In this document: positions 1 to 64,000 of the stretch, in pieces | How positions within the stretch are numbered: position 1 is the stretch's first letter | How the letters are laid out: every line of letters starts with the position of its first letter | NCBI GenBank assembly: GCA_043803945.1 | Contig: JAZDJN010000056.1 | Span: 24,258 to 88,257 of the forward strand | DNA: 64,000 nt | From: a bacterium | Lineage (GTDB): Bacteria; Bacteroidota; Ignavibacteria; UBA10030 | Direction: 5' to 3' | Program-made: the position numbers and the translations under genes | The notes under the pieces: model-generated | What the model was told of the DNA's origin: nothing | Seen by the model: only the letters and a program-made list of their open reading frames with translations | The model's database searches: none

Positions 1-1
1 G

Positions 2-1264
2 ATCGAAATCATTCGGATCTGTCGCTGTACCATAAGTCCATGCACCTGGAGTATTCTTGGATTTCTTTCCACCACTTGGATCGCGGTACCAGCGCATGAG
101 TTGCGCCATGAGCTTTGGGATCTTATTGAGCTGGAGTGATACTTTCGTAAAGGCTTTGGCTGAATCTGCACCCAACCTGCCATTGAGATGCCACGTTAAT
201 GGTGAGCCCTCACCTTTTACTCCGGCCGATGCAAACTGATTATAAAATGCTTGTCCGGAATCAGAGATGGCATAGTAATTATTGGAAATTATCCAGCTTG
301 TTGTCGTATTCGGGTAAGTGAAGATCCAGGTCATTCGTGATCGTCCCACTGCATCTTTTTCACCACTCGGAATGAACTCAGCCTGCCGTATGCTATCGAC
401 ATCTTCGCCCAGACCGAATGGATCGATAAAGAGGTTATTGGTAATATACGTTTTCCACCCTACTGTTCCCAGAGAGAGAATACCATGGTATGACATCCCA
501 TTGACCAGCGTATTATGATCGAATACAAAATATTCGAGAGGCTTGGTGCTGGTTGCACTGCCGGCAGGATAATGGCGAACAATACGATCCAGCCAGTTGA
601 CAAATGTGTTGTTTGTCATGATGAGAGAGTCACATGACACATCCCTGAGGTCAATAGCTTTTCCTGCTCCGAGGTTTGATCGGCCCAGATATCCCATATT
701 GGCAAAGACTGAATTCGTGATCTTGATGGCCTTCGAAGCACCATCTGTACGAATATGGTTTCCATTCGAATTGGAAAGTATGCAACTATCAATAGTGATG
801 CTTAATCCACTTTGGGTTGAAGGAATATTGATCAGGGCACCTTGCATATTCCATCGATTTGAATCGACGAGTTCATAATACCCTGAGACCTGCAGGTTTT
901 TCATTATCAGGCTTCCATTTAACTGGAACAGGTTACCCGGAGGATTCCATGGCGTTGTTCCTGCACCGGTCGGGAACAGCATAATGACCGGCTTTTTCGT
1001 TGTTGAGCTATCGTTCGCCTTCAACCTCAGTGTCCAATTTCCCGTATTGGTGAACACGGCATTCGATAGATAGAGCCCTCCCCGCTGTAATACATACACG
1101 CGGTTTGCTAATTTTCCGTTTGCTGCTGTATCTGCCGCAATCTGTTGGTTCAGATATTGATTGCTGACGGTGTAAGGTGCTAGTCGCAATTCTTGCCCGA
1201 ACAACATCACAGGAAGCAGAAGGAACAAGAAAAGGATCACAAAGGTGTAGTGCTGTCTGTTCAT
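2..1264 (-). CDS. Secreted protein with probable right-handed beta-helix region, likely T9SS-sorted partner of the adjacent TonB-dependent receptor (3' end runs off the window)
   Basis: Not in the ORF track (no stop in window). Manual translation from ATG at 1264 (SD AAGGAG upstream): MNRQHYTFVILFLFLLLPVMLFGQELRLAPY...RVYVLQRGGLY...ITIDSCILSN...IKITNSVFAN...LIMTNNTFVN...FVFDHNTLVN...YITNNLFID. The frame is open to base 2, with an SPI-type signal peptide, no lipobox Cys and repeated Asn-ladder-like strands. Confidence 0.75.
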   Translation of the reverse strand, partial: MNRQHYTFVILFLFLLLPVMLFGQELRLAPYTVSNQYLNQQIAADTAANGKLANRVYVLQRGGLYLSNAVFTNTGNWTLRLKANDSSTTKKPVIMLFPTGAGTTPWNPPGNLFQLNGSLIMKNLQVSGYYELVDSNRWNMQGALINIPSTQSGLSITIDSCILSNSNGNHIRTDGASKAIKITNSVFANMGYLGRSNLGAGKAIDLRDVSCDSLIMTNNTFVNWLDRIVRHYPAGSATSTKPLEYFVFDHNTLVNGMSYHGILSLGTVGWKTYITNNLFIDPFGLGEDVDSIRQAEFIPSGEKDAVGRSRMTWIFTYPNTTTSWIISNNYYAISDSGQAFYNQFASAGVKGEGSPLTWHLNGRLGADSAKAFTKVSLQLNKIPKLMAQLMRWYRDPSGGKKSKNTPGAWTYGTATDPNDFD

Positions 1265-1385
1265 TGAACAGTCTCCTTATGTTATTGAATGGTACATCCG
1301 TTGATTATGGAATCACCTATGCCATTAAATGCGTGTTGCGACATATTCGTATTGAGCATTGCGCTTGCCAAAGTTTATTCATGAT

Positions 1386-4300
1386 TTACAGAGTTACCCT
1401 CACACCAAAATCCATCGTTAATCCATATTTCTGATTCGTGTTCAGCCGTGTCCACTCATAGACTCTATTGGTGGTATAGCTGTTTTCCTCGATATCAAAC
1501 AGATTGCTCACGCTGACCAGAAGGGCAATATTCGGTGTTACGGAATGTTTCACCGTCAGGTCCCAGCGTGAATAGCTTCCCGTAATACCATCTGTGAGGC
1601 CACCCGGTGAGAACCTGCTGTTGAATTCTCCCTGATGGAACACAGAGAGTCGTGCTGAGAAATCTCCGATTTCGTAACCAAGTGTAACATTGCCGAAAAA
1701 TTCCGGTTGTTGTTCAAGCTTTTGTACCCGATCAACGATCCGATTCGTATAGGACGGTGTCCTAATTTCACCGAATTCCGATTGTTGAATTGTCCAGGTT
1801 GTATCGATCATTGTCGTGACCAAATGTGTTTCAGAACGCACAAGAGAGAAGTTGTAGGAGAGGACCAGATGCTGGAAGTACCAGGGTAGAAAACTTAAGT
1901 TTGCCTGATGTTCAAACTCGAATCCCCATACTTTCGTTGGCGCGGAAGAATTGTAAGGAACGGTCAATTGGTATCCACCTTTGGTTAATGCCGTGCTCCA
2001 GACAATCCCCAGGCTGTCGAGGAATCTACGACCGACTATACCTGCACCATTTAAAAAGTGATGTGCATCTGTGATATCCTTCAAATAGGCTGAAAGCGAG
2101 ACAAGTCCCAGCGTGTTGCTATAGACAGAGGCATTCACTTCATAATTCCATGCCTTTGCAACTTTCAAATTAGGATTGCCCACAAACAGGTTGTTCACAG
2201 TACCGGTTCCCAGCGCATAGAGTTTGATCAATCGTGCATTGTAATCGGGCCGGGAAAGAGCACGGTATGCTGCAAGTCGCACCTGGAGATAGTCCGTCGG
2301 GCGTATGGCAAGGTGGAAATTAGGAAGCCAGACCGTCTGTGAAAATGTCGTCGATGTATCCTTCACATCACCGCTCGGTGTCGGGAACCCCCCGAGTGAA
2401 CCGGTGCCCGGCACAAAGCGTGAGAGATATTCATTCGTTTCCTGCTCCATACGCACGCCAGCAATGAAGGTAACATCCTGGCCGATGCGTAAGGTGTTCA
2501 TGATGTAGGCTGCTGTGATACTTTCTGTCACATCGTAGTAATCGAGCTCTGCGGTCTTATCGACATAGTACTCGATTGACGCCGCTCGTCCATTCTGATT
2601 CAACACATACCATTCATGGACGGCATCTTTATTCATTATGGGATTGATCAAATACTTATCAAATAGATTGCGCGATACGGGAGCTGAATCGAGGAAATCC
2701 AGAAACGAGGGAAGGCGGATCAGGTTGTTGGCAAGGTACTGCTGATAGAAACTGTTGAACCGAGTACCGCTGAGATTCTTTGGCTGCCATGCAAATCCTC
2801 CCAGATAATATGGTGCATACAGTCTGCTTGCTTCCTTAAACCGTGTAATGTGTTTGTACTTGCCCCCAAGTTTCAACTCTCCGGAAAAGAGATTTCCCAA
2901 AACATAACCACCACCACCATCCAGATACACCGTTTTTTCAATCTCACGGTTTTTTTCATAGGTGGATATACCCGAATCAATACCTGCTACCGCAAAATTG
3001 TTGACTGCGAAAGGAATAATCAGTTTGGGATTGCTGCGCAATGTAAAGTTGAGTGGAATATCCATGCCTGAGGAGACATGGCCCGATGCATCTCTACGTC
3101 CAATCGTTTCTGTGAAATCGATGTAATAATCAAAGGGATTATCTGTAAGCGATTGAGCAAAGGATGCCCCCCAGTTGAATTTCAGACCGAAGAGGTAGTT
3201 TTCACCGCGTACCGAGCTATTGACGGTTGTGATTTGCTGTTCCCTGTCTCTTGCTTCATAGTATACAGGAGTGCTACCAGCGTTGAGTGTGGGGTAATTT
3301 CGTTGGAACGTGGTAAAATCCCGTTCGGTCCGATTGTAATTCGCACTCAGGCGCACCGAACCGCTGTCGGGTGTATCATAATCCAGCATGATCACTGCGC
3401 CATCACGCTTCCGGATCTCATCAATGAACTGAAGCCTGAAATTACTGATGAAGTATGTCGCGGGAAACATATCGTAGCGATCCTGATACGCTGTTGTTGT
3501 CTGTTCATTGCTGCGGATCCGGTTTTCCAGATTACCCAGAACTTGAAGGCCAAGCTGACCATCAAAGAAGCGTTCACCGTAGCGGAGACTCAGGTCGTAT
3601 TGCTTCGCTGAATTCATCAACTTATTGTAGTCTCCTTTGATATCCGCCTGGACCGATCGATCCATGGGTGCTTTTTTGGTGACCAGATTTACTGTTCCGG
3701 CAATAGCATCAGCATCCTTATCGGGAGTTAACGCTTTAAAGAGTTCAATACCCGCAAGTGAACCCTGGGAGATTGTGCTGAGATCGACTCCGCGTGAATC
3801 AGGATCCGTTGGTGGGATTTTCACACCATCAATCGTGATGGTGGTAAATTTATCGCTCAAGCCGCGAAGGATCACCTTGTTTGCTTCACCGCCGGAGCGC
3901 AGAATAGAGACGCCGGGCAGGCGTCCGATTGCTTCAGCGGCATTGGCATCGGGCAACTGCTTGATCTTTTCTTCCGAGACAACATTCACAATCGTGTTCG
4001 AGCTGATCTGCTGGTTGATGGCAGCCATCTGTCCGCGCAACTGTGCCGTGATCACCACCTCCTGTTCAAGGATGTTATCCGGCATCAACTCAATGTTAAT
4101 GACCATCTCTTTGTCGGTTACCGTAATAGGAACGACCTTCGCTTTGTAGCCGATGTACGAGAAACGCAGCATATAGCTTCCCGCCGGAACTCCCGCGATA
4201 CGAAACTTGCCTTCAATATCTGTCGATGCTCCGAGAGCAGTCCCCTGCAAATAGACATTTGCCCCAACCAGCATTTCTTCGCTCAAAGAATCTTTGACAG

Positions 4301-4388
4301 AACCTCTCAGCGCGGCCTGTCCAACAACAATTGAGGGAATTATCAACAATATAAGAACGAGTATTCCGAAATGATACCATGTCTTCAT
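1386..4388 (-). CDS. TonB-dependent receptor (CarboxypepD_reg N-domain, plug, beta-barrel), non-SusC type
   Basis: Signal peptide from MKTWYHF (ATG 4388, SD AAGGAG). CarboxypepD_reg-like LVGANVYLQGT...FSYIGY, plug LPDANAAEAIGRLPGVS and GIELFKALTPDKDADAIAGTVNL, barrel LSRPDY..GNPNLK, C-terminal FGVRVTL. Confidence 0.93.
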   Translation of the reverse strand: MKTWYHFGILVLILLIIPSIVVGQAALRGSVKDSLSEEMLVGANVYLQGTALGASTDIEGKFRIAGVPAGSYMLRFSYIGYKAKVVPITVTDKEMVINIELMPDNILEQEVVITAQLRGQMAAINQQISSNTIVNVVSEEKIKQLPDANAAEAIGRLPGVSILRSGGEANKVILRGLSDKFTTITIDGVKIPPTDPDSRGVDLSTISQGSLAGIELFKALTPDKDADAIAGTVNLVTKKAPMDRSVQADIKGDYNKLMNSAKQYDLSLRYGERFFDGQLGLQVLGNLENRIRSNEQTTTAYQDRYDMFPATYFISNFRLQFIDEIRKRDGAVIMLDYDTPDSGSVRLSANYNRTERDFTTFQRNYPTLNAGSTPVYYEARDREQQITTVNSSVRGENYLFGLKFNWGASFAQSLTDNPFDYYIDFTETIGRRDASGHVSSGMDIPLNFTLRSNPKLIIPFAVNNFAVAGIDSGISTYEKNREIEKTVYLDGGGGYVLGNLFSGELKLGGKYKHITRFKEASRLYAPYYLGGFAWQPKNLSGTRFNSFYQQYLANNLIRLPSFLDFLDSAPVSRNLFDKYLINPIMNKDAVHEWYVLNQNGRAASIEYYVDKTAELDYYDVTESITAAYIMNTLRIGQDVTFIAGVRMEQETNEYLSRFVPGTGSLGGFPTPSGDVKDTSTTFSQTVWLPNFHLAIRPTDYLQVRLAAYRALSRPDYNARLIKLYALGTGTVNNLFVGNPNLKVAKAWNYEVNASVYSNTLGLVSLSAYLKDITDAHHFLNGAGIVGRRFLDSLGIVWSTALTKGGYQLTVPYNSSAPTKVWGFEFEHQANLSFLPWYFQHLVLSYNFSLVRSETHLVTTMIDTTWTIQQSEFGEIRTPSYTNRIVDRVQKLEQQPEFFGNVTLGYEIGDFSARLSVFHQGEFNSRFSPGGLTDGITGSYSRWDLTVKHSVTPNIALLVSVSNLFDIEENSYTTNRVYEWTRLNTNQKYGLTMDFGVRVTL

Positions 4389-4451
4389 AATGGTGTACTC
4401 CTTAGTTAGAATTGTATAAGAACTCTCCAGTGACATTAGTTAGTTCATTGA

Positions 4452-5906
4452 TCAGGCGCTATACGCTGTTGAGGCCGTATCCCCTCCGCGCCCGGTCCAA
4501 TTCGTATGGAAAAATTCACCTCTCGGTTTATCTATCCGCTCGTACTGATGTGCACCGAAATAGTCACGCTGTGCCTGCAACAGGTTCGCGGGGAGCCATT
4601 TATGCCGGTACCCGTCGTAGAATGCGAGAGACGAGCTCATCGAAGGGACAGGAATACCCAGCTCGGTAGCCGTGACAACCACTTTACGCCATGAATCCTG
4701 ACAATTCTTCATCACTTTTCTGAAATACGAATCGAGCAGCAGGTTCGTAAGTTGAGGATTCTTCTCATAGGCCTCTTTGATCTTGCCCAGGAAGAGGCTT
4801 CGGATGATGCATCCCCCGCGCCAGAGCAGGGCTATTCCGCCGTAGTTGAGGTCCCATGTATTTTCTTTCGCTGCTTCGCGCATCAACATAAAGCCCTGGG
4901 TGTACGAAGTAATCTTTGAAGCATACATTGCTTTCCGAATGTCTTCGATGAATGCCTTCTTCTTTGCGATTGCTTTTTTCTTCGAAGGTCCCTTCAACAG
5001 CTTCGATGCAACGACACGCTCATCTTTGAGCGCGGAGAGGCATCGGGCGAATACCGCTTCTGAAACCATCGTCATCGGAATGCCCAGATCGAGCGCCGCA
5101 ACGCTTGCCCATTTTCCCGTCCCTTTTTGACCGGCAGTATCGAGAATGTAATCGAGCGCGTATTTTTTCTTTTCATCCTTGTAGGCAAGAATATCTCTGG
5201 TGATTTCAATGAGATACGAGCTTAACTCACCTTCATTCCATTCCTTGAATACTTCATACATTTCCTGATTGGACATCCCCAATCCTTCTTTCATCACCTG
5301 ATAACACTCGCAGATCAACTGCATATCGCCATACTCGATGCCGTTATGCACCATCTTTACAAAGTGGCCCGCACCATCATTCCCAACCCAGTCGCAGCAT
5401 GGCGTGCCGTCGGCGACCTTTGCGGCTATTGCCTGGAAGATCGGTTTTACGTGAGGCCACGCAGCCGGTGAGCCGCCCGGCATAATTGAAGGACCGCGAA
5501 GTGCACCTTCTTCACCGCCCGACACGCCTGTGCCGATGAAGAGGAGGCCTTTCGACTCGAGGTACTTGGTCCGTCGGATGGAATCGGGAAAATGTGAATT
5601 GCCGCCATCGATGATGATATCGCCCGCAGAGAGATGCGGAATGAGCTGCTCGATGAAATCGTCGACCGGTTTGCCAGCTTTCACCATTAACATGATCTTT
5701 CTTGGTGAAGCGAGCGATACTACAAGCTCTTGCAGGGAATGCGTCCCGATAAAGTTCTTTCCCTTTCCCCGTCCATTGAGGAAGTTATCTACTTTCTCGA
5801 CGGTTCTGTTATACACTGCTACGGTAAATCCATGACTTTCCATGTTCAAGACAAGATTCTCTCCCATAACTGCCAAACCCACTAAACCAATATCAGCCTT
5901 GTTCAT
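4452..5906 (-). CDS. gndA: 6-phosphogluconate dehydrogenase, decarboxylating (NADP+)
   Basis: GLAVMGENL, DGGNS, GVSGGEEGA, KMVHNGIEYGDMQ, GQKGTG, WRGGCIIRS, QAQRDYFGAH. Confidence 0.98.
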   Translation of the reverse strand: MNKADIGLVGLAVMGENLVLNMESHGFTVAVYNRTVEKVDNFLNGRGKGKNFIGTHSLQELVVSLASPRKIMLMVKAGKPVDDFIEQLIPHLSAGDIIIDGGNSHFPDSIRRTKYLESKGLLFIGTGVSGGEEGALRGPSIMPGGSPAAWPHVKPIFQAIAAKVADGTPCCDWVGNDGAGHFVKMVHNGIEYGDMQLICECYQVMKEGLGMSNQEMYEVFKEWNEGELSSYLIEITRDILAYKDEKKKYALDYILDTAGQKGTGKWASVAALDLGIPMTMVSEAVFARCLSALKDERVVASKLLKGPSKKKAIAKKKAFIEDIRKAMYASKITSYTQGFMLMREAAKENTWDLNYGGIALLWRGGCIIRSLFLGKIKEAYEKNPQLTNLLLDSYFRKVMKNCQDSWRKVVVTATELGIPVPSMSSSLAFYDGYRHKWLPANLLQAQRDYFGAHQYERIDKPRGEFFHTNWTGRGGDTASTAYSA

Positions 5907-5967
5907 ACAGCAATCTCCATTGTTCCGTTAATGTTACTATGAATAAAATCCCTTTTGGGTTTCCAGT

Positions 5968-7239
5968 TTATTGAAACCTCTCCTTGTAGGCCCATAGTCC
6001 CAGCGCAGGATTGGAGATGTAAAAAACCTCCTCTCCATCCGGCAATAGATTGAAACCATCTTTGAGTATTTCAGGATTGTATCGTTTGAGCATGTCCGGC
6101 AAATTGGCATAGCTAAAATTCACACCTTCAATTTCCTGCCGGCTCAAGAAGCCCGGACAGTACGTTATGCTAAACCTGTTCTCTGACGATCCATGGATAA
6201 GGTGTGCCGCCGCGCTGAGACTATTTTTCAAGTCCTCATTCTCTTCGACAAATCTGAGCACCTCGGGAGTCGTTTTGTAACCGTATTTTCTGATCAAACC
6301 ATCGATCTCCTTATCTTCGCCAAACTCTTTCAATCCGGGTGCAAGCACAATGAGTTCTCCCTCATCGGCAATAACCATACGGGTTCGATAGATGCTCTTG
6401 TTGCCAAGCCAGGTACTTTTGAATTCATGCGGATCGAGATAGACGACCACTTTCTTCAACGGGCTTTCCATCATCTCAAAGTTTACCTGGAGCGACAACT
6501 CGGAGGCACACTTGAAGCATTCTTCATCATCACCGATGTAAAGCCCTTTCATCACAAGAGAGCCATGCTCATCCTTTCCGATCACTGTCTGAACATAGAC
6601 GATCGGAAGGTGTTTTGCAAAATGTCCGGAAGCATAATTGAGCACCCGCCGAACCGGCGTGTCAGCGCGGCCCATCATCCGCTCCATCCCATAGACAGCA
6701 CCGAGGAAATGACTCTTGTTGATCCCCTCACGCCCGCCTGTGCCGACAAAGATATTCTTGTTGTAATTTGCCATGCCGATCACTTCATGGGGTACAACCT
6801 GGCCGAGCGAGAGAATGAGATCATAGCCGCCTTCCACGAGAAGTCGGTTTACCTGCGCGGGCCATGGGTAATTCACCTTTCCTTCCGACACCTCAAAAAG
6901 AAAACTTGCCGGAACCTCACCGAGTGTGACCAGGTCTTCCCGCCAGCGATGAACTCTGAATAAATCTTTCGGTACACTGCCGAACATCGTTTCGATCTGG
7001 TCTTCCGTCATCGGCGAATGTGTGCCGAGAGCAGGCAGGATGTCTGTCAACCGATTCCCGAAATAGTCGTAGGAATATCTCGTCAGTTCACCAGCCCGTG
7101 AATGAAAGCGTGTAATATCAGGTGGAATGGCCAGCACCTTATTCCGCTTCCCCATCTTCTCGAATGCAGAATACAATCCCTCCCGAATATCACCTTCGGT
7201 CAACGCCGAGGTGACAGATCCCTTTGCATAGTAGAGCAT
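5968..7239 (-). CDS. LarA-family (lactate racemase domain/DUF2088) nickel-pincer-nucleotide enzyme, putative D-mannonate/D-gluconate 2-epimerase (GntE-like)
   Basis: PPDITR and ALGTH motifs. PHEVIGMANYNK...KSH has the H-x9-K-x15-H spacing of LarA His174/Lys184/His200. Sits between hexuronate genes and gnd. Confidence 0.8.
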   Translation of the reverse strand: MLYYAKGSVTSALTEGDIREGLYSAFEKMGKRNKVLAIPPDITRFHSRAGELTRYSYDYFGNRLTDILPALGTHSPMTEDQIETMFGSVPKDLFRVHRWREDLVTLGEVPASFLFEVSEGKVNYPWPAQVNRLLVEGGYDLILSLGQVVPHEVIGMANYNKNIFVGTGGREGINKSHFLGAVYGMERMMGRADTPVRRVLNYASGHFAKHLPIVYVQTVIGKDEHGSLVMKGLYIGDDEECFKCASELSLQVNFEMMESPLKKVVVYLDPHEFKSTWLGNKSIYRTRMVIADEGELIVLAPGLKEFGEDKEIDGLIRKYGYKTTPEVLRFVEENEDLKNSLSAAAHLIHGSSENRFSITYCPGFLSRQEIEGVNFSYANLPDMLKRYNPEILKDGFNLLPDGEEVFYISNPALGLWAYKERFQ

Positions 7240-7254
7240 TCGTTGCTTCCCTTC

Positions 7255-8340
7255 TTATCGTTTAATCCTTGCACTGCCGCCACCCATCACATGCCGAAGT
7301 TCTTCCATTGTAACCATACTTGTATCGCCGCGGGTCGATTGAAGCAGAGCGCCATGCGCCGTTCCCATTTCGACACACTCCTGCGGCGGCATCCCCTGCA
7401 GCAAGCCATAAATGAATCCGCTGCAGAAACCATCGCCGCCGCCGACACGATCTTCAACCTCAAGATTTTTATAGTTTCGTGATTCGTAGAACACACCGTT
7501 ATAATACATGATGGCCGACCAGTTATTGACCAGTCCGCTAATAACTTCGCGGAGGGTCGTACCGACCGCCTGGATATTCGGATATGCGGCAACAACTTTT
7601 TTTACCATCGCTTTGTATCCATCGACCGGCAGCAAATTGAGATGTTTATCGGCACCTTCAACTTCAAATCCAAGCACCTTTTGAAAATCTTCTTCGTTCC
7701 CGATGAGTACATCGATATAGGGAACAAGCTTCTTCGTCACGTCAATGGCTTTCTTGCTTGACCAAAGCTTCGAACGGAAATTAAGATCGTAACTAACGAT
7801 AGTCCCGGCCTCATGCGCTGCTTTCATGGATTCAAGTGCGACCTTGGCGCAACTGTCGCTGAGTGCGGTAAAGATACCGCCCGTGTGGAACCAGCGAACT
7901 CCCCTTTTTGTGAACACCTTCTTCCAATCAACATCACCCGGTTTCATATGGGCAGCCGCAGTATGGCCGCGATCATAGAGGGTGACACTTGCCCGGACAC
8001 CAATGCCCACTTCGGTAAAGTTCAGGCCGATTCGGTCTGCACGGCCCGACCCATCATACGGCACCCAGACAACTTCGCTGATGTCCATGCCGCTGGTGCG
8101 TGCGTGATTTTTAATGAAGTGCCCAAGGGGATTATCTACCAGGCGCGAGACCCAGCTTGTCCGAAACCCATAACGGGCAAGAGCATACGTGACATTATAT
8201 TCACCGCCACCGGCATAAGCTTCAAATAGTGGTGTGAGCTCGATGCGTTGGTGACCCGGAGGGCTGAAGCGAATCATGCATTCCCCGAGCGAGAGAACAT
8301 CGAATTCATTTTCTGAAGCAGATTTTATTTTCAATGACAT
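7255..8340 (-). CDS. PfkB-family sugar-acid kinase (KdgK-like), paralog B
   Basis: LGECM, GGGEYNV, YDLNFRSKLW, GNEED, DRVGGGDGF. Start re-placed at MSLKIKS (8340, SD GAGG) to remove the overlap with the upstream kinase. Confidence 0.9.
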   Translation of the reverse strand: MSLKIKSASENEFDVLSLGECMIRFSPPGHQRIELTPLFEAYAGGGEYNVTYALARYGFRTSWVSRLVDNPLGHFIKNHARTSGMDISEVVWVPYDGSGRADRIGLNFTEVGIGVRASVTLYDRGHTAAAHMKPGDVDWKKVFTKRGVRWFHTGGIFTALSDSCAKVALESMKAAHEAGTIVSYDLNFRSKLWSSKKAIDVTKKLVPYIDVLIGNEEDFQKVLGFEVEGADKHLNLLPVDGYKAMVKKVVAAYPNIQAVGTTLREVISGLVNNWSAIMYYNGVFYESRNYKNLEVEDRVGGGDGFCSGFIYGLLQGMPPQECVEMGTAHGALLQSTRGDTSMVTMEELRHVMGGGSARIKR

Positions 8341-8374
8341 AGCCTTCCTCTGATAATATCCTCCTTGAGATTGG

Positions 8375-9463
8375 TTATCGCTGAATACGCGCCGAGCCGC
8401 CTTTCGCGAATGCCCGAACGTGTTCAACCGTTGCCATCGTCGTGTCGCCGGGGAAGGTCGTCAGCAATGCACCATGCGCCCAGCCTAATCTCACTGCTTC
8501 CTCCGGAGTCTCACCGTTCAGCAAGCCATAGATAAATCCGCCAGCAAATCCATCGCCGCCGCCAACACGATCGTAGACGTCGAGCTCGCATGTCGGAGCT
8601 GTATAGGTCTGCCCTTCCACCCATGCAACAGCACTCCAGCTATGCCGGTTTGTTGAATGCACTTCGCGTAATGTGGTAGCAACCGCTTTTACATTCGGGT
8701 ACTTCGCTGTGACGCTTCCAATCATTCCGAAAAACGCGCTTGGGTCAAGCTGTGATTTAGCGGCAACCTCGGGGCCCGGGACACCAAGTCCCTTTTGCAG
8801 GTCTTCTTCATTGCCTACCAGCACATCGACATTTTCAACAATGCGTTTAATCGTATCGACAGCTTTTTGCTGGCCGCCCCAAATACTCCAGAGTTTCTCG
8901 CGGTAGTTTAGATCGAAACTCACGATTGCACCCACCTCTTTCGCCGCTTTCATGCCTTCAATAATGACCTCGCCGGTTGTGGCTGAAAGTGAAGCAAAGA
9001 TGCCGCCGCTATGAAACCATTTGACCCCTCCGGTAAAGATGTTTTTCCAGTCAAAATCGCCGGGCTTTAATTGTGCTGCCGCTTCATTCGATCTGTTATA
9101 AAAAACGACCGGAGCACGCACGCCTAATCCCTGATCGCTATAGACGGTTGCCATATTGGGCCCGTTGACACCGTTATGTTTGAAGTGTTTATAGAATGGC
9201 TTTACTCCCATGGCACGCACCCGCTCGGCGATGAGATCGCCAATCGGATAGTCGACCATGGCGGTGGCAATCGCTGTGTTCATGCGGAAGCAATCAGAAA
9301 GATTTGCTGCCACGTTAAACTCGCCGCCGCTCACATGGATGCGGCATTTGGTTGCTTTCCGGAATGGAACGATTCCGGGATCCAGCCGATGCACACACGC
9401 ACCAAGAGAGACCAGATCGAGCACTGCCGTTTGATTAATCTTCAAACCATGATTCATTCCCAT
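8375..9463 (-). CDS. PfkB-family sugar-acid kinase (KdgK-like), paralog A
   Basis: GGEFNVA, FDLNYREKLW, GNEED, DRVGGGDGF, C-terminal GGSARIQR. Confidence 0.9.
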   Translation of the reverse strand: MGMNHGLKINQTAVLDLVSLGACVHRLDPGIVPFRKATKCRIHVSGGEFNVAANLSDCFRMNTAIATAMVDYPIGDLIAERVRAMGVKPFYKHFKHNGVNGPNMATVYSDQGLGVRAPVVFYNRSNEAAAQLKPGDFDWKNIFTGGVKWFHSGGIFASLSATTGEVIIEGMKAAKEVGAIVSFDLNYREKLWSIWGGQQKAVDTIKRIVENVDVLVGNEEDLQKGLGVPGPEVAAKSQLDPSAFFGMIGSVTAKYPNVKAVATTLREVHSTNRHSWSAVAWVEGQTYTAPTCELDVYDRVGGGDGFAGGFIYGLLNGETPEEAVRLGWAHGALLTTFPGDTTMATVEHVRAFAKGGSARIQR

Positions 9464-9558
9464 ACATTCTTCCCTTCAACTATATGTTATACAAAGCAAC
9501 CGTCTTCATAGAAAGGGCTGAAGCCCTGTGTGGTATGTTTGGATTTTTCATATCCCTT

Positions 9559-9677
9559 GAGGGTGACTAAAAAGAAAATATTACACTAACCCGAAGGCGT
9601 CTCGCCGAGGGAGATAGCGAAATTATTATGCTCGGCGAGGACGCCTTCGCACTAGAAAATACTTTTGGGTCAGCCTC
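9559..9677. repeat. MITE/REPIN-like element, shell type shared with the other copies but with a different internal REP pair
   Basis: Outer inverted repeats GAGGGTGACTAAAAAG / CTTTTGGGTCAGCCTC. Inner inverted pair CGAAGGCGTCTCGCCGAG (9592-9609) / CTCGGCGAGGACGCCTTCG (9631-9649). Confidence 0.8.
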
Positions 9678-9725
9678 AACCAAGAATTTCATATACCAAA
9701 TTACATTCTTTTGAGATCCTTTTCA

Positions 9726-10559
9726 TTATACACCTGAGTACGCAGAGAATCCGCCGTCAATCGGCAGAACAATCCCCGTAACAAATTTTGAAGCAGGTGA
9801 AAGCAGCCACAGTGTCGCTCCCAGCAAATCATCCGGAGCGCCGAAGCGTCCCATCGGTGTATGATCGAGGATTTTCTTTCCCCGCGGAGTGAGCTCACCC
9901 GTCTCTTTGTCGGTCAGGAGAAATCGATTTTGATCCGTCAGAAAGAATCCGGGGGCAATGGCGTTCACGCGGATATTCGGTGAATACTCCTGCGCCATAT
10001 GGACTGCAAGCCACTGCGTAAAGTTGCTCACCGCAGCTTTTGCCGCCGAGTAGGCAGGAATTCTCGTCAACGGACGGAATGCATTCATCGAAGAGACATT
10101 GAGAATGATACCCTCCTTTTGGTTCACCATGATCTTGCCAAAAACCTGGCTTGGCAGAATTGTGCCGATCAGATTCAGGTCGGCGACGAATTTAATCGCA
10201 TCCTCGGGTAGATCGAAGAACGACTGCTGTGGATTTGTCGTGGCCTTTGGATTATTGCCGCCGGCACCATTGATGAGGCAGTCGACCTTGCCAAATGTTT
10301 TGATAACTTCATCAGCGGCTTTTTCGAGGGACTCCTTTTTGAGAACATCTCCATAGACCACAAGATGTTTTCCACAGTTCGTTTCAAACCGCTTGACAAG
10401 TTTCTCGGCCAGCGACGGATCCCGATCAACTATTACGACATTGGCGTTGCAGCTAACGAGGGCGCACGCCATTTCACCGCCAAGGACACCGGCTCCTCCT
10501 GTGATTACGACTGTGCGGCCTGTAAAATCATACATTTGCATTAAAGTATTCTTATACAT
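9726..10559 (-). CDS. uxuB: SDR-family D-mannonate oxidoreductase (fructuronate reductase, UxuB-like)
   Basis: TGGAGVLG, INGAGGNNPKATT, NVSSMNAFRPLTRIPAYSAAKAAVSNFTQWLAVH, PGFFLTDQNR, DGGFSAYSGV. These match the SDR-type mannonate dehydrogenase family. Confidence 0.88.
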   Translation of the reverse strand: MYKNTLMQMYDFTGRTVVITGGAGVLGGEMACALVSCNANVVIVDRDPSLAEKLVKRFETNCGKHLVVYGDVLKKESLEKAADEVIKTFGKVDCLINGAGGNNPKATTNPQQSFFDLPEDAIKFVADLNLIGTILPSQVFGKIMVNQKEGIILNVSSMNAFRPLTRIPAYSAAKAAVSNFTQWLAVHMAQEYSPNIRVNAIAPGFFLTDQNRFLLTDKETGELTPRGKKILDHTPMGRFGAPDDLLGATLWLLSPASKFVTGIVLPIDGGFSAYSGV

Positions 10560-10575
10560 GGTTGATCGCTCCTGA

Positions 10576-11892
10576 TTAAATTTCTACACGCTTCATTTTA
10601 GGTGCCAAGGCATTGAAGATTACCCAAGCAATGAGATAAGCTGATCCGCAAATAAGGAACATCACATAATACCCTGTTTCAATGGAGTTGAGGGCTTTAT
10701 AGTGATCAAGTAACAAGCCGGCAATTTTTGCAATGAAGATACCGCCTACGGCCCCGGCCATACCTCCAAGACCAGTAACAGAAGCAACCGCCTTCTTCGG
10801 AAACATGTCTGAAGTTGTTGTAAAAATATTTGCAGACCAGGCTTGATGTGCCGATGCCGCAATTCCGACAATGAGAATCGCAAACCAATAGCTGTATTGT
10901 CCTAATGCTTGAGCCGTTGCGACAGGCAATGCACAGAGAGCAAAGATAAGCATTGCGAGTCTTCGGGCTTTGAATACCTCCCACCCCTTTTTAATCAAAT
11001 AGCCGGAAAGCCATCCGCCGAAGATACTTCCAATGGTAGTCATTGTATAAACAACAGCAATGGGTAGCGCCAAGTCCGTCTTCGACATCCCATATTGCTT
11101 ATTCAAGAACGAAGGCAACCAGAATAAATAGAACCACCAGATAGGATCCGTTAGGAATTTGCCAACGATAAATGCCCATGTCTGACGAAAGGTGAGGAGT
11201 TTGAACCAACTAACTTTTTCCTTCTCCAGTGATTCAGGAACTACTTCATCGAGATCGCTGTGAATATAATCGAACTCGGCTTTCAATAATTTGCTGTGCT
11301 TGCTGGGGATTTCATACATGGCAAACCAGAAAAACAACCAAAGTAGTCCGATGGCACCGGTAAGAATGAATGCCCATTCCCATCCCCACCACATAGCAAT
11401 TAACGGCACGGTTAACGGTGCGATGATCGCACCCACGTTCGTGCCTGAATTAAAAATTCCTGTTGCCAGGGCACGTTCTTTCTTTGGAAACCATTCTGCA
11501 ACAGTTTTTATTGCTGATGGGAAATTTCCCGCTTCACTGATACCTAAAACTCCGCGAGCAACCATGAAACCCAAGGTATTGCGCGCAAAAGCATGACCAA
11601 TCGCAGCAAAGCTCCAGATCAGAAGCGATAAAGCATACCCTATTTTTGTTCCTATTTTATCGATGATCCAGCCAACACCGAGCATACCAATCGCGTATGA
11701 AATTTGAAATACAATGATGATATCAGCGTAATCCGACTCTGACCATCCAAAGAGCGGTTCAAGATAATCGTCTTTTAGCAAGCTGATGACCTGGCGATCG
11801 AGATAGTTAATGGTTGTGGCAAAGAAAACCAGTGCCAAGATAACCCAGCGGTAGTGGCCGATTTTTTTCTGCATTCCGGCTTGTTCTGTCAT
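10576..11892 (-). CDS. exuT: MFS hexuronate transporter (ExuT-like)
   Basis: YRWVILALVFFATTINYLDRQ, EAGNFP, EWFPKKERALATGIFNSG, DPIWWFYLFWLP, AHQAWSAN; about 12 hydrophobic segments. Confidence 0.92.
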   Translation of the reverse strand: MTEQAGMQKKIGHYRWVILALVFFATTINYLDRQVISLLKDDYLEPLFGWSESDYADIIIVFQISYAIGMLGVGWIIDKIGTKIGYALSLLIWSFAAIGHAFARNTLGFMVARGVLGISEAGNFPSAIKTVAEWFPKKERALATGIFNSGTNVGAIIAPLTVPLIAMWWGWEWAFILTGAIGLLWLFFWFAMYEIPSKHSKLLKAEFDYIHSDLDEVVPESLEKEKVSWFKLLTFRQTWAFIVGKFLTDPIWWFYLFWLPSFLNKQYGMSKTDLALPIAVVYTMTTIGSIFGGWLSGYLIKKGWEVFKARRLAMLIFALCALPVATAQALGQYSYWFAILIVGIAASAHQAWSANIFTTTSDMFPKKAVASVTGLGGMAGAVGGIFIAKIAGLLLDHYKALNSIETGYYVMFLICGSAYLIAWVIFNALAPKMKRVEI

Positions 11893-11948
11893 AAAATTTA
11901 TCGTGTTAGTGATGGTTGTGAGTGGTTGTATTTTAAGACATCCAGTAC

Positions 11949-13364
11949 CTATGTTGCATCAAATCCAAAATACTCCTTTGCATTCCTGTAGCAAATATCC
12001 GAGACCATGCTGCCGACGAGGGAAAGATCATTCGGGAGCATTCCTTTTTCCATTTCCTCTCCCAGCAGGTTGCATAAGACCCGGCGGAAATACTCGTGAC
12101 GCGGATACGAGAGAAAACTTCGTGAATCGGTCAACATACCGACGAAGCGGCTCAGCAAACCCATGTTCGACAATGCTTGTAGTTGACGTTCAATGCCATC
12201 TTTTTGATCGAGGAACCACCAGCCGCTGCCGTACTGCATTTTCCCGGGACTTGTTCCATCCTGGAAATTGCCGATCATTGTTGCCATCAATTCATTGTCG
12301 CGTGGATTTAAATTATAGAGAATCGTTTTGGCCAGTTTGTCATTGTTCGCCAGTCGTCCGAGCAATTTTGCCAACGGCCGGGCAATTTCGAAATCGCCAA
12401 TCGTATCATATCCGGTATCCGGTCCGAGCACCCTGAACGAATGCGGATTGACATTTCGGAGTGCACCGATGTGGAACTGCTGGGTCCATCCCTTCTCCGC
12501 ATCCATCACACCAAAGAGGTACAACATTGCAGATTTAAATTGAAGCACTTCGGCAGTGCTCAGTGTTTTCTGACTGAGAGCTTTTCCGAAGATGTTTTCA
12601 ACTTCCTGTTGGGTGTACTCTTCGGCATAAATCGTTTCAACGCCGTGATCCGAAAGCCGGCAGCCATTTGCATGAAAATAATCATGCCGGCGGTTCAATG
12701 CATCGAGGTATTGGGAAAAATTGGTGATATGGCTGTTTGCCGCCTCACCGAGTTTGTTCACCCAGCCGGCAAAGGCTTCTGTGTTTTCAACCATCATCCC
12801 CTTGTCGGGCCTGAATGCCGGAAGCATCCGGAACGGTACTTTCGATTGCCGGCAAAGCGCCTGGTGGTATTCCAGCGTATCGATGGGATCATCGGTCGTG
12901 CACACCACCTTCACGTTCATTTGTTTGAGAATTCCCTGTGTGGAGAATTTATCGCTCTTCAGTTTCCGGTTGCATTCATTCCAGATTGATTTCGCCGTCT
13001 TACTGTTCAATAATTTGTCGGAGATGCCAAAGGGGCTCTTCAACTCCATATGCGTCCAATGATAGAGCGGGTTTCTCAGTGTTTTTGGAACAGTGTCTGC
13101 CCACGCCAGAAATTTCTCCCAGTCCGAGGCATCGCCGGTGATAAATCGTTCGTCGACGCCGTTGGCCCGCATCGCCCGCCATTTATAGTGGTCGCCGAAC
13201 AACCACATTTGTGTCATGTTATCAAACTTCCTGTTCTCCGCAATATCTTTTGGTGAGAGATGGCAATGATAATCAATAATGGGCTGCCCCTCTGCGTAGG
13301 TATGATAGAGTTTGATGGCAGTCTTTGAATTCAGGAGAAAGTTCTTCGTGATAAAAGTCCTCAT
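11949..13364 (-). CDS. uxaC: Uronate (glucuronate/galacturonate) isomerase
   Basis: PIIDYHCHL, GDHYKWRAMR, NPLYHWTH, TTDDP, FRPDK, SDHG, GSGWWFLDQ, GMLTDSRSFLSYPRHEYFRR. Confidence 0.98.
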   Translation of the reverse strand: MRTFITKNFLLNSKTAIKLYHTYAEGQPIIDYHCHLSPKDIAENRKFDNMTQMWLFGDHYKWRAMRANGVDERFITGDASDWEKFLAWADTVPKTLRNPLYHWTHMELKSPFGISDKLLNSKTAKSIWNECNRKLKSDKFSTQGILKQMNVKVVCTTDDPIDTLEYHQALCRQSKVPFRMLPAFRPDKGMMVENTEAFAGWVNKLGEAANSHITNFSQYLDALNRRHDYFHANGCRLSDHGVETIYAEEYTQQEVENIFGKALSQKTLSTAEVLQFKSAMLYLFGVMDAEKGWTQQFHIGALRNVNPHSFRVLGPDTGYDTIGDFEIARPLAKLLGRLANNDKLAKTILYNLNPRDNELMATMIGNFQDGTSPGKMQYGSGWWFLDQKDGIERQLQALSNMGLLSRFVGMLTDSRSFLSYPRHEYFRRVLCNLLGEEMEKGMLPNDLSLVGSMVSDICYRNAKEYFGFDAT

Positions 13365-13436
13365 CGAGTAAACTCCTTGTTGTTCATACTTATTGAACGT
13401 ATTTGAGTGTTATTGATAAATGTCAAATTCTACACA

Positions 13437-13462
13437 ATCACGATATTCATTGCTATCGTGAT
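13437..13462. promoter_or_regulatory. Inverted repeat upstream of uxaC, candidate regulator site or hairpin
   Basis: ATCACGATA-N8-TATCGTGAT, perfect 9-bp arms, next to a minus-strand TTGACA (13421-13426) in an AT-rich intergenic region. No convincing -10. Confidence 0.35.
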
Positions 13463-13591
13463 GGCAACTACTTATTTCAAATTTTTCTTTTCGCGTTGTG
13501 TGAAATCCTCATCTTATTTTTACTTTATTGATGACGCTGTTTTTTCTCTCCCATCAACAACAATCAAAGAGTATCAAAATAACCATATTGG

Positions 13592-14860
13592 TTATTGCGT
13601 TGTAAAGTGCCAGAGCGGACCTGAAAGCGTATCCTTCTCTGTAATTTCATTCACCCGCCAGTAATAAGTCGTTTTACTCTCAAGGATCCCTGTATTGAAC
13701 ACCGTTTGTTGTTGATTGCCTTGAAATTCAGGATTGGTACTTTTTCCGAAATAGACATTGTGCGATACTGCATTTCGTGTCGCTACCCATTGCAGCAGAG
13801 AATTCTCGGCCGGTATTCGATACGATCCATCACGCGGCTTCGGCTGGAACACATAGGGCAGAACAGCGGGCATCGTTCCTTCCGGATCCCACTTCCCTGC
13901 AAATGTCCATTTTGCTGTGATGTCACTTTCTTTCGGCGAGCCCTCAGCCGTCGAGAGATTATCCCGAAACCAATCGTAGTCCCCGCCTTCCCGATGACAA
14001 TTATAATAGTAGTGGCGCTCGCCCCATTTCCAGGTCCGGGCGTTGGGCGATACGGGAAGATAAATCTGCCGGTCGGCCATCGATCGGGAGAAGATGCAAT
14101 CGAGAAGATAGGTCTGGCCATCCCGGTGATGCCGGCCCAGCGGAAAGTTTGGAACTCCGTCGAAACTCGAATACCGGATCACAAATTTCTGATCCTTGTC
14201 ATAGCCACCATCATGCCAGAGTGAGGCACTGAGGTTGTGGCCGAAAAATTTACTGTCGGTAATGTAGCACCATCCGCGCGGACAGACATAATCGACCCAC
14301 CCTTCAAAGGAACAATCGGCATGGTAGTACATTCCCGTCTCTTTGTCCCATAAACTTACCGTGTCACCTCCATCCGCAATGACCGTGCAGGCAAGAATGA
14401 TGATACGCGTGCCTTCGCCGCGGATAGCAAATTGGTGCTCCGCGGTGTTATGGAGCGATCCATAGTTATTATGGATTGTGAGGTTCGCAAGGATGAGATC
14501 GGTGACAGTTGAATCGATGTTGACTGTTGCCGATCCCCAATCGCTTCCGTTCTGTGCCGCAATCCAGTTCTTCCGGAGCTCCGGGAAGACAATCCGTGTG
14601 CTGTCGCGGCTCTCGCCGACAAGTGTGACATAACTTTTTTGAATGAACAGCTTTTCCTGATAGAGGCCATTCTTTATGAGGATGATGATTGGGGATGCAT
14701 TACTTGCCGGGATCGAGTTCAGAGCATCCTGGATAGACCGGTAGTGGCCGCTGCCGTCCTGGGCAACAATAATATGAGCACGCTCTCCGGTCGATCCGAA
14801 GACCAGCAGAGGAAGTAAAACAAGAAGCTGCAAATATTTTTTTAGGACAACCTTTATCAC
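13592..14860 (-). CDS. Pectin methylesterase (CE8) with C-terminal FN3-like domain
   Basis: IIVAQDGSGHYRSIQDAL, IKNGLYQEK, GGDTVSLW, EGWVDY, LGRHH. C-terminal LQW...VYFG...TTYYWRV repeat-type domain. Signal peptide. Confidence 0.88.
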   Translation of the reverse strand: MIKVVLKKYLQLLVLLPLLVFGSTGERAHIIVAQDGSGHYRSIQDALNSIPASNASPIIILIKNGLYQEKLFIQKSYVTLVGESRDSTRIVFPELRKNWIAAQNGSDWGSATVNIDSTVTDLILANLTIHNNYGSLHNTAEHQFAIRGEGTRIIILACTVIADGGDTVSLWDKETGMYYHADCSFEGWVDYVCPRGWCYITDSKFFGHNLSASLWHDGGYDKDQKFVIRYSSFDGVPNFPLGRHHRDGQTYLLDCIFSRSMADRQIYLPVSPNARTWKWGERHYYYNCHREGGDYDWFRDNLSTAEGSPKESDITAKWTFAGKWDPEGTMPAVLPYVFQPKPRDGSYRIPAENSLLQWVATRNAVSHNVYFGKSTNPEFQGNQQQTVFNTGILESKTTYYWRVNEITEKDTLSGPLWHFTTQ

Positions 14861-14902
14861 ATTATTCCTTTTTGGACATTCTCTCGTTCAAACCTTCACA
14901 CC

Positions 14903-16600
14903 TTACTGTATTGTTACTGCTCCCTTTCGTTCTTTCTCTTTGAAAAAAACTGGAACTTTTATTTTCGAAAGATCAACCTTGTTCACCACGATGCCATTTG
15001 TTTCATCATCCAATACGGCAATTCCCGTCTCCGCCGAAGGAGAAACCGTACCATCCTTGATGGTCATATTCTTTGCACCGAGGAATGCAAACGCAGGGCC
15101 ACTGGTTGTTTTTAATGTAAACCGATTCAGCATCCAACCTTCGGTATCGGCAAAGAAAGCACCGTACTGTGCACTGATGGTGACATCGGTCAGCGTAATG
15201 TTTTTGATCGGCGATTCCGGAACGCCAAACACTGCAAGAGCCCTCTTTGCGCCGGTGCAGACAATATTCCGGATTGAGAAATCCCTGAAGTAAGGTGTCC
15301 GGTTTGTGACCGGTTCCTGCTTGCGCCATCCCTCGCTTTGGACGCGCGTTTCGGTATTCCCCTCTTCATAATAGTAGTCGAAGAGAATGGCATCGGTGGC
15401 AATGTTCTTCATACGGATACCATCAATATATATTTTCTCTGTGATGCCACCGCGATCCCGCGTCGTCTTGAACCGGAGACCGATATCGGTATCGATGAAT
15501 GTACAGTTCCGGACTGAGACATTGCGCGTACCGCCGTACGATTCCGAACCGATAACAAATCCCCCATGGGCACGGTAGACGATGCAATCAGCGATGACGA
15601 TATTTTCACAAGCTACTTTCCAATCTTTTCTCGATCCAAACCCGCCGGGTTTCAGACAAATCCCATCATCACCCACATCAACAACCGTCTTGTAAATCAG
15701 CACCTGATGGCTCGAGGCAATATCGATCCCATCGCCATTCTGTGCGTTCCATGGATTGCGCACCGTAATGTTTCTGATGATCAAATGTTCGCACTCCATT
15801 GGATGGATGTTAAACCGCGGGGAATTTCGAAATGTCGGACCATCCAGTAATACTCTTGTGCAACCTACGATCTCCACCATATCAGGGCGCAGGAATTCCC
15901 GCGCTTTGCTGAAGTCTTTTGCTGTGGGATCTTTTTTTTGCACTTGTAATTCTTTGAGGTACTTCTCTCCGTTCATCGCTTCTTTTGATGGCCACCATTC
16001 CGTGCCCTTCTCATTCACCACCCCGCCCGATTTGATTAATTCCTTCCATTCCCGTTCTGTATATTTTTCCTTTTTCACGTAGCGCCATACTTCTCCTGAA
16101 CCATCGATCACTCCTTCGCCGGTGATGGCGATGTCAGTCAACGCGAATCCCGAGATGGGCGGTGTATAGCGAAATGATTTCGAAGTCGGTGTTCGCCGGA
16201 TGACAGGAAAATCGTCAATGCTCTTGCTAAAGAGAATCATTGCACCGCGTTCCAGATGGAGATCAATCTTGCTCGCAAGCTGAATGGGGCCCGTCAGCCA
16301 GAGTCCCGAAGGAACGACGACATGGCCGCCGCCGGCTTTTGCACATGACTGAATTGCTTCGGCAAATGCACGTGTGTTCATAGTGAGGCCGTCGCCCACC
16401 GCACCAAACTCGAGGATAGTGACAGAGCGATCGGGAATTTCCGGAAACTGCAACTCAGGCATTGTAAAGGGAAGGTTCGCGGTATAGGCCTGCAGTTCCT
16501 TTTTATCACGGTTCAGAGGCTGGGCCTTCAGATGCTGTGCGATCATTCCCATCATGAGGCAGCCAATCATTATTGTGACAACTATTCTGTGATACTTCAT
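14903..16600 (-). CDS. Glycoside hydrolase family 28 (polygalacturonase)
   Basis: FGAVGDG, GLWLTGPI, NGDGID, GDDGICLK, HGGFVIGSE, GLRFKT. Signal peptide. Confidence 0.95.
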   Translation of the reverse strand: MKYHRIVVTIMIGCLMMGMIAQHLKAQPLNRDKKELQAYTANLPFTMPELQFPEIPDRSVTILEFGAVGDGLTMNTRAFAEAIQSCAKAGGGHVVVPSGLWLTGPIQLASKIDLHLERGAMILFSKSIDDFPVIRRTPTSKSFRYTPPISGFALTDIAITGEGVIDGSGEVWRYVKKEKYTEREWKELIKSGGVVNEKGTEWWPSKEAMNGEKYLKELQVQKKDPTAKDFSKAREFLRPDMVEIVGCTRVLLDGPTFRNSPRFNIHPMECEHLIIRNITVRNPWNAQNGDGIDIASSHQVLIYKTVVDVGDDGICLKPGGFGSRKDWKVACENIVIADCIVYRAHGGFVIGSESYGGTRNVSVRNCTFIDTDIGLRFKTTRDRGGITEKIYIDGIRMKNIATDAILFDYYYEEGNTETRVQSEGWRKQEPVTNRTPYFRDFSIRNIVCTGAKRALAVFGVPESPIKNITLTDVTISAQYGAFFADTEGWMLNRFTLKTTSGPAFAFLGAKNMTIKDGTVSPSAETGIAVLDDETNGIVVNKVDLSKIKVPVFFKEKERKGAVTIQ

Positions 16601-16676
16601 AGTATCTGCGCTTTCAATATGATTTAGGATTCACTCAGCATATTCAATAGCCCAACGCTTATTTTCTTTCCAATAT

Positions 16677-16806
16677 GAGGTCGTCTATAAAGAAAAAACA
16701 CTAGGGCGTCACGAACCACTTCGTGACGCAAAATACGAAAAACATTCAGGTTTAATGTGTCACGGTGTGGACCGTGACACCCTTGGCGTCCTTTTTAGTC
16801 AGCCTC
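16677..16806 (-). repeat. MITE/REPIN-like element copy A (reverse orientation)
   Basis: Ends GAGGTCGTCTATAAAG / CTTTTTAGTCAGCCTC. 24-nt hairpins GCGTCACGAA-CCAC-TTCGTGACGC (16706-16729) and GTGTCACGGT-GTGG-ACCGTGACAC (16757-16780), 27-nt spacer. Confidence 0.9.
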
Positions 16807-16913
16807 GAGATATTCCTCATACAACAACATTTCATTAATCAGGTTATTCTGCATTTTGTTAGACATGAAAATCACATTGAGGCTGTGATGATCACACTGA
16901 GCAATTACTTGGA

Positions 16914-17957
16914 TTATTTCTTTCTTGATCCGGCAATTTTCCTAACGCAGGTTTTGCATAGCACCAGCTTAGTCGGCAGAGTGATATGCTGATACACAAA
17001 CTCCTCCTTGTTTCTAAGATTTTCGAGCGTCAGATCAAATGCTTTTCGTCCCAATTCCGTCGTTGGTTGTTCAACATAACTCATCGGCGGTGAGAGAAAT
17101 TGATTCAAGCCGCTATTGCCAAAGCAGATGAGGTCAATATCGTCGGGGATTTTCAATCCCAATTCTTCCGCCGCACGATACACGCCCAGCGCTACAGGGA
17201 ACGTAACGGCGAAAATAAATTCCGGCATGCTGCCGGCCTCATACATTTTAATAAACCCGCGATAGCCATCATCTTCACTGAATCCTCCGAACGTAACCCA
17301 CTCCGGACGAAGAGAGACACCATTATCTTTTAACGAAGTTTCAAAGCCCTTAAACCGTTCTTTGCCGATATTTGTATGCTGATATCCGCCGATGTGCCCC
17401 AATTTTTTATACCCGATGCTGATGGCCTGTTCCGTTGCGGCATAGGCGCCGCCACGGTCATCGGCCACAACAGTGTTGAATCCTTTCAGGTTTACCACGC
17501 GATCCATAAAAATAATCGGGACTCCCATTTTCTTCACTGTCTCAAAAATCGAATAATCTTTCGTCTGCTGCGTGACCGAGACGATCATGCCATCGACACG
17601 CATGGAGAGCAGCGATTGAACGTGGCGCAATTCTTTCTCGACACTTTCCTGGGAAACGGTCAGAATGATTTCATAATTATTCTGAAATGCTGCGTCATAA
17701 ATAGACTCAATGACAGACGAAAAGAAGAAGTGGGCAATCTTAGGTACAATGAGCCCGATGGTATTGGTTTTCCGTGACGAGAGATTTCTTGCATGAAAAT
17801 TGGGGTAGTATCCCATATCGCGGGCAATTTTTTTCACCTTCTTTGCGGTAAGTTCGGAAATATCCGGGTGGCCGCGAAGCGCCTTGGATACGGTAACCTT
17901 TGTGACTCCAAGCTTCTTGGCAATATCACTCAACGTTACTTGAAATCCCTTTTTCAT
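16914..17957 (-). CDS. LacI-family transcriptional regulator
   Basis: VTLSDIAKKLGVTKVTVSKAL HTH, YYPNFHARNL hinge, RVDGMI, IPDDIDLICF, VEQP. Confidence 0.95.
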   Translation of the reverse strand: MKKGFQVTLSDIAKKLGVTKVTVSKALRGHPDISELTAKKVKKIARDMGYYPNFHARNLSSRKTNTIGLIVPKIAHFFFSSVIESIYDAAFQNNYEIILTVSQESVEKELRHVQSLLSMRVDGMIVSVTQQTKDYSIFETVKKMGVPIIFMDRVVNLKGFNTVVADDRGGAYAATEQAISIGYKKLGHIGGYQHTNIGKERFKGFETSLKDNGVSLRPEWVTFGGFSEDDGYRGFIKMYEAGSMPEFIFAVTFPVALGVYRAAEELGLKIPDDIDLICFGNSGLNQFLSPPMSYVEQPTTELGRKAFDLTLENLRNKEEFVYQHITLPTKLVLCKTCVRKIAGSRKK

Positions 17958-18015
17958 CTGCGTCCTTTTCTGGATGACTCATGGATCCTGATCATATCGC
18001 TGTCCCCTGCGCAGT

Positions 18016-19584
18016 TCAGGAATTTAATTGCCTGAGCGGCTTGAGATGGCGTTCAAAATGTTTAATAAGACATTGATAGTGCACCTCTTCGTTCTTCTTC
18101 AGACACTCCATAAGGCGATCTTGAAAGATCAGGCGGCCGTGCTCATCTTTCGAGGAGAGAATCGTACCAAAGGTCACATGCAGAATCTGACGGGCATTCT
18201 CTTCCATTAACAATGATTGCAGTTCAGCATCCGTGTACTCACAGGCTCGCTTCATTTTTGCAATCTCGGCTGTCACATGATACGATTGCCGGTCATTCTG
18301 ATAGTGTGCTCGGGCATAGTCGAGAATTTCCCTGAAGAGCTGCGGTTCTGCGATTGCGATGGCACGCAGCGCTTCGAGCCAGCTTGTGCCGGCAGTTTTG
18401 ACATGCACCGCACCGGATTTCAATGAACCGACAGCTTCATAGACAAGGAACTTATCGCTTCCCGAATGAATACTGATTTTGTACGGACCGGAATATTGGG
18501 CAATCAGCAGATGTTTTCGATACTCTTTCGTAAACTCGCAAAGGTCGCCTTTATATTCGATTCCCTTTTCGAAATCACCAATGAACCGCGGCGCCAGACT
18601 GACCAGCGTTATGTGAAGACGCTTACATTCATTTGCAATAATAAAATGTTCAAGCGGAGATGTCGGCGTATCGGTCTCATCCACCGAAAGCTCAATTTCG
18701 TACGGTTTGCTTCCCCATTTCTGTTTCAGGTGATTGGCAAGTACAACTGTCTGCGCGATGGCAGCGCCATATTTTACCAATGCCCTGAGGACTAGATCGG
18801 TTTCTGGAACGAGCACAAAATCGTCGGCAAACGTGAATTGCTGCCCGGCATAGCGGTCAACCATGGATTCCAGCGAATCCTGCAGCAGGTTCCATGGCAA
18901 TGCGGCGGCTCGCTGTTTCACTTCTTCCAAAGGCATCCGGGCAGCTTCATTCACTACATGAGCACCGATATCCAGGGTGAACATTGTAAATCCGACACTT
19001 GCGTAGCGGTCAATATCGGCGGAGGTTTTCAAATGATCGCCATCCGCTCCGAAGCCGTCTTTGTATCCCTCCTGGAACACAGCCCAGGTTGCTGCATCCA
19101 TAACGTCGCCGGCTTCCCGTTTTGTCCGCTCCAGCTCACGTACGGATTGCTGTGCAAGAATCGGTTTGAAGCCGCTGCCTGTCATTGCACGAAGATGTCC
19201 GGCATTGGCAATTCCAAGACGATCGCCGCACCCGAGTGAATTGTGCAGGCCAAGGACCGTAGGGCACGTGAAGGGAAAGAGCATTCTCAATGAATCGGCA
19301 TTGCGATGATGCATCGGGCAAAGTTTCACAGTCGCTGACTTATTTCCACCTGAGTATGTGAACAATATTCCTTCGAAGAGACGGGATACTTCAGTTTCTT
19401 TTTCCTCTGTCAGAATACAGAGAAATTTTTCCGAGCCGTTCTTCCCGACAAAGATGAATGTGTTATCAACCCCCTGAACCGATTTTGGATAGACCGTCAG
19501 TTGGATCTGCGATGTGAGCGAGAGTTCAGCCGGAGTTGTGCTCTGGTTTGGATTCGGTTGTGGAAGAATATCTTGGATGCTCAT
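18016..19584 (-). CDS. uxaE: Tagaturonate/fructuronate epimerase
   Basis: SLGCGDRLG, AQQSVRELERT, GADGDHLK, ELSVDET, LAPRFIGDFEKGIEY, KISIHSGSDKF, HVKTAGTSWLEA, RQILHVTFG. Confidence 0.93.
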   Translation of the reverse strand: MSIQDILPQPNPNQSTTPAELSLTSQIQLTVYPKSVQGVDNTFIFVGKNGSEKFLCILTEEKETEVSRLFEGILFTYSGGNKSATVKLCPMHHRNADSLRMLFPFTCPTVLGLHNSLGCGDRLGIANAGHLRAMTGSGFKPILAQQSVRELERTKREAGDVMDAATWAVFQEGYKDGFGADGDHLKTSADIDRYASVGFTMFTLDIGAHVVNEAARMPLEEVKQRAAALPWNLLQDSLESMVDRYAGQQFTFADDFVLVPETDLVLRALVKYGAAIAQTVVLANHLKQKWGSKPYEIELSVDETDTPTSPLEHFIIANECKRLHITLVSLAPRFIGDFEKGIEYKGDLCEFTKEYRKHLLIAQYSGPYKISIHSGSDKFLVYEAVGSLKSGAVHVKTAGTSWLEALRAIAIAEPQLFREILDYARAHYQNDRQSYHVTAEIAKMKRACEYTDAELQSLLMEENARQILHVTFGTILSSKDEHGRLIFQDRLMECLKKNEEVHYQCLIKHFERHLKPLRQLNS

Positions 19585-19620
19585 TGATTATTCTTTCTAG
19601 AAGTTTACTACGTTTTGTTT

Positions 19621-21174
19621 TTACCGGATCTCACTGTGAGAGTTCCCGGAGGTTTTCTCCAACAACCATTGAAAGAGATTTTTTGCCGCCTTCCAATTTT
19701 CGTACTCCGGAGGCAGCTTTCGGTCGTCGAAGTATTCATTATATAACCATGGATCACCGACAGCAACAACGGTTCCTTTCCCGAAGGCTGAAACCGCCAT
19801 GAGGATGAGATCGTTTTCTGTGAGAAGTGCCTCTGCGGGTTTTGTCAATTGCTGAGAGGCAACCTCTTTTGTATAAATCTGTTTGACGTCGCGAAAAATT
19901 GGGTGTGCCGGAAAACGATCGGTCTTCCCTTTCTCAAAATCTTTGCCGACAACACGATGATGGCTATCCTCGTTGAAATGAATTCCAAAATGTGCAGCGA
20001 GCGCATTAAAATGTTCAAATTCGGCATTACCCTTATCGTTTGTGAAGAGTACTAATACTCCTCCCGCCTTTACCCAGTCGACAATTGCCGCACTGTGCTC
20101 AGGAAGAATGTAATTCGGAACCTGCGTCTCCGCGGGAGTATCCGGATCAACAATGATATAGATTTGAAATCGTTTCAAGTTATCTGCTGTCGGCGCCGAT
20201 CGGAGGGTATCGAGATCACCGCCGAGCCGATCAATCGTCCTGCCAAGTTCTGAAAATCCACTATTCGTCGTATCTTCCCAGGTGTAGTGGAATTGCTCCC
20301 GAACTCCCGGTTTTTTCTCACGGAATTCACAATTGAAATAGTAGTCCAGGCCGACAACAACCTTGTGTTGCGCTGCTAATGAGGGCGGGGATTTGACTAA
20401 TTCTGCAGCGAGCGGAAGGGGAAGATCACGAACTCCATCAGCAGCCAAACCGGCGATCGTCAGCGCGCCAATGCGGGTAAAATGTGTGTTATCTTCTTTG
20501 CCTTGCGGTAATGCCGCATACTCATTTGGCTTTATCCAGAGGAATAACTCCTTCGACTTCTCCGGCCCCACTTTGACGAGAAGATCCTTGCTTCGTTGAT
20601 GAAGATCAATGAGCGGGACACGCTCTTGTCGCGCCACTTCCCGCACAACATCTGGATACTCACCATGTTTATCGACAAATGCTCCTTTTGAATCAAATCC
20701 CCTGCGGTTGACCGGCGTAAGAAGAATTGGTATCGCCTGTTTCTCTCTCGCCTTCCTGATGAAAAAGAGAAGGTTCGTTTTATAATCGCCCTGTGGAGAT
20801 GCATACCGGGCTGTGTCCTCAACTTTCGAATCATTATGACCGAACTGGATGAAGAGATACTCGCCCGGCTTGAGTTGATTGTACACTTTTTCCCAGAGGC
20901 CTTGATTGATAAAGCTTTTTGTGCTTCGGCCATTACGGGCATGATTTTGAATTTTCACCCGGTTGCTGAAATACAGAGGGAACATCTGTCCCCACCCATG
21001 CTCCGGGTTATCGATCAATGGTTTGTCGGCCATGGTGGAATCGCCGATGAGGTGGATCGTTATTGGATCCGGAACAATCCATGCGGCGAAGATACTGACA
21101 AGTGCAAATGGAGCAAGAAGTTTGATGAAACGTTTCGTCATAAAGTTCTTTCGACAGAATTCAAGATTGGGCAA
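19621..21174 (-). CDS. Rhamnogalacturonan/pectin acetylesterase (CE12, SGNH) fused to a DUF4350-like domain
   Basis: IGDSTMA, GWGQ, ARNGRSTKSF, QFGHND, DNTH. C-terminal half GLDYYFN...FHYTWED...IYIIVDPDT...GDPWLYNEY. The start may be at 21141 (MTKRF). Confidence 0.88.
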   Translation of the reverse strand: MPNLEFCRKNFMTKRFIKLLAPFALVSIFAAWIVPDPITIHLIGDSTMADKPLIDNPEHGWGQMFPLYFSNRVKIQNHARNGRSTKSFINQGLWEKVYNQLKPGEYLFIQFGHNDSKVEDTARYASPQGDYKTNLLFFIRKAREKQAIPILLTPVNRRGFDSKGAFVDKHGEYPDVVREVARQERVPLIDLHQRSKDLLVKVGPEKSKELFLWIKPNEYAALPQGKEDNTHFTRIGALTIAGLAADGVRDLPLPLAAELVKSPPSLAAQHKVVVGLDYYFNCEFREKKPGVREQFHYTWEDTTNSGFSELGRTIDRLGGDLDTLRSAPTADNLKRFQIYIIVDPDTPAETQVPNYILPEHSAAIVDWVKAGGVLVLFTNDKGNAEFEHFNALAAHFGIHFNEDSHHRVVGKDFEKGKTDRFPAHPIFRDVKQIYTKEVASQQLTKPAEALLTENDLILMAVSAFGKGTVVAVGDPWLYNEYFDDRKLPPEYENWKAAKNLFQWLLEKTSGNSHSEIR

Positions 21175-21217
21175 TAACGTCTTGAGTGTTGGTATCTTCT
21201 GATGAAAAGCATCCTCG

Positions 21218-22462
21218 CTATTTCAATGCGCCCACGCGTTCAAGCTCAATAGCAGCCATGAGAAATGGCCCATACCCCTTAAAATCGTTTGTTCGTTTGG
21301 GCTCGCTGATATAATATTCAAAACTGCCATCACGGTACGGATTACCGCCAAGTCCGGAGACCTGGACGGTGTTATGCAAAAACACCATGCCTTGATCATC
21401 GACGGTGACAAACTCTTTGAGCATCGCATCGAAGAGTGCCTTTGCGGTGGTTTTGTATTTTGCACCAAGGTAGCCGTTGCTCGCGCCTTTGATAAACGCA
21501 TAGGTGAACATGGAGGAGGAGGAAGCTTCGAGATAATTCCCCTTCCGATTCCCTTGATCAACCACCTGATACCACAATCCGGTTTTGGAATCCCGGTAGC
21601 GCAAGAGTGTTTGCGAGAGCGTTTGAAGCTGTGTGATTAACTCGCCGCGAGAACGATGATTCCCTGGTAGATGATCGAGCACATCAACGAGTGCCATCAT
21701 GTACCAGCCAATGGCTCTTCCCCAGAAATTTGGCGATTGGCCCGTTTTCGGATTGGCCCATTGTTGCTGCTTGCTCTCATCCCAGCCATGATACAGCAGT
21801 CCTGTCTTTGGATCCCGGTTATGCTTCCAGATGAGCTGGAACTGTTTGGCAACATCATCGAGCGCAGATGGTTCTTTGAACATCACCGCATAGTGGGTGT
21901 AAAAAGGTTCTGCCATGTAAAGACCATCGAGCCACATTTGATACGGATAAATTTTCTTATGCCAGAAGCCGTTTTCGCTTGTGCGCGGGTGGTGCGCGAG
22001 CTGCTTGCGGAGTGTGTCAGCAGCAACTTTATATTTCAGATTGTTGGTGCGCCGGAAGAGCGTAAGCAATTGTCTTCCGGGAGGAATGTTGTCGAGATTA
22101 AAGCTCTCGTATTCATAGGTGTTGATCGAGCCATTCTCTTCAATGTAGAGATCGATGTTCTGCTTGATGAAGTTGAAATACTTTTCATCACCCGTCTTCT
22201 TCCACATCATCCGCATGGCTTCCAGCATCACGCCTTGTTCGTAATTCCATTTTCTGCTCTTTGCCTCTGTTCCGTACTTGATGGTATCGGGATTCGATTT
22301 CATGAAGGAAGCGGCTATGCGTACAGACCACGGAAGTGACCGATCGATAGCTTGTGCTGAAAGTGCCTGATGCAGTACAAGGTAAATCAAGAGCAGTGAT
22401 GCCACCCGCAACACGAGAGACGAGAGTGCGGATTGTGAAAAAGAGAATACGGTCTTCATCAT
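21218..22462 (-). CDS. Unsaturated rhamnogalacturonyl/galacturonyl hydrolase (GH105)
   Basis: WNYEQG, NLDNI, GFWHKKIYPYQMWLDGLYM, LLYHGWDE, FWGRAIGW, GNYLEAS, RDGSFEYY. Confidence 0.95.
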   Translation of the reverse strand: MMKTVFSFSQSALSSLVLRVASLLLIYLVLHQALSAQAIDRSLPWSVRIAASFMKSNPDTIKYGTEAKSRKWNYEQGVMLEAMRMMWKKTGDEKYFNFIKQNIDLYIEENGSINTYEYESFNLDNIPPGRQLLTLFRRTNNLKYKVAADTLRKQLAHHPRTSENGFWHKKIYPYQMWLDGLYMAEPFYTHYAVMFKEPSALDDVAKQFQLIWKHNRDPKTGLLYHGWDESKQQQWANPKTGQSPNFWGRAIGWYMMALVDVLDHLPGNHRSRGELITQLQTLSQTLLRYRDSKTGLWYQVVDQGNRKGNYLEASSSSMFTYAFIKGASNGYLGAKYKTTAKALFDAMLKEFVTVDDQGMVFLHNTVQVSGLGGNPYRDGSFEYYISEPKRTNDFKGYGPFLMAAIELERVGALK

Positions 22463-22465
22463 TTC

Positions 22466-24157
22466 TTATCTCACCAGAAGAAGTTTGCGTGATTGCGTTC
22501 TTCCCCGCGAAACCAGTTGAGCAATATAGACTCCGGATGCGACATTCCGCGACTGTGTGTCTTTTCCATCCCATCGAATGGTGTAGTGGCCCGCCGGTTG
22601 CTCCCTCTGCATCAGCTCTTTCACAAGCACCCCGCGAAGATCATAGATCCTGAGTGCCACAACGCCTTGTTTTGAGAGGGAGATAGAGATCAGCGTTTCT
22701 GGATTAAATGGATTGGGATAGTTTTGATAAAGAACAAAATCGGAAGGTACTGATCTCTCTATGCTCCCGGTCGTGGTGATCACGTTCCCGGTAACAAGGC
22801 TATTGAGATATTCTTCGAGTTTTGTATATCCTTGAGCATTTTTTAAATTCCGATCACCTGGATCGGCGGGATTGAGGCCCTGTGCCTGTTCCCATGCATC
22901 CGGCATACCGTCATGATCGGTATCCATGGGCGGTGGTGCAGTCGCCAGAAGAGGCCAGCCGCCGACATCACTTTGTGAATCGATAATTCCAGACCGTGCT
23001 CCGGTTTTTCCACCAAACAATGCCACTCCATTTTCTACTTCCCACACTATTCGTTTGTCGATCGTATCTCGTTTCGGCAGGCTCGCTCCACCATATTTAA
23101 GGACTAACCTATATGCTACTTCTGGTTGATGTTGAACAATTGGAGTGTATGGAAACGGCTCCGTTGCTTTGATAGAATCGAACAAACTGGTGGCTACACC
23201 CTGCACCCCAAAGGCCCAATTATCTGTAGTTGCCTGAGGATATCCATCCACATAATTCTCATTGATATACCATTTTCCATATCCATGGCTCTCTGTTGAT
23301 GGATTCACGATCCTATATCTCGTTGAACCACTACTCGTGGAAGGGCCTGCCTTGTAGTAATTTGCCACAACATTGATCCTGCTTGGCTGTACTTCATTTG
23401 CTTCACCACCGTAGCAACTGTTGAATGTCCAGTTATAAACAACATTATTACGGTGGTCTACATTTTCTACTCCACGATCGAAACGTGGATTACGACTCGA
23501 GTGATGAGCTAATAAGTTATGATGCCATGTAGTGTTCTTCCCACCCCAGATACCTCCATAGCCATGAGCACCTTTGACATGATGTGAGTTACGCAGACTC
23601 TCTGCAATGAAGCACCATTGAACGGTCCACTGTTCGATTCCGGAATAAGCACTCAACGTTTCATCAATCGACCAGCTGATTGAGCAGTGATCGAGGATCA
23701 CATTCTTAGAGTTCTCGCCATCAAATGCATCATCATCATAGGTAGAGTCGACATCGCCCAACCGGAATCGTAGATATCTGATTATTACTTCATTCGCCTT
23801 CACCGTGAAGTTAAAATCACGGAGACAAATTCCATCGCCAGGAGCTGATTGCCCTGCAATTGTTAGGTTTCCTCTCGTGACAGATAATCGCGATTTTAAT
23901 CGAATAGTACCTGAGACACGAAAGACTATTGTTCTGGGTCCAGTTTTACCAATGGCTTCGCGCAAGCTACCTGGTCCGCTGTCATTGAGATTTGTCACTT
24001 CATAGATATCGCCGCCGCGGCCTCCAACCGTATATTGACCAAATCCCTCAGCTCCCGGAAATGCTTTCTGCTGACTATGCGAGAGTGTAGCAGTCAGAAA
24101 AATGAATTTGAAACCGAATGCAATTACAGTGAATGTATGTTGAAGTCCAAAGTTCAC
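22466..24157 (-). CDS. Pectate lyase (PL1, Bacteroidota-type) with C-terminal T9SS/FlgD-like sorting domain
   Basis: AFPGAEGFG..GGRGG, DSGPGSLR, AGQSAPGDG, DHCSISWSIDE, HGYGGIWGG, RNPR, DTDHDGMPDAWE, then LYQNYPNPFNP...SGVY...KLLLVR. Start re-placed at GTG 24157, just after the upstream stop. Confidence 0.92.
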   Translation of the reverse strand: MNFGLQHTFTVIAFGFKFIFLTATLSHSQQKAFPGAEGFGQYTVGGRGGDIYEVTNLNDSGPGSLREAIGKTGPRTIVFRVSGTIRLKSRLSVTRGNLTIAGQSAPGDGICLRDFNFTVKANEVIIRYLRFRLGDVDSTYDDDAFDGENSKNVILDHCSISWSIDETLSAYSGIEQWTVQWCFIAESLRNSHHVKGAHGYGGIWGGKNTTWHHNLLAHHSSRNPRFDRGVENVDHRNNVVYNWTFNSCYGGEANEVQPSRINVVANYYKAGPSTSSGSTRYRIVNPSTESHGYGKWYINENYVDGYPQATTDNWAFGVQGVATSLFDSIKATEPFPYTPIVQHQPEVAYRLVLKYGGASLPKRDTIDKRIVWEVENGVALFGGKTGARSGIIDSQSDVGGWPLLATAPPPMDTDHDGMPDAWEQAQGLNPADPGDRNLKNAQGYTKLEEYLNSLVTGNVITTTGSIERSVPSDFVLYQNYPNPFNPETLISISLSKQGVVALRIYDLRGVLVKELMQREQPAGHYTIRWDGKDTQSRNVASGVYIAQLVSRGRTQSRKLLLVR

Positions 24158-24162
24158 ATGAA

Positions 24163-25704
24163 TCACCAGGGAATCTGATACGAGAGACTGGCAATAAGAT
24201 TGTTGCGAATTTCCCGATTGATACTTACGGCGTTTGACCACGTATCGATAAACTTCATATCAGAATACTCGTAGGTCACGTTTACGCGGAGGCTGGCAAT
24301 ATTCATTTCGCCGCCCAGAGAATAGACTGGATACTTAATCGGCTCTCCACGTATTGCCTTCGACAATGGTTGGAAGACTTCAGCATTTTCCGAGACCCCG
24401 CCTCGAACGATGAGCCATGAATTCGCTCGATACTGTGCTCCCGCGTGCCATAAGGAAGCGGAAAGCCAGGGATTGATTTCCTGGCCGCCGGCGTCGGTGT
24501 ACGTTGCCGATGAGTATGGACGAATTTCATATTCAATACCGATGGTAAAATCGGGACGCACTGCAATTGAAACTCCCAGTGATGCGCGAAGCGGAAGGTT
24601 GATTTTATCTTCGCCGCTGGATGAGGTGGTTGAACGGAAGTGAAGCGAATCAACCCGGGAGCTTAATTTGCTCACGGTAGTAACTGAGTCCAACGATGAT
24701 GATGAGGAAAATTTCCTTGTAATGACTGTCGGGGGCTTCACCGAGAATCCAGCCGTGAACGACTGGCCGGTGTACGTGCCGCCCAGTGTAAATTCCTTGC
24801 CGCTGTAATCCGATGTACCGGTTTTCGCATAGCTGAGCATCCCCTGCTTATCAAGGCGAAGCGAACTGGTAAAGAACAGCATTCTTCCGCGGCCGACCCG
24901 TACTTCACTATCGTCCGTGCTTCCTTCCAGAATCAACCCGCTGGCACCAAGTGAGAATTGATCGGAAAGAGCCACAGAGAGAGCAGCACCATAGCCTTTG
25001 ATTGACCCGTCGCGTTGCTGATAGTACTGGTACCACTGCGTAAGATAGGGATTCGCATTCAGACCGGATGTGGCAATCGTTCCGTTCAGCACCGAGAGAA
25101 CCGATGGAGAAAAGCAATTATTGTTCTGGTAATACCAATTGAGATTCGCGTATTCAACGAATCCGACTCCAAGTACCACCCGAACATCCTTCAGGGAAAA
25201 CGGTGCTGCGAGGAATGCTTGAACGGGGGCGCTGTTCGATTTCGACCGATTCCAGTTTGGCCCGAGGTTATCGAATGGCCGTTGAACCGAGTCGCTTTGA
25301 TCGATCACACGGACCTGTGTAGTGCCGTAAAACTTTGTCGTATCCGGATTACTGAGCAATCCTGTCGTACCCTCCACAAGGGGACTGAACGCCGAATGCG
25401 ATTGTATTCCACCGTAGCGCTGATCCTGTTTACTATAGGTCGATTGCTGCAAACCACCGAGGGATAATTGTAATCCTTGAAGCGAGCCTAGCATTGCCGG
25501 ATTTGAAAACATCAGGGAGGCATCGTTTTTTATTCCCAGCATGGTACCTCCTGCTGCGCGCGACGATACCGAAGGCGTTGTTGTACGATTCAATCCCTGC
25601 ATGGAAAGCGGGTTATCGTACCCTTGTGCAAATGCGTCCTGTCCAAGCACAAGACACAGACAGAACATTGCGAGATAGGCGATTGTGTTCTTTGGCTGTT
25701 TCAT
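24163..25704 (-). CDS. Outer-membrane beta-barrel protein, FadL/PorV-superfamily-like
   Basis: Signal peptide, SRAAGG...DASLMFSNPAML N-terminal hatch-like motif, alternating beta-strands, C-terminal ASLSYQIPW. Translationally coupled (TAATG) to the upstream gene. Confidence 0.65.
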   Translation of the reverse strand: MKQPKNTIAYLAMFCLCLVLGQDAFAQGYDNPLSMQGLNRTTTPSVSSRAAGGTMLGIKNDASLMFSNPAMLGSLQGLQLSLGGLQQSTYSKQDQRYGGIQSHSAFSPLVEGTTGLLSNPDTTKFYGTTQVRVIDQSDSVQRPFDNLGPNWNRSKSNSAPVQAFLAAPFSLKDVRVVLGVGFVEYANLNWYYQNNNCFSPSVLSVLNGTIATSGLNANPYLTQWYQYYQQRDGSIKGYGAALSVALSDQFSLGASGLILEGSTDDSEVRVGRGRMLFFTSSLRLDKQGMLSYAKTGTSDYSGKEFTLGGTYTGQSFTAGFSVKPPTVITRKFSSSSSLDSVTTVSKLSSRVDSLHFRSTTSSSGEDKINLPLRASLGVSIAVRPDFTIGIEYEIRPYSSATYTDAGGQEINPWLSASLWHAGAQYRANSWLIVRGGVSENAEVFQPLSKAIRGEPIKYPVYSLGGEMNIASLRVNVTYEYSDMKFIDTWSNAVSINREIRNNLIASLSYQIPW

Positions 25705-26738
25705 TAGAATCCCACTCCTAAGCTTATCCGATGGACATTTCCAAGGTTATAATTGAGCGCTCCGTAACTATAGTCGAAGGAAAATCGTGTTGCTCCAAGG
25801 CTCTGCTTAATGCCACAGCCCGCCGAAAATCCATCAGCATCATAATTAAATTTGTTGCCGACTCGAAGGGCAACCATTCCGGCAAATTCATATTCCATGC
25901 CAAGGTGTGCCTGTTGGGCATAATCATTGGGTTGAAAAAGATCGAACGCTACGCTGAAGCGGTTATCATCGCTCTCCATTAGAAGAGCGTTACGGCCCAT
26001 CAAGTCTGCAGCGATACCGGTACGGAGTGCCATCGGAATCGAATTTGATTCGGATGCATACTTGACGTTCGCGCCAAAATTCTGGACCGATGCCGCGAGT
26101 TGAACCGACCGGAATCCGGTGTTATACCGCAAACCGAAATCAAAGAGAACACCGTTTGCCCAGGTCTTTACTTCTTCAGCGACACCTTTACTATTAACCG
26201 CCATAACTTGCCCTCCATCATAGAGAGACTCATGAGCATACTTGACAGTCAATCCGGTAGCGAACTTATCGGTAATCTCCTGTGCGTAACTCAGGCCGAT
26301 CAGATAGGCGAACGGGCGAAAGGTCTTTCCCGTCAATCCGGGAAACTCGATATCATCCTTGTAGGGTGATGTCCAGAGCGCTTCTTGAATTTCTCCAAAG
26401 TCCACGTATTGAACCTGGAGCCCGACGGATCCGAGAGAACCAAGCGAGGTTGCGAACGAGAGTGCTCCCTGTCGCGTATCAAAAATCCAATTCAGGTATG
26501 TCAGAGAAATCTCACGATCTCTCGATAAGGCAACGCCGGCTGGATTCCAGAACACCGCTTCTGCGCCTGTTGCCCAGACACTGTATGCATCACCCAATGC
26601 GGTCGCTCGTGCACACGGCATAACCTTTAAAAATTGCATGGAACTGCTACCGACCTTTTGCGAAAATGCCATCGGTGAGGACAATAAGATCGCAAACATC
26701 GGCAAGAGGTATAGTGTAATTTTCTTCATCGCTCTCAT
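25704..26738 (-). CDS. PorV/PorQ-family outer-membrane protein
   Basis: QFLKVMPCARATALGDA, AVFWNPAG, DFGLRY, QNFG, GMEY, DYSY, HRISLGVGF. Start re-placed at MRAMKK (26738, SD AAGGA). Confidence 0.88.
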   Translation of the reverse strand: MRAMKKITLYLLPMFAILLSSPMAFSQKVGSSSMQFLKVMPCARATALGDAYSVWATGAEAVFWNPAGVALSRDREISLTYLNWIFDTRQGALSFATSLGSLGSVGLQVQYVDFGEIQEALWTSPYKDDIEFPGLTGKTFRPFAYLIGLSYAQEITDKFATGLTVKYAHESLYDGGQVMAVNSKGVAEEVKTWANGVLFDFGLRYNTGFRSVQLAASVQNFGANVKYASESNSIPMALRTGIAADLMGRNALLMESDDNRFSVAFDLFQPNDYAQQAHLGMEYEFAGMVALRVGNKFNYDADGFSAGCGIKQSLGATRFSFDYSYGALNYNLGNVHRISLGVGF

Positions 26739-26748
26739 GTCCTTTATT

Positions 26749-29106
26749 TCAATGAATGATGACAAATTTACCTGTTGCCCGGGTTCCTTCATCAAGATCT
26801 TCTACAACGTAGAAGTACACTCCGGCGGCAATACGCTGACTATTTCGCGAAATCTGAAACCACTCATGCGAATAGACATTTGCCGTATGCTCAATTGTTC
26901 CAACCAGTTGTCCGCTATAGGAGAAAATCCGAATCACCGCATTCTTCGGCAGGCCATAAAATCCGATCTTATCGTTAATGTCCCCTTCTTTGGTTGATCC
27001 TCCAAAACTGCTGGAGAGAATGAGCGGATTCGGAGCAACATAAATTTTTCCACCCAAGTGTTCTACCGCCCCTTTTTGTGTTGAGTGGTAGGTAATATTG
27101 GTGTATCCACTCTTCCCGCCAACAGAATCGACAGAAAGAACACAGTAGTAATAGTTCTCGCTTAAAAGACTCTGCGTGTCCTTGAAGACATACATATCGG
27201 GATATTTTTCATCTTTGTTGTAATAGCGCGGATCTCGTATCCCGACACTGTCCAGCCGTGTCCAGGGGCCTAATCCATCTGGTGATTTCATGACGAGGTA
27301 GTGACTTAATCCGGAGCGAATTCTGCCAAGAGCCGCTGCTGCTTTAATAGCCGGCATCGAGGTGAAGCTTTCAACCTGCGGTCCCCAAACGATTTTATTC
27401 TTGACATCCGCCGCATCATAAACATTCAAGACAGGCGCGGGAAATGGTATATGGATCTTGGATACACCATACAAGCCGGTCGCGGGAGAATTTTCCGGTT
27501 TAAATTGAACTGCATCATAGTCAACCAGCGGTCCGCCGGTATAGATCTGAATGGCTCTATCAGCAACGTCACGCAGAGAAATGACCGGGGATGGATCGAC
27601 ATTCGAGATTTTTCCTGCAACATACCAGGGAAGTTTATGGGCATTGTTTTTCAAATAGGCGCTTCCCATGTAGTTGATGCCCGATAAGCCCGAGAGGCCG
27701 GGGTAGGTAAGCGAATCATACCAGGAGATCACCGGCTCATAATATGCTGTCGACGATGAGAACGCTCCCCCCGCATCCCGGTAGACCGTGTCTGCCGCAG
27801 TACCGGGTCCGTACCCGACGAGCGTGGCAATTGCAAACTTGAGGTGTTTCCCCCTGGGAAACACATAGGGTCCGAACGATGTATAGTGCATCGATGTTTG
27901 TGTATAGTTGCCGGAGGAGAGAGCTCTCGGTTTTGCACGGCCCTGCCAGTAATTCATGAGTTCGAGATTCACGGCAGGATTTTGTGCTATCGACGGTCCA
28001 TAGTACGTTGCCCAATTTACTGAATCTGTTTTGACGGTACTCGTTGTTGATTTGAAATCAAACGACGTGTAGGGACGGGAGGAGAGTGTCAGTCCGTACG
28101 CAATAGCCCGCGAGGCACTTAAATCGACGTTTCTGTTCGGTACTTGTTGAGCCGTATAAGGCTGTAAAAATTTGCCATTCTGATCCCACGCGCGAGCAGT
28201 ATCCGTGAGTGTATAGCTTGTCATGCTCTTGGGCTGTAAATTTTCATAATCATAATGGAGCACCATCAATCCCACACCTTGTGGTGAATTCAATCCGCCG
28301 CGATTACCCTCAGTCGACCAGGCATTAAAGTATGTCGGATCGGGAAATCCATCTCTGCTGTGCACATACAACATGTACCGGGTAAAATTATAACGTCCAT
28401 ACACTTCACGCGCGCGGGTCGTTACAGAAGACTCGTTCCAGACACCATACCTTCTCTGTATTCCTAACGCCGAAGGGCAGAGACCATTGAAAAACATCAC
28501 CATTCCGTCGGTATAATCCACAGCATCGGTGTTGACGATATCGTATTCAATAATAATGAATGCATCGTACCCGGGAAAACTCCATGCGCGGCTGGTTTGA
28601 GTAATCAAAAGTTTCATCGGGTTCGTGGTGGTATACTGTGTGACAATGATTTCTTCAGCCTCATTAGGATTGTATGCAGTATTGAGGCTGCCATCTGCTA
28701 ATAAAGGGTAGTTTTCCGTTCGGGTAATACTCCCGGGAATAGAGTATATACCTGCAATTGTTGTCGCATTGCCGGATCCGTCGGTAATTCCACCGCATGC
28801 TTTCGCAACATAGGTGCCGTTAATCTTTGCCTGAAACAGGATGCCGCCTCCGAAAGAATTCTGATGCCCCCAGTACACAATCTGATTCAGCGTTTGTCGT
28901 GAATTGGGGGGCCACTCCAGGGAAGAGGTCCCCTCCGGCAGACCGACCGTCGTCGAATTGCTGGCTTCAGTAGCTCTTCCTATCTCCCCGGTGTTGTAAA
29001 TCGTCTGGCGCACCATGCTGCGCGTATGCGTCTTGAAATCGCGCTGCGATACGGCAAGAGACGAAACCAGGGCCATCATGAGAAAAATATATACGAGATG
29101 TTTCAT
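26749..29106 (-). CDS. Large secreted hypothetical protein with T9SS-type C-terminal domain
   Basis: Signal peptide MKHLVYIFLMMALVSSLAVSQ (ATG 29106, SD AGGA). FN3-like YYYCVLSVD, C-terminus IYVAPNP...IRIFSYSGQLV...AAGVYFYVV...GKFVIIH. No recognisable catalytic family. Confidence 0.8.
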   Translation of the reverse strand: MKHLVYIFLMMALVSSLAVSQRDFKTHTRSMVRQTIYNTGEIGRATEASNSTTVGLPEGTSSLEWPPNSRQTLNQIVYWGHQNSFGGGILFQAKINGTYVAKACGGITDGSGNATTIAGIYSIPGSITRTENYPLLADGSLNTAYNPNEAEEIIVTQYTTTNPMKLLITQTSRAWSFPGYDAFIIIEYDIVNTDAVDYTDGMVMFFNGLCPSALGIQRRYGVWNESSVTTRAREVYGRYNFTRYMLYVHSRDGFPDPTYFNAWSTEGNRGGLNSPQGVGLMVLHYDYENLQPKSMTSYTLTDTARAWDQNGKFLQPYTAQQVPNRNVDLSASRAIAYGLTLSSRPYTSFDFKSTTSTVKTDSVNWATYYGPSIAQNPAVNLELMNYWQGRAKPRALSSGNYTQTSMHYTSFGPYVFPRGKHLKFAIATLVGYGPGTAADTVYRDAGGAFSSSTAYYEPVISWYDSLTYPGLSGLSGINYMGSAYLKNNAHKLPWYVAGKISNVDPSPVISLRDVADRAIQIYTGGPLVDYDAVQFKPENSPATGLYGVSKIHIPFPAPVLNVYDAADVKNKIVWGPQVESFTSMPAIKAAAALGRIRSGLSHYLVMKSPDGLGPWTRLDSVGIRDPRYYNKDEKYPDMYVFKDTQSLLSENYYYCVLSVDSVGGKSGYTNITYHSTQKGAVEHLGGKIYVAPNPLILSSSFGGSTKEGDINDKIGFYGLPKNAVIRIFSYSGQLVGTIEHTANVYSHEWFQISRNSQRIAAGVYFYVVEDLDEGTRATGKFVIIH

Positions 29107-29137
29107 TTGGGATTCCTGCATAATGGTAAATGATTTT

Positions 29138-32131
29138 TCAAAATTCAAATGACAGTCCGACAAAGAACGATCGCGGTGCATTATCGTACAGCAGGAACGA
29201 GTGATCCACGGCGAACGCGCCTCCAAGATTCTGATCATCCCAGTAGAGTACGCCATTATTCGGATCATTGAATGCATAAGTGGAGTACCTCCGAGTAGCC
29301 TCATTCTGATCAATCTTGTTCGCCGTATTGAACAAATACGAATAGTTGAAAATTTTAGTGCTGAACAAATTAAACACTTCGACATAGAGCGTTGCAGAGA
29401 CCCCGATGAGGTTTTTCATAGCCTTCGAAACTCGGAGATTTGTGTTATATTCAGTCGGTGAACGAAGGCCGTTCACGTCGCTCGCATCATCGGGCGAAGT
29501 GTAAGGACGTCCGCTGCGGCCAAACGAATTGATCGAGATGACCATGCTTTCTAAAGGATGGAGACCTCCTATGTCGGGACCGAATTGCTCAGGCGTCATG
29601 TATGCAATATTGACGATGACATTGTGCGTCCGGTCAAAGTTCAACAGCACATCCTTGATCGGAACTTTCGACACCACATCCGTCGAAATGACACCTGAGA
29701 GATTCTTAGTAATTGCCATGGGAGCGTTCGACGAGGAAGAGCTCTTTCCAGTCGCCACGCTGAATTGATAGTTGATCGATCCTGTAATGGCACCTCTCCT
29801 TTTTGCCAGTGAGACCCGGAAACCACGAACGTCTGCGTAGTCTCTATTAAAGAAGGAGTAGTAGCTTGTACCAGTCGAAAGGTTTGTGAAGACCGCTTGT
29901 TCGATCAGATCCTTGATGTCTTTGTAATAGCCGCTGACATCAAGTGTAAATCCCGCATCTAATCCTTGCATGAGACCGATATCGTACTGATTCGTCACCT
30001 GCGGCTTGAGCCTCGGATTGCCCAGGCTTGAGACCGAAGCAGGAGATGGCGGGGGCGGCATTTTCTGTGTCGAGCCGATGACATTTTGAAATGAGGGCCG
30101 CTGCATAAACGTTCCATAGTTCAGGTGGAAGACTGTCCCCACCGAAACGGGAAATGAAACACCGACGCGAGGCTGCAGCCGGGCAATGGGTTTGGATTTT
30201 ACTTTTGGAGCCAGGTTGGCGTCATAGTTCAGCGTCGGTCTGCCCAATGAATCGCGCAGGACGAATGGATCGAACTCATCGAAATAGTACTCATTATTGG
30301 AGTCCCACACATCCCAGCGCATGCCGACATTGGCAATCATCCCCTCGAATTCCATCTTATCCTGAACGTAGAGTCCCAGTTCATAGGGCTGTCCTGTATA
30401 TTTTGTTACTGAGATGCTGCCCTTCGATTTGATATTCCCCACATTATCGCGGCTAATTTCATAATAGTTCGCCTGAATACCCGTATTGAGGAGATGGGAC
30501 TTCGTCACCTGACTGGTAATCGATGCATCCAGGGATGCAGTAAAAGTTTTATCATTGGTAAAATTACCCAGAGTATTTGCGAGGTAAAAGAATGTCTTAC
30601 CGACCATGTTCTGGTAGTACATGAAATTCATCTCTCGAGTAATAATAGCCGTGCCGGTTTCTGTATTGCGTACCTGATCAGAGACCGTGTCGTACCACGG
30701 AGACGTACCCAGCCTGTTTGTTGTCCGCAGAGTGTTCAATTTAATTTCATAGAAGGTGCTCGGACTGACCGCCTGCGTAAACCGGGCTCCAAGCTGAAGG
30801 TTGGTTCGTTCCTGATACGCGATTCCCAGAATCCTGTCCCAGGTCCATTGATAGAATCCTGTTCCGCCTCCTAAGATATTGTCAAATTCGTACTGATAGC
30901 CGCCGCTCAGTCTGAGTGCGGCACTCGCACCCAGGTCGAATACAATATTTCCCATCACCTGTTGCTGCTTGTTCGGCTCTTCAGTCATAACGATGGAATT
31001 GTCATTCTCCGAGCGAAGGGCGAGAAAAGCCGTTACCCCTGAGGCGAGCGGACCGCCGAAGGCGCCTTCAATACTATAGTCAATTTGCGATTTCCAGTAT
31101 TTGCTGTTCAAGTCTTTTGCTGTCGCACTTTTCCAAAGAGTCTGTGCAGCCTGGAGCATGACCGTCGAATCACCGCCGAAGTCCGAAGCAGTCCATCCAA
31201 GAATCGATTTATATCCTGTTGTTGCATCTCCATTCTTCCAGAAGTTCGGATCGGCAAGCTTTTGGAGGTAGGGCTGTGCGTTTTCGTCGTAGACGCTGGG
31301 GCCGAAATATTTTAACCCGGGTGCTCGCGCCCGCACCTCAAACTTCGAACGCCATTTATCCGACTTTCCTTCTTTCATGGTTATGTTGACCACACCCGAT
31401 TGTGCATTTCCATACTGGGCGCCAAAACCGCTGGTAATCACCTCTACTTCTTCGACAGCGCTCATAATTGGTCTGAAGGCGGCGGAGGCATCGAGCGGAT
31501 TTGTGATTCCCATGCCCTGTAACATGTAATACTCTTCATTGGCGCGGCCGCCGCGAAAGTGACCGTCGGTAATATCTGCCGCTAAACCAATAACATCGTT
31601 CACGTCCCTCATACCCGCGAGCGCCTGCACTTCATCACCGCGGATGATTGTACTCGTGGACGTTTTTTCCCGTTCCACATCCGGGCGTGTTGCCTGAATG
31701 ATCACCGCTTCCTTCTCAACCGCTGATGATTTCAATTTGAAGTCTGCGTTGGTGGTTCGTCCGGAATTTACGATAAGGTCACGCTGGACAACTTTTTCAT
31801 AACCGATGATGGAAGCCTGCAGGTCGTACTTCCCGGGCGGGATATTGAGAATAAAGTAGGTTCCTTCCACGTCTGTCACTGCTCCCAGTTTTGTACCGAG
31901 GAGCATGACATTCGCACCAATCAACGATTCTCCAGTATCAGCATCCTTAATGCTTCCCGACAACTTTCCGGCAGTTTGCGCCGTCAACATATTCAACGCA
32001 AAAAGAACCAGGAGAACAACACTGAAAATCTTAATGACTCTCCATGGTAATACTTGAGGTTGTACATACGATGGCTGCAATTTTTTCTTGCACCCCGCAT
32101 GCACTGATTGCAGGTAAGGATTCTTTGTCAT
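29138..32131 (-). CDS. TonB-dependent receptor (Ignavibacteria/Calditrichaeota-like type, non-SusC)
   Basis: GKLSGSIKDADTGESLIGANV...IPPGKYDL N-domain, HFRGGR, EVITSGFGAQYGNAQSGVVN plug, YVQDKMEF, LQPRVGVSFP, GNPRLKP, C-terminal APRSFFVGLSFEF. SD AAGGAG. Confidence 0.93.
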   Translation of the reverse strand: MTKNPYLQSVHAGCKKKLQPSYVQPQVLPWRVIKIFSVVLLVLFALNMLTAQTAGKLSGSIKDADTGESLIGANVMLLGTKLGAVTDVEGTYFILNIPPGKYDLQASIIGYEKVVQRDLIVNSGRTTNADFKLKSSAVEKEAVIIQATRPDVEREKTSTSTIIRGDEVQALAGMRDVNDVIGLAADITDGHFRGGRANEEYYMLQGMGITNPLDASAAFRPIMSAVEEVEVITSGFGAQYGNAQSGVVNITMKEGKSDKWRSKFEVRARAPGLKYFGPSVYDENAQPYLQKLADPNFWKNGDATTGYKSILGWTASDFGGDSTVMLQAAQTLWKSATAKDLNSKYWKSQIDYSIEGAFGGPLASGVTAFLALRSENDNSIVMTEEPNKQQQVMGNIVFDLGASAALRLSGGYQYEFDNILGGGTGFYQWTWDRILGIAYQERTNLQLGARFTQAVSPSTFYEIKLNTLRTTNRLGTSPWYDTVSDQVRNTETGTAIITREMNFMYYQNMVGKTFFYLANTLGNFTNDKTFTASLDASITSQVTKSHLLNTGIQANYYEISRDNVGNIKSKGSISVTKYTGQPYELGLYVQDKMEFEGMIANVGMRWDVWDSNNEYYFDEFDPFVLRDSLGRPTLNYDANLAPKVKSKPIARLQPRVGVSFPVSVGTVFHLNYGTFMQRPSFQNVIGSTQKMPPPPSPASVSSLGNPRLKPQVTNQYDIGLMQGLDAGFTLDVSGYYKDIKDLIEQAVFTNLSTGTSYYSFFNRDYADVRGFRVSLAKRRGAITGSINYQFSVATGKSSSSSNAPMAITKNLSGVISTDVVSKVPIKDVLLNFDRTHNVIVNIAYMTPEQFGPDIGGLHPLESMVISINSFGRSGRPYTSPDDASDVNGLRSPTEYNTNLRVSKAMKNLIGVSATLYVEVFNLFSTKIFNYSYLFNTANKIDQNEATRRYSTYAFNDPNNGVLYWDDQNLGGAFAVDHSFLLYDNAPRSFFVGLSFEF

Positions 32132-32221
32132 TTGCGCTCCTTATCAATTGATGACAAGTATCGGTTAAATGCTCTCTTCGTTTTATCACTCACAAATTGA
32201 TGGAAAAACTTCTCATCAGAC

Positions 32222-33763
32222 TTATTTTGAATTTCTCGAACTCGATTGATAGGTTAGACGAACATTGATCATCGTCAAGTCTTTGACATTCTCGAGCACA
32301 TTCGGTTCGGCAACATTGTTGAAGGTGCAATTCTCCAGGGAAATTTTCGTTGCCGGAGAGCGATCGTAGGCCCGGATCCAAATACCAAATCGACTTTTGC
32401 TGCAAACCACATTTCTGACATCAATATTGCGGACGATGGGGGTAAAATTCCCCTTCTCTCCTTCTTCATAATAGAAATCAATTTTTACCACAGCTTCAGC
32501 AACCTGCCCGACAGTTACGTTTCGCATATAAATATTCTCGATCACTCCGCCGCGTACGGCATTCGTCTTAATCCTAAGCACCCTATCGAGATTGGGACTG
32601 TCCATGGAACAATCTTCTGCATAAACATTCCTGACACCGCCACTTATTTCACTGCCGATAACCACACCGCCATGGCCATTCTTCATGAAACATCCCTGGA
32701 TGATAATGTTCTTGCTGGGAGCATTCACCCGCCTGCCATCGTTGTTTCTGCCCGATTTGATGGCGATACAATCATCACCATTGTTGAACTTGCAATTCTT
32801 GATGAGAACGTCCGTGCAGGATTCCGGATCGCAGCCATCGTTGTTCGGACCCTGGCCTTCTGTCGTTACACCGAGAATTGTAACATTCCGACATAACACA
32901 GGGTGAAGAAACCACATCGGTGAATCCTTAAACGTCACACCCTCGACCAGCACATTCTTACAGCGTACTGGCGTAAAAAAATTGGGGCGCAGATATGAGC
33001 CTTCGCCGAACACCCTCTGCGGTACCGGAACACCCTCTTCTCCCATTGCCCCCAGTTTTTTGCGGGCTTCATTTTGATTCTGTTTGTTCGCGCCGGTTTC
33101 CTTACTCCCTTTCCAACTCCACCAGTTTTCAACTGCACCCTGACCGTCGAGAATTCCTTTTCCCGTAACAGCAATATTCTCCTGCTCGAACGCATAAATC
33201 AATGCCGAATAATTCATGCATTCGATTCCTTCCCAACGAGTAAAGACCAACGGGAGATACTTTTGGGATTCGGTGCTGAATTTGAGAATTGATCCTTCTG
33301 CGAGATGAAGATTGACATTACTTTTCAGGTGTATCGAACCGGTGAGATAGACTCCTTTCGGAATCACCACACGGCCTCCCTTTTCTTTTGAACACTTCTC
33401 GATTGCTTGTGCTATCGCCGCACTGCAATCTGTGACACCATCTCCCTTAGCACCGAATGCGGTGATCTCATAATCTTTTTTGGGAAACACTGGAGCAGTA
33501 ATACGCTTGAGGATCGCCGGAACGACATCCCACCCCTGCAGTTTCGAACTGTGCTGCTGCGCTTGGAGCGGAATCAGGAAAACAAGGGAGAGAAGAAGAG
33601 AAAGAAGAAGGGAGAGCACATGGATTGGGATTGTTGAATGGGTGTGCGGGATGTGGAATGTTTTCATCTCCGCAGTACACCAACGTATTGTATTTGGTTT
33701 CTCGGTCATTGATGGTAAGACGCTGAAATTGTGCAACGGATAAAAATGTTTTACTCGGATCAT
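32222..33763 (-). CDS. Glycoside hydrolase family 28 (exo-polygalacturonase-like)
   Basis: FGAKGDG, GVYLTGSIHLKSNVNL, TRWEG, PNNDGCDPES, GDDCIAIKSG, GHGGVVIGSE, RIKTN. Exact start uncertain. Confidence 0.95.
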   Translation of the reverse strand: MIRVKHFYPLHNFSVLPSMTEKPNTIRWCTAEMKTFHIPHTHSTIPIHVLSLLLSLLLSLVFLIPLQAQQHSSKLQGWDVVPAILKRITAPVFPKKDYEITAFGAKGDGVTDCSAAIAQAIEKCSKEKGGRVVIPKGVYLTGSIHLKSNVNLHLAEGSILKFSTESQKYLPLVFTRWEGIECMNYSALIYAFEQENIAVTGKGILDGQGAVENWWSWKGSKETGANKQNQNEARKKLGAMGEEGVPVPQRVFGEGSYLRPNFFTPVRCKNVLVEGVTFKDSPMWFLHPVLCRNVTILGVTTEGQGPNNDGCDPESCTDVLIKNCKFNNGDDCIAIKSGRNNDGRRVNAPSKNIIIQGCFMKNGHGGVVIGSEISGGVRNVYAEDCSMDSPNLDRVLRIKTNAVRGGVIENIYMRNVTVGQVAEAVVKIDFYYEEGEKGNFTPIVRNIDVRNVVCSKSRFGIWIRAYDRSPATKISLENCTFNNVAEPNVLENVKDLTMINVRLTYQSSSRNSK

Positions 33764-33877
33764 TTGGGCTCCACCGTACGTGTAATTAAATCCTGGTGTT
33801 CAGCAGAAGCGAAAGAATTCACTTCCTTGGTCCTCAGTCGATCAAATCTTGAGTTGGAGGTGCAATTTACTTAATCG

Positions 33878-33899
33878 ATAGCTTTATCGGTAAAGCTAT
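33878..33899. promoter_or_regulatory. LacI-type operator candidate overlapping the -10/+1 of the pectin-locus promoter
   Basis: ATAGCTTTA-TCGG-TAAAGCTAT: perfect 9-bp arms with a central CG, typical of LacI-family operators. Confidence 0.7.
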
Positions 33900-33926
33900 T
33901 GTACAGAAATAATTGAAATCTGTCAA
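33898..33926 (-). promoter_or_regulatory. Sigma70-type promoter heading the pectin/hexuronate locus
   Basis: Minus strand TTGACA (33926-33921), exactly 17 nt spacer, TACAAT (33903-33898). Confidence 0.75.
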
Positions 33927-34231
33927 GAAAAATATTTTCTGCAAGCACAGATGAGCAACAATCATGAAATCGTTTCGGTTACCATCTCGCCCTCAGCGTC
34001 TCAAGGGAAATTGTGAACGAAAAAGAATACTGAGAATCAATCTCTGCCCAAGCAATAAAAAGCTTGTAAAAAAAGTTGAGTGAAATAACTGTTGAAATTC
34101 TTCAAAATTTCTAAATTCTTACCTGTCAGGAATAGGAATCTCCAGGACTCGATTGGTTTGCATTCAAGAAAAAAACTCTTACAATGCACTCATCGTACCA
34201 CAGTCCTGAACATTTGAATAAGGATTACACT

Positions 34232-35152
34232 ATGGCAACACCTGAGTTTGTGTTTTTCGATGGCAAGATTATCCCTTATACAGAGGCCAAAGTAGGCATT
34301 CTCACCCATGGATTAAACTACGGCACCGGAGTATTTGGAGGAATCCGGGGATACTGGAACAATGAAGAGCAGCAACTCTTTATTTTCCGTCCTCTGGACC
34401 ATTACAAGCGTTTCTTAGAATCGACAAGGCTGATGAGAATGGAATTATCGTATACAAAAGAGGAGTTAGTCCAACATACCATAGACGTTGTTCGAAAGCA
34501 TAACTATCGAGAAGATTGCTATATCCGCCCTCTCGCATTCTATGGTGACGAAATTATCGGCGTACGGCTTCATAACCTGACACCACGGCTGGCAATCGCC
34601 GCCGTTCCATTCGGGCGATACATTGACAAGGAAGAGGGTGCCCATGTGACAATTTCCTCTTGGTGGCGTGTCGACGATAATATTATTCCGGCACGAGGAA
34701 AAATCGCAGGGGCTTATGTGAATTCCGCATTGGCAAAAACCGATGCGCAACTCTCCGGTTTTGATGAGGCCATCGTGCTCAACCACAGCGGCCATGTCTC
34801 CGAGGGCTCAGCGGAGAATATCTTTCTCATCAAAAATGGTGTTCTCGTTACTCCCTCGGTGACAGAGAATATTCTTGAAGGTATTGTGCGAAGAACACTG
34901 ATTCATTTGTTCAAGGAAGATCTGGGACTTCAAGTTGTTGAGAGGTCAATCGACCGGACAGAACTTTTTCTGGCAGACGAAGTTTTCTTCGCCGGCACAG
35001 GAGTCCAGATTGTGGCAATCACCCAAATTGATCATCGTAAAATCGGTGATGGTGTAATTGGGGAAATTACTTCAACACTCCGCGATTTGTATTTTAATAT
35101 TGTACGGGGGAAAGTTAAGAAATATCGAGATTGGTGTTTACCTGTGTACTAA
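34232..35152 (+). CDS. ilvE: Branched-chain amino acid aminotransferase
   Basis: HGLNYGTGVFGGIRGY, CYIRP, GKIAGAYVNS, GFDEA, SEGSAENIF, ILEGI, ADEVFFAGTG. Start placed at MATPEF (SD AAGGA). Confidence 0.95.
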   Translation: MATPEFVFFDGKIIPYTEAKVGILTHGLNYGTGVFGGIRGYWNNEEQQLFIFRPLDHYKRFLESTRLMRMELSYTKEELVQHTIDVVRKHNYREDCYIRPLAFYGDEIIGVRLHNLTPRLAIAAVPFGRYIDKEEGAHVTISSWWRVDDNIIPARGKIAGAYVNSALAKTDAQLSGFDEAIVLNHSGHVSEGSAENIFLIKNGVLVTPSVTENILEGIVRRTLIHLFKEDLGLQVVERSIDRTELFLADEVFFAGTGVQIVAITQIDHRKIGDGVIGEITSTLRDLYFNIVRGKVKKYRDWCLPVY

Positions 35153-35182
35153 TTCTCTTATCTTTTTGAATATGCCTACCTC

Positions 35183-35215
35183 AGGGTCGGAGTTTATCTC
35201 TGACCCTTTTCTTTT
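35183..35215 (+). terminator. Rho-independent terminator after ilvE
   Basis: AGGGTCGGAG-TTTAT-CTCTGACCCT hairpin followed by TTTCTTTT. Confidence 0.7.
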
Positions 35216-35462
35216 ACCATCGACCAATTAGTGTCTCGACTCACAAATATCTTGAATAAGCCCCAAGGTCTCAATAGAATTTCCCTTCCTGGAGCCAGCG
35301 TGCCGGGCCATACGATTTGGTCCGGAATTCATGCTCTTTAAAAATACGGTCAACCGTGAGCAACGATGGATTCGTTGCTTGCCCTCGCAACACTGGAGTT
35401 GCAATAAGGAACAGGAAGAAAAGAAAAAGTCTCTTTTTCATAAAGCCCATCGAGGCTGAGTG

Positions 35463-36860
35463 TTAGTGTGCCTGTGCGGTGTAATGCTCGATCATTTGCT
35501 GAATTGCGATCTGACAAACAAGGCAAAATTCATTCTTCGGGTGCGAAATCATGATGCAGTACACCATCGGTCGGAATAATCCTTTCGATGAATACCCGGC
35601 ACCTTCAAAGACACCGACCTTATCGTTCAAGGGTGAGTATTGTTTCCGAATAGATTGAATCTTCTCTTCAATCTCCTTTGCCTTATCACGATTGTTCCGG
35701 CGTTCTTCCTGAAGGGCTTCTATTTCATCCTTTCCATACTTTGTCGGAATATCGATCCCGGGTGAGAGTTGTTCCTGCCATTTCACATGGGTGGGATCCA
35801 GCAACGCCGTGATGTTCGGTTCCAGGGGTTCGACTCCTTTAGGATACAGATCGTTGTAGGCAACATCGGAGGTGTAGTATTCATCAGCAAGTCCGGCAAA
35901 GGAATGGCCAAATTCATGAATCATCACCATCTTGCTCGCATTATTGTCCGCTGTGGATATTGCATAATCGCCATAAATTCCCCCGCCGCCATATCGTTTA
36001 CTGTTTACAATAATAACTATGGCATCACAAGGAACCTGCGAAGCAACATCATGAATGCGGCGATTTTCTTCCGTCAACATATAGCGATCGGTATCAAACG
36101 CATTGAACGATGCGTTGAAGGTGGTCTTCTTAAATTTTCCCTGTCTGGGTTCATCCATCGCGCTTTCGGCCGATGGGCGGAGCACACCAAACACATTAAA
36201 CTTTGCTTTAGCACTTTTATACGGTTCGACTTCAAAAAGGTATCCCATCATCCGGTCAACATCTGCCTTGAATTTATCCTTCTCCGATGCCGTATATCCC
36301 TCACCAAGCAGTACCAGATCAACATGCTGTTTCGGATCGCCATTATTCAATGCGGTATAGATGTAGTCATTCGGCTCCATGCTTTCTTTGAGAATGTGGT
36401 AATCCGCTGGATCAATGGTGATTGTAAAAACCGGGGAAAGCAAATTCTTCTTGTCGCGGCTTTCGAGAACGAACTGGACCGACCGTTTCGGAAACGGAAT
36501 CCGTACCGACTTATCATACACCCGTTTTACACCATTGAGAGCCGGTGTCGTTGTTCGATATTCGGCGAAGATGGAGCTAAAGCTCTTTGTAAATATGAGC
36601 TGATTGGAGGCGACATCAACCACCTTGAGAACATAGGGACCATAGTTATACGGTTCAATCAACCCTGCAGGATTTTCAGACCATATCCCCTCCTGCTTGA
36701 TACGATCGACTGTAACAATCTGCTCCTTCGCATCACCGGTAAAAAAGAGATCGATACGCATTGTTCGATCGAGAAAAAAGGTGTTAAAATCAGGCTTACT
36801 CTGACTCAATACAACAATATGAGAAAGAACGAGGAAGAGGAAAAGAATCAGTTGTTTCAT
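35463..36860 (-). CDS. Peptidase M64 (IgA peptidase family), secreted
   Basis: RTMRIDLFFTG N-domain, LGEGYT, YGGGGI, HEFGHSFAGLADEY zinc motif, FEGAGY, CIM...FCLVC. Confidence 0.92.
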   Translation of the reverse strand: MKQLILFLFLVLSHIVVLSQSKPDFNTFFLDRTMRIDLFFTGDAKEQIVTVDRIKQEGIWSENPAGLIEPYNYGPYVLKVVDVASNQLIFTKSFSSIFAEYRTTTPALNGVKRVYDKSVRIPFPKRSVQFVLESRDKKNLLSPVFTITIDPADYHILKESMEPNDYIYTALNNGDPKQHVDLVLLGEGYTASEKDKFKADVDRMMGYLFEVEPYKSAKAKFNVFGVLRPSAESAMDEPRQGKFKKTTFNASFNAFDTDRYMLTEENRRIHDVASQVPCDAIVIIVNSKRYGGGGIYGDYAISTADNNASKMVMIHEFGHSFAGLADEYYTSDVAYNDLYPKGVEPLEPNITALLDPTHVKWQEQLSPGIDIPTKYGKDEIEALQEERRNNRDKAKEIEEKIQSIRKQYSPLNDKVGVFEGAGYSSKGLFRPMVYCIMISHPKNEFCLVCQIAIQQMIEHYTAQAH

Positions 36861-36966
36861 ATGCTCCTCAATAAATCGTGTTCATTATCAAGATAAAAGA
36901 ACTGCAATACTGTTTTAGCGTGACGGATAATTTGCAAAATGTATTTGTGTGCATGATCTCAGATTG

Positions 36967-39195
36967 TTATTTCGTGATGACATCAAAGGCTCCATCCAAT
37001 CCCTCCTCGGAATTCGTTCCTATCCATACTTTAAACTTCCCCGGTTCAACAACGTATTGGAGTATTTGGTTGTGAAATCCGAGTTGTTGAGCAGCGAGAT
37101 GGAATATCACTTTTTTCGACTCACCCGCCTTCAATTCGACACTCTGGAATTCCTTCAACTCCTTTACCGGACGCGTCATACTCCCTGCAATATCCTGAAC
37201 ATAGAGCTGGACTGTTTCTTTTCCCGCTCGTACTCCGGTATTCTGCAGGATTACACTAATCGTGACTGAATCGGAGAGTTCTATCTTCTTACTGCTCAAT
37301 GCAAGATCGGCATAGCGAAAGCTGGTATAACTCAATCCATACCCAAAGGGGTAAAGCGGCGTTGTGGCAACATCAAGATATTTTGACGAAAACTTATCCT
37401 TTGTTGCAGGCCGACCCGTGTTCTTATGATTATAATAGAGCGGTACTTGTCCCACCGTCCGCGGCACTGTCACGGGCAGCTTTCCACTGGGATTGTAATC
37501 ACCAAACAAGACATCTGCGATAGCATGTCCCGCCTGCACTCCGCCGAACCACGTCTCAAGAATGGCCGAGACATTCTCAGTAATCCAGGGAATCGAAAGA
37601 GGCCGCCCGTTCATCAGCACAACGACAACGGGTTTTCCTGTGCCATGCAATGCTTTAACCAGCTCGAGTTGTTTTCCGGGCAGATCGAGCGATGAGCGGC
37701 TGGCAGCCTCTCCGCTCATATCACCTCGCTCACCCACAACGGCAAGAATAACATCGGCTTCTTGCGCCAGTCGAACCGCTGACTCTATCTCTCTTTCATC
37801 ATCGCCCTCAATTGCACAACCTTTTGCGTACAGTACGCGGGTCTTCTGAGAAACCGCTTCTTTAATGCCCTGAAGAAGTGTGACCACCTCTTCCGAACGG
37901 CCTTCACAGAACCAGGAGCCAAGCGGGTCAAGTTTACTGTCGGCAAGAGGTCCAATGACTACCAGAGTTGAAATCGATTTCGCCAGCGGCAATACACTGT
38001 TGGTGTTCTTAAGTAAGACGATTGATTCCCGCGCCATCTGGCGTGCGGTGTTGAGATGATCCGGATGAAGAATTTCTTTCTTCTCCAGATCAGGATTTGT
38101 ATACGGTGTATCGAATAAACCGCTTAAGAATTTTATTCTAAGAATTCTTCGAACCGCCTCATCGACAACCGCCATCGAAATCTGTTTCTTTTCAACCATC
38201 GCGGTGATGTGTTCCGCATAAATATCTCCCTCCATATCCATATCCACACCGGCGTTCAACGCTTTTTCTCCAGCCTCCGCCGGTGTTGCAGCAAACCCAT
38301 GGTTCACCAACTCTTTAATCGAAGCCCAGTCACTGACAACGAAGCCCTGGAAACCCCATTCATTTCTTAAGACTTTCTTTATTATAAACTCATTTGCTGA
38401 TGCAGGGATGCCGTTGAGGTCTTCAAATGCGCTCATGATGGTCCCTGCCCCTGCGTTCACTGCAGCCTGGAACGGCGGAAGGTAAATATCGTACAACGTT
38501 GATAGAGACATTTCAACTCCATTGTAATCCCGCCCTCCTTCAGCGCCGCCGTATCCGACATAATGCTTTGCACACGCGACGATTGATCCCTCGTCGCTCA
38601 TCGATGCGCCTTGGAATCCTTTCACCCGTGCTGCTGCCATCACCGAACCAAGGTAGGGGTCTTCGCCGGCTCCTTCCGAAATGCGTCCCCATCGAGGATC
38701 GCGTGCAATATCAAGCATCGGCGCAAAGGTCCAACGCGTACCGGATGCATATGCTTCACGAGCTGCTACCGATGCCGCTTTCTGAACAAGCTCAGGATTC
38801 CAAGATGCTGCCTCTGCCAGTGAGATTGGAAAGATTGTCCGGTACCCATGGATCACATCGTTGCCGAAGACAATTGGTATTCCCAACCGGGTCTTTTCAA
38901 CGGCGATCTTTTGAAGCTCATTCACGACAGCAACATTACGGACATTGAGGAACGAGCCGACCTTCCCTGCGGCAAGAAGTTTCTTCAAGTCCCCGGCTTC
39001 TCTTGCATTGAAAGAATATTGTGCCATCTGGCCGAGTTTTTCAGTCAGCGTCATTTGCTTTAAAAGTTTTTCGATTTTCTGTTCGACTGCATCCTGAGGT
39101 TTGAGAAGCTGGCCATACAGAAGACATTGGAAAAGCAGCAAGATTCCTACAACGCTCATACCTTTTCTCATACCGTGCTCTTTCATATTATTCAC
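36967..39195 (-). CDS. bglX: Beta-glucosidase/xylosidase, glycoside hydrolase family 3 (BglX-like)
   Basis: DVIHG, ARDPRWGR, GEDPYL, CAKHY, GFVVSDW, SGEAASR, PLYPFGYGLSY, C-terminal FN3-like domain. Confidence 0.92.
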   Translation of the reverse strand: MNNMKEHGMRKGMSVVGILLLFQCLLYGQLLKPQDAVEQKIEKLLKQMTLTEKLGQMAQYSFNAREAGDLKKLLAAGKVGSFLNVRNVAVVNELQKIAVEKTRLGIPIVFGNDVIHGYRTIFPISLAEAASWNPELVQKAASVAAREAYASGTRWTFAPMLDIARDPRWGRISEGAGEDPYLGSVMAAARVKGFQGASMSDEGSIVACAKHYVGYGGAEGGRDYNGVEMSLSTLYDIYLPPFQAAVNAGAGTIMSAFEDLNGIPASANEFIIKKVLRNEWGFQGFVVSDWASIKELVNHGFAATPAEAGEKALNAGVDMDMEGDIYAEHITAMVEKKQISMAVVDEAVRRILRIKFLSGLFDTPYTNPDLEKKEILHPDHLNTARQMARESIVLLKNTNSVLPLAKSISTLVVIGPLADSKLDPLGSWFCEGRSEEVVTLLQGIKEAVSQKTRVLYAKGCAIEGDDEREIESAVRLAQEADVILAVVGERGDMSGEAASRSSLDLPGKQLELVKALHGTGKPVVVVLMNGRPLSIPWITENVSAILETWFGGVQAGHAIADVLFGDYNPSGKLPVTVPRTVGQVPLYYNHKNTGRPATKDKFSSKYLDVATTPLYPFGYGLSYTSFRYADLALSSKKIELSDSVTISVILQNTGVRAGKETVQLYVQDIAGSMTRPVKELKEFQSVELKAGESKKVIFHLAAQQLGFHNQILQYVVEPGKFKVWIGTNSEEGLDGAFDVITK

Positions 39196-40354
39196 CAGAT
39201 GTGATTTCGTGGACTGTTTTAAAGAAACCCTTCTTTCGCACCGAGCTGATCTTCCAATTTACCGGCACGCTTTGATAACCCTCATCATACAATTCGCCTT
39301 CTCTCCGGTAATCAAAGAATCCCCATGAAGCATAGACTTGCACTGCTGCGACCAAATTATTGAATGGTTTCTCAAAATCATAATGATCATCCTCATTAAA
39401 GAGAATAGGCATTGGCTGGTAGCCGTCGACTTTTTTCGTTTCCTGCACCATTTCTTTAATTCTATTGGGATCGCTCACACCATTTCCATGGATGAGAATG
39501 AAATCGGAAGCTTGCACGACATTTGACGTTGGAATGGTGTTGCCGCCATAACTTGTTCCCACAAGAAAACGGAATCCCTTTCTTGCCTTATTCTTCACTC
39601 TGAGAATAAGTTCATGCACACGATCTTTTTTGAGAATTTCGTGGTCATAACTTTTAACGCTGCACTCATTATTGATCTCGATAAGGAGATTGGAATATTT
39701 ATGATCGAATAGCCAATCTATCGTTCGATCAACTGCATACACCACGGCAGCCTCATCTTGCAAAAGTTGATCCTGCCCGAAATAGAATAACCCGAGGATA
39801 ACAACCATATTGAGCTCATCAGCCCGGTTGAGAATTCTCTCAAGCCGTATACAATACTCTTTCCGGAGCGTGCCATCAGGAACAAAGGCAGAGTTGATCC
39901 AGCCCTTATTGCCGTATCCTGTCGGACTTCCCCCTTGCAGATTCAGCGTAAAGGCAAGCACGCCATGGCTCTTCCACTCTTCCATTGCTTGAATGAACTC
40001 GTTGGTGTTCCGGTCTGGATTCCATTGTCGAGTGTCAGGATACTTCCACTGATCACGCGTCGAAGGATTGAGATCATCAAATATCCCCTGAACCATTCGT
40101 GTATTCATGAGGAGCCCTTCAATCGGGTGCCCCTGCCACATGCGGCCTTCGTAGGTCGGTGTACCATTGATGAAAAACTTTTCGCCTCGAATCTCGACAA
40201 CGGTTTTCGGAGCCGGCTGTGAATACAGGTGAGAAGAGGCGAGGAATAACATGAGGAGTGTTATGGTTCTAAGTGATTGATACTTTTTCAAATGTGGATC
40301 TATTCGTTTTCGATCTATGACATAGTGATTGAATCGAATCAACCTCGTTTTCAT
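39188..40354 (-). CDS. Secreted hypothetical protein, probable clan GH-A (GH5-like) TIM-barrel glycoside hydrolase
   Basis: Signal-like segment. FFINGTPTY, LIEINNEC (candidate acid/base NE), ILIHGNG, PILFNEDD (candidate nucleophile), SWGFFD. Confidence 0.55.
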   Translation of the reverse strand: MKTRLIRFNHYVIDRKRIDPHLKKYQSLRTITLLMLFLASSHLYSQPAPKTVVEIRGEKFFINGTPTYEGRMWQGHPIEGLLMNTRMVQGIFDDLNPSTRDQWKYPDTRQWNPDRNTNEFIQAMEEWKSHGVLAFTLNLQGGSPTGYGNKGWINSAFVPDGTLRKEYCIRLERILNRADELNMVVILGLFYFGQDQLLQDEAAVVYAVDRTIDWLFDHKYSNLLIEINNECSVKSYDHEILKKDRVHELILRVKNKARKGFRFLVGTSYGGNTIPTSNVVQASDFILIHGNGVSDPNRIKEMVQETKKVDGYQPMPILFNEDDHYDFEKPFNNLVAAVQVYASWGFFDYRREGELYDEGYQSVPVNWKISSVRKKGFFKTVHEITSGE

Positions 40355-42795
40355 TCTTCGGTAAATTTCTCCACTTTAATTCTCATAATAGTAACTGAAT
40401 TGGCTGGAAATGGATAGGTAAAATTTTTCGAAATGTATTCCAGTGTCGTCGTCTTCGGAATAATCTTTTCGGGATATTCCAGCGAGTTCTCATCCGTTCC
40501 ACTCTCCGAAGTCAGGGTGATCACGCTCCCCTGCGGAATGACCTTTTCAGCATCGGCTAATTGAAGTTGAGTCAGAATTGGTTTCCCGGAGACATTGACA
40601 ACTTTCAGGATGAGTTCATGCTGCGCTTCGTCTCGTGTCACTACGGCATGCAATGGCTGCACTTGCTGCTGTTCATACTTCACATCGTGAATCAGTGTGC
40701 CATCGAGATAGCACTGCACGGTCTGCCCCTGCACATTGATTTTCACATCATGCCAGCGCCCCGTTTCAATGCTCCCCTGGACTCCTTTGCCAAGAAGCGA
40801 CTTTTCTCCCTTCTCACTGACCTCAATGGCGTGCTGTGTATTACCCCAGCCGGCAATGTTCCACCAGGCCCATGTATCGTCATCCTTCACCGAGAAGAGA
40901 ATCAGAAATCCTTCCGCCCCTCCCAATTTACGGGCTTTCAGTGTGATTGTGTAATCTTTCCATGACGTCTCCCCGGCAACCGAGTGGACGTCATTACTAT
41001 TGGAGAGTTGTTGGTATGCTCCCTCATGGACTTTCCAGTCGCCGCTAAGCGATCGCCACTCCTTTGCACTCTTCACAAAATCGCTTTGATAGACTACCTT
41101 ATCACCAATGGTTACTTTGATATCTTTGTATTCAGACTGCGTGTTCCAGGTTCCTACACCGATTTTTCCGTTACGCTCCGGTAACGGATCAGGAGGCAAG
41201 TTCTGCTGACGGATTTCCATCGGGACAACCACGTCACCAAGATTTTCCCTGAAGATTTTTTGCACGTAGTATGAAGGAGTACCATAGACTGTTGTATTGT
41301 TGAAATTGATCAGGTCAGGATTCCATTTCTTATAGTTGACGTTTGCAAAGAGGGGTGCATAGGATGCCATTACCACGACATCCGAGTTGCGCTCCATGCC
41401 GGTCATGAATGCAGCCTCTCCCAACGCCGCACGTAGATTGCCTGTCCCGCAGCCGCTTGTTACGGCATATTCACCAACGTACACTTTCGGTCCAGACCGA
41501 TCGTAGCTGTCGTATAGTGATGCATTCCTTATAAAAAAATTAGGGTTGGAATAGTAGTGTTCGTCGATGATTTCGATGGGCCGGTTTTTGGGATAACCAC
41601 CCCAGACATTGGCGATGAGATGCACATCAGGATACTTCGCTTTGATGGCTTCATGAAAGAGAGCGTACCGATCACGATAGGCGGGGCCGCCGTTTTCGTT
41701 TCCAATTTCGAGATATTTAAGGTTGAATGGTTTCGGATGCCCGTTCCTTGTACGCATAGCTCCCCACTTACTGTCAGTTGGGCCATTAGCATACTCGATT
41801 GCATCGAGTGCATCCTGCACCCACTCATTCATCTGGTCAAGAGGAACAACTCCGCGATGCGACATTCCACAATTAATAACAAACAGCGGCTCAGCTTCCA
41901 GATCTTCGCACATCTGTAGATACTCGTGATAGCCAAGACCATGCGTGGAATAGTATTGCCAGATGTTGTATTGTGTTCTTCGTTCGGCAATCGGGCCGAC
42001 GGTTTGCTTCCACCGGTAGGCAAGCGGAAGAGTATCTCCTTCGACCCAGCAACCGCCCGGGAATCGAACAAACATAGGATGTAATCCTGTAAGCATTGAT
42101 GCGAGGTCATAGCGCAAACCATTGCTTCTTGATTTGAATGTACGTTGAGGAAAGAGCGAGACCATATCGAACCAGAGTGTTCCCGGTGATGCCGTTTTGA
42201 TAACGAGCCGTGTATGCGCATCAGTTGCATTTGCAGTTAGAAGAAGCTCATACTTCTTCCAGCCTGAGCTTATGTTCTCTATTTTTCCTGAAGCAAGAAT
42301 TTTTCCACTGACATTTTCGAGTGATACAACCAGGCTGCCGGAAAAATTTCCAGAGCTGTGCGCTGAAAAAGAAAAACCGTACTTCTCCTGCTCCCGCACA
42401 GCAATCCCCCAATATCCTTCGGATGCAATTCCCACGGCACCGGTTCCACCTGAAGGAATATCGACTCGGAGCGCTCGCGTGTTGAATTCGGTCTGACCCG
42501 TTAACTTCTCAACCTTATATGATCCTTTTCGTGACCCTTCGGAGATCAGCTCCCAATAGTTAGGTCTCTCGGATTCTTCATAAGAGCGGTTTCGAATCAT
42601 CTCTGCATATAGTCCACCGTCGCCGGCGTGATTAATCTCCTCGAAGAAGAGACCGTACATCACGGGACCGATTCTAGGGCCCTGCTTTCCCGTGTGGACA
42701 ATAAGCTGTGCCTGAGCATGCAATAACACGCGAGAACATACCAACAATATCAACAACAAAGAAAATGAGATTCGATTCATTATTGTAATCCTCAT
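40351..42795 (-). CDS. Alpha-L-arabinofuranosidase (GH51) with CBM4-like N-domain and inserted lectin-like domain
   Basis: GLFFEEINHAGDGGLYAE, RFPGGC, LEIGNEN, IDEHYY, YVGEYA, MERNSDVV, YAPLF. Confidence 0.93.
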   Translation of the reverse strand: MRITIMNRISFSLLLILLVCSRVLLHAQAQLIVHTGKQGPRIGPVMYGLFFEEINHAGDGGLYAEMIRNRSYEESERPNYWELISEGSRKGSYKVEKLTGQTEFNTRALRVDIPSGGTGAVGIASEGYWGIAVREQEKYGFSFSAHSSGNFSGSLVVSLENVSGKILASGKIENISSGWKKYELLLTANATDAHTRLVIKTASPGTLWFDMVSLFPQRTFKSRSNGLRYDLASMLTGLHPMFVRFPGGCWVEGDTLPLAYRWKQTVGPIAERRTQYNIWQYYSTHGLGYHEYLQMCEDLEAEPLFVINCGMSHRGVVPLDQMNEWVQDALDAIEYANGPTDSKWGAMRTRNGHPKPFNLKYLEIGNENGGPAYRDRYALFHEAIKAKYPDVHLIANVWGGYPKNRPIEIIDEHYYSNPNFFIRNASLYDSYDRSGPKVYVGEYAVTSGCGTGNLRAALGEAAFMTGMERNSDVVVMASYAPLFANVNYKKWNPDLINFNNTTVYGTPSYYVQKIFRENLGDVVVPMEIRQQNLPPDPLPERNGKIGVGTWNTQSEYKDIKVTIGDKVVYQSDFVKSAKEWRSLSGDWKVHEGAYQQLSNSNDVHSVAGETSWKDYTITLKARKLGGAEGFLILFSVKDDDTWAWWNIAGWGNTQHAIEVSEKGEKSLLGKGVQGSIETGRWHDVKINVQGQTVQCYLDGTLIHDVKYEQQQVQPLHAVVTRDEAQHELILKVVNVSGKPILTQLQLADAEKVIPQGSVITLTSESGTDENSLEYPEKIIPKTTTLEYISKNFTYPFPANSVTIMRIKVEKFTEE

Positions 42796-42840
42796 TCAGA
42801 ACTCTGCCATAATTGTTAAGCGAAAATCAAATCCCCCGTA

Positions 42841-42859
42841 CCCCCTTTACGAAAGGGGG
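42841..42859. repeat. Short REP-like hairpin at the left border of the IS1595 island; degenerate direct copy at 45134-45150
   Basis: CCCCCTTTACGAAAGGGGG versus CCCCATTACGAAAGAGG. Confidence 0.55.
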
Positions 42860-42921
42860 ATATATACATAGCAAACCCAAAGGGGAAATAGAACATTGAA
42901 AACCATAAAAAGGATTTTTAA

Positions 42922-43044
42922 TCACTTCTTCGGATGTGGCGGAACTTGAACGATCCGTCGCATTGCTTCTTCAAAACTCATTTCGGGTTTTGGAGGTTTA
43001 TCGCGCTTGGGTGTTGTCGCTGTGATCGGTTTTTGTTTTTTCAT
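42922..43044 (-). CDS. Small basic protein (40 aa) at the 3' end of the IS1595-derived element
   Basis: Below the ORF-track cutoff. MKKQKPITATTPKRDKPPKPEMSFEEAMRRIVQVPPHPKK*, starting 2 nt after the upstream stop. Confidence 0.55.
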   Translation of the reverse strand: MKKQKPITATTPKRDKPPKPEMSFEEAMRRIVQVPPHPKK

Positions 43045-43045
43045 T

Positions 43046-43903
43046 TTAATTCATTCCACAATACTTCGGATTCATAATCAATTGATTCCTTTGTTTATTC
43101 CGTTCAAGACAGTACCATGTCAAGTGTCTTTCATTGAATATGTCGCTATAACTAATAACACCATAGAGTACAATTGTCTTCCTTCCCTCTGCAATAGCGA
43201 TAGATTCCTCATGAGTATATATTCCATAAATACCCAACTTAGATTCGCGAATATCAGAACCAAGGGCAATTCCTCCTTTCGTGTTTCTCAAAGCAACCTT
43301 AAAAACTTCATCAAGATAATCCTGCCGCATAGTGTCAATGACCAGACAATTATTGACATGAAAATAATTAAACGCTGGTGTTTTTCCCACATTCTTACTC
43401 CAATATGTTGCGGATATTTTCTGACCGACGATCAAATTGATTACTATAACATCAGTGTCATGAACAACATACGGGCGCATTTCAATTTTAGAAACGCGCT
43501 CGTAATTCTCAACATTTTTTCTACCAAGCACGATAGAGCTTTCGGCAGCAGCCACGGATTTGTTCGCGATATAAAAAGACCTTGCGCTGGAAGCATCGGC
43601 AGAATCCGCTATTTGTTTGGAAAGTTCGTAGGAAGCTTGTGCAGAACGAGCGGCATCGGTAGCCGCCTTCGTTTGTTCGGCAGCATATTGAGCGGTTTTC
43701 CAAGTGAAGAAAGAAAGTATTATAGTAATAACAACCAAAATCCACTCCGTGACACTTCCCCACTCAATCTTACCCTCGTTAACAATGACCCGAATGGGCG
43801 TGTTATTTTTTTTCAGATCATCGGATTCTTGGTTTTCTTCATTGGTTGCATTCTTGGATTTCTCTTCTTGCTCGCCTGTAGGAATGGATTCATTCATAGA
43901 CAT
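43046..43903 (-). CDS. Hypothetical single-TM protein with Ala-rich coiled-coil (passenger gene)
   Basis: Acidic N-tail, TM WILVVITIILSFFTW, AAEQTKAATDAARSA helix, RPYV...KNVGKTPA soluble domain. SD GGGGA. Confidence 0.65.
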   Translation of the reverse strand: MSMNESIPTGEQEEKSKNATNEENQESDDLKKNNTPIRVIVNEGKIEWGSVTEWILVVITIILSFFTWKTAQYAAEQTKAATDAARSAQASYELSKQIADSADASSARSFYIANKSVAAAESSIVLGRKNVENYERVSKIEMRPYVVHDTDVIVINLIVGQKISATYWSKNVGKTPAFNYFHVNNCLVIDTMRQDYLDEVFKVALRNTKGGIALGSDIRESKLGIYGIYTHEESIAIAEGRKTIVLYGVISYSDIFNERHLTWYCLERNKQRNQLIMNPKYCGMN

Positions 43904-44037
43904 TTCCCCAAGTTTTACTGGAAGATACTTTTTTTATTAATCATTGTCGCGTTGATTTATTCCGGATTAAGATTAATATCGTTTAGTATTCAATACGAAC
44001 TTTATCCACTATCATTTCATAAGCAGAGTGTTGTGGT

Positions 44038-44739
44038 TTACGTTTCTTCATATAATTTCAAATGGTGTATCCCAAGAAAAATTCTTGGATAACGCATGTC
44101 TGTAATTTCAGCCCATACCTCGAACAACGTATTCTTGGGTGCGATTTTGATTTCTGGATGCTCGTTAATATCTATAACGCCGTCAATTCGATTAAGGAAG
44201 CATATTTCAACTATAGAAGAGTCGTTGTTTTTTAGAATGTGTTCAAGTGCAAGTATCCAATGAATCCTCAAATTAACATAGGATTTAATTATCGCATCTT
44301 GTTGAAATGGTGGATGACGGTCAACGTCAGAACGAATCTCTAATGAACTCGGTTTATCAGAAAACAATGACTTGTCAAGAATCTCTGGAATTTTCTCATA
44401 GGGAAAAGGTGGGTAAGCAGAATCAGTATTTTCACCCGTGGATGGAGTTGTCTCTGCTTGCTTTAAAGTTTTCTTGTAAAGAAATCGGCGATCAAGTAAA
44501 ACAAAAAATGTAATAAGAGAAAAGATATATGTGGCTACAATTACATGATCCACAATCTGCCACTTTATTGGCGTTGTGCATAGGATATGTAGCAGCACTT
44601 TATTTAAGAAACTGTAAGCAGTTAATACGACTGTACCGACCACACCAAGAATTGCCATGGCCACTCCTTTTATGGACAGGGTTTCAATTTCTTGTAATAG
44701 TTTTTGGAAGTAATGTTCTATTGGATTTTTACTATTCAT
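44038..44739 (-). CDS. Hypothetical membrane protein, two TM segments (passenger gene)
   Basis: Two hydrophobic stretches followed by a soluble domain. ATGA overlap with the transposase remnant. Confidence 0.6.
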   Translation of the reverse strand: MNSKNPIEHYFQKLLQEIETLSIKGVAMAILGVVGTVVLTAYSFLNKVLLHILCTTPIKWQIVDHVIVATYIFSLITFFVLLDRRFLYKKTLKQAETTPSTGENTDSAYPPFPYEKIPEILDKSLFSDKPSSLEIRSDVDRHPPFQQDAIIKSYVNLRIHWILALEHILKNNDSSIVEICFLNRIDGVIDINEHPEIKIAPKNTLFEVWAEITDMRYPRIFLGIHHLKLYEET

Positions 44740-45100
44740 TTGTGGAAAAATGAATGGTTACCTACGGTTTTGCAATTATAGGTCAATCTTCCTTCACAAT
44801 CATTCAGCATAAGGCCGAACCTATTAGCGTCGGCAATATGCTTAGAATTACCCCTGAATTCAAATTCATCAACATAACGATCTAAATGCTTTCTACTGAC
44901 ATGATGATAGATACCATAAATACGACGTTTCAACATCGACCAAAAACTCTTAATGCCATTGGTGTGCGCTATCCCGCGAACATATTCTTTCTTGCTGTGA
45001 ACAACGACTTGGTGATCTTTGAATTCTTTATCCAAGTCCTTGTATCCGCCAAACTCGTCACTCATGATAATAAATTCGGGAGAAACATTTTCTCTGATAG
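44736..45100 (-). pseudogene. IS1595-family (ISXO2-like DDE) transposase fragment
   Basis: IRENVSPEFIIMSDEFGGY..VVHSKKEYVRGIAHTNGIKSFWSMLKR..GIYHHVSRKHLDRYVDEFEFR. The N-terminal Zn-finger/HTH and first Asp are missing, and the usual NxIE Glu is replaced by Lys. Confidence 0.88.
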
Positions 45101-45265
45101 GAGAATTAATCCTCGCATATAAATATCAACCTTCCCCATTACGAAAGAGGTAAATTGTTCCTGCAGGCGAACAACAATCATCAACAATTCCGCTCATTCG
45201 TTTGCCACGATATAATCAAATGGAAAACAAATTATCCTTCGGGTAAACTATACTGAGCTCTTACC

Positions 45266-47383
45266 TTAATTTTTCACAGATCGAGTGTAAGTAGCTTTCC
45301 ATTGCATCTCAATGTTCTTCTCCGAACGAAGAGTAATCTTTACCATTCTTCCATCCCGCTCGATTCTTTCTGCCTTCAATTGAGGAGAGTCGAAGTTTTG
45401 AAGCACATACCCTTCCGGCTCACTCAAATAGAGAACATACGGATCGCCTGCGACGAGCATACTCTTACCTGCCAGATCTTCTCCGCTCCAGCGAACGTCT
45501 GTCATCTCGAGTCCGCCGCACGTGATATGACGGCTTGATGCCAACACCTGGGGATATTGTTTTCGCTCACGAATACAAAATGCTTGTGAACGGAATTTAG
45601 CATCGATTTGACCCGGAGGAAATGATGCCTGGAAACTTCCAAGCAGCTTCTTGCTCCAGAACTCGAAGACATAATATTCCTTCGATGGATCGAGTCCAAG
45701 ATCGGCAAATCGAATCTCGTTGAATTCGCCGCCGGTGCGACCAAGAATATTCCACCGCTCAAACGGCCTGTTCAACTCAAGCTGATACAAATGACAATTC
45801 GGAGTATAGCCGGCATCAAAGGGCCGCGGGCCGCTGCCGCTTACTTCAACATCAACGCCGGAAAGCAGATCGGAGCGTGAGGGATCGACATCATAAATCT
45901 GTCCGGGCAGTGTAAAGAGTACGGGCACGGTTCGCTTTGCCGGCTCGATGATATTCGTGCGATAGACCGCAGGCTTATCCGTGAGCATAAAGAGCGAACC
46001 GGTGAGAGAGGTAACCATTGTTGAGCGATACGCATCGTCATTAAGCTCAATATGATCGGGATCGTTTCGCCAGATGACATTATTGAAGGAGTTATATTGC
46101 GACAATCCGGCATAGGCAAAACCGTCGTCCCCGATGCGGCATCCATCAATCAATCCGATGAGCTCCGGACGAATACCCCAGCAACCGAGAATAAAATAGT
46201 CCGGTCCAATCTGCTTGCGGATCGATTGCATGTATTTGCGATATGTTGGAACGAGAGCAACCTTCTTCTTTTCAAAATAGTCGCGGTAGGAATTATATCC
46301 CTCATAGCGCAGATGCCGTAGTGCATCAACCTTGAAGTATTCCCAGCCCTGTTCCCGCAATCCCCGATAGAGAGGATCCACAACCTGTTTCAAGGCCTCC
46401 GGATTAGAGGCATCGAGGATATATTCGATCCAGTTTCCTCGTGCCGGATTTCCATCGGCGTCTTTCACAAACCACAATGGATGTTGATTGACATACTCCT
46501 GCTGGTCGATCGTAGCCGCAGTCCAGAGTCCGGGTTTTAATCCTTTACTCTTGATGTACTCTGCAAGATACTTTAAGCCATTGGGAAATTTCTGGTTCGG
46601 TGTCAGCCAGAGCTGCGGATCGCCTTTGCCGCGCTGGTAGCCATCGTCGATCTGAAAATACTCATATCCGAATTTACCGAGTGCTCCCGAAAACACATCG
46701 GCGGTTTCAATAACATCCTGCTCGGTAACCTTGTCGAAAAAGGCAAACCACGATATCCAGCCAGCAACAGAGTGTTGCCATACGTTGTATGTCCATGGTT
46801 CAAAGAACTCCAGGCCACGATGTTTTTGATAATATCGTGGCTTGAACCTGATGATGATTTCTCTTCCTTCAACCGTCATAGAAAATGAACGCTGCCGCTC
46901 AAGCTCCTCCATCGGCTTAATAGCACATTGCGAACCTACATCAACGGATAACACCCAATCACGTTTTCTATCATAGATAGCTCTATTGCGGAGATTATGA
47001 CTCAGGCCTGAAGTATGCCGTACAAGCAACGGCCCGCGATTCGGCCGGTCGACTTCACACGGAAAGGCCTCTTCGCTGGCAAAGACCTTCGCCTCCAGCT
47101 TGATCCGGCAATTCCAATCACTGCTCGTTAACAGGAGATACTGATCTAATTTGTCGCCGTTACAGACTACTCCGACTTTGTGCTTGATTGCCTTCTCATC
47201 AACATTCATCTCGGCGGCAAAGATTGTTTGTGTATCGTACTTAATCGTGATTTTTGTTCCAACGATTTCTATTGTCGCCTGTGCAAGTGGTGGTATCATT
47301 GATTTTGATTGAGCAATGGAAAGCTGGTAAAACATCAGCAAAGCCAACACAAGAGGGATTGTTTTCAATACCTGCTTCGTCAT
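45266..47383 (-). CDS. Clan GH-D glycoside hydrolase (GH27/GH36-like alpha-galactosidase or beta-L-arabinopyranosidase)
   Basis: GWISW, FQIDDGYQ, KFPNGLK, GLKPGLW, YFKVDAL (nucleophile), CRIGDD, NDPDH. Signal peptide. Confidence 0.82.
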   Translation of the reverse strand: MTKQVLKTIPLVLALLMFYQLSIAQSKSMIPPLAQATIEIVGTKITIKYDTQTIFAAEMNVDEKAIKHKVGVVCNGDKLDQYLLLTSSDWNCRIKLEAKVFASEEAFPCEVDRPNRGPLLVRHTSGLSHNLRNRAIYDRKRDWVLSVDVGSQCAIKPMEELERQRSFSMTVEGREIIIRFKPRYYQKHRGLEFFEPWTYNVWQHSVAGWISWFAFFDKVTEQDVIETADVFSGALGKFGYEYFQIDDGYQRGKGDPQLWLTPNQKFPNGLKYLAEYIKSKGLKPGLWTAATIDQQEYVNQHPLWFVKDADGNPARGNWIEYILDASNPEALKQVVDPLYRGLREQGWEYFKVDALRHLRYEGYNSYRDYFEKKKVALVPTYRKYMQSIRKQIGPDYFILGCWGIRPELIGLIDGCRIGDDGFAYAGLSQYNSFNNVIWRNDPDHIELNDDAYRSTMVTSLTGSLFMLTDKPAVYRTNIIEPAKRTVPVLFTLPGQIYDVDPSRSDLLSGVDVEVSGSGPRPFDAGYTPNCHLYQLELNRPFERWNILGRTGGEFNEIRFADLGLDPSKEYYVFEFWSKKLLGSFQASFPPGQIDAKFRSQAFCIRERKQYPQVLASSRHITCGGLEMTDVRWSGEDLAGKSMLVAGDPYVLYLSEPEGYVLQNFDSPQLKAERIERDGRMVKITLRSEKNIEMQWKATYTRSVKN

Positions 47384-47477
47384 AAGATCACTAGTCCTTT
47401 TACAATCAATGGGTAAAGGTAACTGCTCAATACTTATCAGAATTCAAAATCAAAAAGAAGTAGTAGTTTCGGCTCCT

Positions 47478-48938
47478 TCAACAAATCTGAACCACCTCGA
47501 GTCCAAGAAGTGCTGCCAGCTTGTGTATCTTGCCGGCAATGTGACCAACACCGATGGCACAATGATGTGCCGGTCCCTGCTCACTCCAGCGTTCGATAAA
47601 CTTTTTCATACCAAGAGAAAATTTATAGCGGCTGTTTGTGTTGCCAATCTCCAGAATGGGGCCTTGCACCGATTCACCTTCAGCAACGAGCAGCTTGAGC
47701 TTCCCCTCCTTTGTTTGTACGACTGCAAGAAGTGTCACAGGCCCGTTCTTCACTTTCATCTCGATGGAGAGCCCTTTTCCGGGTTTACCGTGGAATACAC
47801 CCAGCGGTTTGAGAACCGGCTTTCCTTCGGCAATGGCGAGATGGCCGGGCCCATCGTGCCCCATGAGGAGCACATCGTCGTTAAAGTCCATCGCGTAGAA
47901 TTCACTGAATGATCCTCCTGCGCCGAAGGCATCCATAATTTTCATTGCCTGAGCATTCTTCACCTCGCATTCGCCTGCCACCGGTATGCCGCGAGCGGTG
48001 AGCAAGGAATTACCAGCAATGACCGAGGTGACAATGTCCTCCTCTACGCTTCCTGGTGTTCCTTCATAGTAGTATGCCAGCGAACCGAGTTTCTTTTGCA
48101 CGACAAGTTTATCAAGTGCACACGACGTTTTTGCGGCGCGCTCTAATTCCGGTTGCGTGCACTCTGCCGAGACTGAAAACTGTTTTCGGAACTCCTGCAT
48201 TTTTTCCTCAATCTCCTTCTTCGTCACCGTCTGCCGTAAAACTTTCAGTTCGCCGATCTCAAGGTGTTCGATGTGTGTTCCAAAATGAACAGACTGCTGC
48301 GTCGGGTCAGAATAGACATCGAGCATACCGTTGTAGTAGTGACCCATGATCCCCAACCGATTTGTCGCCATAACCTCCGCCACATGTGCCGCTTCGACCC
48401 ATTCTTTCAACTCTGTCCATGCAGCGGCGTCATCCAGCGTACCGGTGACCTGGTGAAATGGGATATTGGATCGATTGAAGACATTGGCAATCTCCGGCAC
48501 GGCACATGCCTGACAATAAGCCAGCCATTCTCCGGTCATTTTCCCGCGATCACCGAGAGCATTAAACCATTGATAGTTTATTGCCTTTGTTGGCTGGAGG
48601 TTGAGAATGATAACAGGCACCTTGACTTTTTGTACGACGGGCAGGACTGTGGATGACAGGGCATAGGTAGAAACATAGAGAAAAATGATTTTCACATCTT
48701 TCATCTTGAAAAGCTCGGCGGCAGCCGCTGCCTTCTCAACATTATCCACAAGTCCGGCTGAGATCACCGTTGCTCCCGTCGCCTGCAGATTGTTCTGAAT
48801 GGTACCGAGATATCCTTCAAGGCGTTCACGAAGGCCGGCGAATTGTCCCCAGTACGTATCAAGCCCGATACCGAAGAGGCCTACTTTCGCGGATGCTTTT
48901 TGTCCATCGACTTGGGGAATTTCATTTGATCTTTTCAT
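47478..48938 (-). CDS. L-arabinose/L-fucose isomerase family protein
   Basis: KVGLFGIGLDTYW, PVAGECEVKN, GGSFSEF, MGHDGPGH, GPVTLL, IGNTN, GPAHHCAIGVGH. Start with SD GGAGAG at 48938; an in-frame upstream start exists at 49013. Confidence 0.85.
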   Translation of the reverse strand: MKRSNEIPQVDGQKASAKVGLFGIGLDTYWGQFAGLRERLEGYLGTIQNNLQATGATVISAGLVDNVEKAAAAAELFKMKDVKIIFLYVSTYALSSTVLPVVQKVKVPVIILNLQPTKAINYQWFNALGDRGKMTGEWLAYCQACAVPEIANVFNRSNIPFHQVTGTLDDAAAWTELKEWVEAAHVAEVMATNRLGIMGHYYNGMLDVYSDPTQQSVHFGTHIEHLEIGELKVLRQTVTKKEIEEKMQEFRKQFSVSAECTQPELERAAKTSCALDKLVVQKKLGSLAYYYEGTPGSVEEDIVTSVIAGNSLLTARGIPVAGECEVKNAQAMKIMDAFGAGGSFSEFYAMDFNDDVLLMGHDGPGHLAIAEGKPVLKPLGVFHGKPGKGLSIEMKVKNGPVTLLAVVQTKEGKLKLLVAEGESVQGPILEIGNTNSRYKFSLGMKKFIERWSEQGPAHHCAIGVGHIAGKIHKLAALLGLEVVQIC

Positions 48939-49217
48939 GCTCTCTCCAGTATATAGCGGAATAAGAAGGAAGAACAAAAGGTTAACAAGAATGATGCACT
49001 TTTTTGATCTCATAATTCGTCACCCTTCTCCAAAAATGATATTCGCCGCCATGCCCACCTGAAAAGAATCTCTAAGGGCAGGCGGGCAAGTGCGCCAAGA
49101 AATAGTAGATCGGTATTATATATTGATGATGAGTATTCTTCTCAAAAAAATCTTCGTGTCCTTCGTGGTTAATTCTGTGTTTAAAGATCTATGTTGAAGG
49201 TTATCAAACCTGAGTAC

Positions 49218-52200
49218 CTATCTTATCTGCACTTCGAGTTTGAAATCTTCAAGAAGCCCATAGCCAACAACATGGTACTTTGAACCAGGCGGTCGCCCCT
49301 CTTTTGCTCCTTGTTGAAATGCACCGGGCCATGCGCGCCCCAGCAGAGGATTATTATGATGCGGCCCCAATGTGTTTTTCAGTGAACCATAAACAATGAC
49401 GGAGATCTCATTCACTCCGGATTTCAAATACCGCGCAACGTTGAGCTCAAATGGCTCAAATGCGATAGATCCGATTGTTTTCCCGTTGATCTTTACATCC
49501 GCAACAACACCGCTCCACTCCCCCAGTGAGATGAAGATGTTGTGACCAGTCAACTGTGAGCGGTCAAGTTGATATTTTTTCGAGTACTCAATTTTATCAC
49601 CGTAAAACGGCATACCCTGTTCTGCCCATGATCCGAGCTTCATTGCCGGTGAGGCCGCGATTCGGAACCCCTTCTCCTGAGACTCCAGAGCGAAATCTCC
49701 CAGGATGAAGATCGGCTGGAGTTCGGTGTGAATGGTAAACGGTGATGATCTCAGTGCAATACTGTTTTCTCCATTGCGAACATACCGGCCGATATCGAAA
49801 ACACCAAACGCCTTATCGAGCCACCATTCATTTTTTCGCGGCTGAATCTGAACACCATTAATCAGCACCTGGAATAACTCCGGCCGCTCGATCACTGCCT
49901 GGAAGGATTCCTTCTTCACAGCATCCGAGACATTGAACGAATAGACCGAGGTAAATCCGGTCTTCACGCCAAAGGTATCCTGTTCAACAATGTTCTTTCT
50001 GTACTGAACTGCATGATCCCAGGGATTCACCGGCAACCCATGGAATTTGTAAGCCTTTGTCTGGGCGTCATAGAAATAGAGATCCCTCTCGGTATTTTGA
50101 CCAAGTGTGAGATCGCAGTAATCCAATGCGAGAATATTCTTTCCGAGCCGTTTCACTTCAGGCCCCGTGAGAGATACGAGAGCGTTACGCTGCTTCGTTC
50201 CGGGCACACCTGGCGGGACTTCAGTTGACCGGAGGCAGAGCAGAAGGCTTCCTCCACGCGGAAGTGAGAATTCAAAATTCACCTTACCCTTCTCGAAGCG
50301 ATAGGGGTAAGATTTCACAGCACCCGTCATCCCATCCCATTCTTCACACGATCGGGCCGGAGCGGTTATGCTGCCGGAGATTGCAGACTTATCGCTTGTA
50401 TTGACCAGAAAGAGCAATTCGAAACCTTTGAACTTGCGCCGTTGGTGAAAGAGTAACTGCTGATTGGAATCCCGGGATTGCGAGAGAACAAACGAGAGCG
50501 CTGACGGGCAGAGGCGCTCAATGACTGCAATATCAACAGAATCGTTTGATGAAGTCCAACTGCTTGAGTATCGATTGGCAACGTTCTCAATCTGATCTGT
50601 GCGCTGCCCCTGAAGGAAGGAAGGAGGATTTCCATAGCATAGCACGTTGCCGCCCGCGACCAGGTATTGGGACAGCAGCGAGAATGTCGATTGGTCCAGG
50701 TTCTCCAGTGTCGGGGGAAGTATGACGAGATCGTAAGCACGCTGTCCAATGATGAATTGATTGCTGGTGACTTTTCCATGCTCACGGATGGTTCGTTCAC
50801 TTCCGAGATCATATTCAAGTTGAGCGGCTTCCAATGCGTTGACAAATGATTGAAACAGCTTTTCGATCGTTCGGATTTTTGCCCGATCTCCTTTCGGTGC
50901 ATAATGCATCCAGGCTGTTGTTGTCGGCTCGATGACGAGGATCCGATTGAGCTGAGCCCCAAGCGAGTGTGCGACAGAAAGGCGGCCATAATAATCGGCA
51001 AGAATTCTGTAGTTCTTCCACCATGGTTCGTGATACGAGAACGAGAGCGGATGGTCTGTCTTCCGGGCTCCTTTAATCGTCACATAGGAGAGGTGTTGAT
51101 TCATGAAGTTCACACCAAGAGCATATTCCCAATCGGCAATCCTTTTCTGATCGAAGAATGTCATTTCCCAGCCGCCGGCGCCGAATGTTTCCGACATCGT
51201 ACGCTGCATCCCCAGTTGATTCGCTGCGCTGCGAATTTCCCGCACTGCCCGTGCATTCCCGAATTGGGCGTGCGTATCCATCTGAAAATCATTCATCAGA
51301 ATATCGATGCCAGGCATATGGGCATAGGCTGCCATTGCCAAATTATCCGGACTGACAACGGGGCGGGGCCACTCATGCTCCCAGTAGTGGCCGGTAAAGG
51401 CAAGATTGTTCTTTGTGCAATAATCGTAGTAGGGTTTCGCCCAATTGTCGATGAACAGGTCGAGAATTGTGGAGTAGTAGTTGTGCCGAACCCGCTGCCA
51501 ATCCCCGATATCTTCATAGAGCGACGGCAGGTGCAAACGAAGATCATAACCCCATCTCGCTTGAAAGACTTTAAAAAGTGCCGGCGTGTAATTCACGGCA
51601 GGCACATTCGGCTCAGTTGCCGGATTGATTTCCGCCTCATCCTGAAAGACGCCGGGTACCACCTTCCCAAATTCTTTTCCAATCACACGCTTATATGCAT
51701 TAAGCGTTACATCGAGGAATTTCTCCGTCACCTCCCGCCGCATCAAGTCCACATAGGTGAATCCACCATACCAGGGATTCGGCTTCTGTCGAATGACGGT
51801 GAAGAGATAGTACTCACTCAGCCCGAATGATTTTGACTTCCGATCCTTGGTAATATCGACGAATCCCAATTCAGTTTTCTGCAGTATGAAGAGCGGCTCA
51901 GAGGAAAATACTTTGGGAAGCTCCGTGACCCGGCTCATCCCCAAACCGCTCCGGACAGCATCCGGCATCTGTGCGGGAACATGGCCGCCGGCAAATCCGG
52001 AAGGATAGGAGTTCTCATCGTAGAGCCAGATGTTCATACCAAGCTTCTTCCCCTTCTCCACCGTATATCGACACAACGCGAACCATTCATTAGAGAGATA
52101 TTCAGTGATTAATCCCGGTCTCGGGTGGATGAAGACTCCTCCGATTCCATGCGCTCGAAAATCTGTGAGCTGCTCATCGATTTGCTTCTTCGTAACACGG

Positions 52201-52403
52201 TCGTTCCAAACCCAAAGCGGGGCACTGCGCAACTCAGACGGCGGATTAAGAAAGAGTTGCCTGACAGCTTTATATGAATCAGATGAAGGAAGGTTAGATT
52301 TTGTCTGTGAAAAAATTCCATCAATAGGAAATGTGAGTAGCAAAGAATAACACATTGCCTGAAGTAAATACCCTGCAAGAATTATATCAATGGTCCTTTT
52401 CAT
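49218..52403 (-). CDS. GH106-like (alpha-L-rhamnosidase-type) glycoside hydrolase, secreted
   Basis: PLWVWN, GGVFIHPRPGL, WLYDENSYPSGFAGG, GVFQDE, FTGHYWEHE, MPGIDIL, SETFGAGGW, LGVNF..HL, C-terminal GH2-like sugar-binding sandwiches. Confidence 0.78.
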   Translation of the reverse strand: MKRTIDIILAGYLLQAMCYSLLLTFPIDGIFSQTKSNLPSSDSYKAVRQLFLNPPSELRSAPLWVWNDRVTKKQIDEQLTDFRAHGIGGVFIHPRPGLITEYLSNEWFALCRYTVEKGKKLGMNIWLYDENSYPSGFAGGHVPAQMPDAVRSGLGMSRVTELPKVFSSEPLFILQKTELGFVDITKDRKSKSFGLSEYYLFTVIRQKPNPWYGGFTYVDLMRREVTEKFLDVTLNAYKRVIGKEFGKVVPGVFQDEAEINPATEPNVPAVNYTPALFKVFQARWGYDLRLHLPSLYEDIGDWQRVRHNYYSTILDLFIDNWAKPYYDYCTKNNLAFTGHYWEHEWPRPVVSPDNLAMAAYAHMPGIDILMNDFQMDTHAQFGNARAVREIRSAANQLGMQRTMSETFGAGGWEMTFFDQKRIADWEYALGVNFMNQHLSYVTIKGARKTDHPLSFSYHEPWWKNYRILADYYGRLSVAHSLGAQLNRILVIEPTTTAWMHYAPKGDRAKIRTIEKLFQSFVNALEAAQLEYDLGSERTIREHGKVTSNQFIIGQRAYDLVILPPTLENLDQSTFSLLSQYLVAGGNVLCYGNPPSFLQGQRTDQIENVANRYSSSWTSSNDSVDIAVIERLCPSALSFVLSQSRDSNQQLLFHQRRKFKGFELLFLVNTSDKSAISGSITAPARSCEEWDGMTGAVKSYPYRFEKGKVNFEFSLPRGGSLLLCLRSTEVPPGVPGTKQRNALVSLTGPEVKRLGKNILALDYCDLTLGQNTERDLYFYDAQTKAYKFHGLPVNPWDHAVQYRKNIVEQDTFGVKTGFTSVYSFNVSDAVKKESFQAVIERPELFQVLINGVQIQPRKNEWWLDKAFGVFDIGRYVRNGENSIALRSSPFTIHTELQPIFILGDFALESQEKGFRIAASPAMKLGSWAEQGMPFYGDKIEYSKKYQLDRSQLTGHNIFISLGEWSGVVADVKINGKTIGSIAFEPFELNVARYLKSGVNEISVIVYGSLKNTLGPHHNNPLLGRAWPGAFQQGAKEGRPPGSKYHVVGYGLLEDFKLEVQIR

Positions 52404-52437
52404 GATGACCCTCCATTATTTGTTTGATCCCTCGTCA

Positions 52438-52565
52438 GAGGCTGAAAAAAAATACACAAAGGGTGTCACGGTCCATACCGTGACACACAATATTTGAATG
52501 TTATCCATATTTTGTGTCACGAAGTGGTTCGTGACACCCGAGTGTTTTTCTTTTTGGACGACCTC
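52438..52565 (+). repeat. MITE/REPIN-like element copy B
   Basis: Ends GAGGCTGAAAAAAA / TTTTTGGACGACCTC. Hairpins 52463-52486 and 52514-52537, 27-nt spacer. Confidence 0.9.
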
Positions 52566-52580
52566 TTAAATACATCCTCT

Positions 52581-54026
52581 TCATTTTGAGGGGGGCGCTT
52601 TTTGCACAACCCCTTCCGCTTTCATAAGCTTTTCAATATCAGCCAGCGAGGTCGGGGCTAGGCTTGTTAACACTTCTACTCCAGTTTCCGTGATCACCAC
52701 CGTGTCTTCATAACGGTAGTAAAGATTCTCCTCCCGCACCCACAGTTGCGGATCGACAGCAAAGACATGACCGGATTTCAGAGGGCCCGGCATGTAATTG
52801 CCGTCATCGTGCACTGCCATCCCAACCGCATGCGAAAAGGCACCGCCACCGGTAGCTACCAGTGTTCTGGCAGCGGCCTCGTACACCGGCTTCGAGAAGG
52901 TGGTCTTCTTCAATACATCCTCCATCACTTCCTTCACCTCCGCCATGATCTGAGCCGGTGTAACGCCAGGTCGAATTCTCTTCAAGGTTTCTTTATGATA
53001 GATGAGAATAAATCCCAGAACCTCTTTTTGTAGCGGGCTGAATTTCCCATTGACCGGGAACATCCGGCCGATATCGCTTGTGTAATTGCCACAGTCGGGG
53101 GAATAATCCATGAGGACAAGATCGCCGTCGTTCAACTTCGCATTATTCCGGAAATAGTGGCCGTTGGAAATATTGGCTGTGCCGGCACCGATAATGGCAC
53201 GATAGCCATCGAGACGCGAACCATTAACAATGAATTGATATCTTGCTGCTGCTTCGAGCTGGTATTCGTAAAGACCCGTCTGTGCACTTTTCATTACCTC
53301 AATGACTCCAAGTGCTGCCAATTGTGATGCTCTTCGAATCAAAGCAATTTCCCTTGGACTCTTGACTGAACGCATGTCATCGATGATCGGGATGAGGTCC
53401 TTTATTTCAGCACGCGGATATCGTGAACGGAGAAGCTGGATGAACTGTCCCTCGCGTGAGAGCCGGCCGTTCCAGAAGTCCGTTGCAATCGCTGTGAGTG
53501 CAGAAAGGATTTCACCGCGACTCTCCGCATACCCTTCACCGGGTTGAAAAGGTGTATAGATTACCGGCATTCTGCCGCGCTGGCCCGGTTGCGAGAGCCA
53601 GTTGCCGCGCATCTCCTCTGTGCTTCTGACCACATCGGCGCCGGTAATTTTCTTTACGAGTTCTGAATCACTTGCTGCAACATCGCGCCCCTGGCCGCGG
53701 CCCGCACGGGCAGGGAGAAACAGTGTCACCCGCCGCGTCCTGCCGTCGAGGAGAAGATAGGAGTTCGGGCTTTCAATACCGCAGAGATAATAGAATTCAT
53801 TCGTCTGCCGGGGCAAGACAAAGCCCCGCACGTCTTCAATCCCTGCCACCAGAGCAACGGCATTGTCTCCGATCTTCTCAAAGACCTTTTCCCATCGTGC
53901 TTTGAATTCCTCAGGCGGAAAGTCCGTTTGAAAGCTTGGTTCGTTCTGTGCATGAATGCGAAGCGAAGGAACTATCACACTCGTTACTATCAGCATTCTG
54001 AGAAAAACCTTTATTCGATGATTCAT
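52581..54026 (-). CDS. Xaa-Pro aminopeptidase family (M24B) with signal peptide
   Basis: AMP_N domain RQTNEFYYLCG, RSVKSPREIALIR, LMDYSPD..YTSDIGRMFP.NGKFS, SHAVGMAVHD, YRYEDTV. Confidence 0.88.
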   Translation of the reverse strand: MNHRIKVFLRMLIVTSVIVPSLRIHAQNEPSFQTDFPPEEFKARWEKVFEKIGDNAVALVAGIEDVRGFVLPRQTNEFYYLCGIESPNSYLLLDGRTRRVTLFLPARAGRGQGRDVAASDSELVKKITGADVVRSTEEMRGNWLSQPGQRGRMPVIYTPFQPGEGYAESRGEILSALTAIATDFWNGRLSREGQFIQLLRSRYPRAEIKDLIPIIDDMRSVKSPREIALIRRASQLAALGVIEVMKSAQTGLYEYQLEAAARYQFIVNGSRLDGYRAIIGAGTANISNGHYFRNNAKLNDGDLVLMDYSPDCGNYTSDIGRMFPVNGKFSPLQKEVLGFILIYHKETLKRIRPGVTPAQIMAEVKEVMEDVLKKTTFSKPVYEAAARTLVATGGGAFSHAVGMAVHDDGNYMPGPLKSGHVFAVDPQLWVREENLYYRYEDTVVITETGVEVLTSLAPTSLADIEKLMKAEGVVQKAPPSK

Positions 54027-54131
54027 GTTATGACCCTCTCTTTTGGGAAAAAAGGAACTATCCTCATCACATCACTTGACCAGATAGTGCAAAGGGTTAA
54101 GACCCTTGTCATTATTAGTCGAATTTGGTGT

Positions 54132-54258
54132 GAGGTTGTCTAAAAAGTAAAGCGTGGGTGTTACGGTCCACACCGTGACACTTCAAATCTAATATTTTCA
54201 GATTTGTGCGTCACGAAATGGTTCGTAACGACCGGTGTTTTTCTTTTTGAACGACCTC
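54132..54258 (+). repeat. MITE/REPIN-like element copy C
   Basis: Ends GAGGTTGTCTAAAAAG / CTTTTTGAACGACCTC. Hairpins 54158-54181 and 54208-54231, 26-nt spacer. Confidence 0.9.
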
Positions 54259-54302
54259 ACTTGCGCTTCAACCTTTATCTATTCGATTGCCACTTGCGCT
54301 CC

Positions 54303-55859
54303 TTAGTTACTAACTTTCGCTTTGATCATCGTAAACGAATGGGGCGGGAAACTATACTTCAAGGTTCCTGAACCTCCGATAGTGATTTCTTTTGTGACAG
54401 ACTTGATATTCTGTGCGTTGATCGTATTGATGAGTTTGAGGTCAGGGCCGTTCACCTCGTAGACGGTTACCTTCTGATCAAACTTACCAGACTGGTTGAG
54501 AATTTCTGCTTCGATTGCCGAATCGCGATGACGATTAACAACACTCATGATAACCGTCTTCTCTTTCTCATCGAACACCGTGGAGACGTCGAGATATGGC
54601 ACGCCTTTGCGCTGGCCGACATTGAAGGTATCGCATGCTACAAATGTTTTCAGCGACATGCCGCGGCAGTTGTTGGCAAAGAGCTGCAGCGGGTAATAGA
54701 TTGTCTGGAGCCAGAGTTTCCCCTGGTCAACTTTCATCGGAGCGATGACATTTACCAATTGTGCCATGTTGGCAATCTTGACAATGTGAGCATTGCGGAC
54801 AAAACAGTTCAGGAATTGTGCAATGACGAGAGCATCCTGAAGATCATACACCTCTTCCAGTTTCTGTTCATTCCACGCCCGGTACCACACATTATATTCA
54901 TCAAACGCGATATAGATTGGCGATGTGCGCCGGGTTTTCGACAGCGTTTCTTTTATCAACCCTTCCACAATCTGTATGCGCTGCTCAACACTGACCGTTG
55001 TCGACATGAAGTCATAGTAATTATTCGACCGGTCGCCCACATACGTATGCAACGCGATATAGTCGGCCTGGTCTTTCAGATAGTTTAGCACCGTGCGGTT
55101 CCAATCAATCCACCCGCTCCCAAAGGCACTCGAACCACAGACCACGAGCTTGATGGTCGGATCAATCCACTTCATTAACTTTGCCGCTTCGAGTGCATGC
55201 TTCCCATAATCATCGGCATTTCGATGACCCATTTGCCAGTCGCCATCCATCTCATTGCCCAGTGCCCAGTATTTTACATTGAAGGGTTCAGGATTTCCAT
55301 TCTTGATCCGAAGATCGGAATAGTAAGTGCCCGATTTGCGATTGCAATATTCCACCCAATTTCTCGCTTCATCCCAGGTCCCCGTTCCCAGGTTGATACA
55401 AATATAGGGCTCCGTGCTGACCTTCCGGCAGAAGTTGATGAACTCGTCCGTCCCAACAAGATTCGGTTCGATATCTCCCCATGCCAGATCGATGCGTTTC
55501 GGCCGCGTCGCCCTTGGGCCAATGCCGTCTTCCCAATGATACCCGGAGACAAAATTTCCGCCCGGCCAGCGGAGTATGGAGACATTCAGATTCTTTGTCG
55601 CCCCAATCACATCCCTGCGGAATCCATCCTGATCCGCTTGCGGGGAGGCCGGATCGTAGATACCTCCGTAGATGCAGCGGCCAAGATGCTCAGTGAAGTT
55701 GCCATAGATTTTTGAATCAACCTCTCCAATGGTACGCTCCAGATCGATCTTGATCCTTGCTTTCGCAGGAGGATTATTCTTCTGTGTTTGCGCGAAAGAG
55801 AGGTGCATTGAAAAGGATATAAGAACCACGATAAGCAGGAGATTTAGTAATCGTTTCAT
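54303..55859 (-). CDS. abfA: Alpha-L-arabinofuranosidase (GH51, AbfA-type) with signal peptide
   Basis: YGNFTEHLGRCIYGG, RWPGGNFVSGYHWEDGIGP, GTDEF, WALGNEMDG, AFDEYNVW, NMAQLVNVI. Confidence 0.94.
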   Translation of the reverse strand: MKRLLNLLLIVVLISFSMHLSFAQTQKNNPPAKARIKIDLERTIGEVDSKIYGNFTEHLGRCIYGGIYDPASPQADQDGFRRDVIGATKNLNVSILRWPGGNFVSGYHWEDGIGPRATRPKRIDLAWGDIEPNLVGTDEFINFCRKVSTEPYICINLGTGTWDEARNWVEYCNRKSGTYYSDLRIKNGNPEPFNVKYWALGNEMDGDWQMGHRNADDYGKHALEAAKLMKWIDPTIKLVVCGSSAFGSGWIDWNRTVLNYLKDQADYIALHTYVGDRSNNYYDFMSTTVSVEQRIQIVEGLIKETLSKTRRTSPIYIAFDEYNVWYRAWNEQKLEEVYDLQDALVIAQFLNCFVRNAHIVKIANMAQLVNVIAPMKVDQGKLWLQTIYYPLQLFANNCRGMSLKTFVACDTFNVGQRKGVPYLDVSTVFDEKEKTVIMSVVNRHRDSAIEAEILNQSGKFDQKVTVYEVNGPDLKLINTINAQNIKSVTKEITIGGSGTLKYSFPPHSFTMIKAKVSN

Positions 55860-56134
55860 TGCGAGGACTCCTTTGTATTTTTCCAGAATTCATTTGATCG
55901 CGGAGCAGGCCGCTTACGAAATCCGAAGATCTCTCCCCAAATGACCCACCCATCGATTGAAGGAATCGGGCACAGGGTGAAGAAGAACAGGATCAGATTG
56001 GCAGCGGCAAAAAACGAAATATATTCGTTCCGTACAAACTGAGTTGCGAGAAACGTTGTCCTGCTCAGGGTAAAGACTTTTCTGTTTCCTTTGCCGGCAA
56101 GATCTTCGAAAACTCCAAACGGTTTCATCACCAT
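55856..56134 (-). pseudogene. Possible degenerate C-terminal fragment of a site-2 protease (M50) gene
   Basis: AAANLILFFFTLCPIPSIDGWVI resembles the M50 motif NLxLxxFNLLPxxPLDG. The stop overlaps the GH51 start (ATGA). No HExxH part is present. Confidence 0.35.
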
Positions 56135-56144
56135 CCCGCTATTG

Positions 56145-59100
56145 TTATTCAACCTTCCACTCAAGAATTCCGCCGCAGAAATTCTTTTGAAGTTCAACCT
56201 CCAGGCGTACTCCTGTGGTTTCAATCTCACGACAGCTTACTGTATTCCATGCATCTTTCCTGGTTCCGTACTCTGCCAATTGCTCGATAGGAATCCATCC
56301 ATCGCCTTTTTTATATAGTACTTTCCAGGATTGCGGCACGCGGCATTCACCATCGCTTCCATCATCGTACCAGTACACGGATACCGTTTTGATTTTCTTT
56401 GGTGCTGGGAAGTCATACTGGACCCACTCGTTCGTCCCTTTGTGTGCCCACCATGTCATCCGGGCAATGCTCTCATCATTCGAGCTCTTCGGTTCAAATC
56501 CATCGGCAACTGCTTTGATATCGTCATATTGATTCACATAGGACGATGTGATTTTATAGGAAATTTGTTTCGGCCGCTGCGGAGGAATCCATTCATGCCC
56601 CTCGCCGCTTTTTGTGACGGTAGGAAATGATGCAATCCGTAATCGCGCCGCACCCATCGGGATCAGTGTTATCGTTTCTTCGGGAGCAGTTGTTCGTGCC
56701 GGACTTTGTTGGAGCAACCCAGCAAGGCCAAGATAATCCTGCTGCCAATTTGCTAGCTTACGTCCCTTTGCATTGAGTTGAATAGGTACGGTTTCAAGAG
56801 TAAACGGTTGATGTGCAAGAGCACCGGTTTTTCGGACCAGCTTGAACGAAGCTGCGGGATTGGTATCATCAAACAGCAATCCGTAATTCCATGGCGATGC
56901 TGGAAACACTTCCCACTCCGGCCATTGTTCATTCGAGCCATACTTCTGCCATCGTTCGTCTATCTTCAATGCAAAGGAGAGCGGACCATAATTGACCGAC
57001 ACAGAATTCTCATTTTTCTCCCAGGTTTGCACCGTCACATGCATATCAAATGTTAGCGTCACAACGTCGCCATTCTGCCATTGCCTGTGAATTTTCAGGT
57101 AGGACAATGGATCGATTGTGCTTTCAACTGCAATTCCATTGATCCGAACAACAGTATTCTTCGACCATCGGGGGATTCGGAGATACAATGGAAAATTCAC
57201 AGACTTCGGCGTGGTAAGATTCAGTGTAACTGTATTGGAAAATGGGTATTCAGTCTCTTCTGCCAGTGTGATTATTGTTCCATCGCCGACTTTTGCCCGC
57301 ACCTCGGAAGCAGAGTAGATCGAAGCGCATAAACCGCGATCTGAGGTGGCAAGCCAAAGCTCCTCGGCAAAGTACGGCCAGCCGTGTGATACATTATGCT
57401 GGCAGCAGCGGTACACCTGAAACGGACTGTACGACATCATCGTGCCGCCATTCTGAACACCCGGTGATTTCGATTCTTTATCGAGTTGAATCTCATTTGC
57501 ACAGGTGAGGTAACGGAGCCCTTTTTGATCCGGGGTCATAGCCGCAGGCAAGCTGTTGAAGGTAATATCCTCGCATCGATCGGACCAGATCGGAGTGCCC
57601 GTTATTTTGGTAAGCATCTGGAAGCTGTGCATGAACTCAACAATACCGCAGGTTTCAAATCCCTGCCGTGGATCGTCGAAGCCCGGCCTCGCATTCTCGT
57701 CGGCAGCAAATCCTCCGCCGGGAAATTGTCCAAAGAGATCCATCACCTTCCGATAATTCCGTTCTGCACCGTAGAGATGTTTCTGTTCTTGCGATTGTTG
57801 GAAGTAGACTGTCGGTTCGCGAAATCCCTGCGCCACATTGACATTATGCCAGTTGATGACATCATCCTCCCAATGCGCCATGTTTTTGTGCATCTTCGCT
57901 GCCAAGTCGAGCAGCCATGACTCTCCGGTGCGATTATAGGCCCAGTAGAGGCTTTCAATATTATCACCCATCCTGATCTTCGGCCAGTATCCTGCTCCGA
58001 ATGACTCCGGCGGCAACTGATTCTCCCAACGAAAATATTTCAGCATCAAAGGAAGAACTCGCTTATCACCGGTGTACTCATAGAACGACTGCAGAATATT
58101 GAGCATCACCATATGCGGCCAGAGATCGGGTTTCCCCTGGAGCGACGTGAGCAGGCTCCTGGGGCCGAACCACCCATCCTCTCGCTGAGAGCTCAGAACT
58201 GCCTCAATCCATGTTCTTGTTTCCTTGATGATGGCTTCATCCTTCAAAACGTACCCAAGATCACCGTATCCTTTCAACCAATAGGGCAGCTCCTCCCACC
58301 CGCGCTCACCTTCGCCGCGGGAGTTTCCCCACGCGCTTTTCTCGAAGTTCAGCCAGGGAGAGATTTCCTTCAGCCGACCGGTCATCCCTTCTTTCTCAAT
58401 CTCAAGCATACCTCGGATCCAACCCTTCGGAGTAATACTTCCGATGGGCAATTTCATAAAGGGACTTTGTGCCAGCGGTTCGCGATTTGAGGTATAGAGG
58501 CCATTCCGGTTAGCAGCCATTGCATGCGGAACATTCTTCACCTCACAGATTGCTCCTTTAGTAGTTTTTTTCTTTCCCGGCAGCAATCGAATAATTCCGA
58601 GGTCGATATATTGCCCGCCTCTCGTCTGCTTACAATACACTGCAAGAACATTTGCTCCCTTTTTCAGTGCTGCCTTCCCTTCAGCGGTCAGTTCACTCTG
58701 TTCATATTCAGACGACCATCCGCTGACTTTGCATGCCAGGACTCCATTGATGTATACCTCTGCATCCTCATCGTGATGCATCCAGAGAGCAAGATCCTTT
58801 GTGATGAGCTCATCCAGAGTGAAGATGCGCCGCAACCAGATTGTGTTCGTATTCCACAACGTGCCGATAATCGCATTCGGTGTTTCCTTCGTTCCAAAAC
58901 CGCCGTATCCGATCTTCCACTTGGAGTCATCGAAATCCTTCTTGAACCATACATCGGCCGGCTGTTCCAGGGTATAATGCCACAACTGCGGCTCACGATC
59001 GGAAGCGGGTACAATAGTCTTTACAATGGGCGACGGGGGGACATTTGAAAAATCACCCTGGTTGACCAGCGCGATCCGCTTCAAATCCGGTTTGATAATT

Positions 59101-60812
59101 TCACGGTCGTATGTCAGCAGCCCATTACATTCGACTTCCACATCGGTCGTTTGTGTATAAACTGCTGCCGACAGGCCTGGGTGATCTTTGAACTCGTGGA
59201 CCGTTTGGAGAAACGACTCGTACTTCTTTGTGAGCTGGCTATTATCGCTCATTCCCTGATAGCCCCAATGCTCCTTCTTCCAGGTATGTCCGGGAATTGC
59301 GAGCCCCAGTCCACCGAATTCACCAAGCACAATGGCCCGTGTCGCTTCCGGCTTGGGTGATCGCGGCTGCGGATAGTTGTGAATATCCATGACACTACCG
59401 GCATTCTTATCGGTCCATCCGCTCGCGTTATTCACAAATCGTGTTGGATCCAGTTTTTTAACCCATGCACTTAACCTCTCCGTATCGTACTGCCCCCATC
59501 CCTCATTGAAGACGACCCACATAATAATAGAAGGGTGATTACGGTGTGTTCTGACAAGCTGTTCCAGTTCCAATTCAAATTGTTTTTTCGATTCCGGTGT
59601 TTTATTGTTCGCACTTGGCATATCCTGCCAGATGAGGAGCCCGAGTTTGTCCGCCCAGTAGTACCAGCGATCAGGTTCCACCTTCACATGTTTGCGCGCC
59701 ATATTGAAGCCAAGCTTCTTTGTTATCTCGATATCGTACTTCAATGCCTCATCTGTCGGAGCAGTGTAAATGCCATCGGGCCAGAATCCCTGATCGAGCG
59801 GTCCAATCTGGAAGAGAAACTTCCCGTTCAACATCAGCCGGTTGCAGCCGTTCGCATCCTTTGCCAGCTCAACCTTCCGCATGCCGAAGTAGCTCTTCAC
59901 TCCATCGACCTTCTTCCCCTCCTGCATCAACTCAACGACCATATCGTAGAGAACAGGTGTCGTGGGAGACCAGAGTCTGAGCGGTGAGATAGGGAGGGAA
60001 ATTTCTGCCCCCGGTTTTCCCCAGGCTTCACCGACTAATTTCTTTCCGTCATAGACAAACACTTTGAATTCTGACTCGGCAGTAATCCCTTCGCCGATCA
60101 CGAAGAGCCGCAGCATCTTCGCATCGACATCGGGAGTGATGATTAATTCTCTGATTGAATTTTGCGGAACCGGCTCGAGCCACACAGTTTGCCAGATTCC
60201 AGTCACCGGCGTGTACCAAATCCCTCCCGGCTTCAGCACCTGCTTGCCACGGGGTTGGCTGCCTTCGTTGGTCGGATCAAAAACAGCAACGATTAACTCC
60301 TGAGGGCCTTCCTGGCTCATGGCATCGGTGATATCGCACGTGAACGGATCGTAACCGCCGCGATGTTCTCCAACTTTTTGTCCATTTACATAGACAACCG
60401 CTTCCCAATCGACAGCGCCGAAGTGGAGCAGCACGCGCTGGTTATTCCACTCCTTTGGAATGAGAACCGTTCTGCGATACCATAAACGATTCGTATATTT
60501 CATAATCCCGGAGAGTGCCGATTCGATCGGATACGGAACAAGAATTTTTCCTTCAAGCGTTCTGCCAAAGGGCGGCGGTTGATGCTCCTCTGCCTCGGCA
60601 AATTCCCATAAACCGTTAAGATTCATCCAGACAGAGCGAACCATCTGCGGGCGAGGATACTCAGGCAGAACAGTACGTGGATTGACCTGTTTTGCCCAAC
60701 GGGTGAGGAGCGGTGCGTTCTGGGGAATACTCCATTGCGAGAACAAGAATGATGGTATTAGAAGAGCAAGAAGCATCAACAGCGTGCGAGAGAATAGATG
60801 AGTTCGTCTCAT
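56145..60812 (-). CDS. Multimodular glycosidase: GH2 + beta-sandwich + GH127-like beta-L-arabinofuranosidase + F5/8-like CBM
   Basis: GH2: EYPRPQ, LHFGAVDW, GPLDQGFWPDG, RKHVKVEP, WVVFNEGWG, LGEFGG, AVYTQTTDVE. GH127-like: GWEELPYW, WHNVN, GFETC, YRCCQHN, TLIPMGAARLR. Start at MRRTHL (60812). Confidence 0.88.
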   Translation of the reverse strand: MRRTHLFSRTLLMLLALLIPSFLFSQWSIPQNAPLLTRWAKQVNPRTVLPEYPRPQMVRSVWMNLNGLWEFAEAEEHQPPPFGRTLEGKILVPYPIESALSGIMKYTNRLWYRRTVLIPKEWNNQRVLLHFGAVDWEAVVYVNGQKVGEHRGGYDPFTCDITDAMSQEGPQELIVAVFDPTNEGSQPRGKQVLKPGGIWYTPVTGIWQTVWLEPVPQNSIRELIITPDVDAKMLRLFVIGEGITAESEFKVFVYDGKKLVGEAWGKPGAEISLPISPLRLWSPTTPVLYDMVVELMQEGKKVDGVKSYFGMRKVELAKDANGCNRLMLNGKFLFQIGPLDQGFWPDGIYTAPTDEALKYDIEITKKLGFNMARKHVKVEPDRWYYWADKLGLLIWQDMPSANNKTPESKKQFELELEQLVRTHRNHPSIIMWVVFNEGWGQYDTERLSAWVKKLDPTRFVNNASGWTDKNAGSVMDIHNYPQPRSPKPEATRAIVLGEFGGLGLAIPGHTWKKEHWGYQGMSDNSQLTKKYESFLQTVHEFKDHPGLSAAVYTQTTDVEVECNGLLTYDREIIKPDLKRIALVNQGDFSNVPPSPIVKTIVPASDREPQLWHYTLEQPADVWFKKDFDDSKWKIGYGGFGTKETPNAIIGTLWNTNTIWLRRIFTLDELITKDLALWMHHDEDAEVYINGVLACKVSGWSSEYEQSELTAEGKAALKKGANVLAVYCKQTRGGQYIDLGIIRLLPGKKKTTKGAICEVKNVPHAMAANRNGLYTSNREPLAQSPFMKLPIGSITPKGWIRGMLEIEKEGMTGRLKEISPWLNFEKSAWGNSRGEGERGWEELPYWLKGYGDLGYVLKDEAIIKETRTWIEAVLSSQREDGWFGPRSLLTSLQGKPDLWPHMVMLNILQSFYEYTGDKRVLPLMLKYFRWENQLPPESFGAGYWPKIRMGDNIESLYWAYNRTGESWLLDLAAKMHKNMAHWEDDVINWHNVNVAQGFREPTVYFQQSQEQKHLYGAERNYRKVMDLFGQFPGGGFAADENARPGFDDPRQGFETCGIVEFMHSFQMLTKITGTPIWSDRCEDITFNSLPAAMTPDQKGLRYLTCANEIQLDKESKSPGVQNGGTMMSYSPFQVYRCCQHNVSHGWPYFAEELWLATSDRGLCASIYSASEVRAKVGDGTIITLAEETEYPFSNTVTLNLTTPKSVNFPLYLRIPRWSKNTVVRINGIAVESTIDPLSYLKIHRQWQNGDVVTLTFDMHVTVQTWEKNENSVSVNYGPLSFALKIDERWQKYGSNEQWPEWEVFPASPWNYGLLFDDTNPAASFKLVRKTGALAHQPFTLETVPIQLNAKGRKLANWQQDYLGLAGLLQQSPARTTAPEETITLIPMGAARLRIASFPTVTKSGEGHEWIPPQRPKQISYKITSSYVNQYDDIKAVADGFEPKSSNDESIARMTWWAHKGTNEWVQYDFPAPKKIKTVSVYWYDDGSDGECRVPQSWKVLYKKGDGWIPIEQLAEYGTRKDAWNTVSCREIETTGVRLEVELQKNFCGGILEWKVE

Positions 60813-60920
60813 ACGTCTAATTCCTTTAGGATAGAGTTGAAGAAGAATGCATAGGCATCGTACGGCCTGGCGGCCGCAAATAAAGGGGAAATAAATCATT
60901 CATGTAATCCCCTCATAAAT

Positions 60921-61046
60921 GGGATTGACCAAAAATATCGCGAGGGTGTCACGGTCCACACCGTGACACTTAAATTCTGAAAGCTCTCCATACTTAGCGT
61001 CACGAAATGGTTCGTGACGCCCAAGTTTTCTTTTTATGTCAGCCCG
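60921..61046 (+). repeat. MITE/REPIN-like element copy D
   Basis: Ends GGGATTGACCAAAAA / TTTTTATGTCAGCCCG. Hairpins 60946-60969 and 60997-61020, 27-nt spacer. Confidence 0.88.
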
Positions 61047-61116
61047 ACTTCATTTGATCTGCAAAGACAGGCAGACGTGTGTGATCGTTTAATTCTTTGG
61101 GAAAACGCCGCTGACC

Positions 61117-63477
61117 TTATTGTTTCGTTTTCACAATCCTGATACCAAACACACCGCCGGCATATTTTCCGGGAAGCGCCTGAAACTTAATGGTGAGCTT
61201 CTCCTTCCCTTTCGTAACTGCTTCCGGAATAGGATAGGCCTGATCGAAATACTCACCCGGTTTGTTATTCTCCAACACTTGTTTGCCGATTTTTTGGCCA
61301 TCGGCATAGATCTCAAATTCCCTGTTGCGGCTGTCCCCTCCCCAGTAGGTCACACTCAATTCCTGTGGCTGATCGGGAAGCACCTTGAGATCAAATGAAA
61401 ACCAGCCGCCATCGGTGGCATGCCGCCACGGCTTGCCCATATGCCGCCCCACATGGGTTTTTTCTCCCTGCATGTTATGATCCCGTTCGGGCTGCATCTC
61501 TCCCACTCTGACGAAATCCACAGTGCGTGATTCCAGTTCTTTCAAGCGGGACTGTTCAGCGAGCAGCGCTTGTTCCCGGTCTTTCCATTCACGATCTGTA
61601 AAAATGTCCCAGTATACTGCGTACCGCCGGTTATGCATTTGATAGAATGGAATTAATGTCACATCGTTTGGCCGGCCGACACCAACCGTTGTAAAGGTAA
61701 GCTCTTTCGCTTGCACCGGTTCAACCCACTGTTGAACCGCCATCATATTAGTTATGAAATTGGGAACTACCGCTTTTCCCTCTACCGGGCCGAGATCGCC
61801 CGCCAGGAGGATTGGACCATACAGTAACGCGACACGGCGCGGATTATCCGGCATCGATTCCAGCCGGATTCGTTGCGGGAGTGTTACTTCTACTGTATCG
61901 ACTTTTCGCCATATCCGGTTAATGGCAATAAAGTTTTTGGGTGTCAGTGTAATTTCGATCGGTTTGCCATTAATCCGGATTGCATAATCTTTTCCTGCCC
62001 AGCGCGGCCGGCGCATTTGAAGAGTAAACTTGACCGGTTTCTGAGCACTGAATATGAAACGGCTTACGTTCTCTCTTGGGAATGTCGTGAGCTGCTTGAT
62101 CTGCACTCCTTTGCTGCGCCAGTTCAACTCCGATGGAATGAAAAGGTTGACATAGAGTTCATTGCTATTAGAGAAATAGATGCTTTCGCCATAGCGAGAA
62201 TGATTTTCCATTCCGGTTCCCAGGCAGCAACTGAAATCCTCAAACGGTGTGCTGTAGTGTTTTGTGGTGCCGGAACCCAGTGGAACGAAGTAGCAGACCA
62301 TGCCATTATCAGGATTCTGTGATGCAAGAATATGATTATAGAGCGCACGCTCATAGAACTCGGCATAGTCAGGATTTGGTTCACGGGCAAAGAGGAAAGC
62401 GGTTAACTTCAGCATATTGTAGGTATTGCAGGTCTCCATGGTGCTTTCGCTTAACCGGTCATTCAATCGTTCCGGTGCCCCGAAGTATTCGCGTTCGCCA
62501 TGGCCGCCGGCAACATAGGTGTGATTCTTCACGACGGTGGTCCAGAAGAATTCCGAAATGGTCCCAAACTTTTTCTCACCGGTCAACTCAAAGAGCCGTG
62601 CCGCACCGATCACTTTTGGGATGTTGGTGTTTCCATGAAGACCCTGGAGCCGATCTTCTTCCCGTGCCAATGGATCAAGAACGGCTTTGTGGTAAAACTT
62701 TTTTGCAAGTGCTAAATATTTTGGATTCTTTGTGAATGCATAGACATCGGCCAGCATCTCCATCATTCCGCCATGCTCACAGTTGAGCATTTTTTGCATC
62801 TGCTCCTCATTAAGGTTTTTCACGACATCGCCGCTGAAGTCAGCCAATCCGATCATCACCTCTTTCGCTTTGGTATTGTCACAATAGAGATAAGCATCGC
62901 GCAGGCCGGCCATGATTTTGTGGAGGACATACCATGGCACCCAGAGGCCGTTCAAATCGAAGCCTTTCGAACGGATATCTCCCGATGCAACTTCAGCAAA
63001 GACTTTTTTGCCGTTGGGAATTCCTGCGACATACCCATTGCCATTTGCTTTCTGGCATTCGGCCAATTGATCCACAACATAATTCACCCGTTCAAGGAAT
63101 CGCTTATCATCGCTCGCCCGGTACTGGATTGCGCAGGCGGAGAGATAGTGGCCGAGCGAGTGCGATGAGATTGTTTCCTTCTCCCAGCCGCCATAGGCAG
63201 GTGCTTTGGGAGTGAGTCCGGCATACTCGCGCACGCGCGAAAGCAGCCGGTCTGGCTCAAGTGTCAGGATGTACTCCTGATCTTTCTTCATGGCATGAAG
63301 AAAGGGGTTCTCAAGCAATCGAACATCCCGGAAATCGAACCGGGACACTTTCGCCGCCGGTTGTTCTGCTGAATGAGATTGTCCCTTAGGATTGATCATA
63401 AGCTGATTGTGCTGAGGCTTTGCAAAAATCGTGATAGAAACAAAAAGCATTATTAATGAACATATTCGTGCACTCAT
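61117..63477 (-). CDS. Beta-L-arabinofuranosidase, GH146/GH127 family, with C-terminal accessory domain
   Basis: YGGWE, GHYLSA, PWYVLHK, EHGGM, HGNTNIPK, ETCNTYNMLKL, YERALYNHIL, CCLGTGMEN. Start re-placed at MSARICS (63477, SD GGAAGG). Confidence 0.92.
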   Translation of the reverse strand: MSARICSLIMLFVSITIFAKPQHNQLMINPKGQSHSAEQPAAKVSRFDFRDVRLLENPFLHAMKKDQEYILTLEPDRLLSRVREYAGLTPKAPAYGGWEKETISSHSLGHYLSACAIQYRASDDKRFLERVNYVVDQLAECQKANGNGYVAGIPNGKKVFAEVASGDIRSKGFDLNGLWVPWYVLHKIMAGLRDAYLYCDNTKAKEVMIGLADFSGDVVKNLNEEQMQKMLNCEHGGMMEMLADVYAFTKNPKYLALAKKFYHKAVLDPLAREEDRLQGLHGNTNIPKVIGAARLFELTGEKKFGTISEFFWTTVVKNHTYVAGGHGEREYFGAPERLNDRLSESTMETCNTYNMLKLTAFLFAREPNPDYAEFYERALYNHILASQNPDNGMVCYFVPLGSGTTKHYSTPFEDFSCCLGTGMENHSRYGESIYFSNSNELYVNLFIPSELNWRSKGVQIKQLTTFPRENVSRFIFSAQKPVKFTLQMRRPRWAGKDYAIRINGKPIEITLTPKNFIAINRIWRKVDTVEVTLPQRIRLESMPDNPRRVALLYGPILLAGDLGPVEGKAVVPNFITNMMAVQQWVEPVQAKELTFTTVGVGRPNDVTLIPFYQMHNRRYAVYWDIFTDREWKDREQALLAEQSRLKELESRTVDFVRVGEMQPERDHNMQGEKTHVGRHMGKPWRHATDGGWFSFDLKVLPDQPQELSVTYWGGDSRNREFEIYADGQKIGKQVLENNKPGEYFDQAYPIPEAVTKGKEKLTIKFQALPGKYAGGVFGIRIVKTKQ

Positions 63478-63687
63478 TCCGATACCTTCCTTTTGCTTAT
63501 TATCCTGTGCGTGGTCGGGAGCTAGCTTGCCCGTCCCGCCTGTCCGGGCAGGCGTCGTTGTGGCGGGAGCTCCCTCCCAGCTATATGAACTCGTACTCCT
63601 ATAATAGATTACCATTTCACCTTATGCAAAAAAGAAAAACATCAATCAATCTGGGTTCTTCATAGCAAATCCCAAACCACCTCATAT

Positions 63688-63707
63688 GGGGTTGTCTAAA
63701 AAGAAAC
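63688..63707 (+). repeat. Left end of a further MITE-like element, cut off by IS66
   Basis: GGGGTTGTCTAAAAAGAAAC matches the copy C end GAGGTTGTCTAAAAAGTAAA and directly abuts the IS end. Confidence 0.65.
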
Positions 63708-64000
63708 GTAACTACACAGCGTAAATGTTCTTTGGAATAAATGGATTACCATTGAATGCCATGACGATGGCGTCAAATGCAGAGCGGGCATTCTTGCTCG
63801 CAGTCGAGATATAGCCACGAATACGACAAAACGCATTAGCACCTGCACGACTGCGGAAGGTGCCAGAGATCTTTTGTTTTACCTTCAGCATTCGAAGGTC
63901 GCGTTCAGCTTGATTGTTCGTGAACGGAACACGAAAGTCTTCCATAAACGCAAGCACCGCATCGTGGTGGTTGCTCATTCGTTCGATCAAGTTCCGCACT
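63708..64000 (-). mobile_element. IS66-family element (single-ORF ISBst12-like group), 3' end of transposase and terminal IR
   Basis: VPFTNNQAERDLRMLKVKQKISGTFRS..GANAFCRIRGYISTA (ORF 63712-63999). The stop lies inside the end sequence GCTGTGTAGTTAC (GTAAC.. terminus typical of IS66). Confidence 0.9.

Follow-up and report, generated by a model that had tools for sequence, protein, structure and literature searches.

The analysed window, a stretch of 64,000 nucleotides, contains a pectin/hexuronate utilisation cluster of an Ignavibacteriota-like (FCB) bacterium. Its genes lie on the reverse strand in the order uxaE, lacI, GH28, pectinesterase, uxaC, MFS transporter, SDR-type uxuB, two PfkB kinases, a LarA homolog and gnd; the ORF list and Pfam/NCBIfam profiles recovered all genes named in an initial annotation of this DNA, in place and on this strand.

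The cluster is preceded on the same strand by genes for a pectin acetylesterase-like GDSL protein, a GH88/105 unsaturated uronyl hydrolase and a pectate lyase with a T9SS sorting tail (19621–24241). It then continues with uxaE, encoding tagaturonate 3-epimerase (18016–19584; PF16257, 539 bits), and a LacI-family regulator with LacI and Peripla_BP domains (16914–17957), after which the terminator scan found a strong terminator-like hairpin (16706–16729). Next come a GH28 polygalacturonase/galacturonidase (14903–16600; PF00295, 102 bits), which scores under the cutoffs of the NCBIfam galacturonidase and PglA models, and a pectin methylesterase (13592–14860; PF01095, 68 bits). Upstream of uxaC, the uronate isomerase gene (11949–13364; PF02614, 694 bits; NF002794, 647 bits), lies a candidate operator, the perfect palindrome ATCACGATA-N8-TATCGTGAT (13437–13462), for which a search of the whole window allowing 3 mismatches or fewer found this one site (0.03 expected). 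The adjoining MFS transporter (10576–11892; MFS_1, 200 bits; TIGR00893, 236 bits, under the cutoff of 395) would, judging from its gene context, be of the hexuronate/aldonate (ExuT-like) type. The SDR gene that follows (9726–10559) encodes a UxuB-type fructuronate reductase/D-mannonate oxidoreductase (PRK08277, 377 bits, cutoff 281); KduD models score under their cutoffs.

Between uxuB and the second kinase, Kin2, there is a gap of 262 nt (9464–9725) in which long hairpins can be read directly from the sequence. The consensus scan listed no terminator in this gap, which is likely an operon boundary. Beyond it lie Kin2 (8375–9463), with intact GGGD and NEED motifs, and the first kinase, Kin1. 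The Kin1 ORF as called (7255–8427, with a TTG start) overlaps the stop codon of Kin2; the start is likely the ATG at 8340, which has GGAGG-like purines ahead of it, and the revised gene (7255–8340) encodes 361 aa. The LarA homolog (5968–7239) is followed by gnd (4452–5906), encoding the NADP-dependent decarboxylating 6-phosphogluconate dehydrogenase (TIGR00873, 768 bits, cutoff 427; Pfam 6PGD and NAD_binding_2), which could be a housekeeping copy. A gene for a TonB-dependent receptor (1386–4436, reverse strand; TIGR01782, 321 bits, cutoff 310) begins 15 nt past gnd and is possibly co-transcribed with it.

The LarA homolog

The LarA homolog matches Pfam Lar_N weakly (E 1.8e-9) and the NCBIfam model NF052594, "nickel-dependent putative hexonate epimerase", strongly (669 bits, cutoff 500). 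By this score and by its signature residues it is a member of LarAH group 18 of Desguin 2020 rather than an orphan, its signature D R H H E V K H .. W L N K being the group 18 pattern in Dataset S2 of that work. The LarA motifs reported earlier were confirmed on the translation (D41-x2-R44, G72-T73-H74 and H151-x9-K161-x15-H177), and all NPN-binding and catalytic residues are present, with D41, R44, H74, H151, K161, H177 and K281 conserved. Among PDB sequences the best match is 4NAR, a gluconate 2-epimerase from T. maritima (E 2e-36), which is also the top Foldseek match (TM 0.81, E 2.3e-30) of the AlphaFold model (pLDDT 95.8), malate and lactate racemases coming next. Between phyla the group 18 epimerase is 65–80% identical, which together with the retention of every catalytic residue argues for strong selection.

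Desguin 2020 showed that groups 19 and 20, on the same branch as group 18, are D-gluconate 2-epimerases that act on free D-mannonate, and put forward a hexonate epimerase function for group 18 as a hypothesis. No assayed group 18 enzyme appeared in the literature searched, and one relative of the LarA homolog already carries the name "D-mannonate epimerase". The protein is predicted to be an NPN-dependent hexonate 2-epimerase that most likely interconverts D-mannonate and D-gluconate. Further evidence comes from natural fusions: in four cluster representatives a GntK/IdnK-type gluconokinase (TIGR01313, 124–180 bits, cutoff 114) is joined to a group 18 domain (NF052594, 477–576 bits, three of the four exceeding the cutoff of 500). 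Genes larB, larC and larE were found neither among the Pfam-scanned ORFs of the window nor among 123 scanned ORFs of related loci (from 245 unknown-ORF representatives). This weighs against the prediction, in which supply of the cofactor to the enzyme is presumed.

The two kinases

Kin1 and Kin2 are 43% identical, and both score best against KDG-kinase models without reaching a curated cutoff. Kin1, which matches T. maritima KdgK (2AFB) with 237 bits, agrees with KdgK at 9 polar or glycine columns of a signature defined on the alignment rather than on a ligand-bound structure. In a quick tree with SH-aLRT as its only support measure it clusters with kinases adjacent to Eda or UxaC (SH-aLRT 95). 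Its identity to the Eda-adjacent kinases is only 36% and it falls under every NCBIfam equivalog cutoff; on balance it is probably a 2-keto-3-deoxygluconate (KDG) kinase.

Kin2 departs from KdgK at 40 conserved columns. The KdgK-conserved residues it has lost include an Arg, replaced by Pro, and an Asn, replaced by His; identical replacements occur in another group of locus kinases, clade A. Orthologs of Kin2 (65–82% identity) adjoin the epimerase gene in Ignavibacteriota, Verrucomicrobiota, Acidobacteriota and one Gammaproteobacterium. The tree includes 58 locus kinases, of which 34 directly adjoin the epimerase gene (22 from clade A, 11 from the Kin2 clade and 1 from the KdgK clade), and therefore two separate PfkB clades fill one position. 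Kin2 is a probable hexonate 6-kinase, acting on gluconate or mannonate; we found no PfkB gluconate or mannonate kinase in the literature searched.

Conservation of gene neighbourhood

Relatives of the LarA homolog were followed in 80 loci, one per species, which represent the best 80 of at least 596 matches and span at least 5 phyla. Because they are the best matches and 46 of the 80 belong to Bacteroidota, the loci are not independent. In 49 of these best 80 loci, and in 29 of the 42 among them with a length of 15 kb or more, the epimerase gene has a gnd homolog no more than 10 kb away, a linkage far beyond chance. Homologs of uxuB (at least 45% identity) are present in 48 of the best 80, UxaE-family genes in 30 and uxaC in 24, and the order uxaE-uxuB-kinase-epimerase-gnd recurs. 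The neighbour table of Desguin 2020 for 25 members of group 18 lists SDR (9), gnd (8) and ribokinase-family kinase (4), with uxaC, MFS transporter and kduI at 3 each. That work gave group 18 no pathway, kinase assignment or assay, and at the protein level the LarA homolog does not differ from the group.

Predicted pathway and its alternatives

The genes are most economically explained by the chain proposed in the initial annotation, from galacturonate through tagaturonate, fructuronate and mannonate to 6-phosphogluconate and ribulose-5-P, and it is supported by the synteny and by the gluconokinase-epimerase fusions. UxaC, UxaE and the SDR-type UxuB would convert galacturonate (and glucuronate) to D-mannonate, and a separate four-gene unit, Kin2-Kin1-LarAH18-gnd, would take mannonate onward. 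The group 18 protein with its nickel-pincer nucleotide cofactor would invert C2 to give D-gluconate, Kin2, a PfkB kinase from the KdgK lineage, would phosphorylate C6, and Gnd would convert the 6-phosphogluconate to ribulose-5-P, CO2 and NADPH, so that the NAD(P)H used by UxuB would be regained. Kin1 would most likely phosphorylate KDG derived from the unsaturated uronates that pectate lyase and GH88/105 hydrolase set free. We consider this scheme as a whole, with pectin as the source of galacturonate and Kin1 as KDG kinase, to be reasonably likely.

The initial annotation also placed this route in the stead of the Entner-Doudoroff pathway. The absence of uxuA, uxaA, uxaB and eda from the window, on which it drew, was borne out: UxuA, UxaA, UxaB and KDPG aldolase had no Pfam match among all window ORFs of at least 150 aa or, up to 24 kb, of at least 100 aa, and tblastn of the window found nothing at E <= 1e-3 for Eda, UxuA and KduI queries drawn from related loci. 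Since the contig extends over at least 88 kb and the window covers only some of it, these absences hold for the window and not for the whole genome. The exclusive claim is not supported. Kin1 is KdgK-like, 12 of the best 80 of at least 596 loci (including 5 of the 11 Ignavibacteriota loci) have Eda no more than 10 kb from the epimerase gene, relatives often have eda, kduI or uxuA within the epimerase locus, and T. maritima itself carries both operons. Moreover, KDG kinase and aldolase are required for the products of the pectate lyase and GH88/105 hydrolase encoded in the locus. If Kin1 is a KDG kinase, the shunt would take the place of mannonate dehydratase (UxuA) and probably operate alongside a KDPG-aldolase branch whose genes lie elsewhere.

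That the epimerase acts before the kinase was an assumption only. In extracts of Lactobacillus suebicus the opposite order was measured (Valk et al. 2020): mannonate was converted only with ATP, 6-phosphomannonate accumulated, and it was interconverted with 6-phosphogluconate, the genes not being identified there. By analogy, Kin2 (or Kin1) could make 6-phosphomannonate and the group 18 protein could be a 6-phosphomannonate/6-phosphogluconate 2-epimerase acting ahead of Gnd. Two kinase genes adjoin the epimerase gene in the window, and several pocket positions set group 18 apart from the enzymes proven to use free mannonate: L/N precedes the catalytic Lys where those have T/G or T/A, and the last signature column has S rather than R. 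We nevertheless regard this order as rather unlikely, given that groups 19 and 20 use free mannonate and that the natural fusions involve a GntK/IdnK-type gluconokinase. E. coli GntK is reported, as cited by Valk et al. 2020, not to act on mannonate, and no additional conserved basic residue hinting at a phosphate site could be read from the alignments.

It is improbable that the epimerase acts on another hexonate or in reverse (gluconate to mannonate and on to a UxuA encoded elsewhere), with gnd a pentose-phosphate gene parked nearby. The reaction is reversible, Desguin 2020 suspected a different native substrate for group 19, and several Verrucomicrobiota and Acidobacteriota loci have no gnd or uxuB within 10 kb. 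In some Bacteroidota loci UxuA adjoins the kinase and epimerase genes, and it occurs in 6 of the best 80 of at least 596 loci. Yet UxuA is absent from the window and from the 11 Ignavibacteriota loci among those 80, the gnd linkage extends across phyla while zwf and pgl were not seen among the frequent neighbour clusters, and uxaE and uxuB just upstream point to mannonate as the obvious substrate. Also improbable is that both kinases are KDG kinases, carbon passing through KDG and a KDPG aldolase elsewhere with the epimerase a minor or silent passenger. In favour of this, 2AFB is the best PDB match of both, the NCBIfam model that they fit best describes the kinase half of an aldolase-kinase fusion, and Eda and a Kin2-type kinase share one gene string in L004 (uncultured Melioribacter) and L006 (uncultured Ignavibacteriaceae), but loci L012, L015 and L023 hold a Kin2-type kinase plus a separate Eda-adjacent KdgK, Kin2 has lost KdgK-conserved residues in the same way as clade A, and the epimerase is conserved as described above.

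Comparison with known systems

One of the nearest known systems is the UxaR-regulated T. maritima locus aldH-pelB-gnd-uxaRED-gntEK, which has in common with ours uxaE, an SDR reductase, a LarA-family epimerase, a kinase, gnd and adjoining pectinases. Its epimerase GntE2 (TM0442, PDB 4NAR) is a proven NPN-dependent D-mannonate/D-gluconate 2-epimerase, and T. maritima additionally keeps a kdgAK-uxuBA operon. The two loci belong to different phyla, and their epimerases to group 18 and group 20, respectively (about 25% identity in the Foldseek alignment). The regulator is LacI-type here and GntR-type (UxaR) there, and a second, KdgK-like kinase lies inside our unit. The claim that the kinase family is unlike that of T. 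maritima also stands, PfkB here contrasting with the COG1070 sugar kinase that neighbours group 20 (Desguin 2020, Table S1).

The L. suebicus route likewise leads through UxaC, UxaE and UxuB to mannonate, 6-phosphogluconate and, by Gnd, ribulose-5-P in a redox-neutral manner; besides its measured kinase-first order it differs in that the candidate kinases are gluconate-kinase homologs rather than PfkB and in that it ends in the phosphoketolase pathway. With the canonical isomerase pathway (UxaC-UxaB/UxuB-UxaA/UxuA-KdgK-KdgA) our locus shares UxaC, UxuB and a KdgK-like Kin1, whereas in place of UxaB, UxaA, UxuA and KdgA/Eda the window has the epimerase and gnd.

Conclusions

The novelty of the locus was overstated in the initial annotation, as a hexonate epimerase function of group 18 had already been hypothesised and a curated NCBI model exists. 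That the locus is a non-orthologous variant of a known route is well supported, the route having already been proposed or shown in other bacteria outside this LarAH subgroup.

Results

Gene content of the pectin and galacturonate cluster

All long open reading frames (ORFs) from 1.4 to 24.2 kb are encoded on the minus strand, and the gene list and coordinates of the initial annotation proved correct in Pfam and NCBIfam scans. From high to low coordinates, the minus strand encodes a pectate lyase with a T9SS sorting tail (22466–24241), a GH88/105 unsaturated uronyl hydrolase (21218–22462), a GDSL or pectin-acetylesterase-like protein (19621–21174), UxaE (18016–19584; PF16257, 539 bits, cutoff 27), a LacI-family regulator (16914–17957), a GH28 enzyme (14903–16600), a pectinesterase (13592–14860), UxaC (11949–13364; 647 bits, curated cutoff 387), an MFS transporter (10576–11892), the SDR-type D-mannonate oxidoreductase UxuB (9726–10559; PRK08277, 377 bits, cutoff 281), two PfkB kinases (8375–9463 and, as first listed, 7255–8427), a LarA homolog assigned to NF052594 (5968–7239), Gnd (4452–5906; TIGR00873, 768 bits, cutoff 427) and, 15 nt after gnd, a TonB-dependent receptor (1386–4436). 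The ORF at 7255–8427 uses TTG as its start codon, and its beginning overlaps the stop codon of the kinase gene upstream; an ATG at 8340, behind a purine-rich stretch, yields a protein of 361 amino acids that lines up with other kinases right from its start. We refer to this protein (7255–8340) as Kin1 and to the product of 8375–9463 as Kin2.

The initial annotation had listed uxuA, uxaA, uxaB and a KDPG aldolase as absent from the window, and profile scans of the ORFs bear this out. The scans also found no KduI, LarB, LarC or LarE in the 64 kb, and tblastn with queries from related loci found no Eda, UxuA or KduI in the window.

The remaining window holds glycoside hydrolases, T9SS parts and some unrelated genes. 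An open-ended ORF of 421 amino acids (2–1264), which comes after the TonB-dependent receptor behind gnd, and an ORF of 388 amino acids at 39188–40354 are without family match. G+C content is lowest at 42000–46000 (0.41–0.43, compared with about 0.48), and overlapping ORFs on both strands at 43007–44092 (plus), 43046–43903 and 44038–44739 (both minus) match no Pfam or NCBIfam model. Two minus-strand ORFs, 26749–29385 and 29138–32131, overlap by ~250 nt; one has a CHU_C/T9SS tail and the other is TonB-receptor-like, and the upstream start of the former ORF is probably over-called.

The LarA homolog as a predicted hexonate 2-epimerase

The protein encoded at 5968–7239 belongs to the LarA superfamily by both homology and fold. 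Its match to the Pfam family Lar_N is weak (E = 1.8e-9), and it scores 669 bits, with a cutoff of 500, against the NCBIfam equivalog NF052594, "nickel-dependent putative hexonate epimerase". This family corresponds to group 18 of the LarA homologs (LarAH) of Desguin et al. (2020), and the protein carries the group-18 signature (loop EV, W-L-x-N-K and S-A-A-x-L-I-H) when compared with rows of their Dataset S2. In LarA, the cofactor is bound by R75, K184 and H200 and catalysis involves D72, H108, H174 and K298 (Desguin et al. 2020); the corresponding residues are R44, K161 and H177, and D41, H74, H151 and K281, all seven being invariant or nearly so among about 18–19 aligned relatives down to 42% identity. 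The motif spacings originally read from the sequence are exact on alignment and translation. The sole solved structure matched by sequence is 4NAR, T. maritima GntE2 (E = 2e-36). An AlphaFold model (pLDDT 95.8, pTM 0.91) submitted to Foldseek also retrieved 4NAR first (E = 2.3e-30, TM 0.81), followed by malate and lactate racemases, and the 14 rows among the matches listed (ranks 1–15, with gaps) are LarA-family structures throughout.

With uxuB upstream, a kinase gene and gnd adjacent, and relatives fused to gluconokinases, the protein is predicted to interconvert D-mannonate and D-gluconate, and we call it the epimerase. The signature features are common to groups 18, 19 and 20, of which the C. 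glutamicum group-19 and T. maritima group-20 enzymes are proven to epimerise D-mannonate to D-gluconate (Desguin et al. 2020). A later paper from the Desguin laboratory adds a eukaryotic GntE and no group-18 enzyme.

Distribution and conserved neighbourhood

A word-indexed search returned at least 8000 relatives at E ≤ 1e-10, and an exhaustive search of 50%-identity representatives returned 381 clusters at E ≤ 1e-30. Among the matches listed, the closest named relatives (75–80% identity) come from Melioribacteraceae, Melioribacter, Rosettibacter, Stygiobacter and Ignavibacteriales; one close relative bears the NCBI name "D-mannonate epimerase". With one genome counted per species, relatives are present in at least 596 genomes of the 600 that matched the search pattern. 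The best 80 of these at least 596 matches, with 65–78% identity to the epimerase, provided the related loci; the window's own genome is not one of them. By phylum, as judged from record titles, this set is dominated by Bacteroidota (46 loci), followed by Ignavibacteriota (11), Acidobacteriota and Verrucomicrobiota (7 each), Planctomycetota (4) and others (5), and 38 of the 80 loci are shorter than 15 kb. Cultured strains are represented by Mariniphaga sediminis SY21 (L020) and Acidobacteriaceae KBS 146 (L059). The window proteins are nearest to those of Ignavibacteriota loci, including Gnd (84% identity, L008), Kin2 (82%, L004) and the transporter (77%, L015).

Neighbours in the 80 loci were counted by tblastn, using the window proteins as queries and applying identity thresholds, and families missing from the window were counted with representative proteins taken from the loci; we relied on tblastn rather than on ORF clusters because the ORF caller mis-called some high-GC loci. 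By these counts gnd occurs in 49 of the 80 loci (29 of 42 among loci of at least 15 kb), uxuB in 48, the uxaE family in 30, uxaC in 24, Eda in 12, KduI in 9 and UxuA in 6, and the recurring order is (uxaE)-uxuB-kinase-epimerase-(other genes)-gnd. The published neighbour table for 25 group-18 genes records SDR (9/25), gnd (8/25), ribokinase-family kinase (4/25), and MFS permease, uxaC and kduI (3/25 each), and does not list lar genes (Desguin et al. 2020).

Two further genes found in the related loci are absent from the window. In 33 of the 80 loci, including 28 of the 46 from Bacteroidota, the epimerase gene is directly followed by a gene for a PdxB-like D-2-hydroxyacid dehydrogenase (for example L011:11272–12408 and L052:11357–12487), which scores 423 bits as a 4-phosphoerythronate dehydrogenase, slightly below the cutoff of 434. 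A Gfo/Idh/MocA oxidoreductase gene often lies between the two (17/80 loci). At one Limisphaerales locus (L062:370–3223), genes for the transhydrogenase PntA/PntB lie directly beside a Kin2-type kinase-epimerase-uxuB-gnd array, a placement that recalls the NADH/NADPH balancing discussed by Valk et al. (2020).

Separation of the two PfkB kinases

Kin1 and Kin2 are 43% identical, and the best solved relative of both is the T. maritima KdgK structure 2AFB (237 bits for Kin1, 165 bits for Kin2). The PfkB Pfam domain is present in Kin1 (101 bits), which falls below the KdgK equivalog cutoffs (NF041633, 339 bits, cutoff 700; NF041332, 192 bits, cutoff 440); neither kinase reaches a curated NCBIfam cutoff. 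When compared with known gluconokinase families, Kin2 has no TIGR01313 or FGGY match and hits PfkB-type models only.

A quick maximum-likelihood tree, with SH-aLRT support only, was computed for 58 kinases from the related loci and the two window kinases. Clade A, set off by a very long stem, comprises 26 rows that belong to Bacteroidota and Planctomycetota, and 22 of these genes immediately adjoin the epimerase gene. With a support of 98, the Kin2 clade unites 16 rows and draws its members from Ignavibacteriota, Verrucomicrobiota, Acidobacteriota, one Bacteroidota locus and one Gammaproteobacterium, and 11 of its 15 locus rows adjoin the epimerase gene. Kin1 falls in the third clade (18 rows, support 95), together with its 65%-identical partner from locus L014, three sequences that are unclassified or from Verrucomicrobiota, and a subclade of 13 rows, which we regard as the ordinary KdgK of these phyla because 11 of them adjoin Eda or UxaC. 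The kinases rank likewise when scored with the kinase portion of an NCBIfam aldolase-kinase fusion model: 562 and 537 bits for Eda-adjacent kinases, 339 for Kin1, 246 for Kin2, and 174 and 157 for clade A.

Forty alignment columns, each at least 90% conserved on either side, separate the 13 ordinary KdgK sequences from the 16 Kin2-type sequences. Kin1 retains the KdgK residues E20, R32, G44, R103, G105, E110, S118, D123 and N272, and the replacements Arg to Pro, Glu to Asp, Ser to Pro, Ser to Glu and Asn to His are common to Kin2-type and clade A enzymes. The differing columns may lie in the sugar pocket. Three loci (L012, L015 and L023) hold a Kin2-type gene beside the epimerase gene and a separate Eda-KdgK pair, an arrangement that speaks against a role of Kin2-type enzymes as the KDG kinase. 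We therefore predict with moderate confidence that Kin2 is the pathway kinase and, with lower confidence, that Kin1, which is KdgK-like by tree position, residues and 2AFB score, is a KDG kinase. Should Kin2 prove to phosphorylate gluconate or mannonate, this would represent a new specificity inside PfkB.

Order of the epimerase and kinase steps

Four cluster representatives (P0126, P0127, P0150 and P0172) consist of an N-terminal GntK/IdnK-type gluconokinase (TIGR01313, 124–180 bits, cutoff 114) fused to a group-18 domain (NF052594, 477–576 bits). These fusions, together with the activity of groups 19 and 20 on free mannonate, favour an order in which the epimerase acts first and gluconate is then phosphorylated. 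Counting against this order, in extracts of L. suebicus mannonate is phosphorylated first and 6-phosphomannonate is epimerised afterwards, the genes of both steps being still unassigned in that report (Valk et al. 2020). Both orders end in 6-phosphogluconate. We consider it unlikely that the group-18 protein acts as a 6-phosphomannonate 2-epimerase, with Kin2 as a mannonate 6-kinase. If that were true, the two L. suebicus orphan activities of 2020 would gain their first genes, the epimerase would be the first among nickel-pincer enzymes to use a phosphorylated sugar acid as substrate, the Kin2-type and clade A PfkB proteins would be two independently recruited hexonate kinases, and uronate mineralisation in at least five phyla would carry a hidden need for nickel.

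Two other composite proteins came to light. P0155 (823 amino acids) joins a group-18 domain to a cellobiose-2-epimerase-like domain of the AGE family, another family of C2-inverting enzymes. A search for longer proteins in which Kin2 is fused to pathway partners gave 9 matches, including an 814-amino-acid metagenomic Gnd and Kin2-type "fusion" (P0275); it contains out-of-frame stretches, is most likely a frameshifted call over two adjacent genes, and shows gene adjacency only.

Probable coexistence with an Entner-Doudoroff-type branch

The initial annotation proposed that galacturonate is routed into the pentose-phosphate pathway rather than through Entner-Doudoroff enzymes. Replacement of the mannonate dehydratase by the epimerase route in this lineage fits the lack of UxuA and Eda in the window and of UxuA within 10 kb in all 11 Ignavibacteriota loci. 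Replacement of the full lower branch, however, is argued against by several observations: Eda is present in 5 and KduI in 4 of the same 11 loci; an uncultured Melioribacter (L004) has the order TRAP-uxaC-uxaE-eda-uxuB-Kin2 type-epimerase-gnd; the window itself carries the pectate lyase, the GH88/105 hydrolase and the KdgK-like Kin1; and T. maritima, the model for the route, additionally carries kdgAK-uxuBA, governed by the same regulator, according to published descriptions. Saturated uronates would likely pass through mannonate into the pentose-phosphate pathway, and unsaturated uronates would likely be converted to KDG and handed to an aldolase encoded outside the window.

Transcription units and cofactor supply

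Long GC-rich hairpins within the 262-nt gap between uxuB and the Kin2 gene (9464–9725) and a strong terminator-like hairpin after lacI (16706–16729) suggest at least three transcription units within the cluster. Upstream of uxaC, a perfect inverted repeat whose 9-nt arms are separated by 8 nt (13437–13462) is a candidate operator; it occurs once in the window, where 0.03 matches are expected. The kinase-gnd unit is not preceded by a second copy. A shared LacI operator was set aside and no regulon was drawn, because the palindrome is unique in the window.

LarB, LarC and LarE were found at E ≤ 1e-40 in none of the 123 ORFs scanned out of 245 ORF representatives in the related loci. In Acidobacteriaceae KBS 146, a NikC/Opp-type ABC permease (L059:4264–5175) is encoded ~5 kb upstream of the epimerase gene; at 302 bits against the nickel NikC model (cutoff 358), the match is too weak for assignment as a nickel transporter.

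Discussion

The idea of this route is not itself new. According to papers that cite it, Rodionova (2012) proposed the route for T. maritima; the enzyme chemistry was shown for LarAH groups 19 and 20 (Desguin et al. 2020), and flux was demonstrated in L. suebicus (Valk et al. 2020). A supplementary table and NCBIfam already contain the group-18 family, its predicted substrate class, and gnd, kinase and uxaC as neighbours. Full-text searches of the literature, bioRxiv supplements excepted, yielded no account of the route in FCB bacteria including Melioribacter, of the kinase assignment or of a group-18 assay, and the Limisphaera paper does not mention the route. The present analysis is of value for its kinase assignment, for showing how broadly the genes are distributed and for pointing to testable cultured strains. 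What is new is the separation of the two kinases, the breadth itself, and the finding that two distinct PfkB clades and a fused P-loop gluconokinase fill the kinase role beside group-18 genes; clonable candidates can now be named for group-18 function and for a PfkB-family hexonate kinase.

If the proposed route is correct, it would explain how pentose phosphates and NADPH are obtained from uronates without net redox cost, a property singled out for engineering (Valk et al. 2020). It would place a nickel-cofactor enzyme on a main pectin and hexuronate carbon route of Ignavibacteriota, Bacteroidota, Acidobacteriota, Verrucomicrobiota and Planctomycetota, and would link the breakdown of plant polymers in soils, sediments and digesters to the supply of nickel.

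Follow-up and report, generated by a model that had tools for sequence, protein, structure and literature searches.

The window, a stretch of 64,000 nucleotides from an uncultured member of the Ignavibacteria (UBA10030), contains a pectin locus in which a long run of co-oriented genes surrounds a compact outer-membrane cassette:

32222..33763, minus strand: GH28 polygalacturonase/galacturonidase-type enzyme, heading the co-oriented run (context; Pfam GH28, 117.5 bits)
29138..32131, minus strand: TonB-dependent receptor (TBDR), non-SusC, with a CarboxypepD_reg-like N-terminal domain (PF00593, PF13715)
26749..29106, minus strand: 785-residue secreted protein with an SPI signal, a modelled β-supersandwich, an Fn3 domain and a cassette-type T9SS (type IX secretion system) C-terminal domain (CTD) (AF2 model, CTD profiles)
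25704..26738, minus strand: private PorV/PorQ-family outer-membrane barrel (NF033709)
24163..25704, minus strand: 513-residue FadL/BamG-type barrel, the fourth conserved gene of the cassette subfamily (AF2 and Foldseek)
22466..24157, minus strand: PL1-type pectate lyase ending in a standard type A T9SS CTD, as in general cargo (PelZ, TIGR04183)
21218..22462, minus strand: GH88/GH105-type unsaturated uronyl hydrolase, degrading lyase products (context; PF07470, 370.7 bits)
16914..17957, minus strand: LacI-family regulator, closing the co-oriented run (context; PF00356 and Peripla_BP families)

The five genes from the receptor to the lyase are co-oriented and tightly packed, as a first-pass annotation of the same DNA had described them: 31 nt separate the receptor gene from that of the 785-residue protein, 10 nt lie between the latter and the ATG of the PorV-like gene at 26738, the two barrel genes share a TAATG stop/start overlap at 25704, and about 5 nt precede the probable GTG of the lyase gene at 24157. 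The starts at 26738 and 24157, both of which give frames shorter than the longest open reading frames, are the likely ones. The cassette is flanked by pectin genes (GH28, GH88/105, CE8, UxaC, UxaE, KdgK-type kinases and LacI), and the GH28 product matched the NCBIfam α-D-galacturonidase model with an E value of 1.4e-110, under the equivalog cut-off. Judged from its sequence, the PL1 gene product is a clear PL1 homologue and not a PelZ equivalog: it aligned with PelZ through residues 46-451 over 402 profile positions (E 2.5e-43) at 148.5 bits, compared to an equivalog cut-off of 840, and scored 16.8 bits with PF00544 (cut-off 24). A promoter-like site at 33926-33898 and a terminator-like hairpin at 16729-16706 on the minus strand, the latter a consensus match only, possibly mark the ends of a single long transcription unit; the scan for such elements was not above chance (28 promoter-like sites versus 25.7 expected, 16 terminator-like versus 17.2). 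The base composition of the cassette region showed nothing unusual.

The receptor combines a TonB barrel (PF00593, 83.2 bits) with a CarboxypepD_reg-like N-terminal extension (PF13715, 64.6 bits, residues 57-145), the latter being one of the hallmarks of SusC/RagA proteins. On the SusC/RagA model TIGR04056, it scored 44 bits compared to a cut-off of 368.25, through residues 56-169 only, and the signature TIGR04057 gave no match at E values up to 0.01. Two true SusC proteins encoded elsewhere in the genome reached 496 and 390 bits on TIGR04056 and both matched TIGR04057. The TIGR04056 score and the absence of TIGR04057 thus bear out the earlier view that the receptor is not a SusC. When compared by sequence with solved chains, it matched no TonB-dependent transporter (TBDT), only carboxypeptidase D through the N-terminal domain. 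Profile searches and the modelled fold likewise uphold the claim that its partner is not a SusD/RagB protein: no SusD Pfam family matched the 785-residue protein at E values up to 0.01, and the model shows a β-supersandwich and an Fn3 domain. Moreover, its N-terminus, MKHLVYIFLMMALVSSLAVSQ, contains no cysteine by eye, and hence a SusD-type lipoprotein signal (Cys at +1) is absent. The description ‘SusD-less’ is therefore accurate for the cassette and not for the genome as a whole, in which a divergent SusD-like protein, recognized by a protein-atlas search and without a match among solved chains, is encoded after one true SusC. Since such a pair is present at least once in the genome, the cassette arrangement is not forced by loss of SusD.

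The barrel encoded after the 785-residue protein belongs to the PorV/PorQ family NF033709 (203.4 bits, cut-off 90), with residues 51-363 aligned on profile positions 2-326, and lies under the equivalog cut-offs for both PorV (NF033710, 68.3 bits versus 250) and PorQ (NF033711, 103.6 versus 220). Among solved chains, the profile of this PorV-like family matched solely Flavobacterium johnsoniae PorV (E 6e-18), and no transport FadLs. The housekeeping PorV (308 bits) is encoded next to PorU (1000.8 bits) on another contig (C87), and the cassette barrel is one of 18 copies in the genome that exceed the family cut-off, in keeping with the proposal of a locus-specific paralogue. Thirteen of these 18 copies reside in strict triads of TBDR, big protein and PorV-like barrel, and one more in a reordered locus; 13 paralogues of the receptor head the other cassettes. 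These lie beside genes for PL6, heparinase II/III, GH95/GH29/GH97/alginate lyase, GH94/glycoamylase, NamZ and peptidases, and their middle proteins are unrelated in sequence, yet occupy the same position.

Across genomes, we examined 80 loci encoding relatives of the 785-residue protein, with Ignavibacteria, KSB1, Calditrichia and Rhodothermales named in the record titles. A TBDR lies directly upstream in 77/79 loci with room for it, a PorV-like barrel downstream in 62/65 and a FadL-like barrel next in 60/63, so that the triad, the conservation of which the first-pass annotation had proposed to survey, recurs both within the genome and among lineages. The pectin context is shared as well: homologues of the window's GH28, GH105, CE8 or PL1 occur in 53/80 loci, pectin-type families in 13/14 sampled flanks (locus L036 being counted through a purpose-built PL1 model), and a GH28 homologue directly upstream of the receptor in 25/57 related loci with room, while homologues of GH105 are found in many related loci and those of LacI recur there too.

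No Pfam family matched the 785-residue protein over its cut-off and no Pfam or NCBIfam enzyme family matched it. At least 381 homologues were found, none of them functionally named, and an atlas search with the body of the protein returned unnamed clusters only, most commonly from Zixibacteria, Fidelibacterota, Gemmatimonadota, Ignavibacteriota and Balneolota. The AF2 model, of moderate confidence only (pLDDT 70.5, pTM 0.74, 138 residues under 50), divides the protein into a supersandwich (residues ~20-546), an Fn3 domain (~552-678; VIA-align Z about 11) and the cassette-type CTD (~687-785). A Foldseek search of the PDB with the whole model returned tandem Fn3 matches only; the supersandwich was seen with VIA-align wide alone (255-259 residues aligned; Z 16.9 with 9ju0, 15.8 with 4zle). 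It resembles the non-catalytic N-terminal domain of GH94, GH15 and GH65 enzymes (Z 14-17). Could the protein then be a polyuronate-active surface enzyme from an undescribed family (lyase, esterase or epimerase), which may still dock on the barrel, instead of a binder or lid? The supersandwich also matches PL26 (5xq3, Z 11.6), alginate lyase (3a0o, Z 10.5) and mutarotase-like folds (~10.5), the family alignment holds many invariant Arg, Glu, His, Trp and Tyr columns, and the subfamily sits in uronate loci, with pectin here and PL6 and heparinase-type lyases at two paralogous loci. However, the best matches are to non-catalytic domains, the catalytic (α/α)6 domain is absent, no enzyme family matched, and unrelated middle proteins in the same cassette position are what is expected of substrate-specific binders. 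On balance we regard an enzymatic role as quite improbable and treat the protein as a putative glycan binder below.

The first-pass annotation had also assigned a T9SS-type CTD to the 785-residue protein, and this assignment holds, as a class of its own. The protein does not qualify as type A cargo (TIGR04183, 19.5 bits versus 23; no PF18962 match) or as type B cargo (PF13585 CHU_C, 20.9 bits versus 27), although its C-terminus matched that of PorZ (E 2e-7). We compared two CTD models, one built from the triad proteins of the genome and the other from 118 generic cargo CTDs. When each of the 13 triad proteins was left out in turn, the model of the remaining 12 gave it 58-117 bits and the generic model 7-26 bits, with the 785-residue protein reaching 101 bits (leave-one-out) and 15 bits, respectively. 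Conversely, no generic cargo CTD exceeded 41 bits when scored with the cassette model; the PorU CTD was among the nearest outsiders. All 62 cassette-embedded homologues from the cross-genome set scored 90-117 bits on the cassette model, the training set of which includes the 785-residue protein and two close paralogues. A natural experiment, comprising only three loci from metagenome-assembled genomes, is provided by the homologues that lack a PorV-like neighbour (L040, in which the open reading frame is split, L062 and L082): the cassette model gave these a score of 0, the generic one 94-131 bits. The lyase, by comparison, ends in a type A CTD (TIGR04183, 34.1 bits versus 23) to which the generic model gave 111 bits and the cassette model 34. 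On these profile scores, the triad proteins bear a CTD class of their own, from which the generic cargo CTD of PL1 is distinct, and the earlier suggestion that the private barrel might hold the lyase as well is not upheld.

Structure prediction indicates that the private barrel probably docks the tail of the 785-residue protein. A predicted complex of the PorV-like barrel (residues 26-344) with residues 552-785 of the protein gave an ipSAE of 0.93, compared to 0.00 for the best of three controls, and thus supplies the confident interface that the earlier reading had called for. Contacts are made chiefly by CTD residues 687-785, at least 97% of contacts are shared between runs and the partner pLDDT is at least 88. 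The score mark applied was reached by 116/157 solved complexes and 2/215 mismatched pairs, counts that are only rough here because our own alignments were used. As a PorV-CTD complex has already been solved (8gl6), the docking result may reflect recall instead of pair specificity. Co-divergence among the 13 paralogous cassettes was weak for barrel and CTD (Spearman r 0.20, permutation p 0.11; PorV-like barrel versus TBDR, r 0.34, p 0.016; TBDR versus CTD, r 0.38, p 0.005), and we do not count this Mantel-type test as support for specific barrel-CTD pairing. These results also bear on a rival explanation, in which the barrel is a mere dedicated export shuttle, in the manner proposed for PorP/SprF-type barrels with certain type B cargo, from which the 785-residue protein is released or attached elsewhere, with no standing receptor complex and the genes linked by co-regulation. 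Within the T9SS, it is known for a cargo gene to adjoin that of a cognate barrel (according to the accessible text of PMC10202324), the predicted interface would suit a transient shuttle equally well, and the weak co-divergence of barrel and CTD fits it too. Against the shuttle speaks the receptor, which stands directly upstream in nearly all related loci and in 13/14 own-genome copies, a tighter linkage than that of the locus-variable enzymes; furthermore, homologues that follow the general pathway have swapped to a generic CTD and are then without barrel and receptor alike. We thus consider a shuttle unlikely and favour lasting retention of the CTD on the barrel.

The fourth gene encodes a barrel of a different kind. 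It scored 25.5 bits with Toluene_X, under the gathering score of 29.7 for PF03349 (FadL/OMPP1/TodX), and 42.6 bits with the BamG model NF053685 (cut-off 250); the genome's true BamG (274.6 bits) lies on another contig. By fold, however, its AF2 model (pLDDT 84.4) matched both a FadL homologue (3dwo, Foldseek E 1.9e-16) and BamG chains (9hiv_F, 9n2d_B and 9hjm_F, with E between 6e-16 and 3e-14 and TM by target 0.67-0.69). In the same comparison it was not PorV-like, PorV 8gl6_F being matched at E 1.8e-5 only. Such a barrel accompanies 3/14 cassettes of the genome. Since both small barrels belong to the FadL superfamily, they might be plain diffusion channels for small products or hydrophobic compounds, with the CTD protein as ordinary cargo and no special architecture. 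We hold this to be very improbable: a distinct CTD class goes together with the barrel, PorV and no transport FadL is matched by the profile of the PorV-like family, docking is predicted with confidence, and a channel for hydrophobic compounds has no evident role in 14 glycan/peptide loci.

Several known systems resemble parts of the cassette. Akin to SusC/SusD (RagA/RagB), a TBDT with a CarboxypepD_reg-type N-terminus directly precedes a putative substrate-specific surface partner, and many copies of the pair occur per genome in CAZyme loci with a local regulator. Unlike in SusC/SusD, the receptor fails the SusC model (44 versus 368 bits), and the partner is a β-supersandwich/Fn3 protein instead of an α-helical TPR protein, replaces the lipid anchor by an SPI signal plus a T9SS CTD, and is joined by one or two extra barrels. 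A second precedent is given by Porphyromonas gingivalis, in which, as described in the available portion of PMC10202324, the PorU CTD stays on PorV and the PorZ CTD on PorQ; the same source proposes that CTDs are shielded from cleavage by cognate PorV-like barrels. A kept CTD bound by a PorV/PorQ-family barrel is so far a prediction for the cassette, in which the CTD matches the PorZ C-terminus, the PorU CTD lies near the cassette class and the barrel falls in NF033709. In contrast to PorU-PorV and PorZ-PorQ, the barrel lies under the equivalog cut-offs and is present in 14 private copies beside TonB receptors, and the protein predicted to dock does not belong to the secretion machinery. Type B cargo with a PorP/SprF-like barrel (SprB/SprF of F. 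johnsoniae) is likewise encoded next to its own barrel and has a CTD that is probably uncleaved (PMC10202324, same portion), and the 785-residue CTD gives a weak CHU_C match (20.9 bits). However, the cassette barrel is of the PorV/PorQ family with no match to a PorP/SprF model, and the link to a TonB receptor is foreign to the type B system. Finally, BamG of the Bacteroidota BAM complex is, in the part of PMC12578637 available, homologous to FadL and serves a surface lipoprotein as its platform, and BamG chains and FadL are matched to a similar degree by the fourth-gene model; the cassette barrel differs from it by its score (42.6 versus 250 bits), its locus specificity and a length greater by about 100 residues, with the true BamG encoded elsewhere.

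In light of these comparisons, we favour as the likelier reading, though by no means a secure one, that the cassette is the uptake core of a pectin (polygalacturonate) utilization locus built unlike SusC/SusD. PL1, and probably other enzymes with a generic CTD, would leave the cell by the general T9SS and cleave pectin extracellularly. The 785-residue protein would be exported by the same system, but its specialized CTD would not be passed to the sortase and, by analogy with PorU on PorV and PorZ on PorQ, would stay docked in the adjoining private barrel. Tethered in this way at the surface, the supersandwich and Fn3 module could bind glycan beside the TonB-dependent receptor, with which it may be in contact. 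Oligogalacturonides would then be imported by the receptor, and GH28, GH105 and the Uxa/Kdu/Kdg enzymes would finish their degradation in the periplasm and cytoplasm. The FadL/BamG-type barrel may serve as a second platform or as an assembly helper of the same complex.

Our literature search retrieved no paper describing a TonB receptor, CTD protein and PorV-like barrel together, and a term search of a 2026 glycoside-transporter review (PMC13543919) gave no occurrence of PorV, T9SS, type IX or Ignavibacter. In the text available, the only TonB receptors that the Caldithrix genome paper brings up are those for B12 and thiamine, and the Melioribacter genome paper labels Mros0761-0759 as SusC, SusD and SusE. 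The triad is apparently an undescribed, widespread counterpart of SusC/SusD of gut Bacteroides. More tentatively, with the balance falling slightly on the side of doubt, many FCB lineages outside Bacteroidia (Ignavibacteria, KSB1, Calditrichia, Rhodothermales and others) may take up glycans mainly via this outer-membrane machine, in which a TBDT would be paired with a T9SS-delivered, substrate-specific binder that a dedicated, uncleaved class of CTD would keep permanently on a PorV/PorQ-like barrel of its own, with a BamG-like fourth subunit in the polyuronate subfamily. Such a machine would be lipoprotein-free and evolutionarily independent of SusC/SusD, and would represent a second, structural use of T9SS parts.

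The pectin locus is a cassette copy with a clear substrate context and is conserved over several lineages, and tests of binding and growth are easy to design for it. Polysaccharide utilization loci are found and counted with SusC/SusD pairs as the marker, whereas the genome analysed here encodes about 14 cassettes compared to one or two SusC/SusD-like pairs. If our reading is correct, surveys keyed to SusD would overlook most of the glycan-uptake capacity of these lineages, the expanded PorV/PorQ paralogues would gain a role, and the docking principle of PorU-PorV and PorZ-PorQ would reach from the secretion machinery to nutrient capture.

The five genes at positions 22466-32131 of the window are all co-oriented on the minus strand, and the arrangement claimed for them in the first-pass annotation holds: successive spacings are 31 nt, 10 nt (to the ATG at 26738), a TAATG stop/start overlap and ~5 nt (to the GTG at 24157). 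Below, ORPH is the middle protein between receptor and PorV-like barrel, and CTD, or tail, the T9SS C-terminal domain.

Genes of the cassette.
29138-32131, minus strand: TonB-dependent receptor (TonB-dependent barrel with a CarboxypepD_reg-type N-terminal domain)
26749-29106, minus strand: ORPH, 785 aa; signal peptide; family matches sub-threshold and in the tail only
from the ATG at 26738, minus strand: third gene, PorV/PorQ-family barrel (NF033709, 203 bits; cut-off 90)
fourth gene, minus strand: FadL/BamG-like barrel (weak FadL and BamG matches)
from a likely GTG at 24157, minus strand: fifth gene, PL1-type lyase (type A CTD above cut-off)

In all five proteins the predicted signal peptide ends immediately N-terminal to a glutamine (AVS-Q, AFS-Q, AFA-Q, LTA-Q, SHS-Q), consistent with the 'Q-rule' reported for Bacteroidetes SPI substrates, which according to the abstract of PMC5837995 is not valid across the entire FCB group. 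By family searches, the remaining window holds a complete pectin and arabinan pathway, with genes for degradation (CE8, two GH28, GH88/105, SGNH esterase, GH51, GH106, GH127, GH2, GH3) and for catabolism, transport and regulation (UxaC, UxaE, PfkB kinases, SDR, MFS, LacI). A second TonB-dependent receptor lies at 1386-4436 (minus strand), with a Pfam Plug match of 54.8 bits and a CarbopepD_reg domain; it is preceded by 6PGD-type, Lar_N-type and PfkB genes, and whatever comes after it lies close to the window edge or outside it. For the cassette receptor, Pfam gave no Plug match at E up to 0.01. A 1584-aa ORF at 56145-60899 (minus strand) joins GH2 domains, a GH127 beta-L-arabinofuranosidase catalytic domain and an F5/8 type C domain, and is either an uncommon fusion or the result of reading two genes as a single ORF.

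In layout the triad of receptor, large CTD protein and PorV/PorQ-family barrel resembles a SusC/SusD pair, but its members differ. The cassette receptor fails both the SusC model (44 bits against a cut-off of 368.25, N-terminus only) and the SusC signature (no match in an NCBIfam profile search), and has no solved relative by sequence except via its N-terminal domain; ORPH is neither SusD-like nor a lipoprotein, its signal peptide being without a cysteine. By these membership tests on sequence, the window cassette is not a SusC/SusD pair. Genome-wide, only two receptors pass the SusC model (496 and 390 bits), the Pfam SusD_RagB profile has one, sub-threshold match (20.5 bits) and the SusD-like_3 profile none. 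The 496-bit receptor, a true SusC (TIGR04056), is followed by a 509-aa protein; the two span L028:3479-8131, corresponding to G000:C9:9478-14130 of the source genome. Pfam, NCBIfam and PDB sequence matches are all absent for the 509-aa protein; in the protein atlas it groups with SusD/RagB clusters (feature score 0.98), and its structure has a TM of 0.65-0.91 to clusters partly named SusD. The source genome thus has at least one divergent SusC/SusD-like pair alongside about 14 triads. The 390-bit receptor is followed by a 476-aa protein without family match, possibly a second divergent SusD-like partner (both at L029:3480-7811, on G000:C2). In Melioribacter roseus, a cultured member of the Ignavibacteria class, the starch operon Mros0761-0759 is annotated as SusC, SusD and SusE in a section of its genome paper (PMC3534657), and may instead be a receptor, CTD-protein and PorV-like triad.

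A search with the five cassette proteins against the 12,354 source-genome ORFs that are 80 aa or longer revealed that receptor and barrel paralogs co-occur on the same contigs. Under a strict rule (receptor, one gene and barrel on a single strand) there are 13 triads; a 14th locus, on contig C87, is reordered, with the barrel directly after the receptor and an ORPH homolog three genes upstream of the receptor. The triad middle proteins measure 633-1264 aa, and Pfam at E up to 1e-4 recognised nothing in the 13 scanned (12 triad proteins and the reordered homolog), nor any family above cut-off in ORPH. A Pfam scan of the flanks showed that cassette neighbours vary between loci: PL6; heparinase II/III with 3-keto-disaccharide hydrolase; GH95, GH88, GH29, GH97 and alginate lyase; GH94 with two glycoamylase-type enzymes and CBM-bearing CTD proteins; NamZ with deacetylases; and M19 and M28 peptidases with gamma-glutamyl transpeptidase. 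Regulators of LacI or GntR type frequently adjoin. The cassette loci are organised like polysaccharide utilisation loci in which the triad occupies the SusC/SusD position, and we propose a SusC/SusD-like role for it. The FadL-like fourth gene accompanies only the three cassettes of this genome whose middle protein is an ORPH homolog, and is therefore part of this subfamily, not of all triads. Co-divergence of the parts, measured as Spearman correlations of pairwise distances with permutation p values over 13 paralogous cassettes, was weak overall (barrel versus receptor, r 0.34, p 0.016; barrel versus tail, r 0.20, p 0.11; receptor versus tail, r 0.38, p 0.005; receptor versus partner body, r 0.44, p 0.002); the pattern fits duplication of the whole unit, and these correlations gave no clear sign of a barrel-tail specificity code. 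Two genes at L013:16257-18098, immediately downstream of the paralogous cassette on C81, encode a ThsB-like TIR domain protein (a weak match of 23.8 bits) and an N6/N4 DNA methylase, and may form a small defence islet.

The third-gene barrel had been put forward as a locus-specific PorV paralog, as opposed to the genome's sole housekeeping copy, and the genome (5.54 Mb, 118 contigs, completeness estimate 100%) bears this out. The barrel lies under both NCBIfam equivalog cut-offs (PorV, 68 bits against 250; PorQ, 104 against 220), and the true housekeeping PorV (NF033710, 308 bits against 250) is on C87, adjoining PorU (1000.8 bits) and a T9SS-dependent M6-like protein, a few genes from the true BamG (274.6 bits). 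The order in this cluster (L026, G000:C87:348000-367999) is BamG, GlgA, PorU, a 124-aa ORF, PorV, the M6-like metalloprotease (inactivated type, 830 bits) and a TolB-like propeller protein. There are 26 PorV_fam matches in the genome, 18 of them above cut-off; apart from the 14 in cassettes, these comprise the housekeeping PorV, a member of a tandem pair on C34, and two isolated genes, on C54 and on C95. The tandem genes (78 and 134 bits; L027:6052-7904, G000:C34:50051-51903) lie outside receptor cassettes and adjoin a generic-CTD protein and a FemAB-family gene (PEP-CTERM-associated type). Among solved chains, the PorV-like family profile matched only Flavobacterium johnsoniae PorV (E 6e-18). 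A survey took in 151 genomes from the phylum with completeness of 90% or more; at most 13 candidates per genome were scored, so that the figures are capped and give matches, not copy numbers. It gave 9-14 PorV_fam matches in 29 of 36 same-class genomes and 3-5 in the other seven, while families f15 and f19, with 19 genomes, had 2-6 per genome.

The triad is also conserved in other genomes. Of 8000 candidates scored, at least 381 are homologs of ORPH (E up to 0.001), named solely 'hypothetical' or 'T9SS C-terminal target domain-containing protein'. In 80 loci, from one genome per species, whose ORFs were scored with models of the source genome's cassette parts, a receptor homolog lies directly upstream of the ORPH relative in 77 of 79 loci with room (one is cut) and a PorV-like barrel downstream in 62 of 65 (61 from the first pass, plus L081, where the barrel follows a gap of ~0.9 kb); the FadL-like barrel comes next in 60 of 63 (58 from the first pass, with L081 and L085 added by inspection). 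The loci are labelled Ignavibacteria/Ignavibacteriales, KSB1, Calditrichia, Rhodothermales, 'Zhuqueibacter' and, for many MAGs, 'Bacteroidota bacterium'; the labels Synechococcus, Acidobacteriota and Chitinophaga, seen in a few cases, suggest binning errors. Many of the 80 loci are truncated; 53 contain a homolog of the window GH28, GH105, CE8 or PL1, and GH28 immediately precedes the receptor in 25 of 57 with room. The gene after the FadL-like barrel encodes a generic-CTD protein, that is one with an ordinary cargo tail, in 38 of 54 loci, and at the thresholds used just one of these proteins is a PL1. A flank Pfam scan covering 99 proteins of 14 loci (L106 partly, the other 13 completely, L083 and L102 being left out) found GH28, CE8, PL9-type helices, GH88/105, KduI or DUF4861 in 12; L036 is a 13th pectin-type flank solely via a custom PL1 model, and L100 has heparinase- and alginate-lyase-type genes instead. 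The source genome's two cassettes paralogous to that of the window lie near PL6 and near a heparinase II/III-type gene, respectively. From these neighbours, the ORPH subfamily is associated with uronate-rich polymers, and the window copy with pectin.

The tails fall into two classes. That of ORPH has only sub-threshold matches (CHU_C, 20.9 against 27; TIGR04183, 19.5 against 23; PorZ C-terminus, E 2e-7), and a model of the final 110 residues of all 13 triad proteins sets these sharply apart from the rest of the genome. To guard against circularity, each tail was scored on a model of the other 12: the triad tails reached 58-117 bits, compared to 7-26 bits on a generic model, made from 118 cargo CTDs of generic type in this genome. 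No generic CTD exceeded 41 bits (median 19.6) on the cassette model, and all had 81 bits or more on the generic model, of which they are part. For the ORPH homolog from the reordered locus, which was held out, the cassette and generic scores are 72 and 7 bits, and for the PorU tail 44 and 53. The PL1 tail scored 34 and 111, which makes PL1 an ordinary cargo protein of the general route, and the suggestion that the private barrel might hold it as well is unsupported. In related loci, all 62 cassette-embedded ORPH homologs scored 90-117 bits on the cassette model, whose training included ORPH. Three homologs without a PorV-like neighbour (L040, L062, L082), the latter two also without receptor, had no cassette-tail match and scored 94-131 bits on the generic model, so that the same protein body without private barrel and receptor bears the other tail; this comparison rests on three MAG loci, and in L040 the ORF is split and the upstream side truncated.

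The AF2 model of ORPH (37 sequences, pLDDT 70.5, pTM 0.74, 138 residues below 50) yielded solely Fn3-like parts with Foldseek. An exhaustive VIA-align search, which carries the warning that a shared fold shows no function, found that residues ~20-546 resemble the beta-supersandwich N-domain of dextran dextrinase 9ju0 (Z 16.9, rmsd 3.5, 259 aligned), followed by GH94 phosphorylases (Z 14.7-15.8), GH15 glucoamylase 1lf6 (Z 14.6), GH65 enzymes (Z ~12), PL26 lyase (Z 11.6) and mutarotase-like proteins (Z ~10.5); residues 552-678 match Fn3 domains (Z ~10-11). Matches to the fourth-gene model (pLDDT 84.4) include a FadL homologue from P. aeruginosa (E 1.9e-16), BamG as present in three BAM structures from Bacteroidota (E 6e-16 to 3e-14, TM by target 0.67-0.69) and, at just 1.8e-5, PorV of 8gl6; as modelled, this barrel is of FadL/BamG nature, not PorV. 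An interface between PorV-like barrel and CTD protein, also anticipated in the first-pass annotation, was predicted with confidence: barrel residues 26-344 (30-row alignment) with ORPH 552-785 (37-row alignment) scored 0.93 in three runs, compared to 0.00 for the best of three controls. The runs share at least 97% of contacts, mostly at ORPH 687-785, the tail, with partner pLDDT of at least 88. Among solved complexes, 116 of 157 attain the mark used, and among mismatched pairs 2 of 215; both counts hold only approximately here, as our own alignments were used. Because a substrate-bound PorV structure (8gl6) exists, the score may reflect likeness to that complex rather than specificity of the barrel-ORPH pair.

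Related docking is known. As stated in part of a T9SS review (PMC10202324), PorU retains its CTD and remains on PorV, PorZ retains its CTD to bind PorQ, and cognate PorV-like barrels are suggested to keep CTDs uncleaved, type B cargo with PorP/SprF being an example. The principle of a CTD on a PorV/PorQ-family barrel would be shared, although here the interface is a predicted one, the window barrel is under both equivalog cut-offs and ORPH stands outside the secretion machine. We infer that ORPH would be exported via the T9SS, captured by the private barrel through its dedicated tail and retained at the surface as a glycan-binding partner contacting the receptor encoded just upstream, and that PL1 and other generic-CTD enzymes would take the general route. 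In light of BamG, a FadL homologue described in part of PMC12578637 as a platform for a surface lipoprotein, the fourth barrel could be an additional platform or assembly aid. In the open full-text literature, with subscription-only papers outside its scope, we found no description of a receptor, CTD protein and PorV-like barrel together; term searches of a 2026 glycoside-transporter review (PMC13543919) and of the Caldithrix and Melioribacter genome papers returned none. From the present window come the two tail classes told apart by leave-one-out scoring, the exchanged tail of homologs that stand alone, a pectin-specific four-gene unit kept across lineages, its FadL/BamG fourth barrel, the generic status of PL1 and a divergent SusD-like protein in the genome. 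We propose that the triad is a variant of the TonB-dependent transporter with a surface partner.
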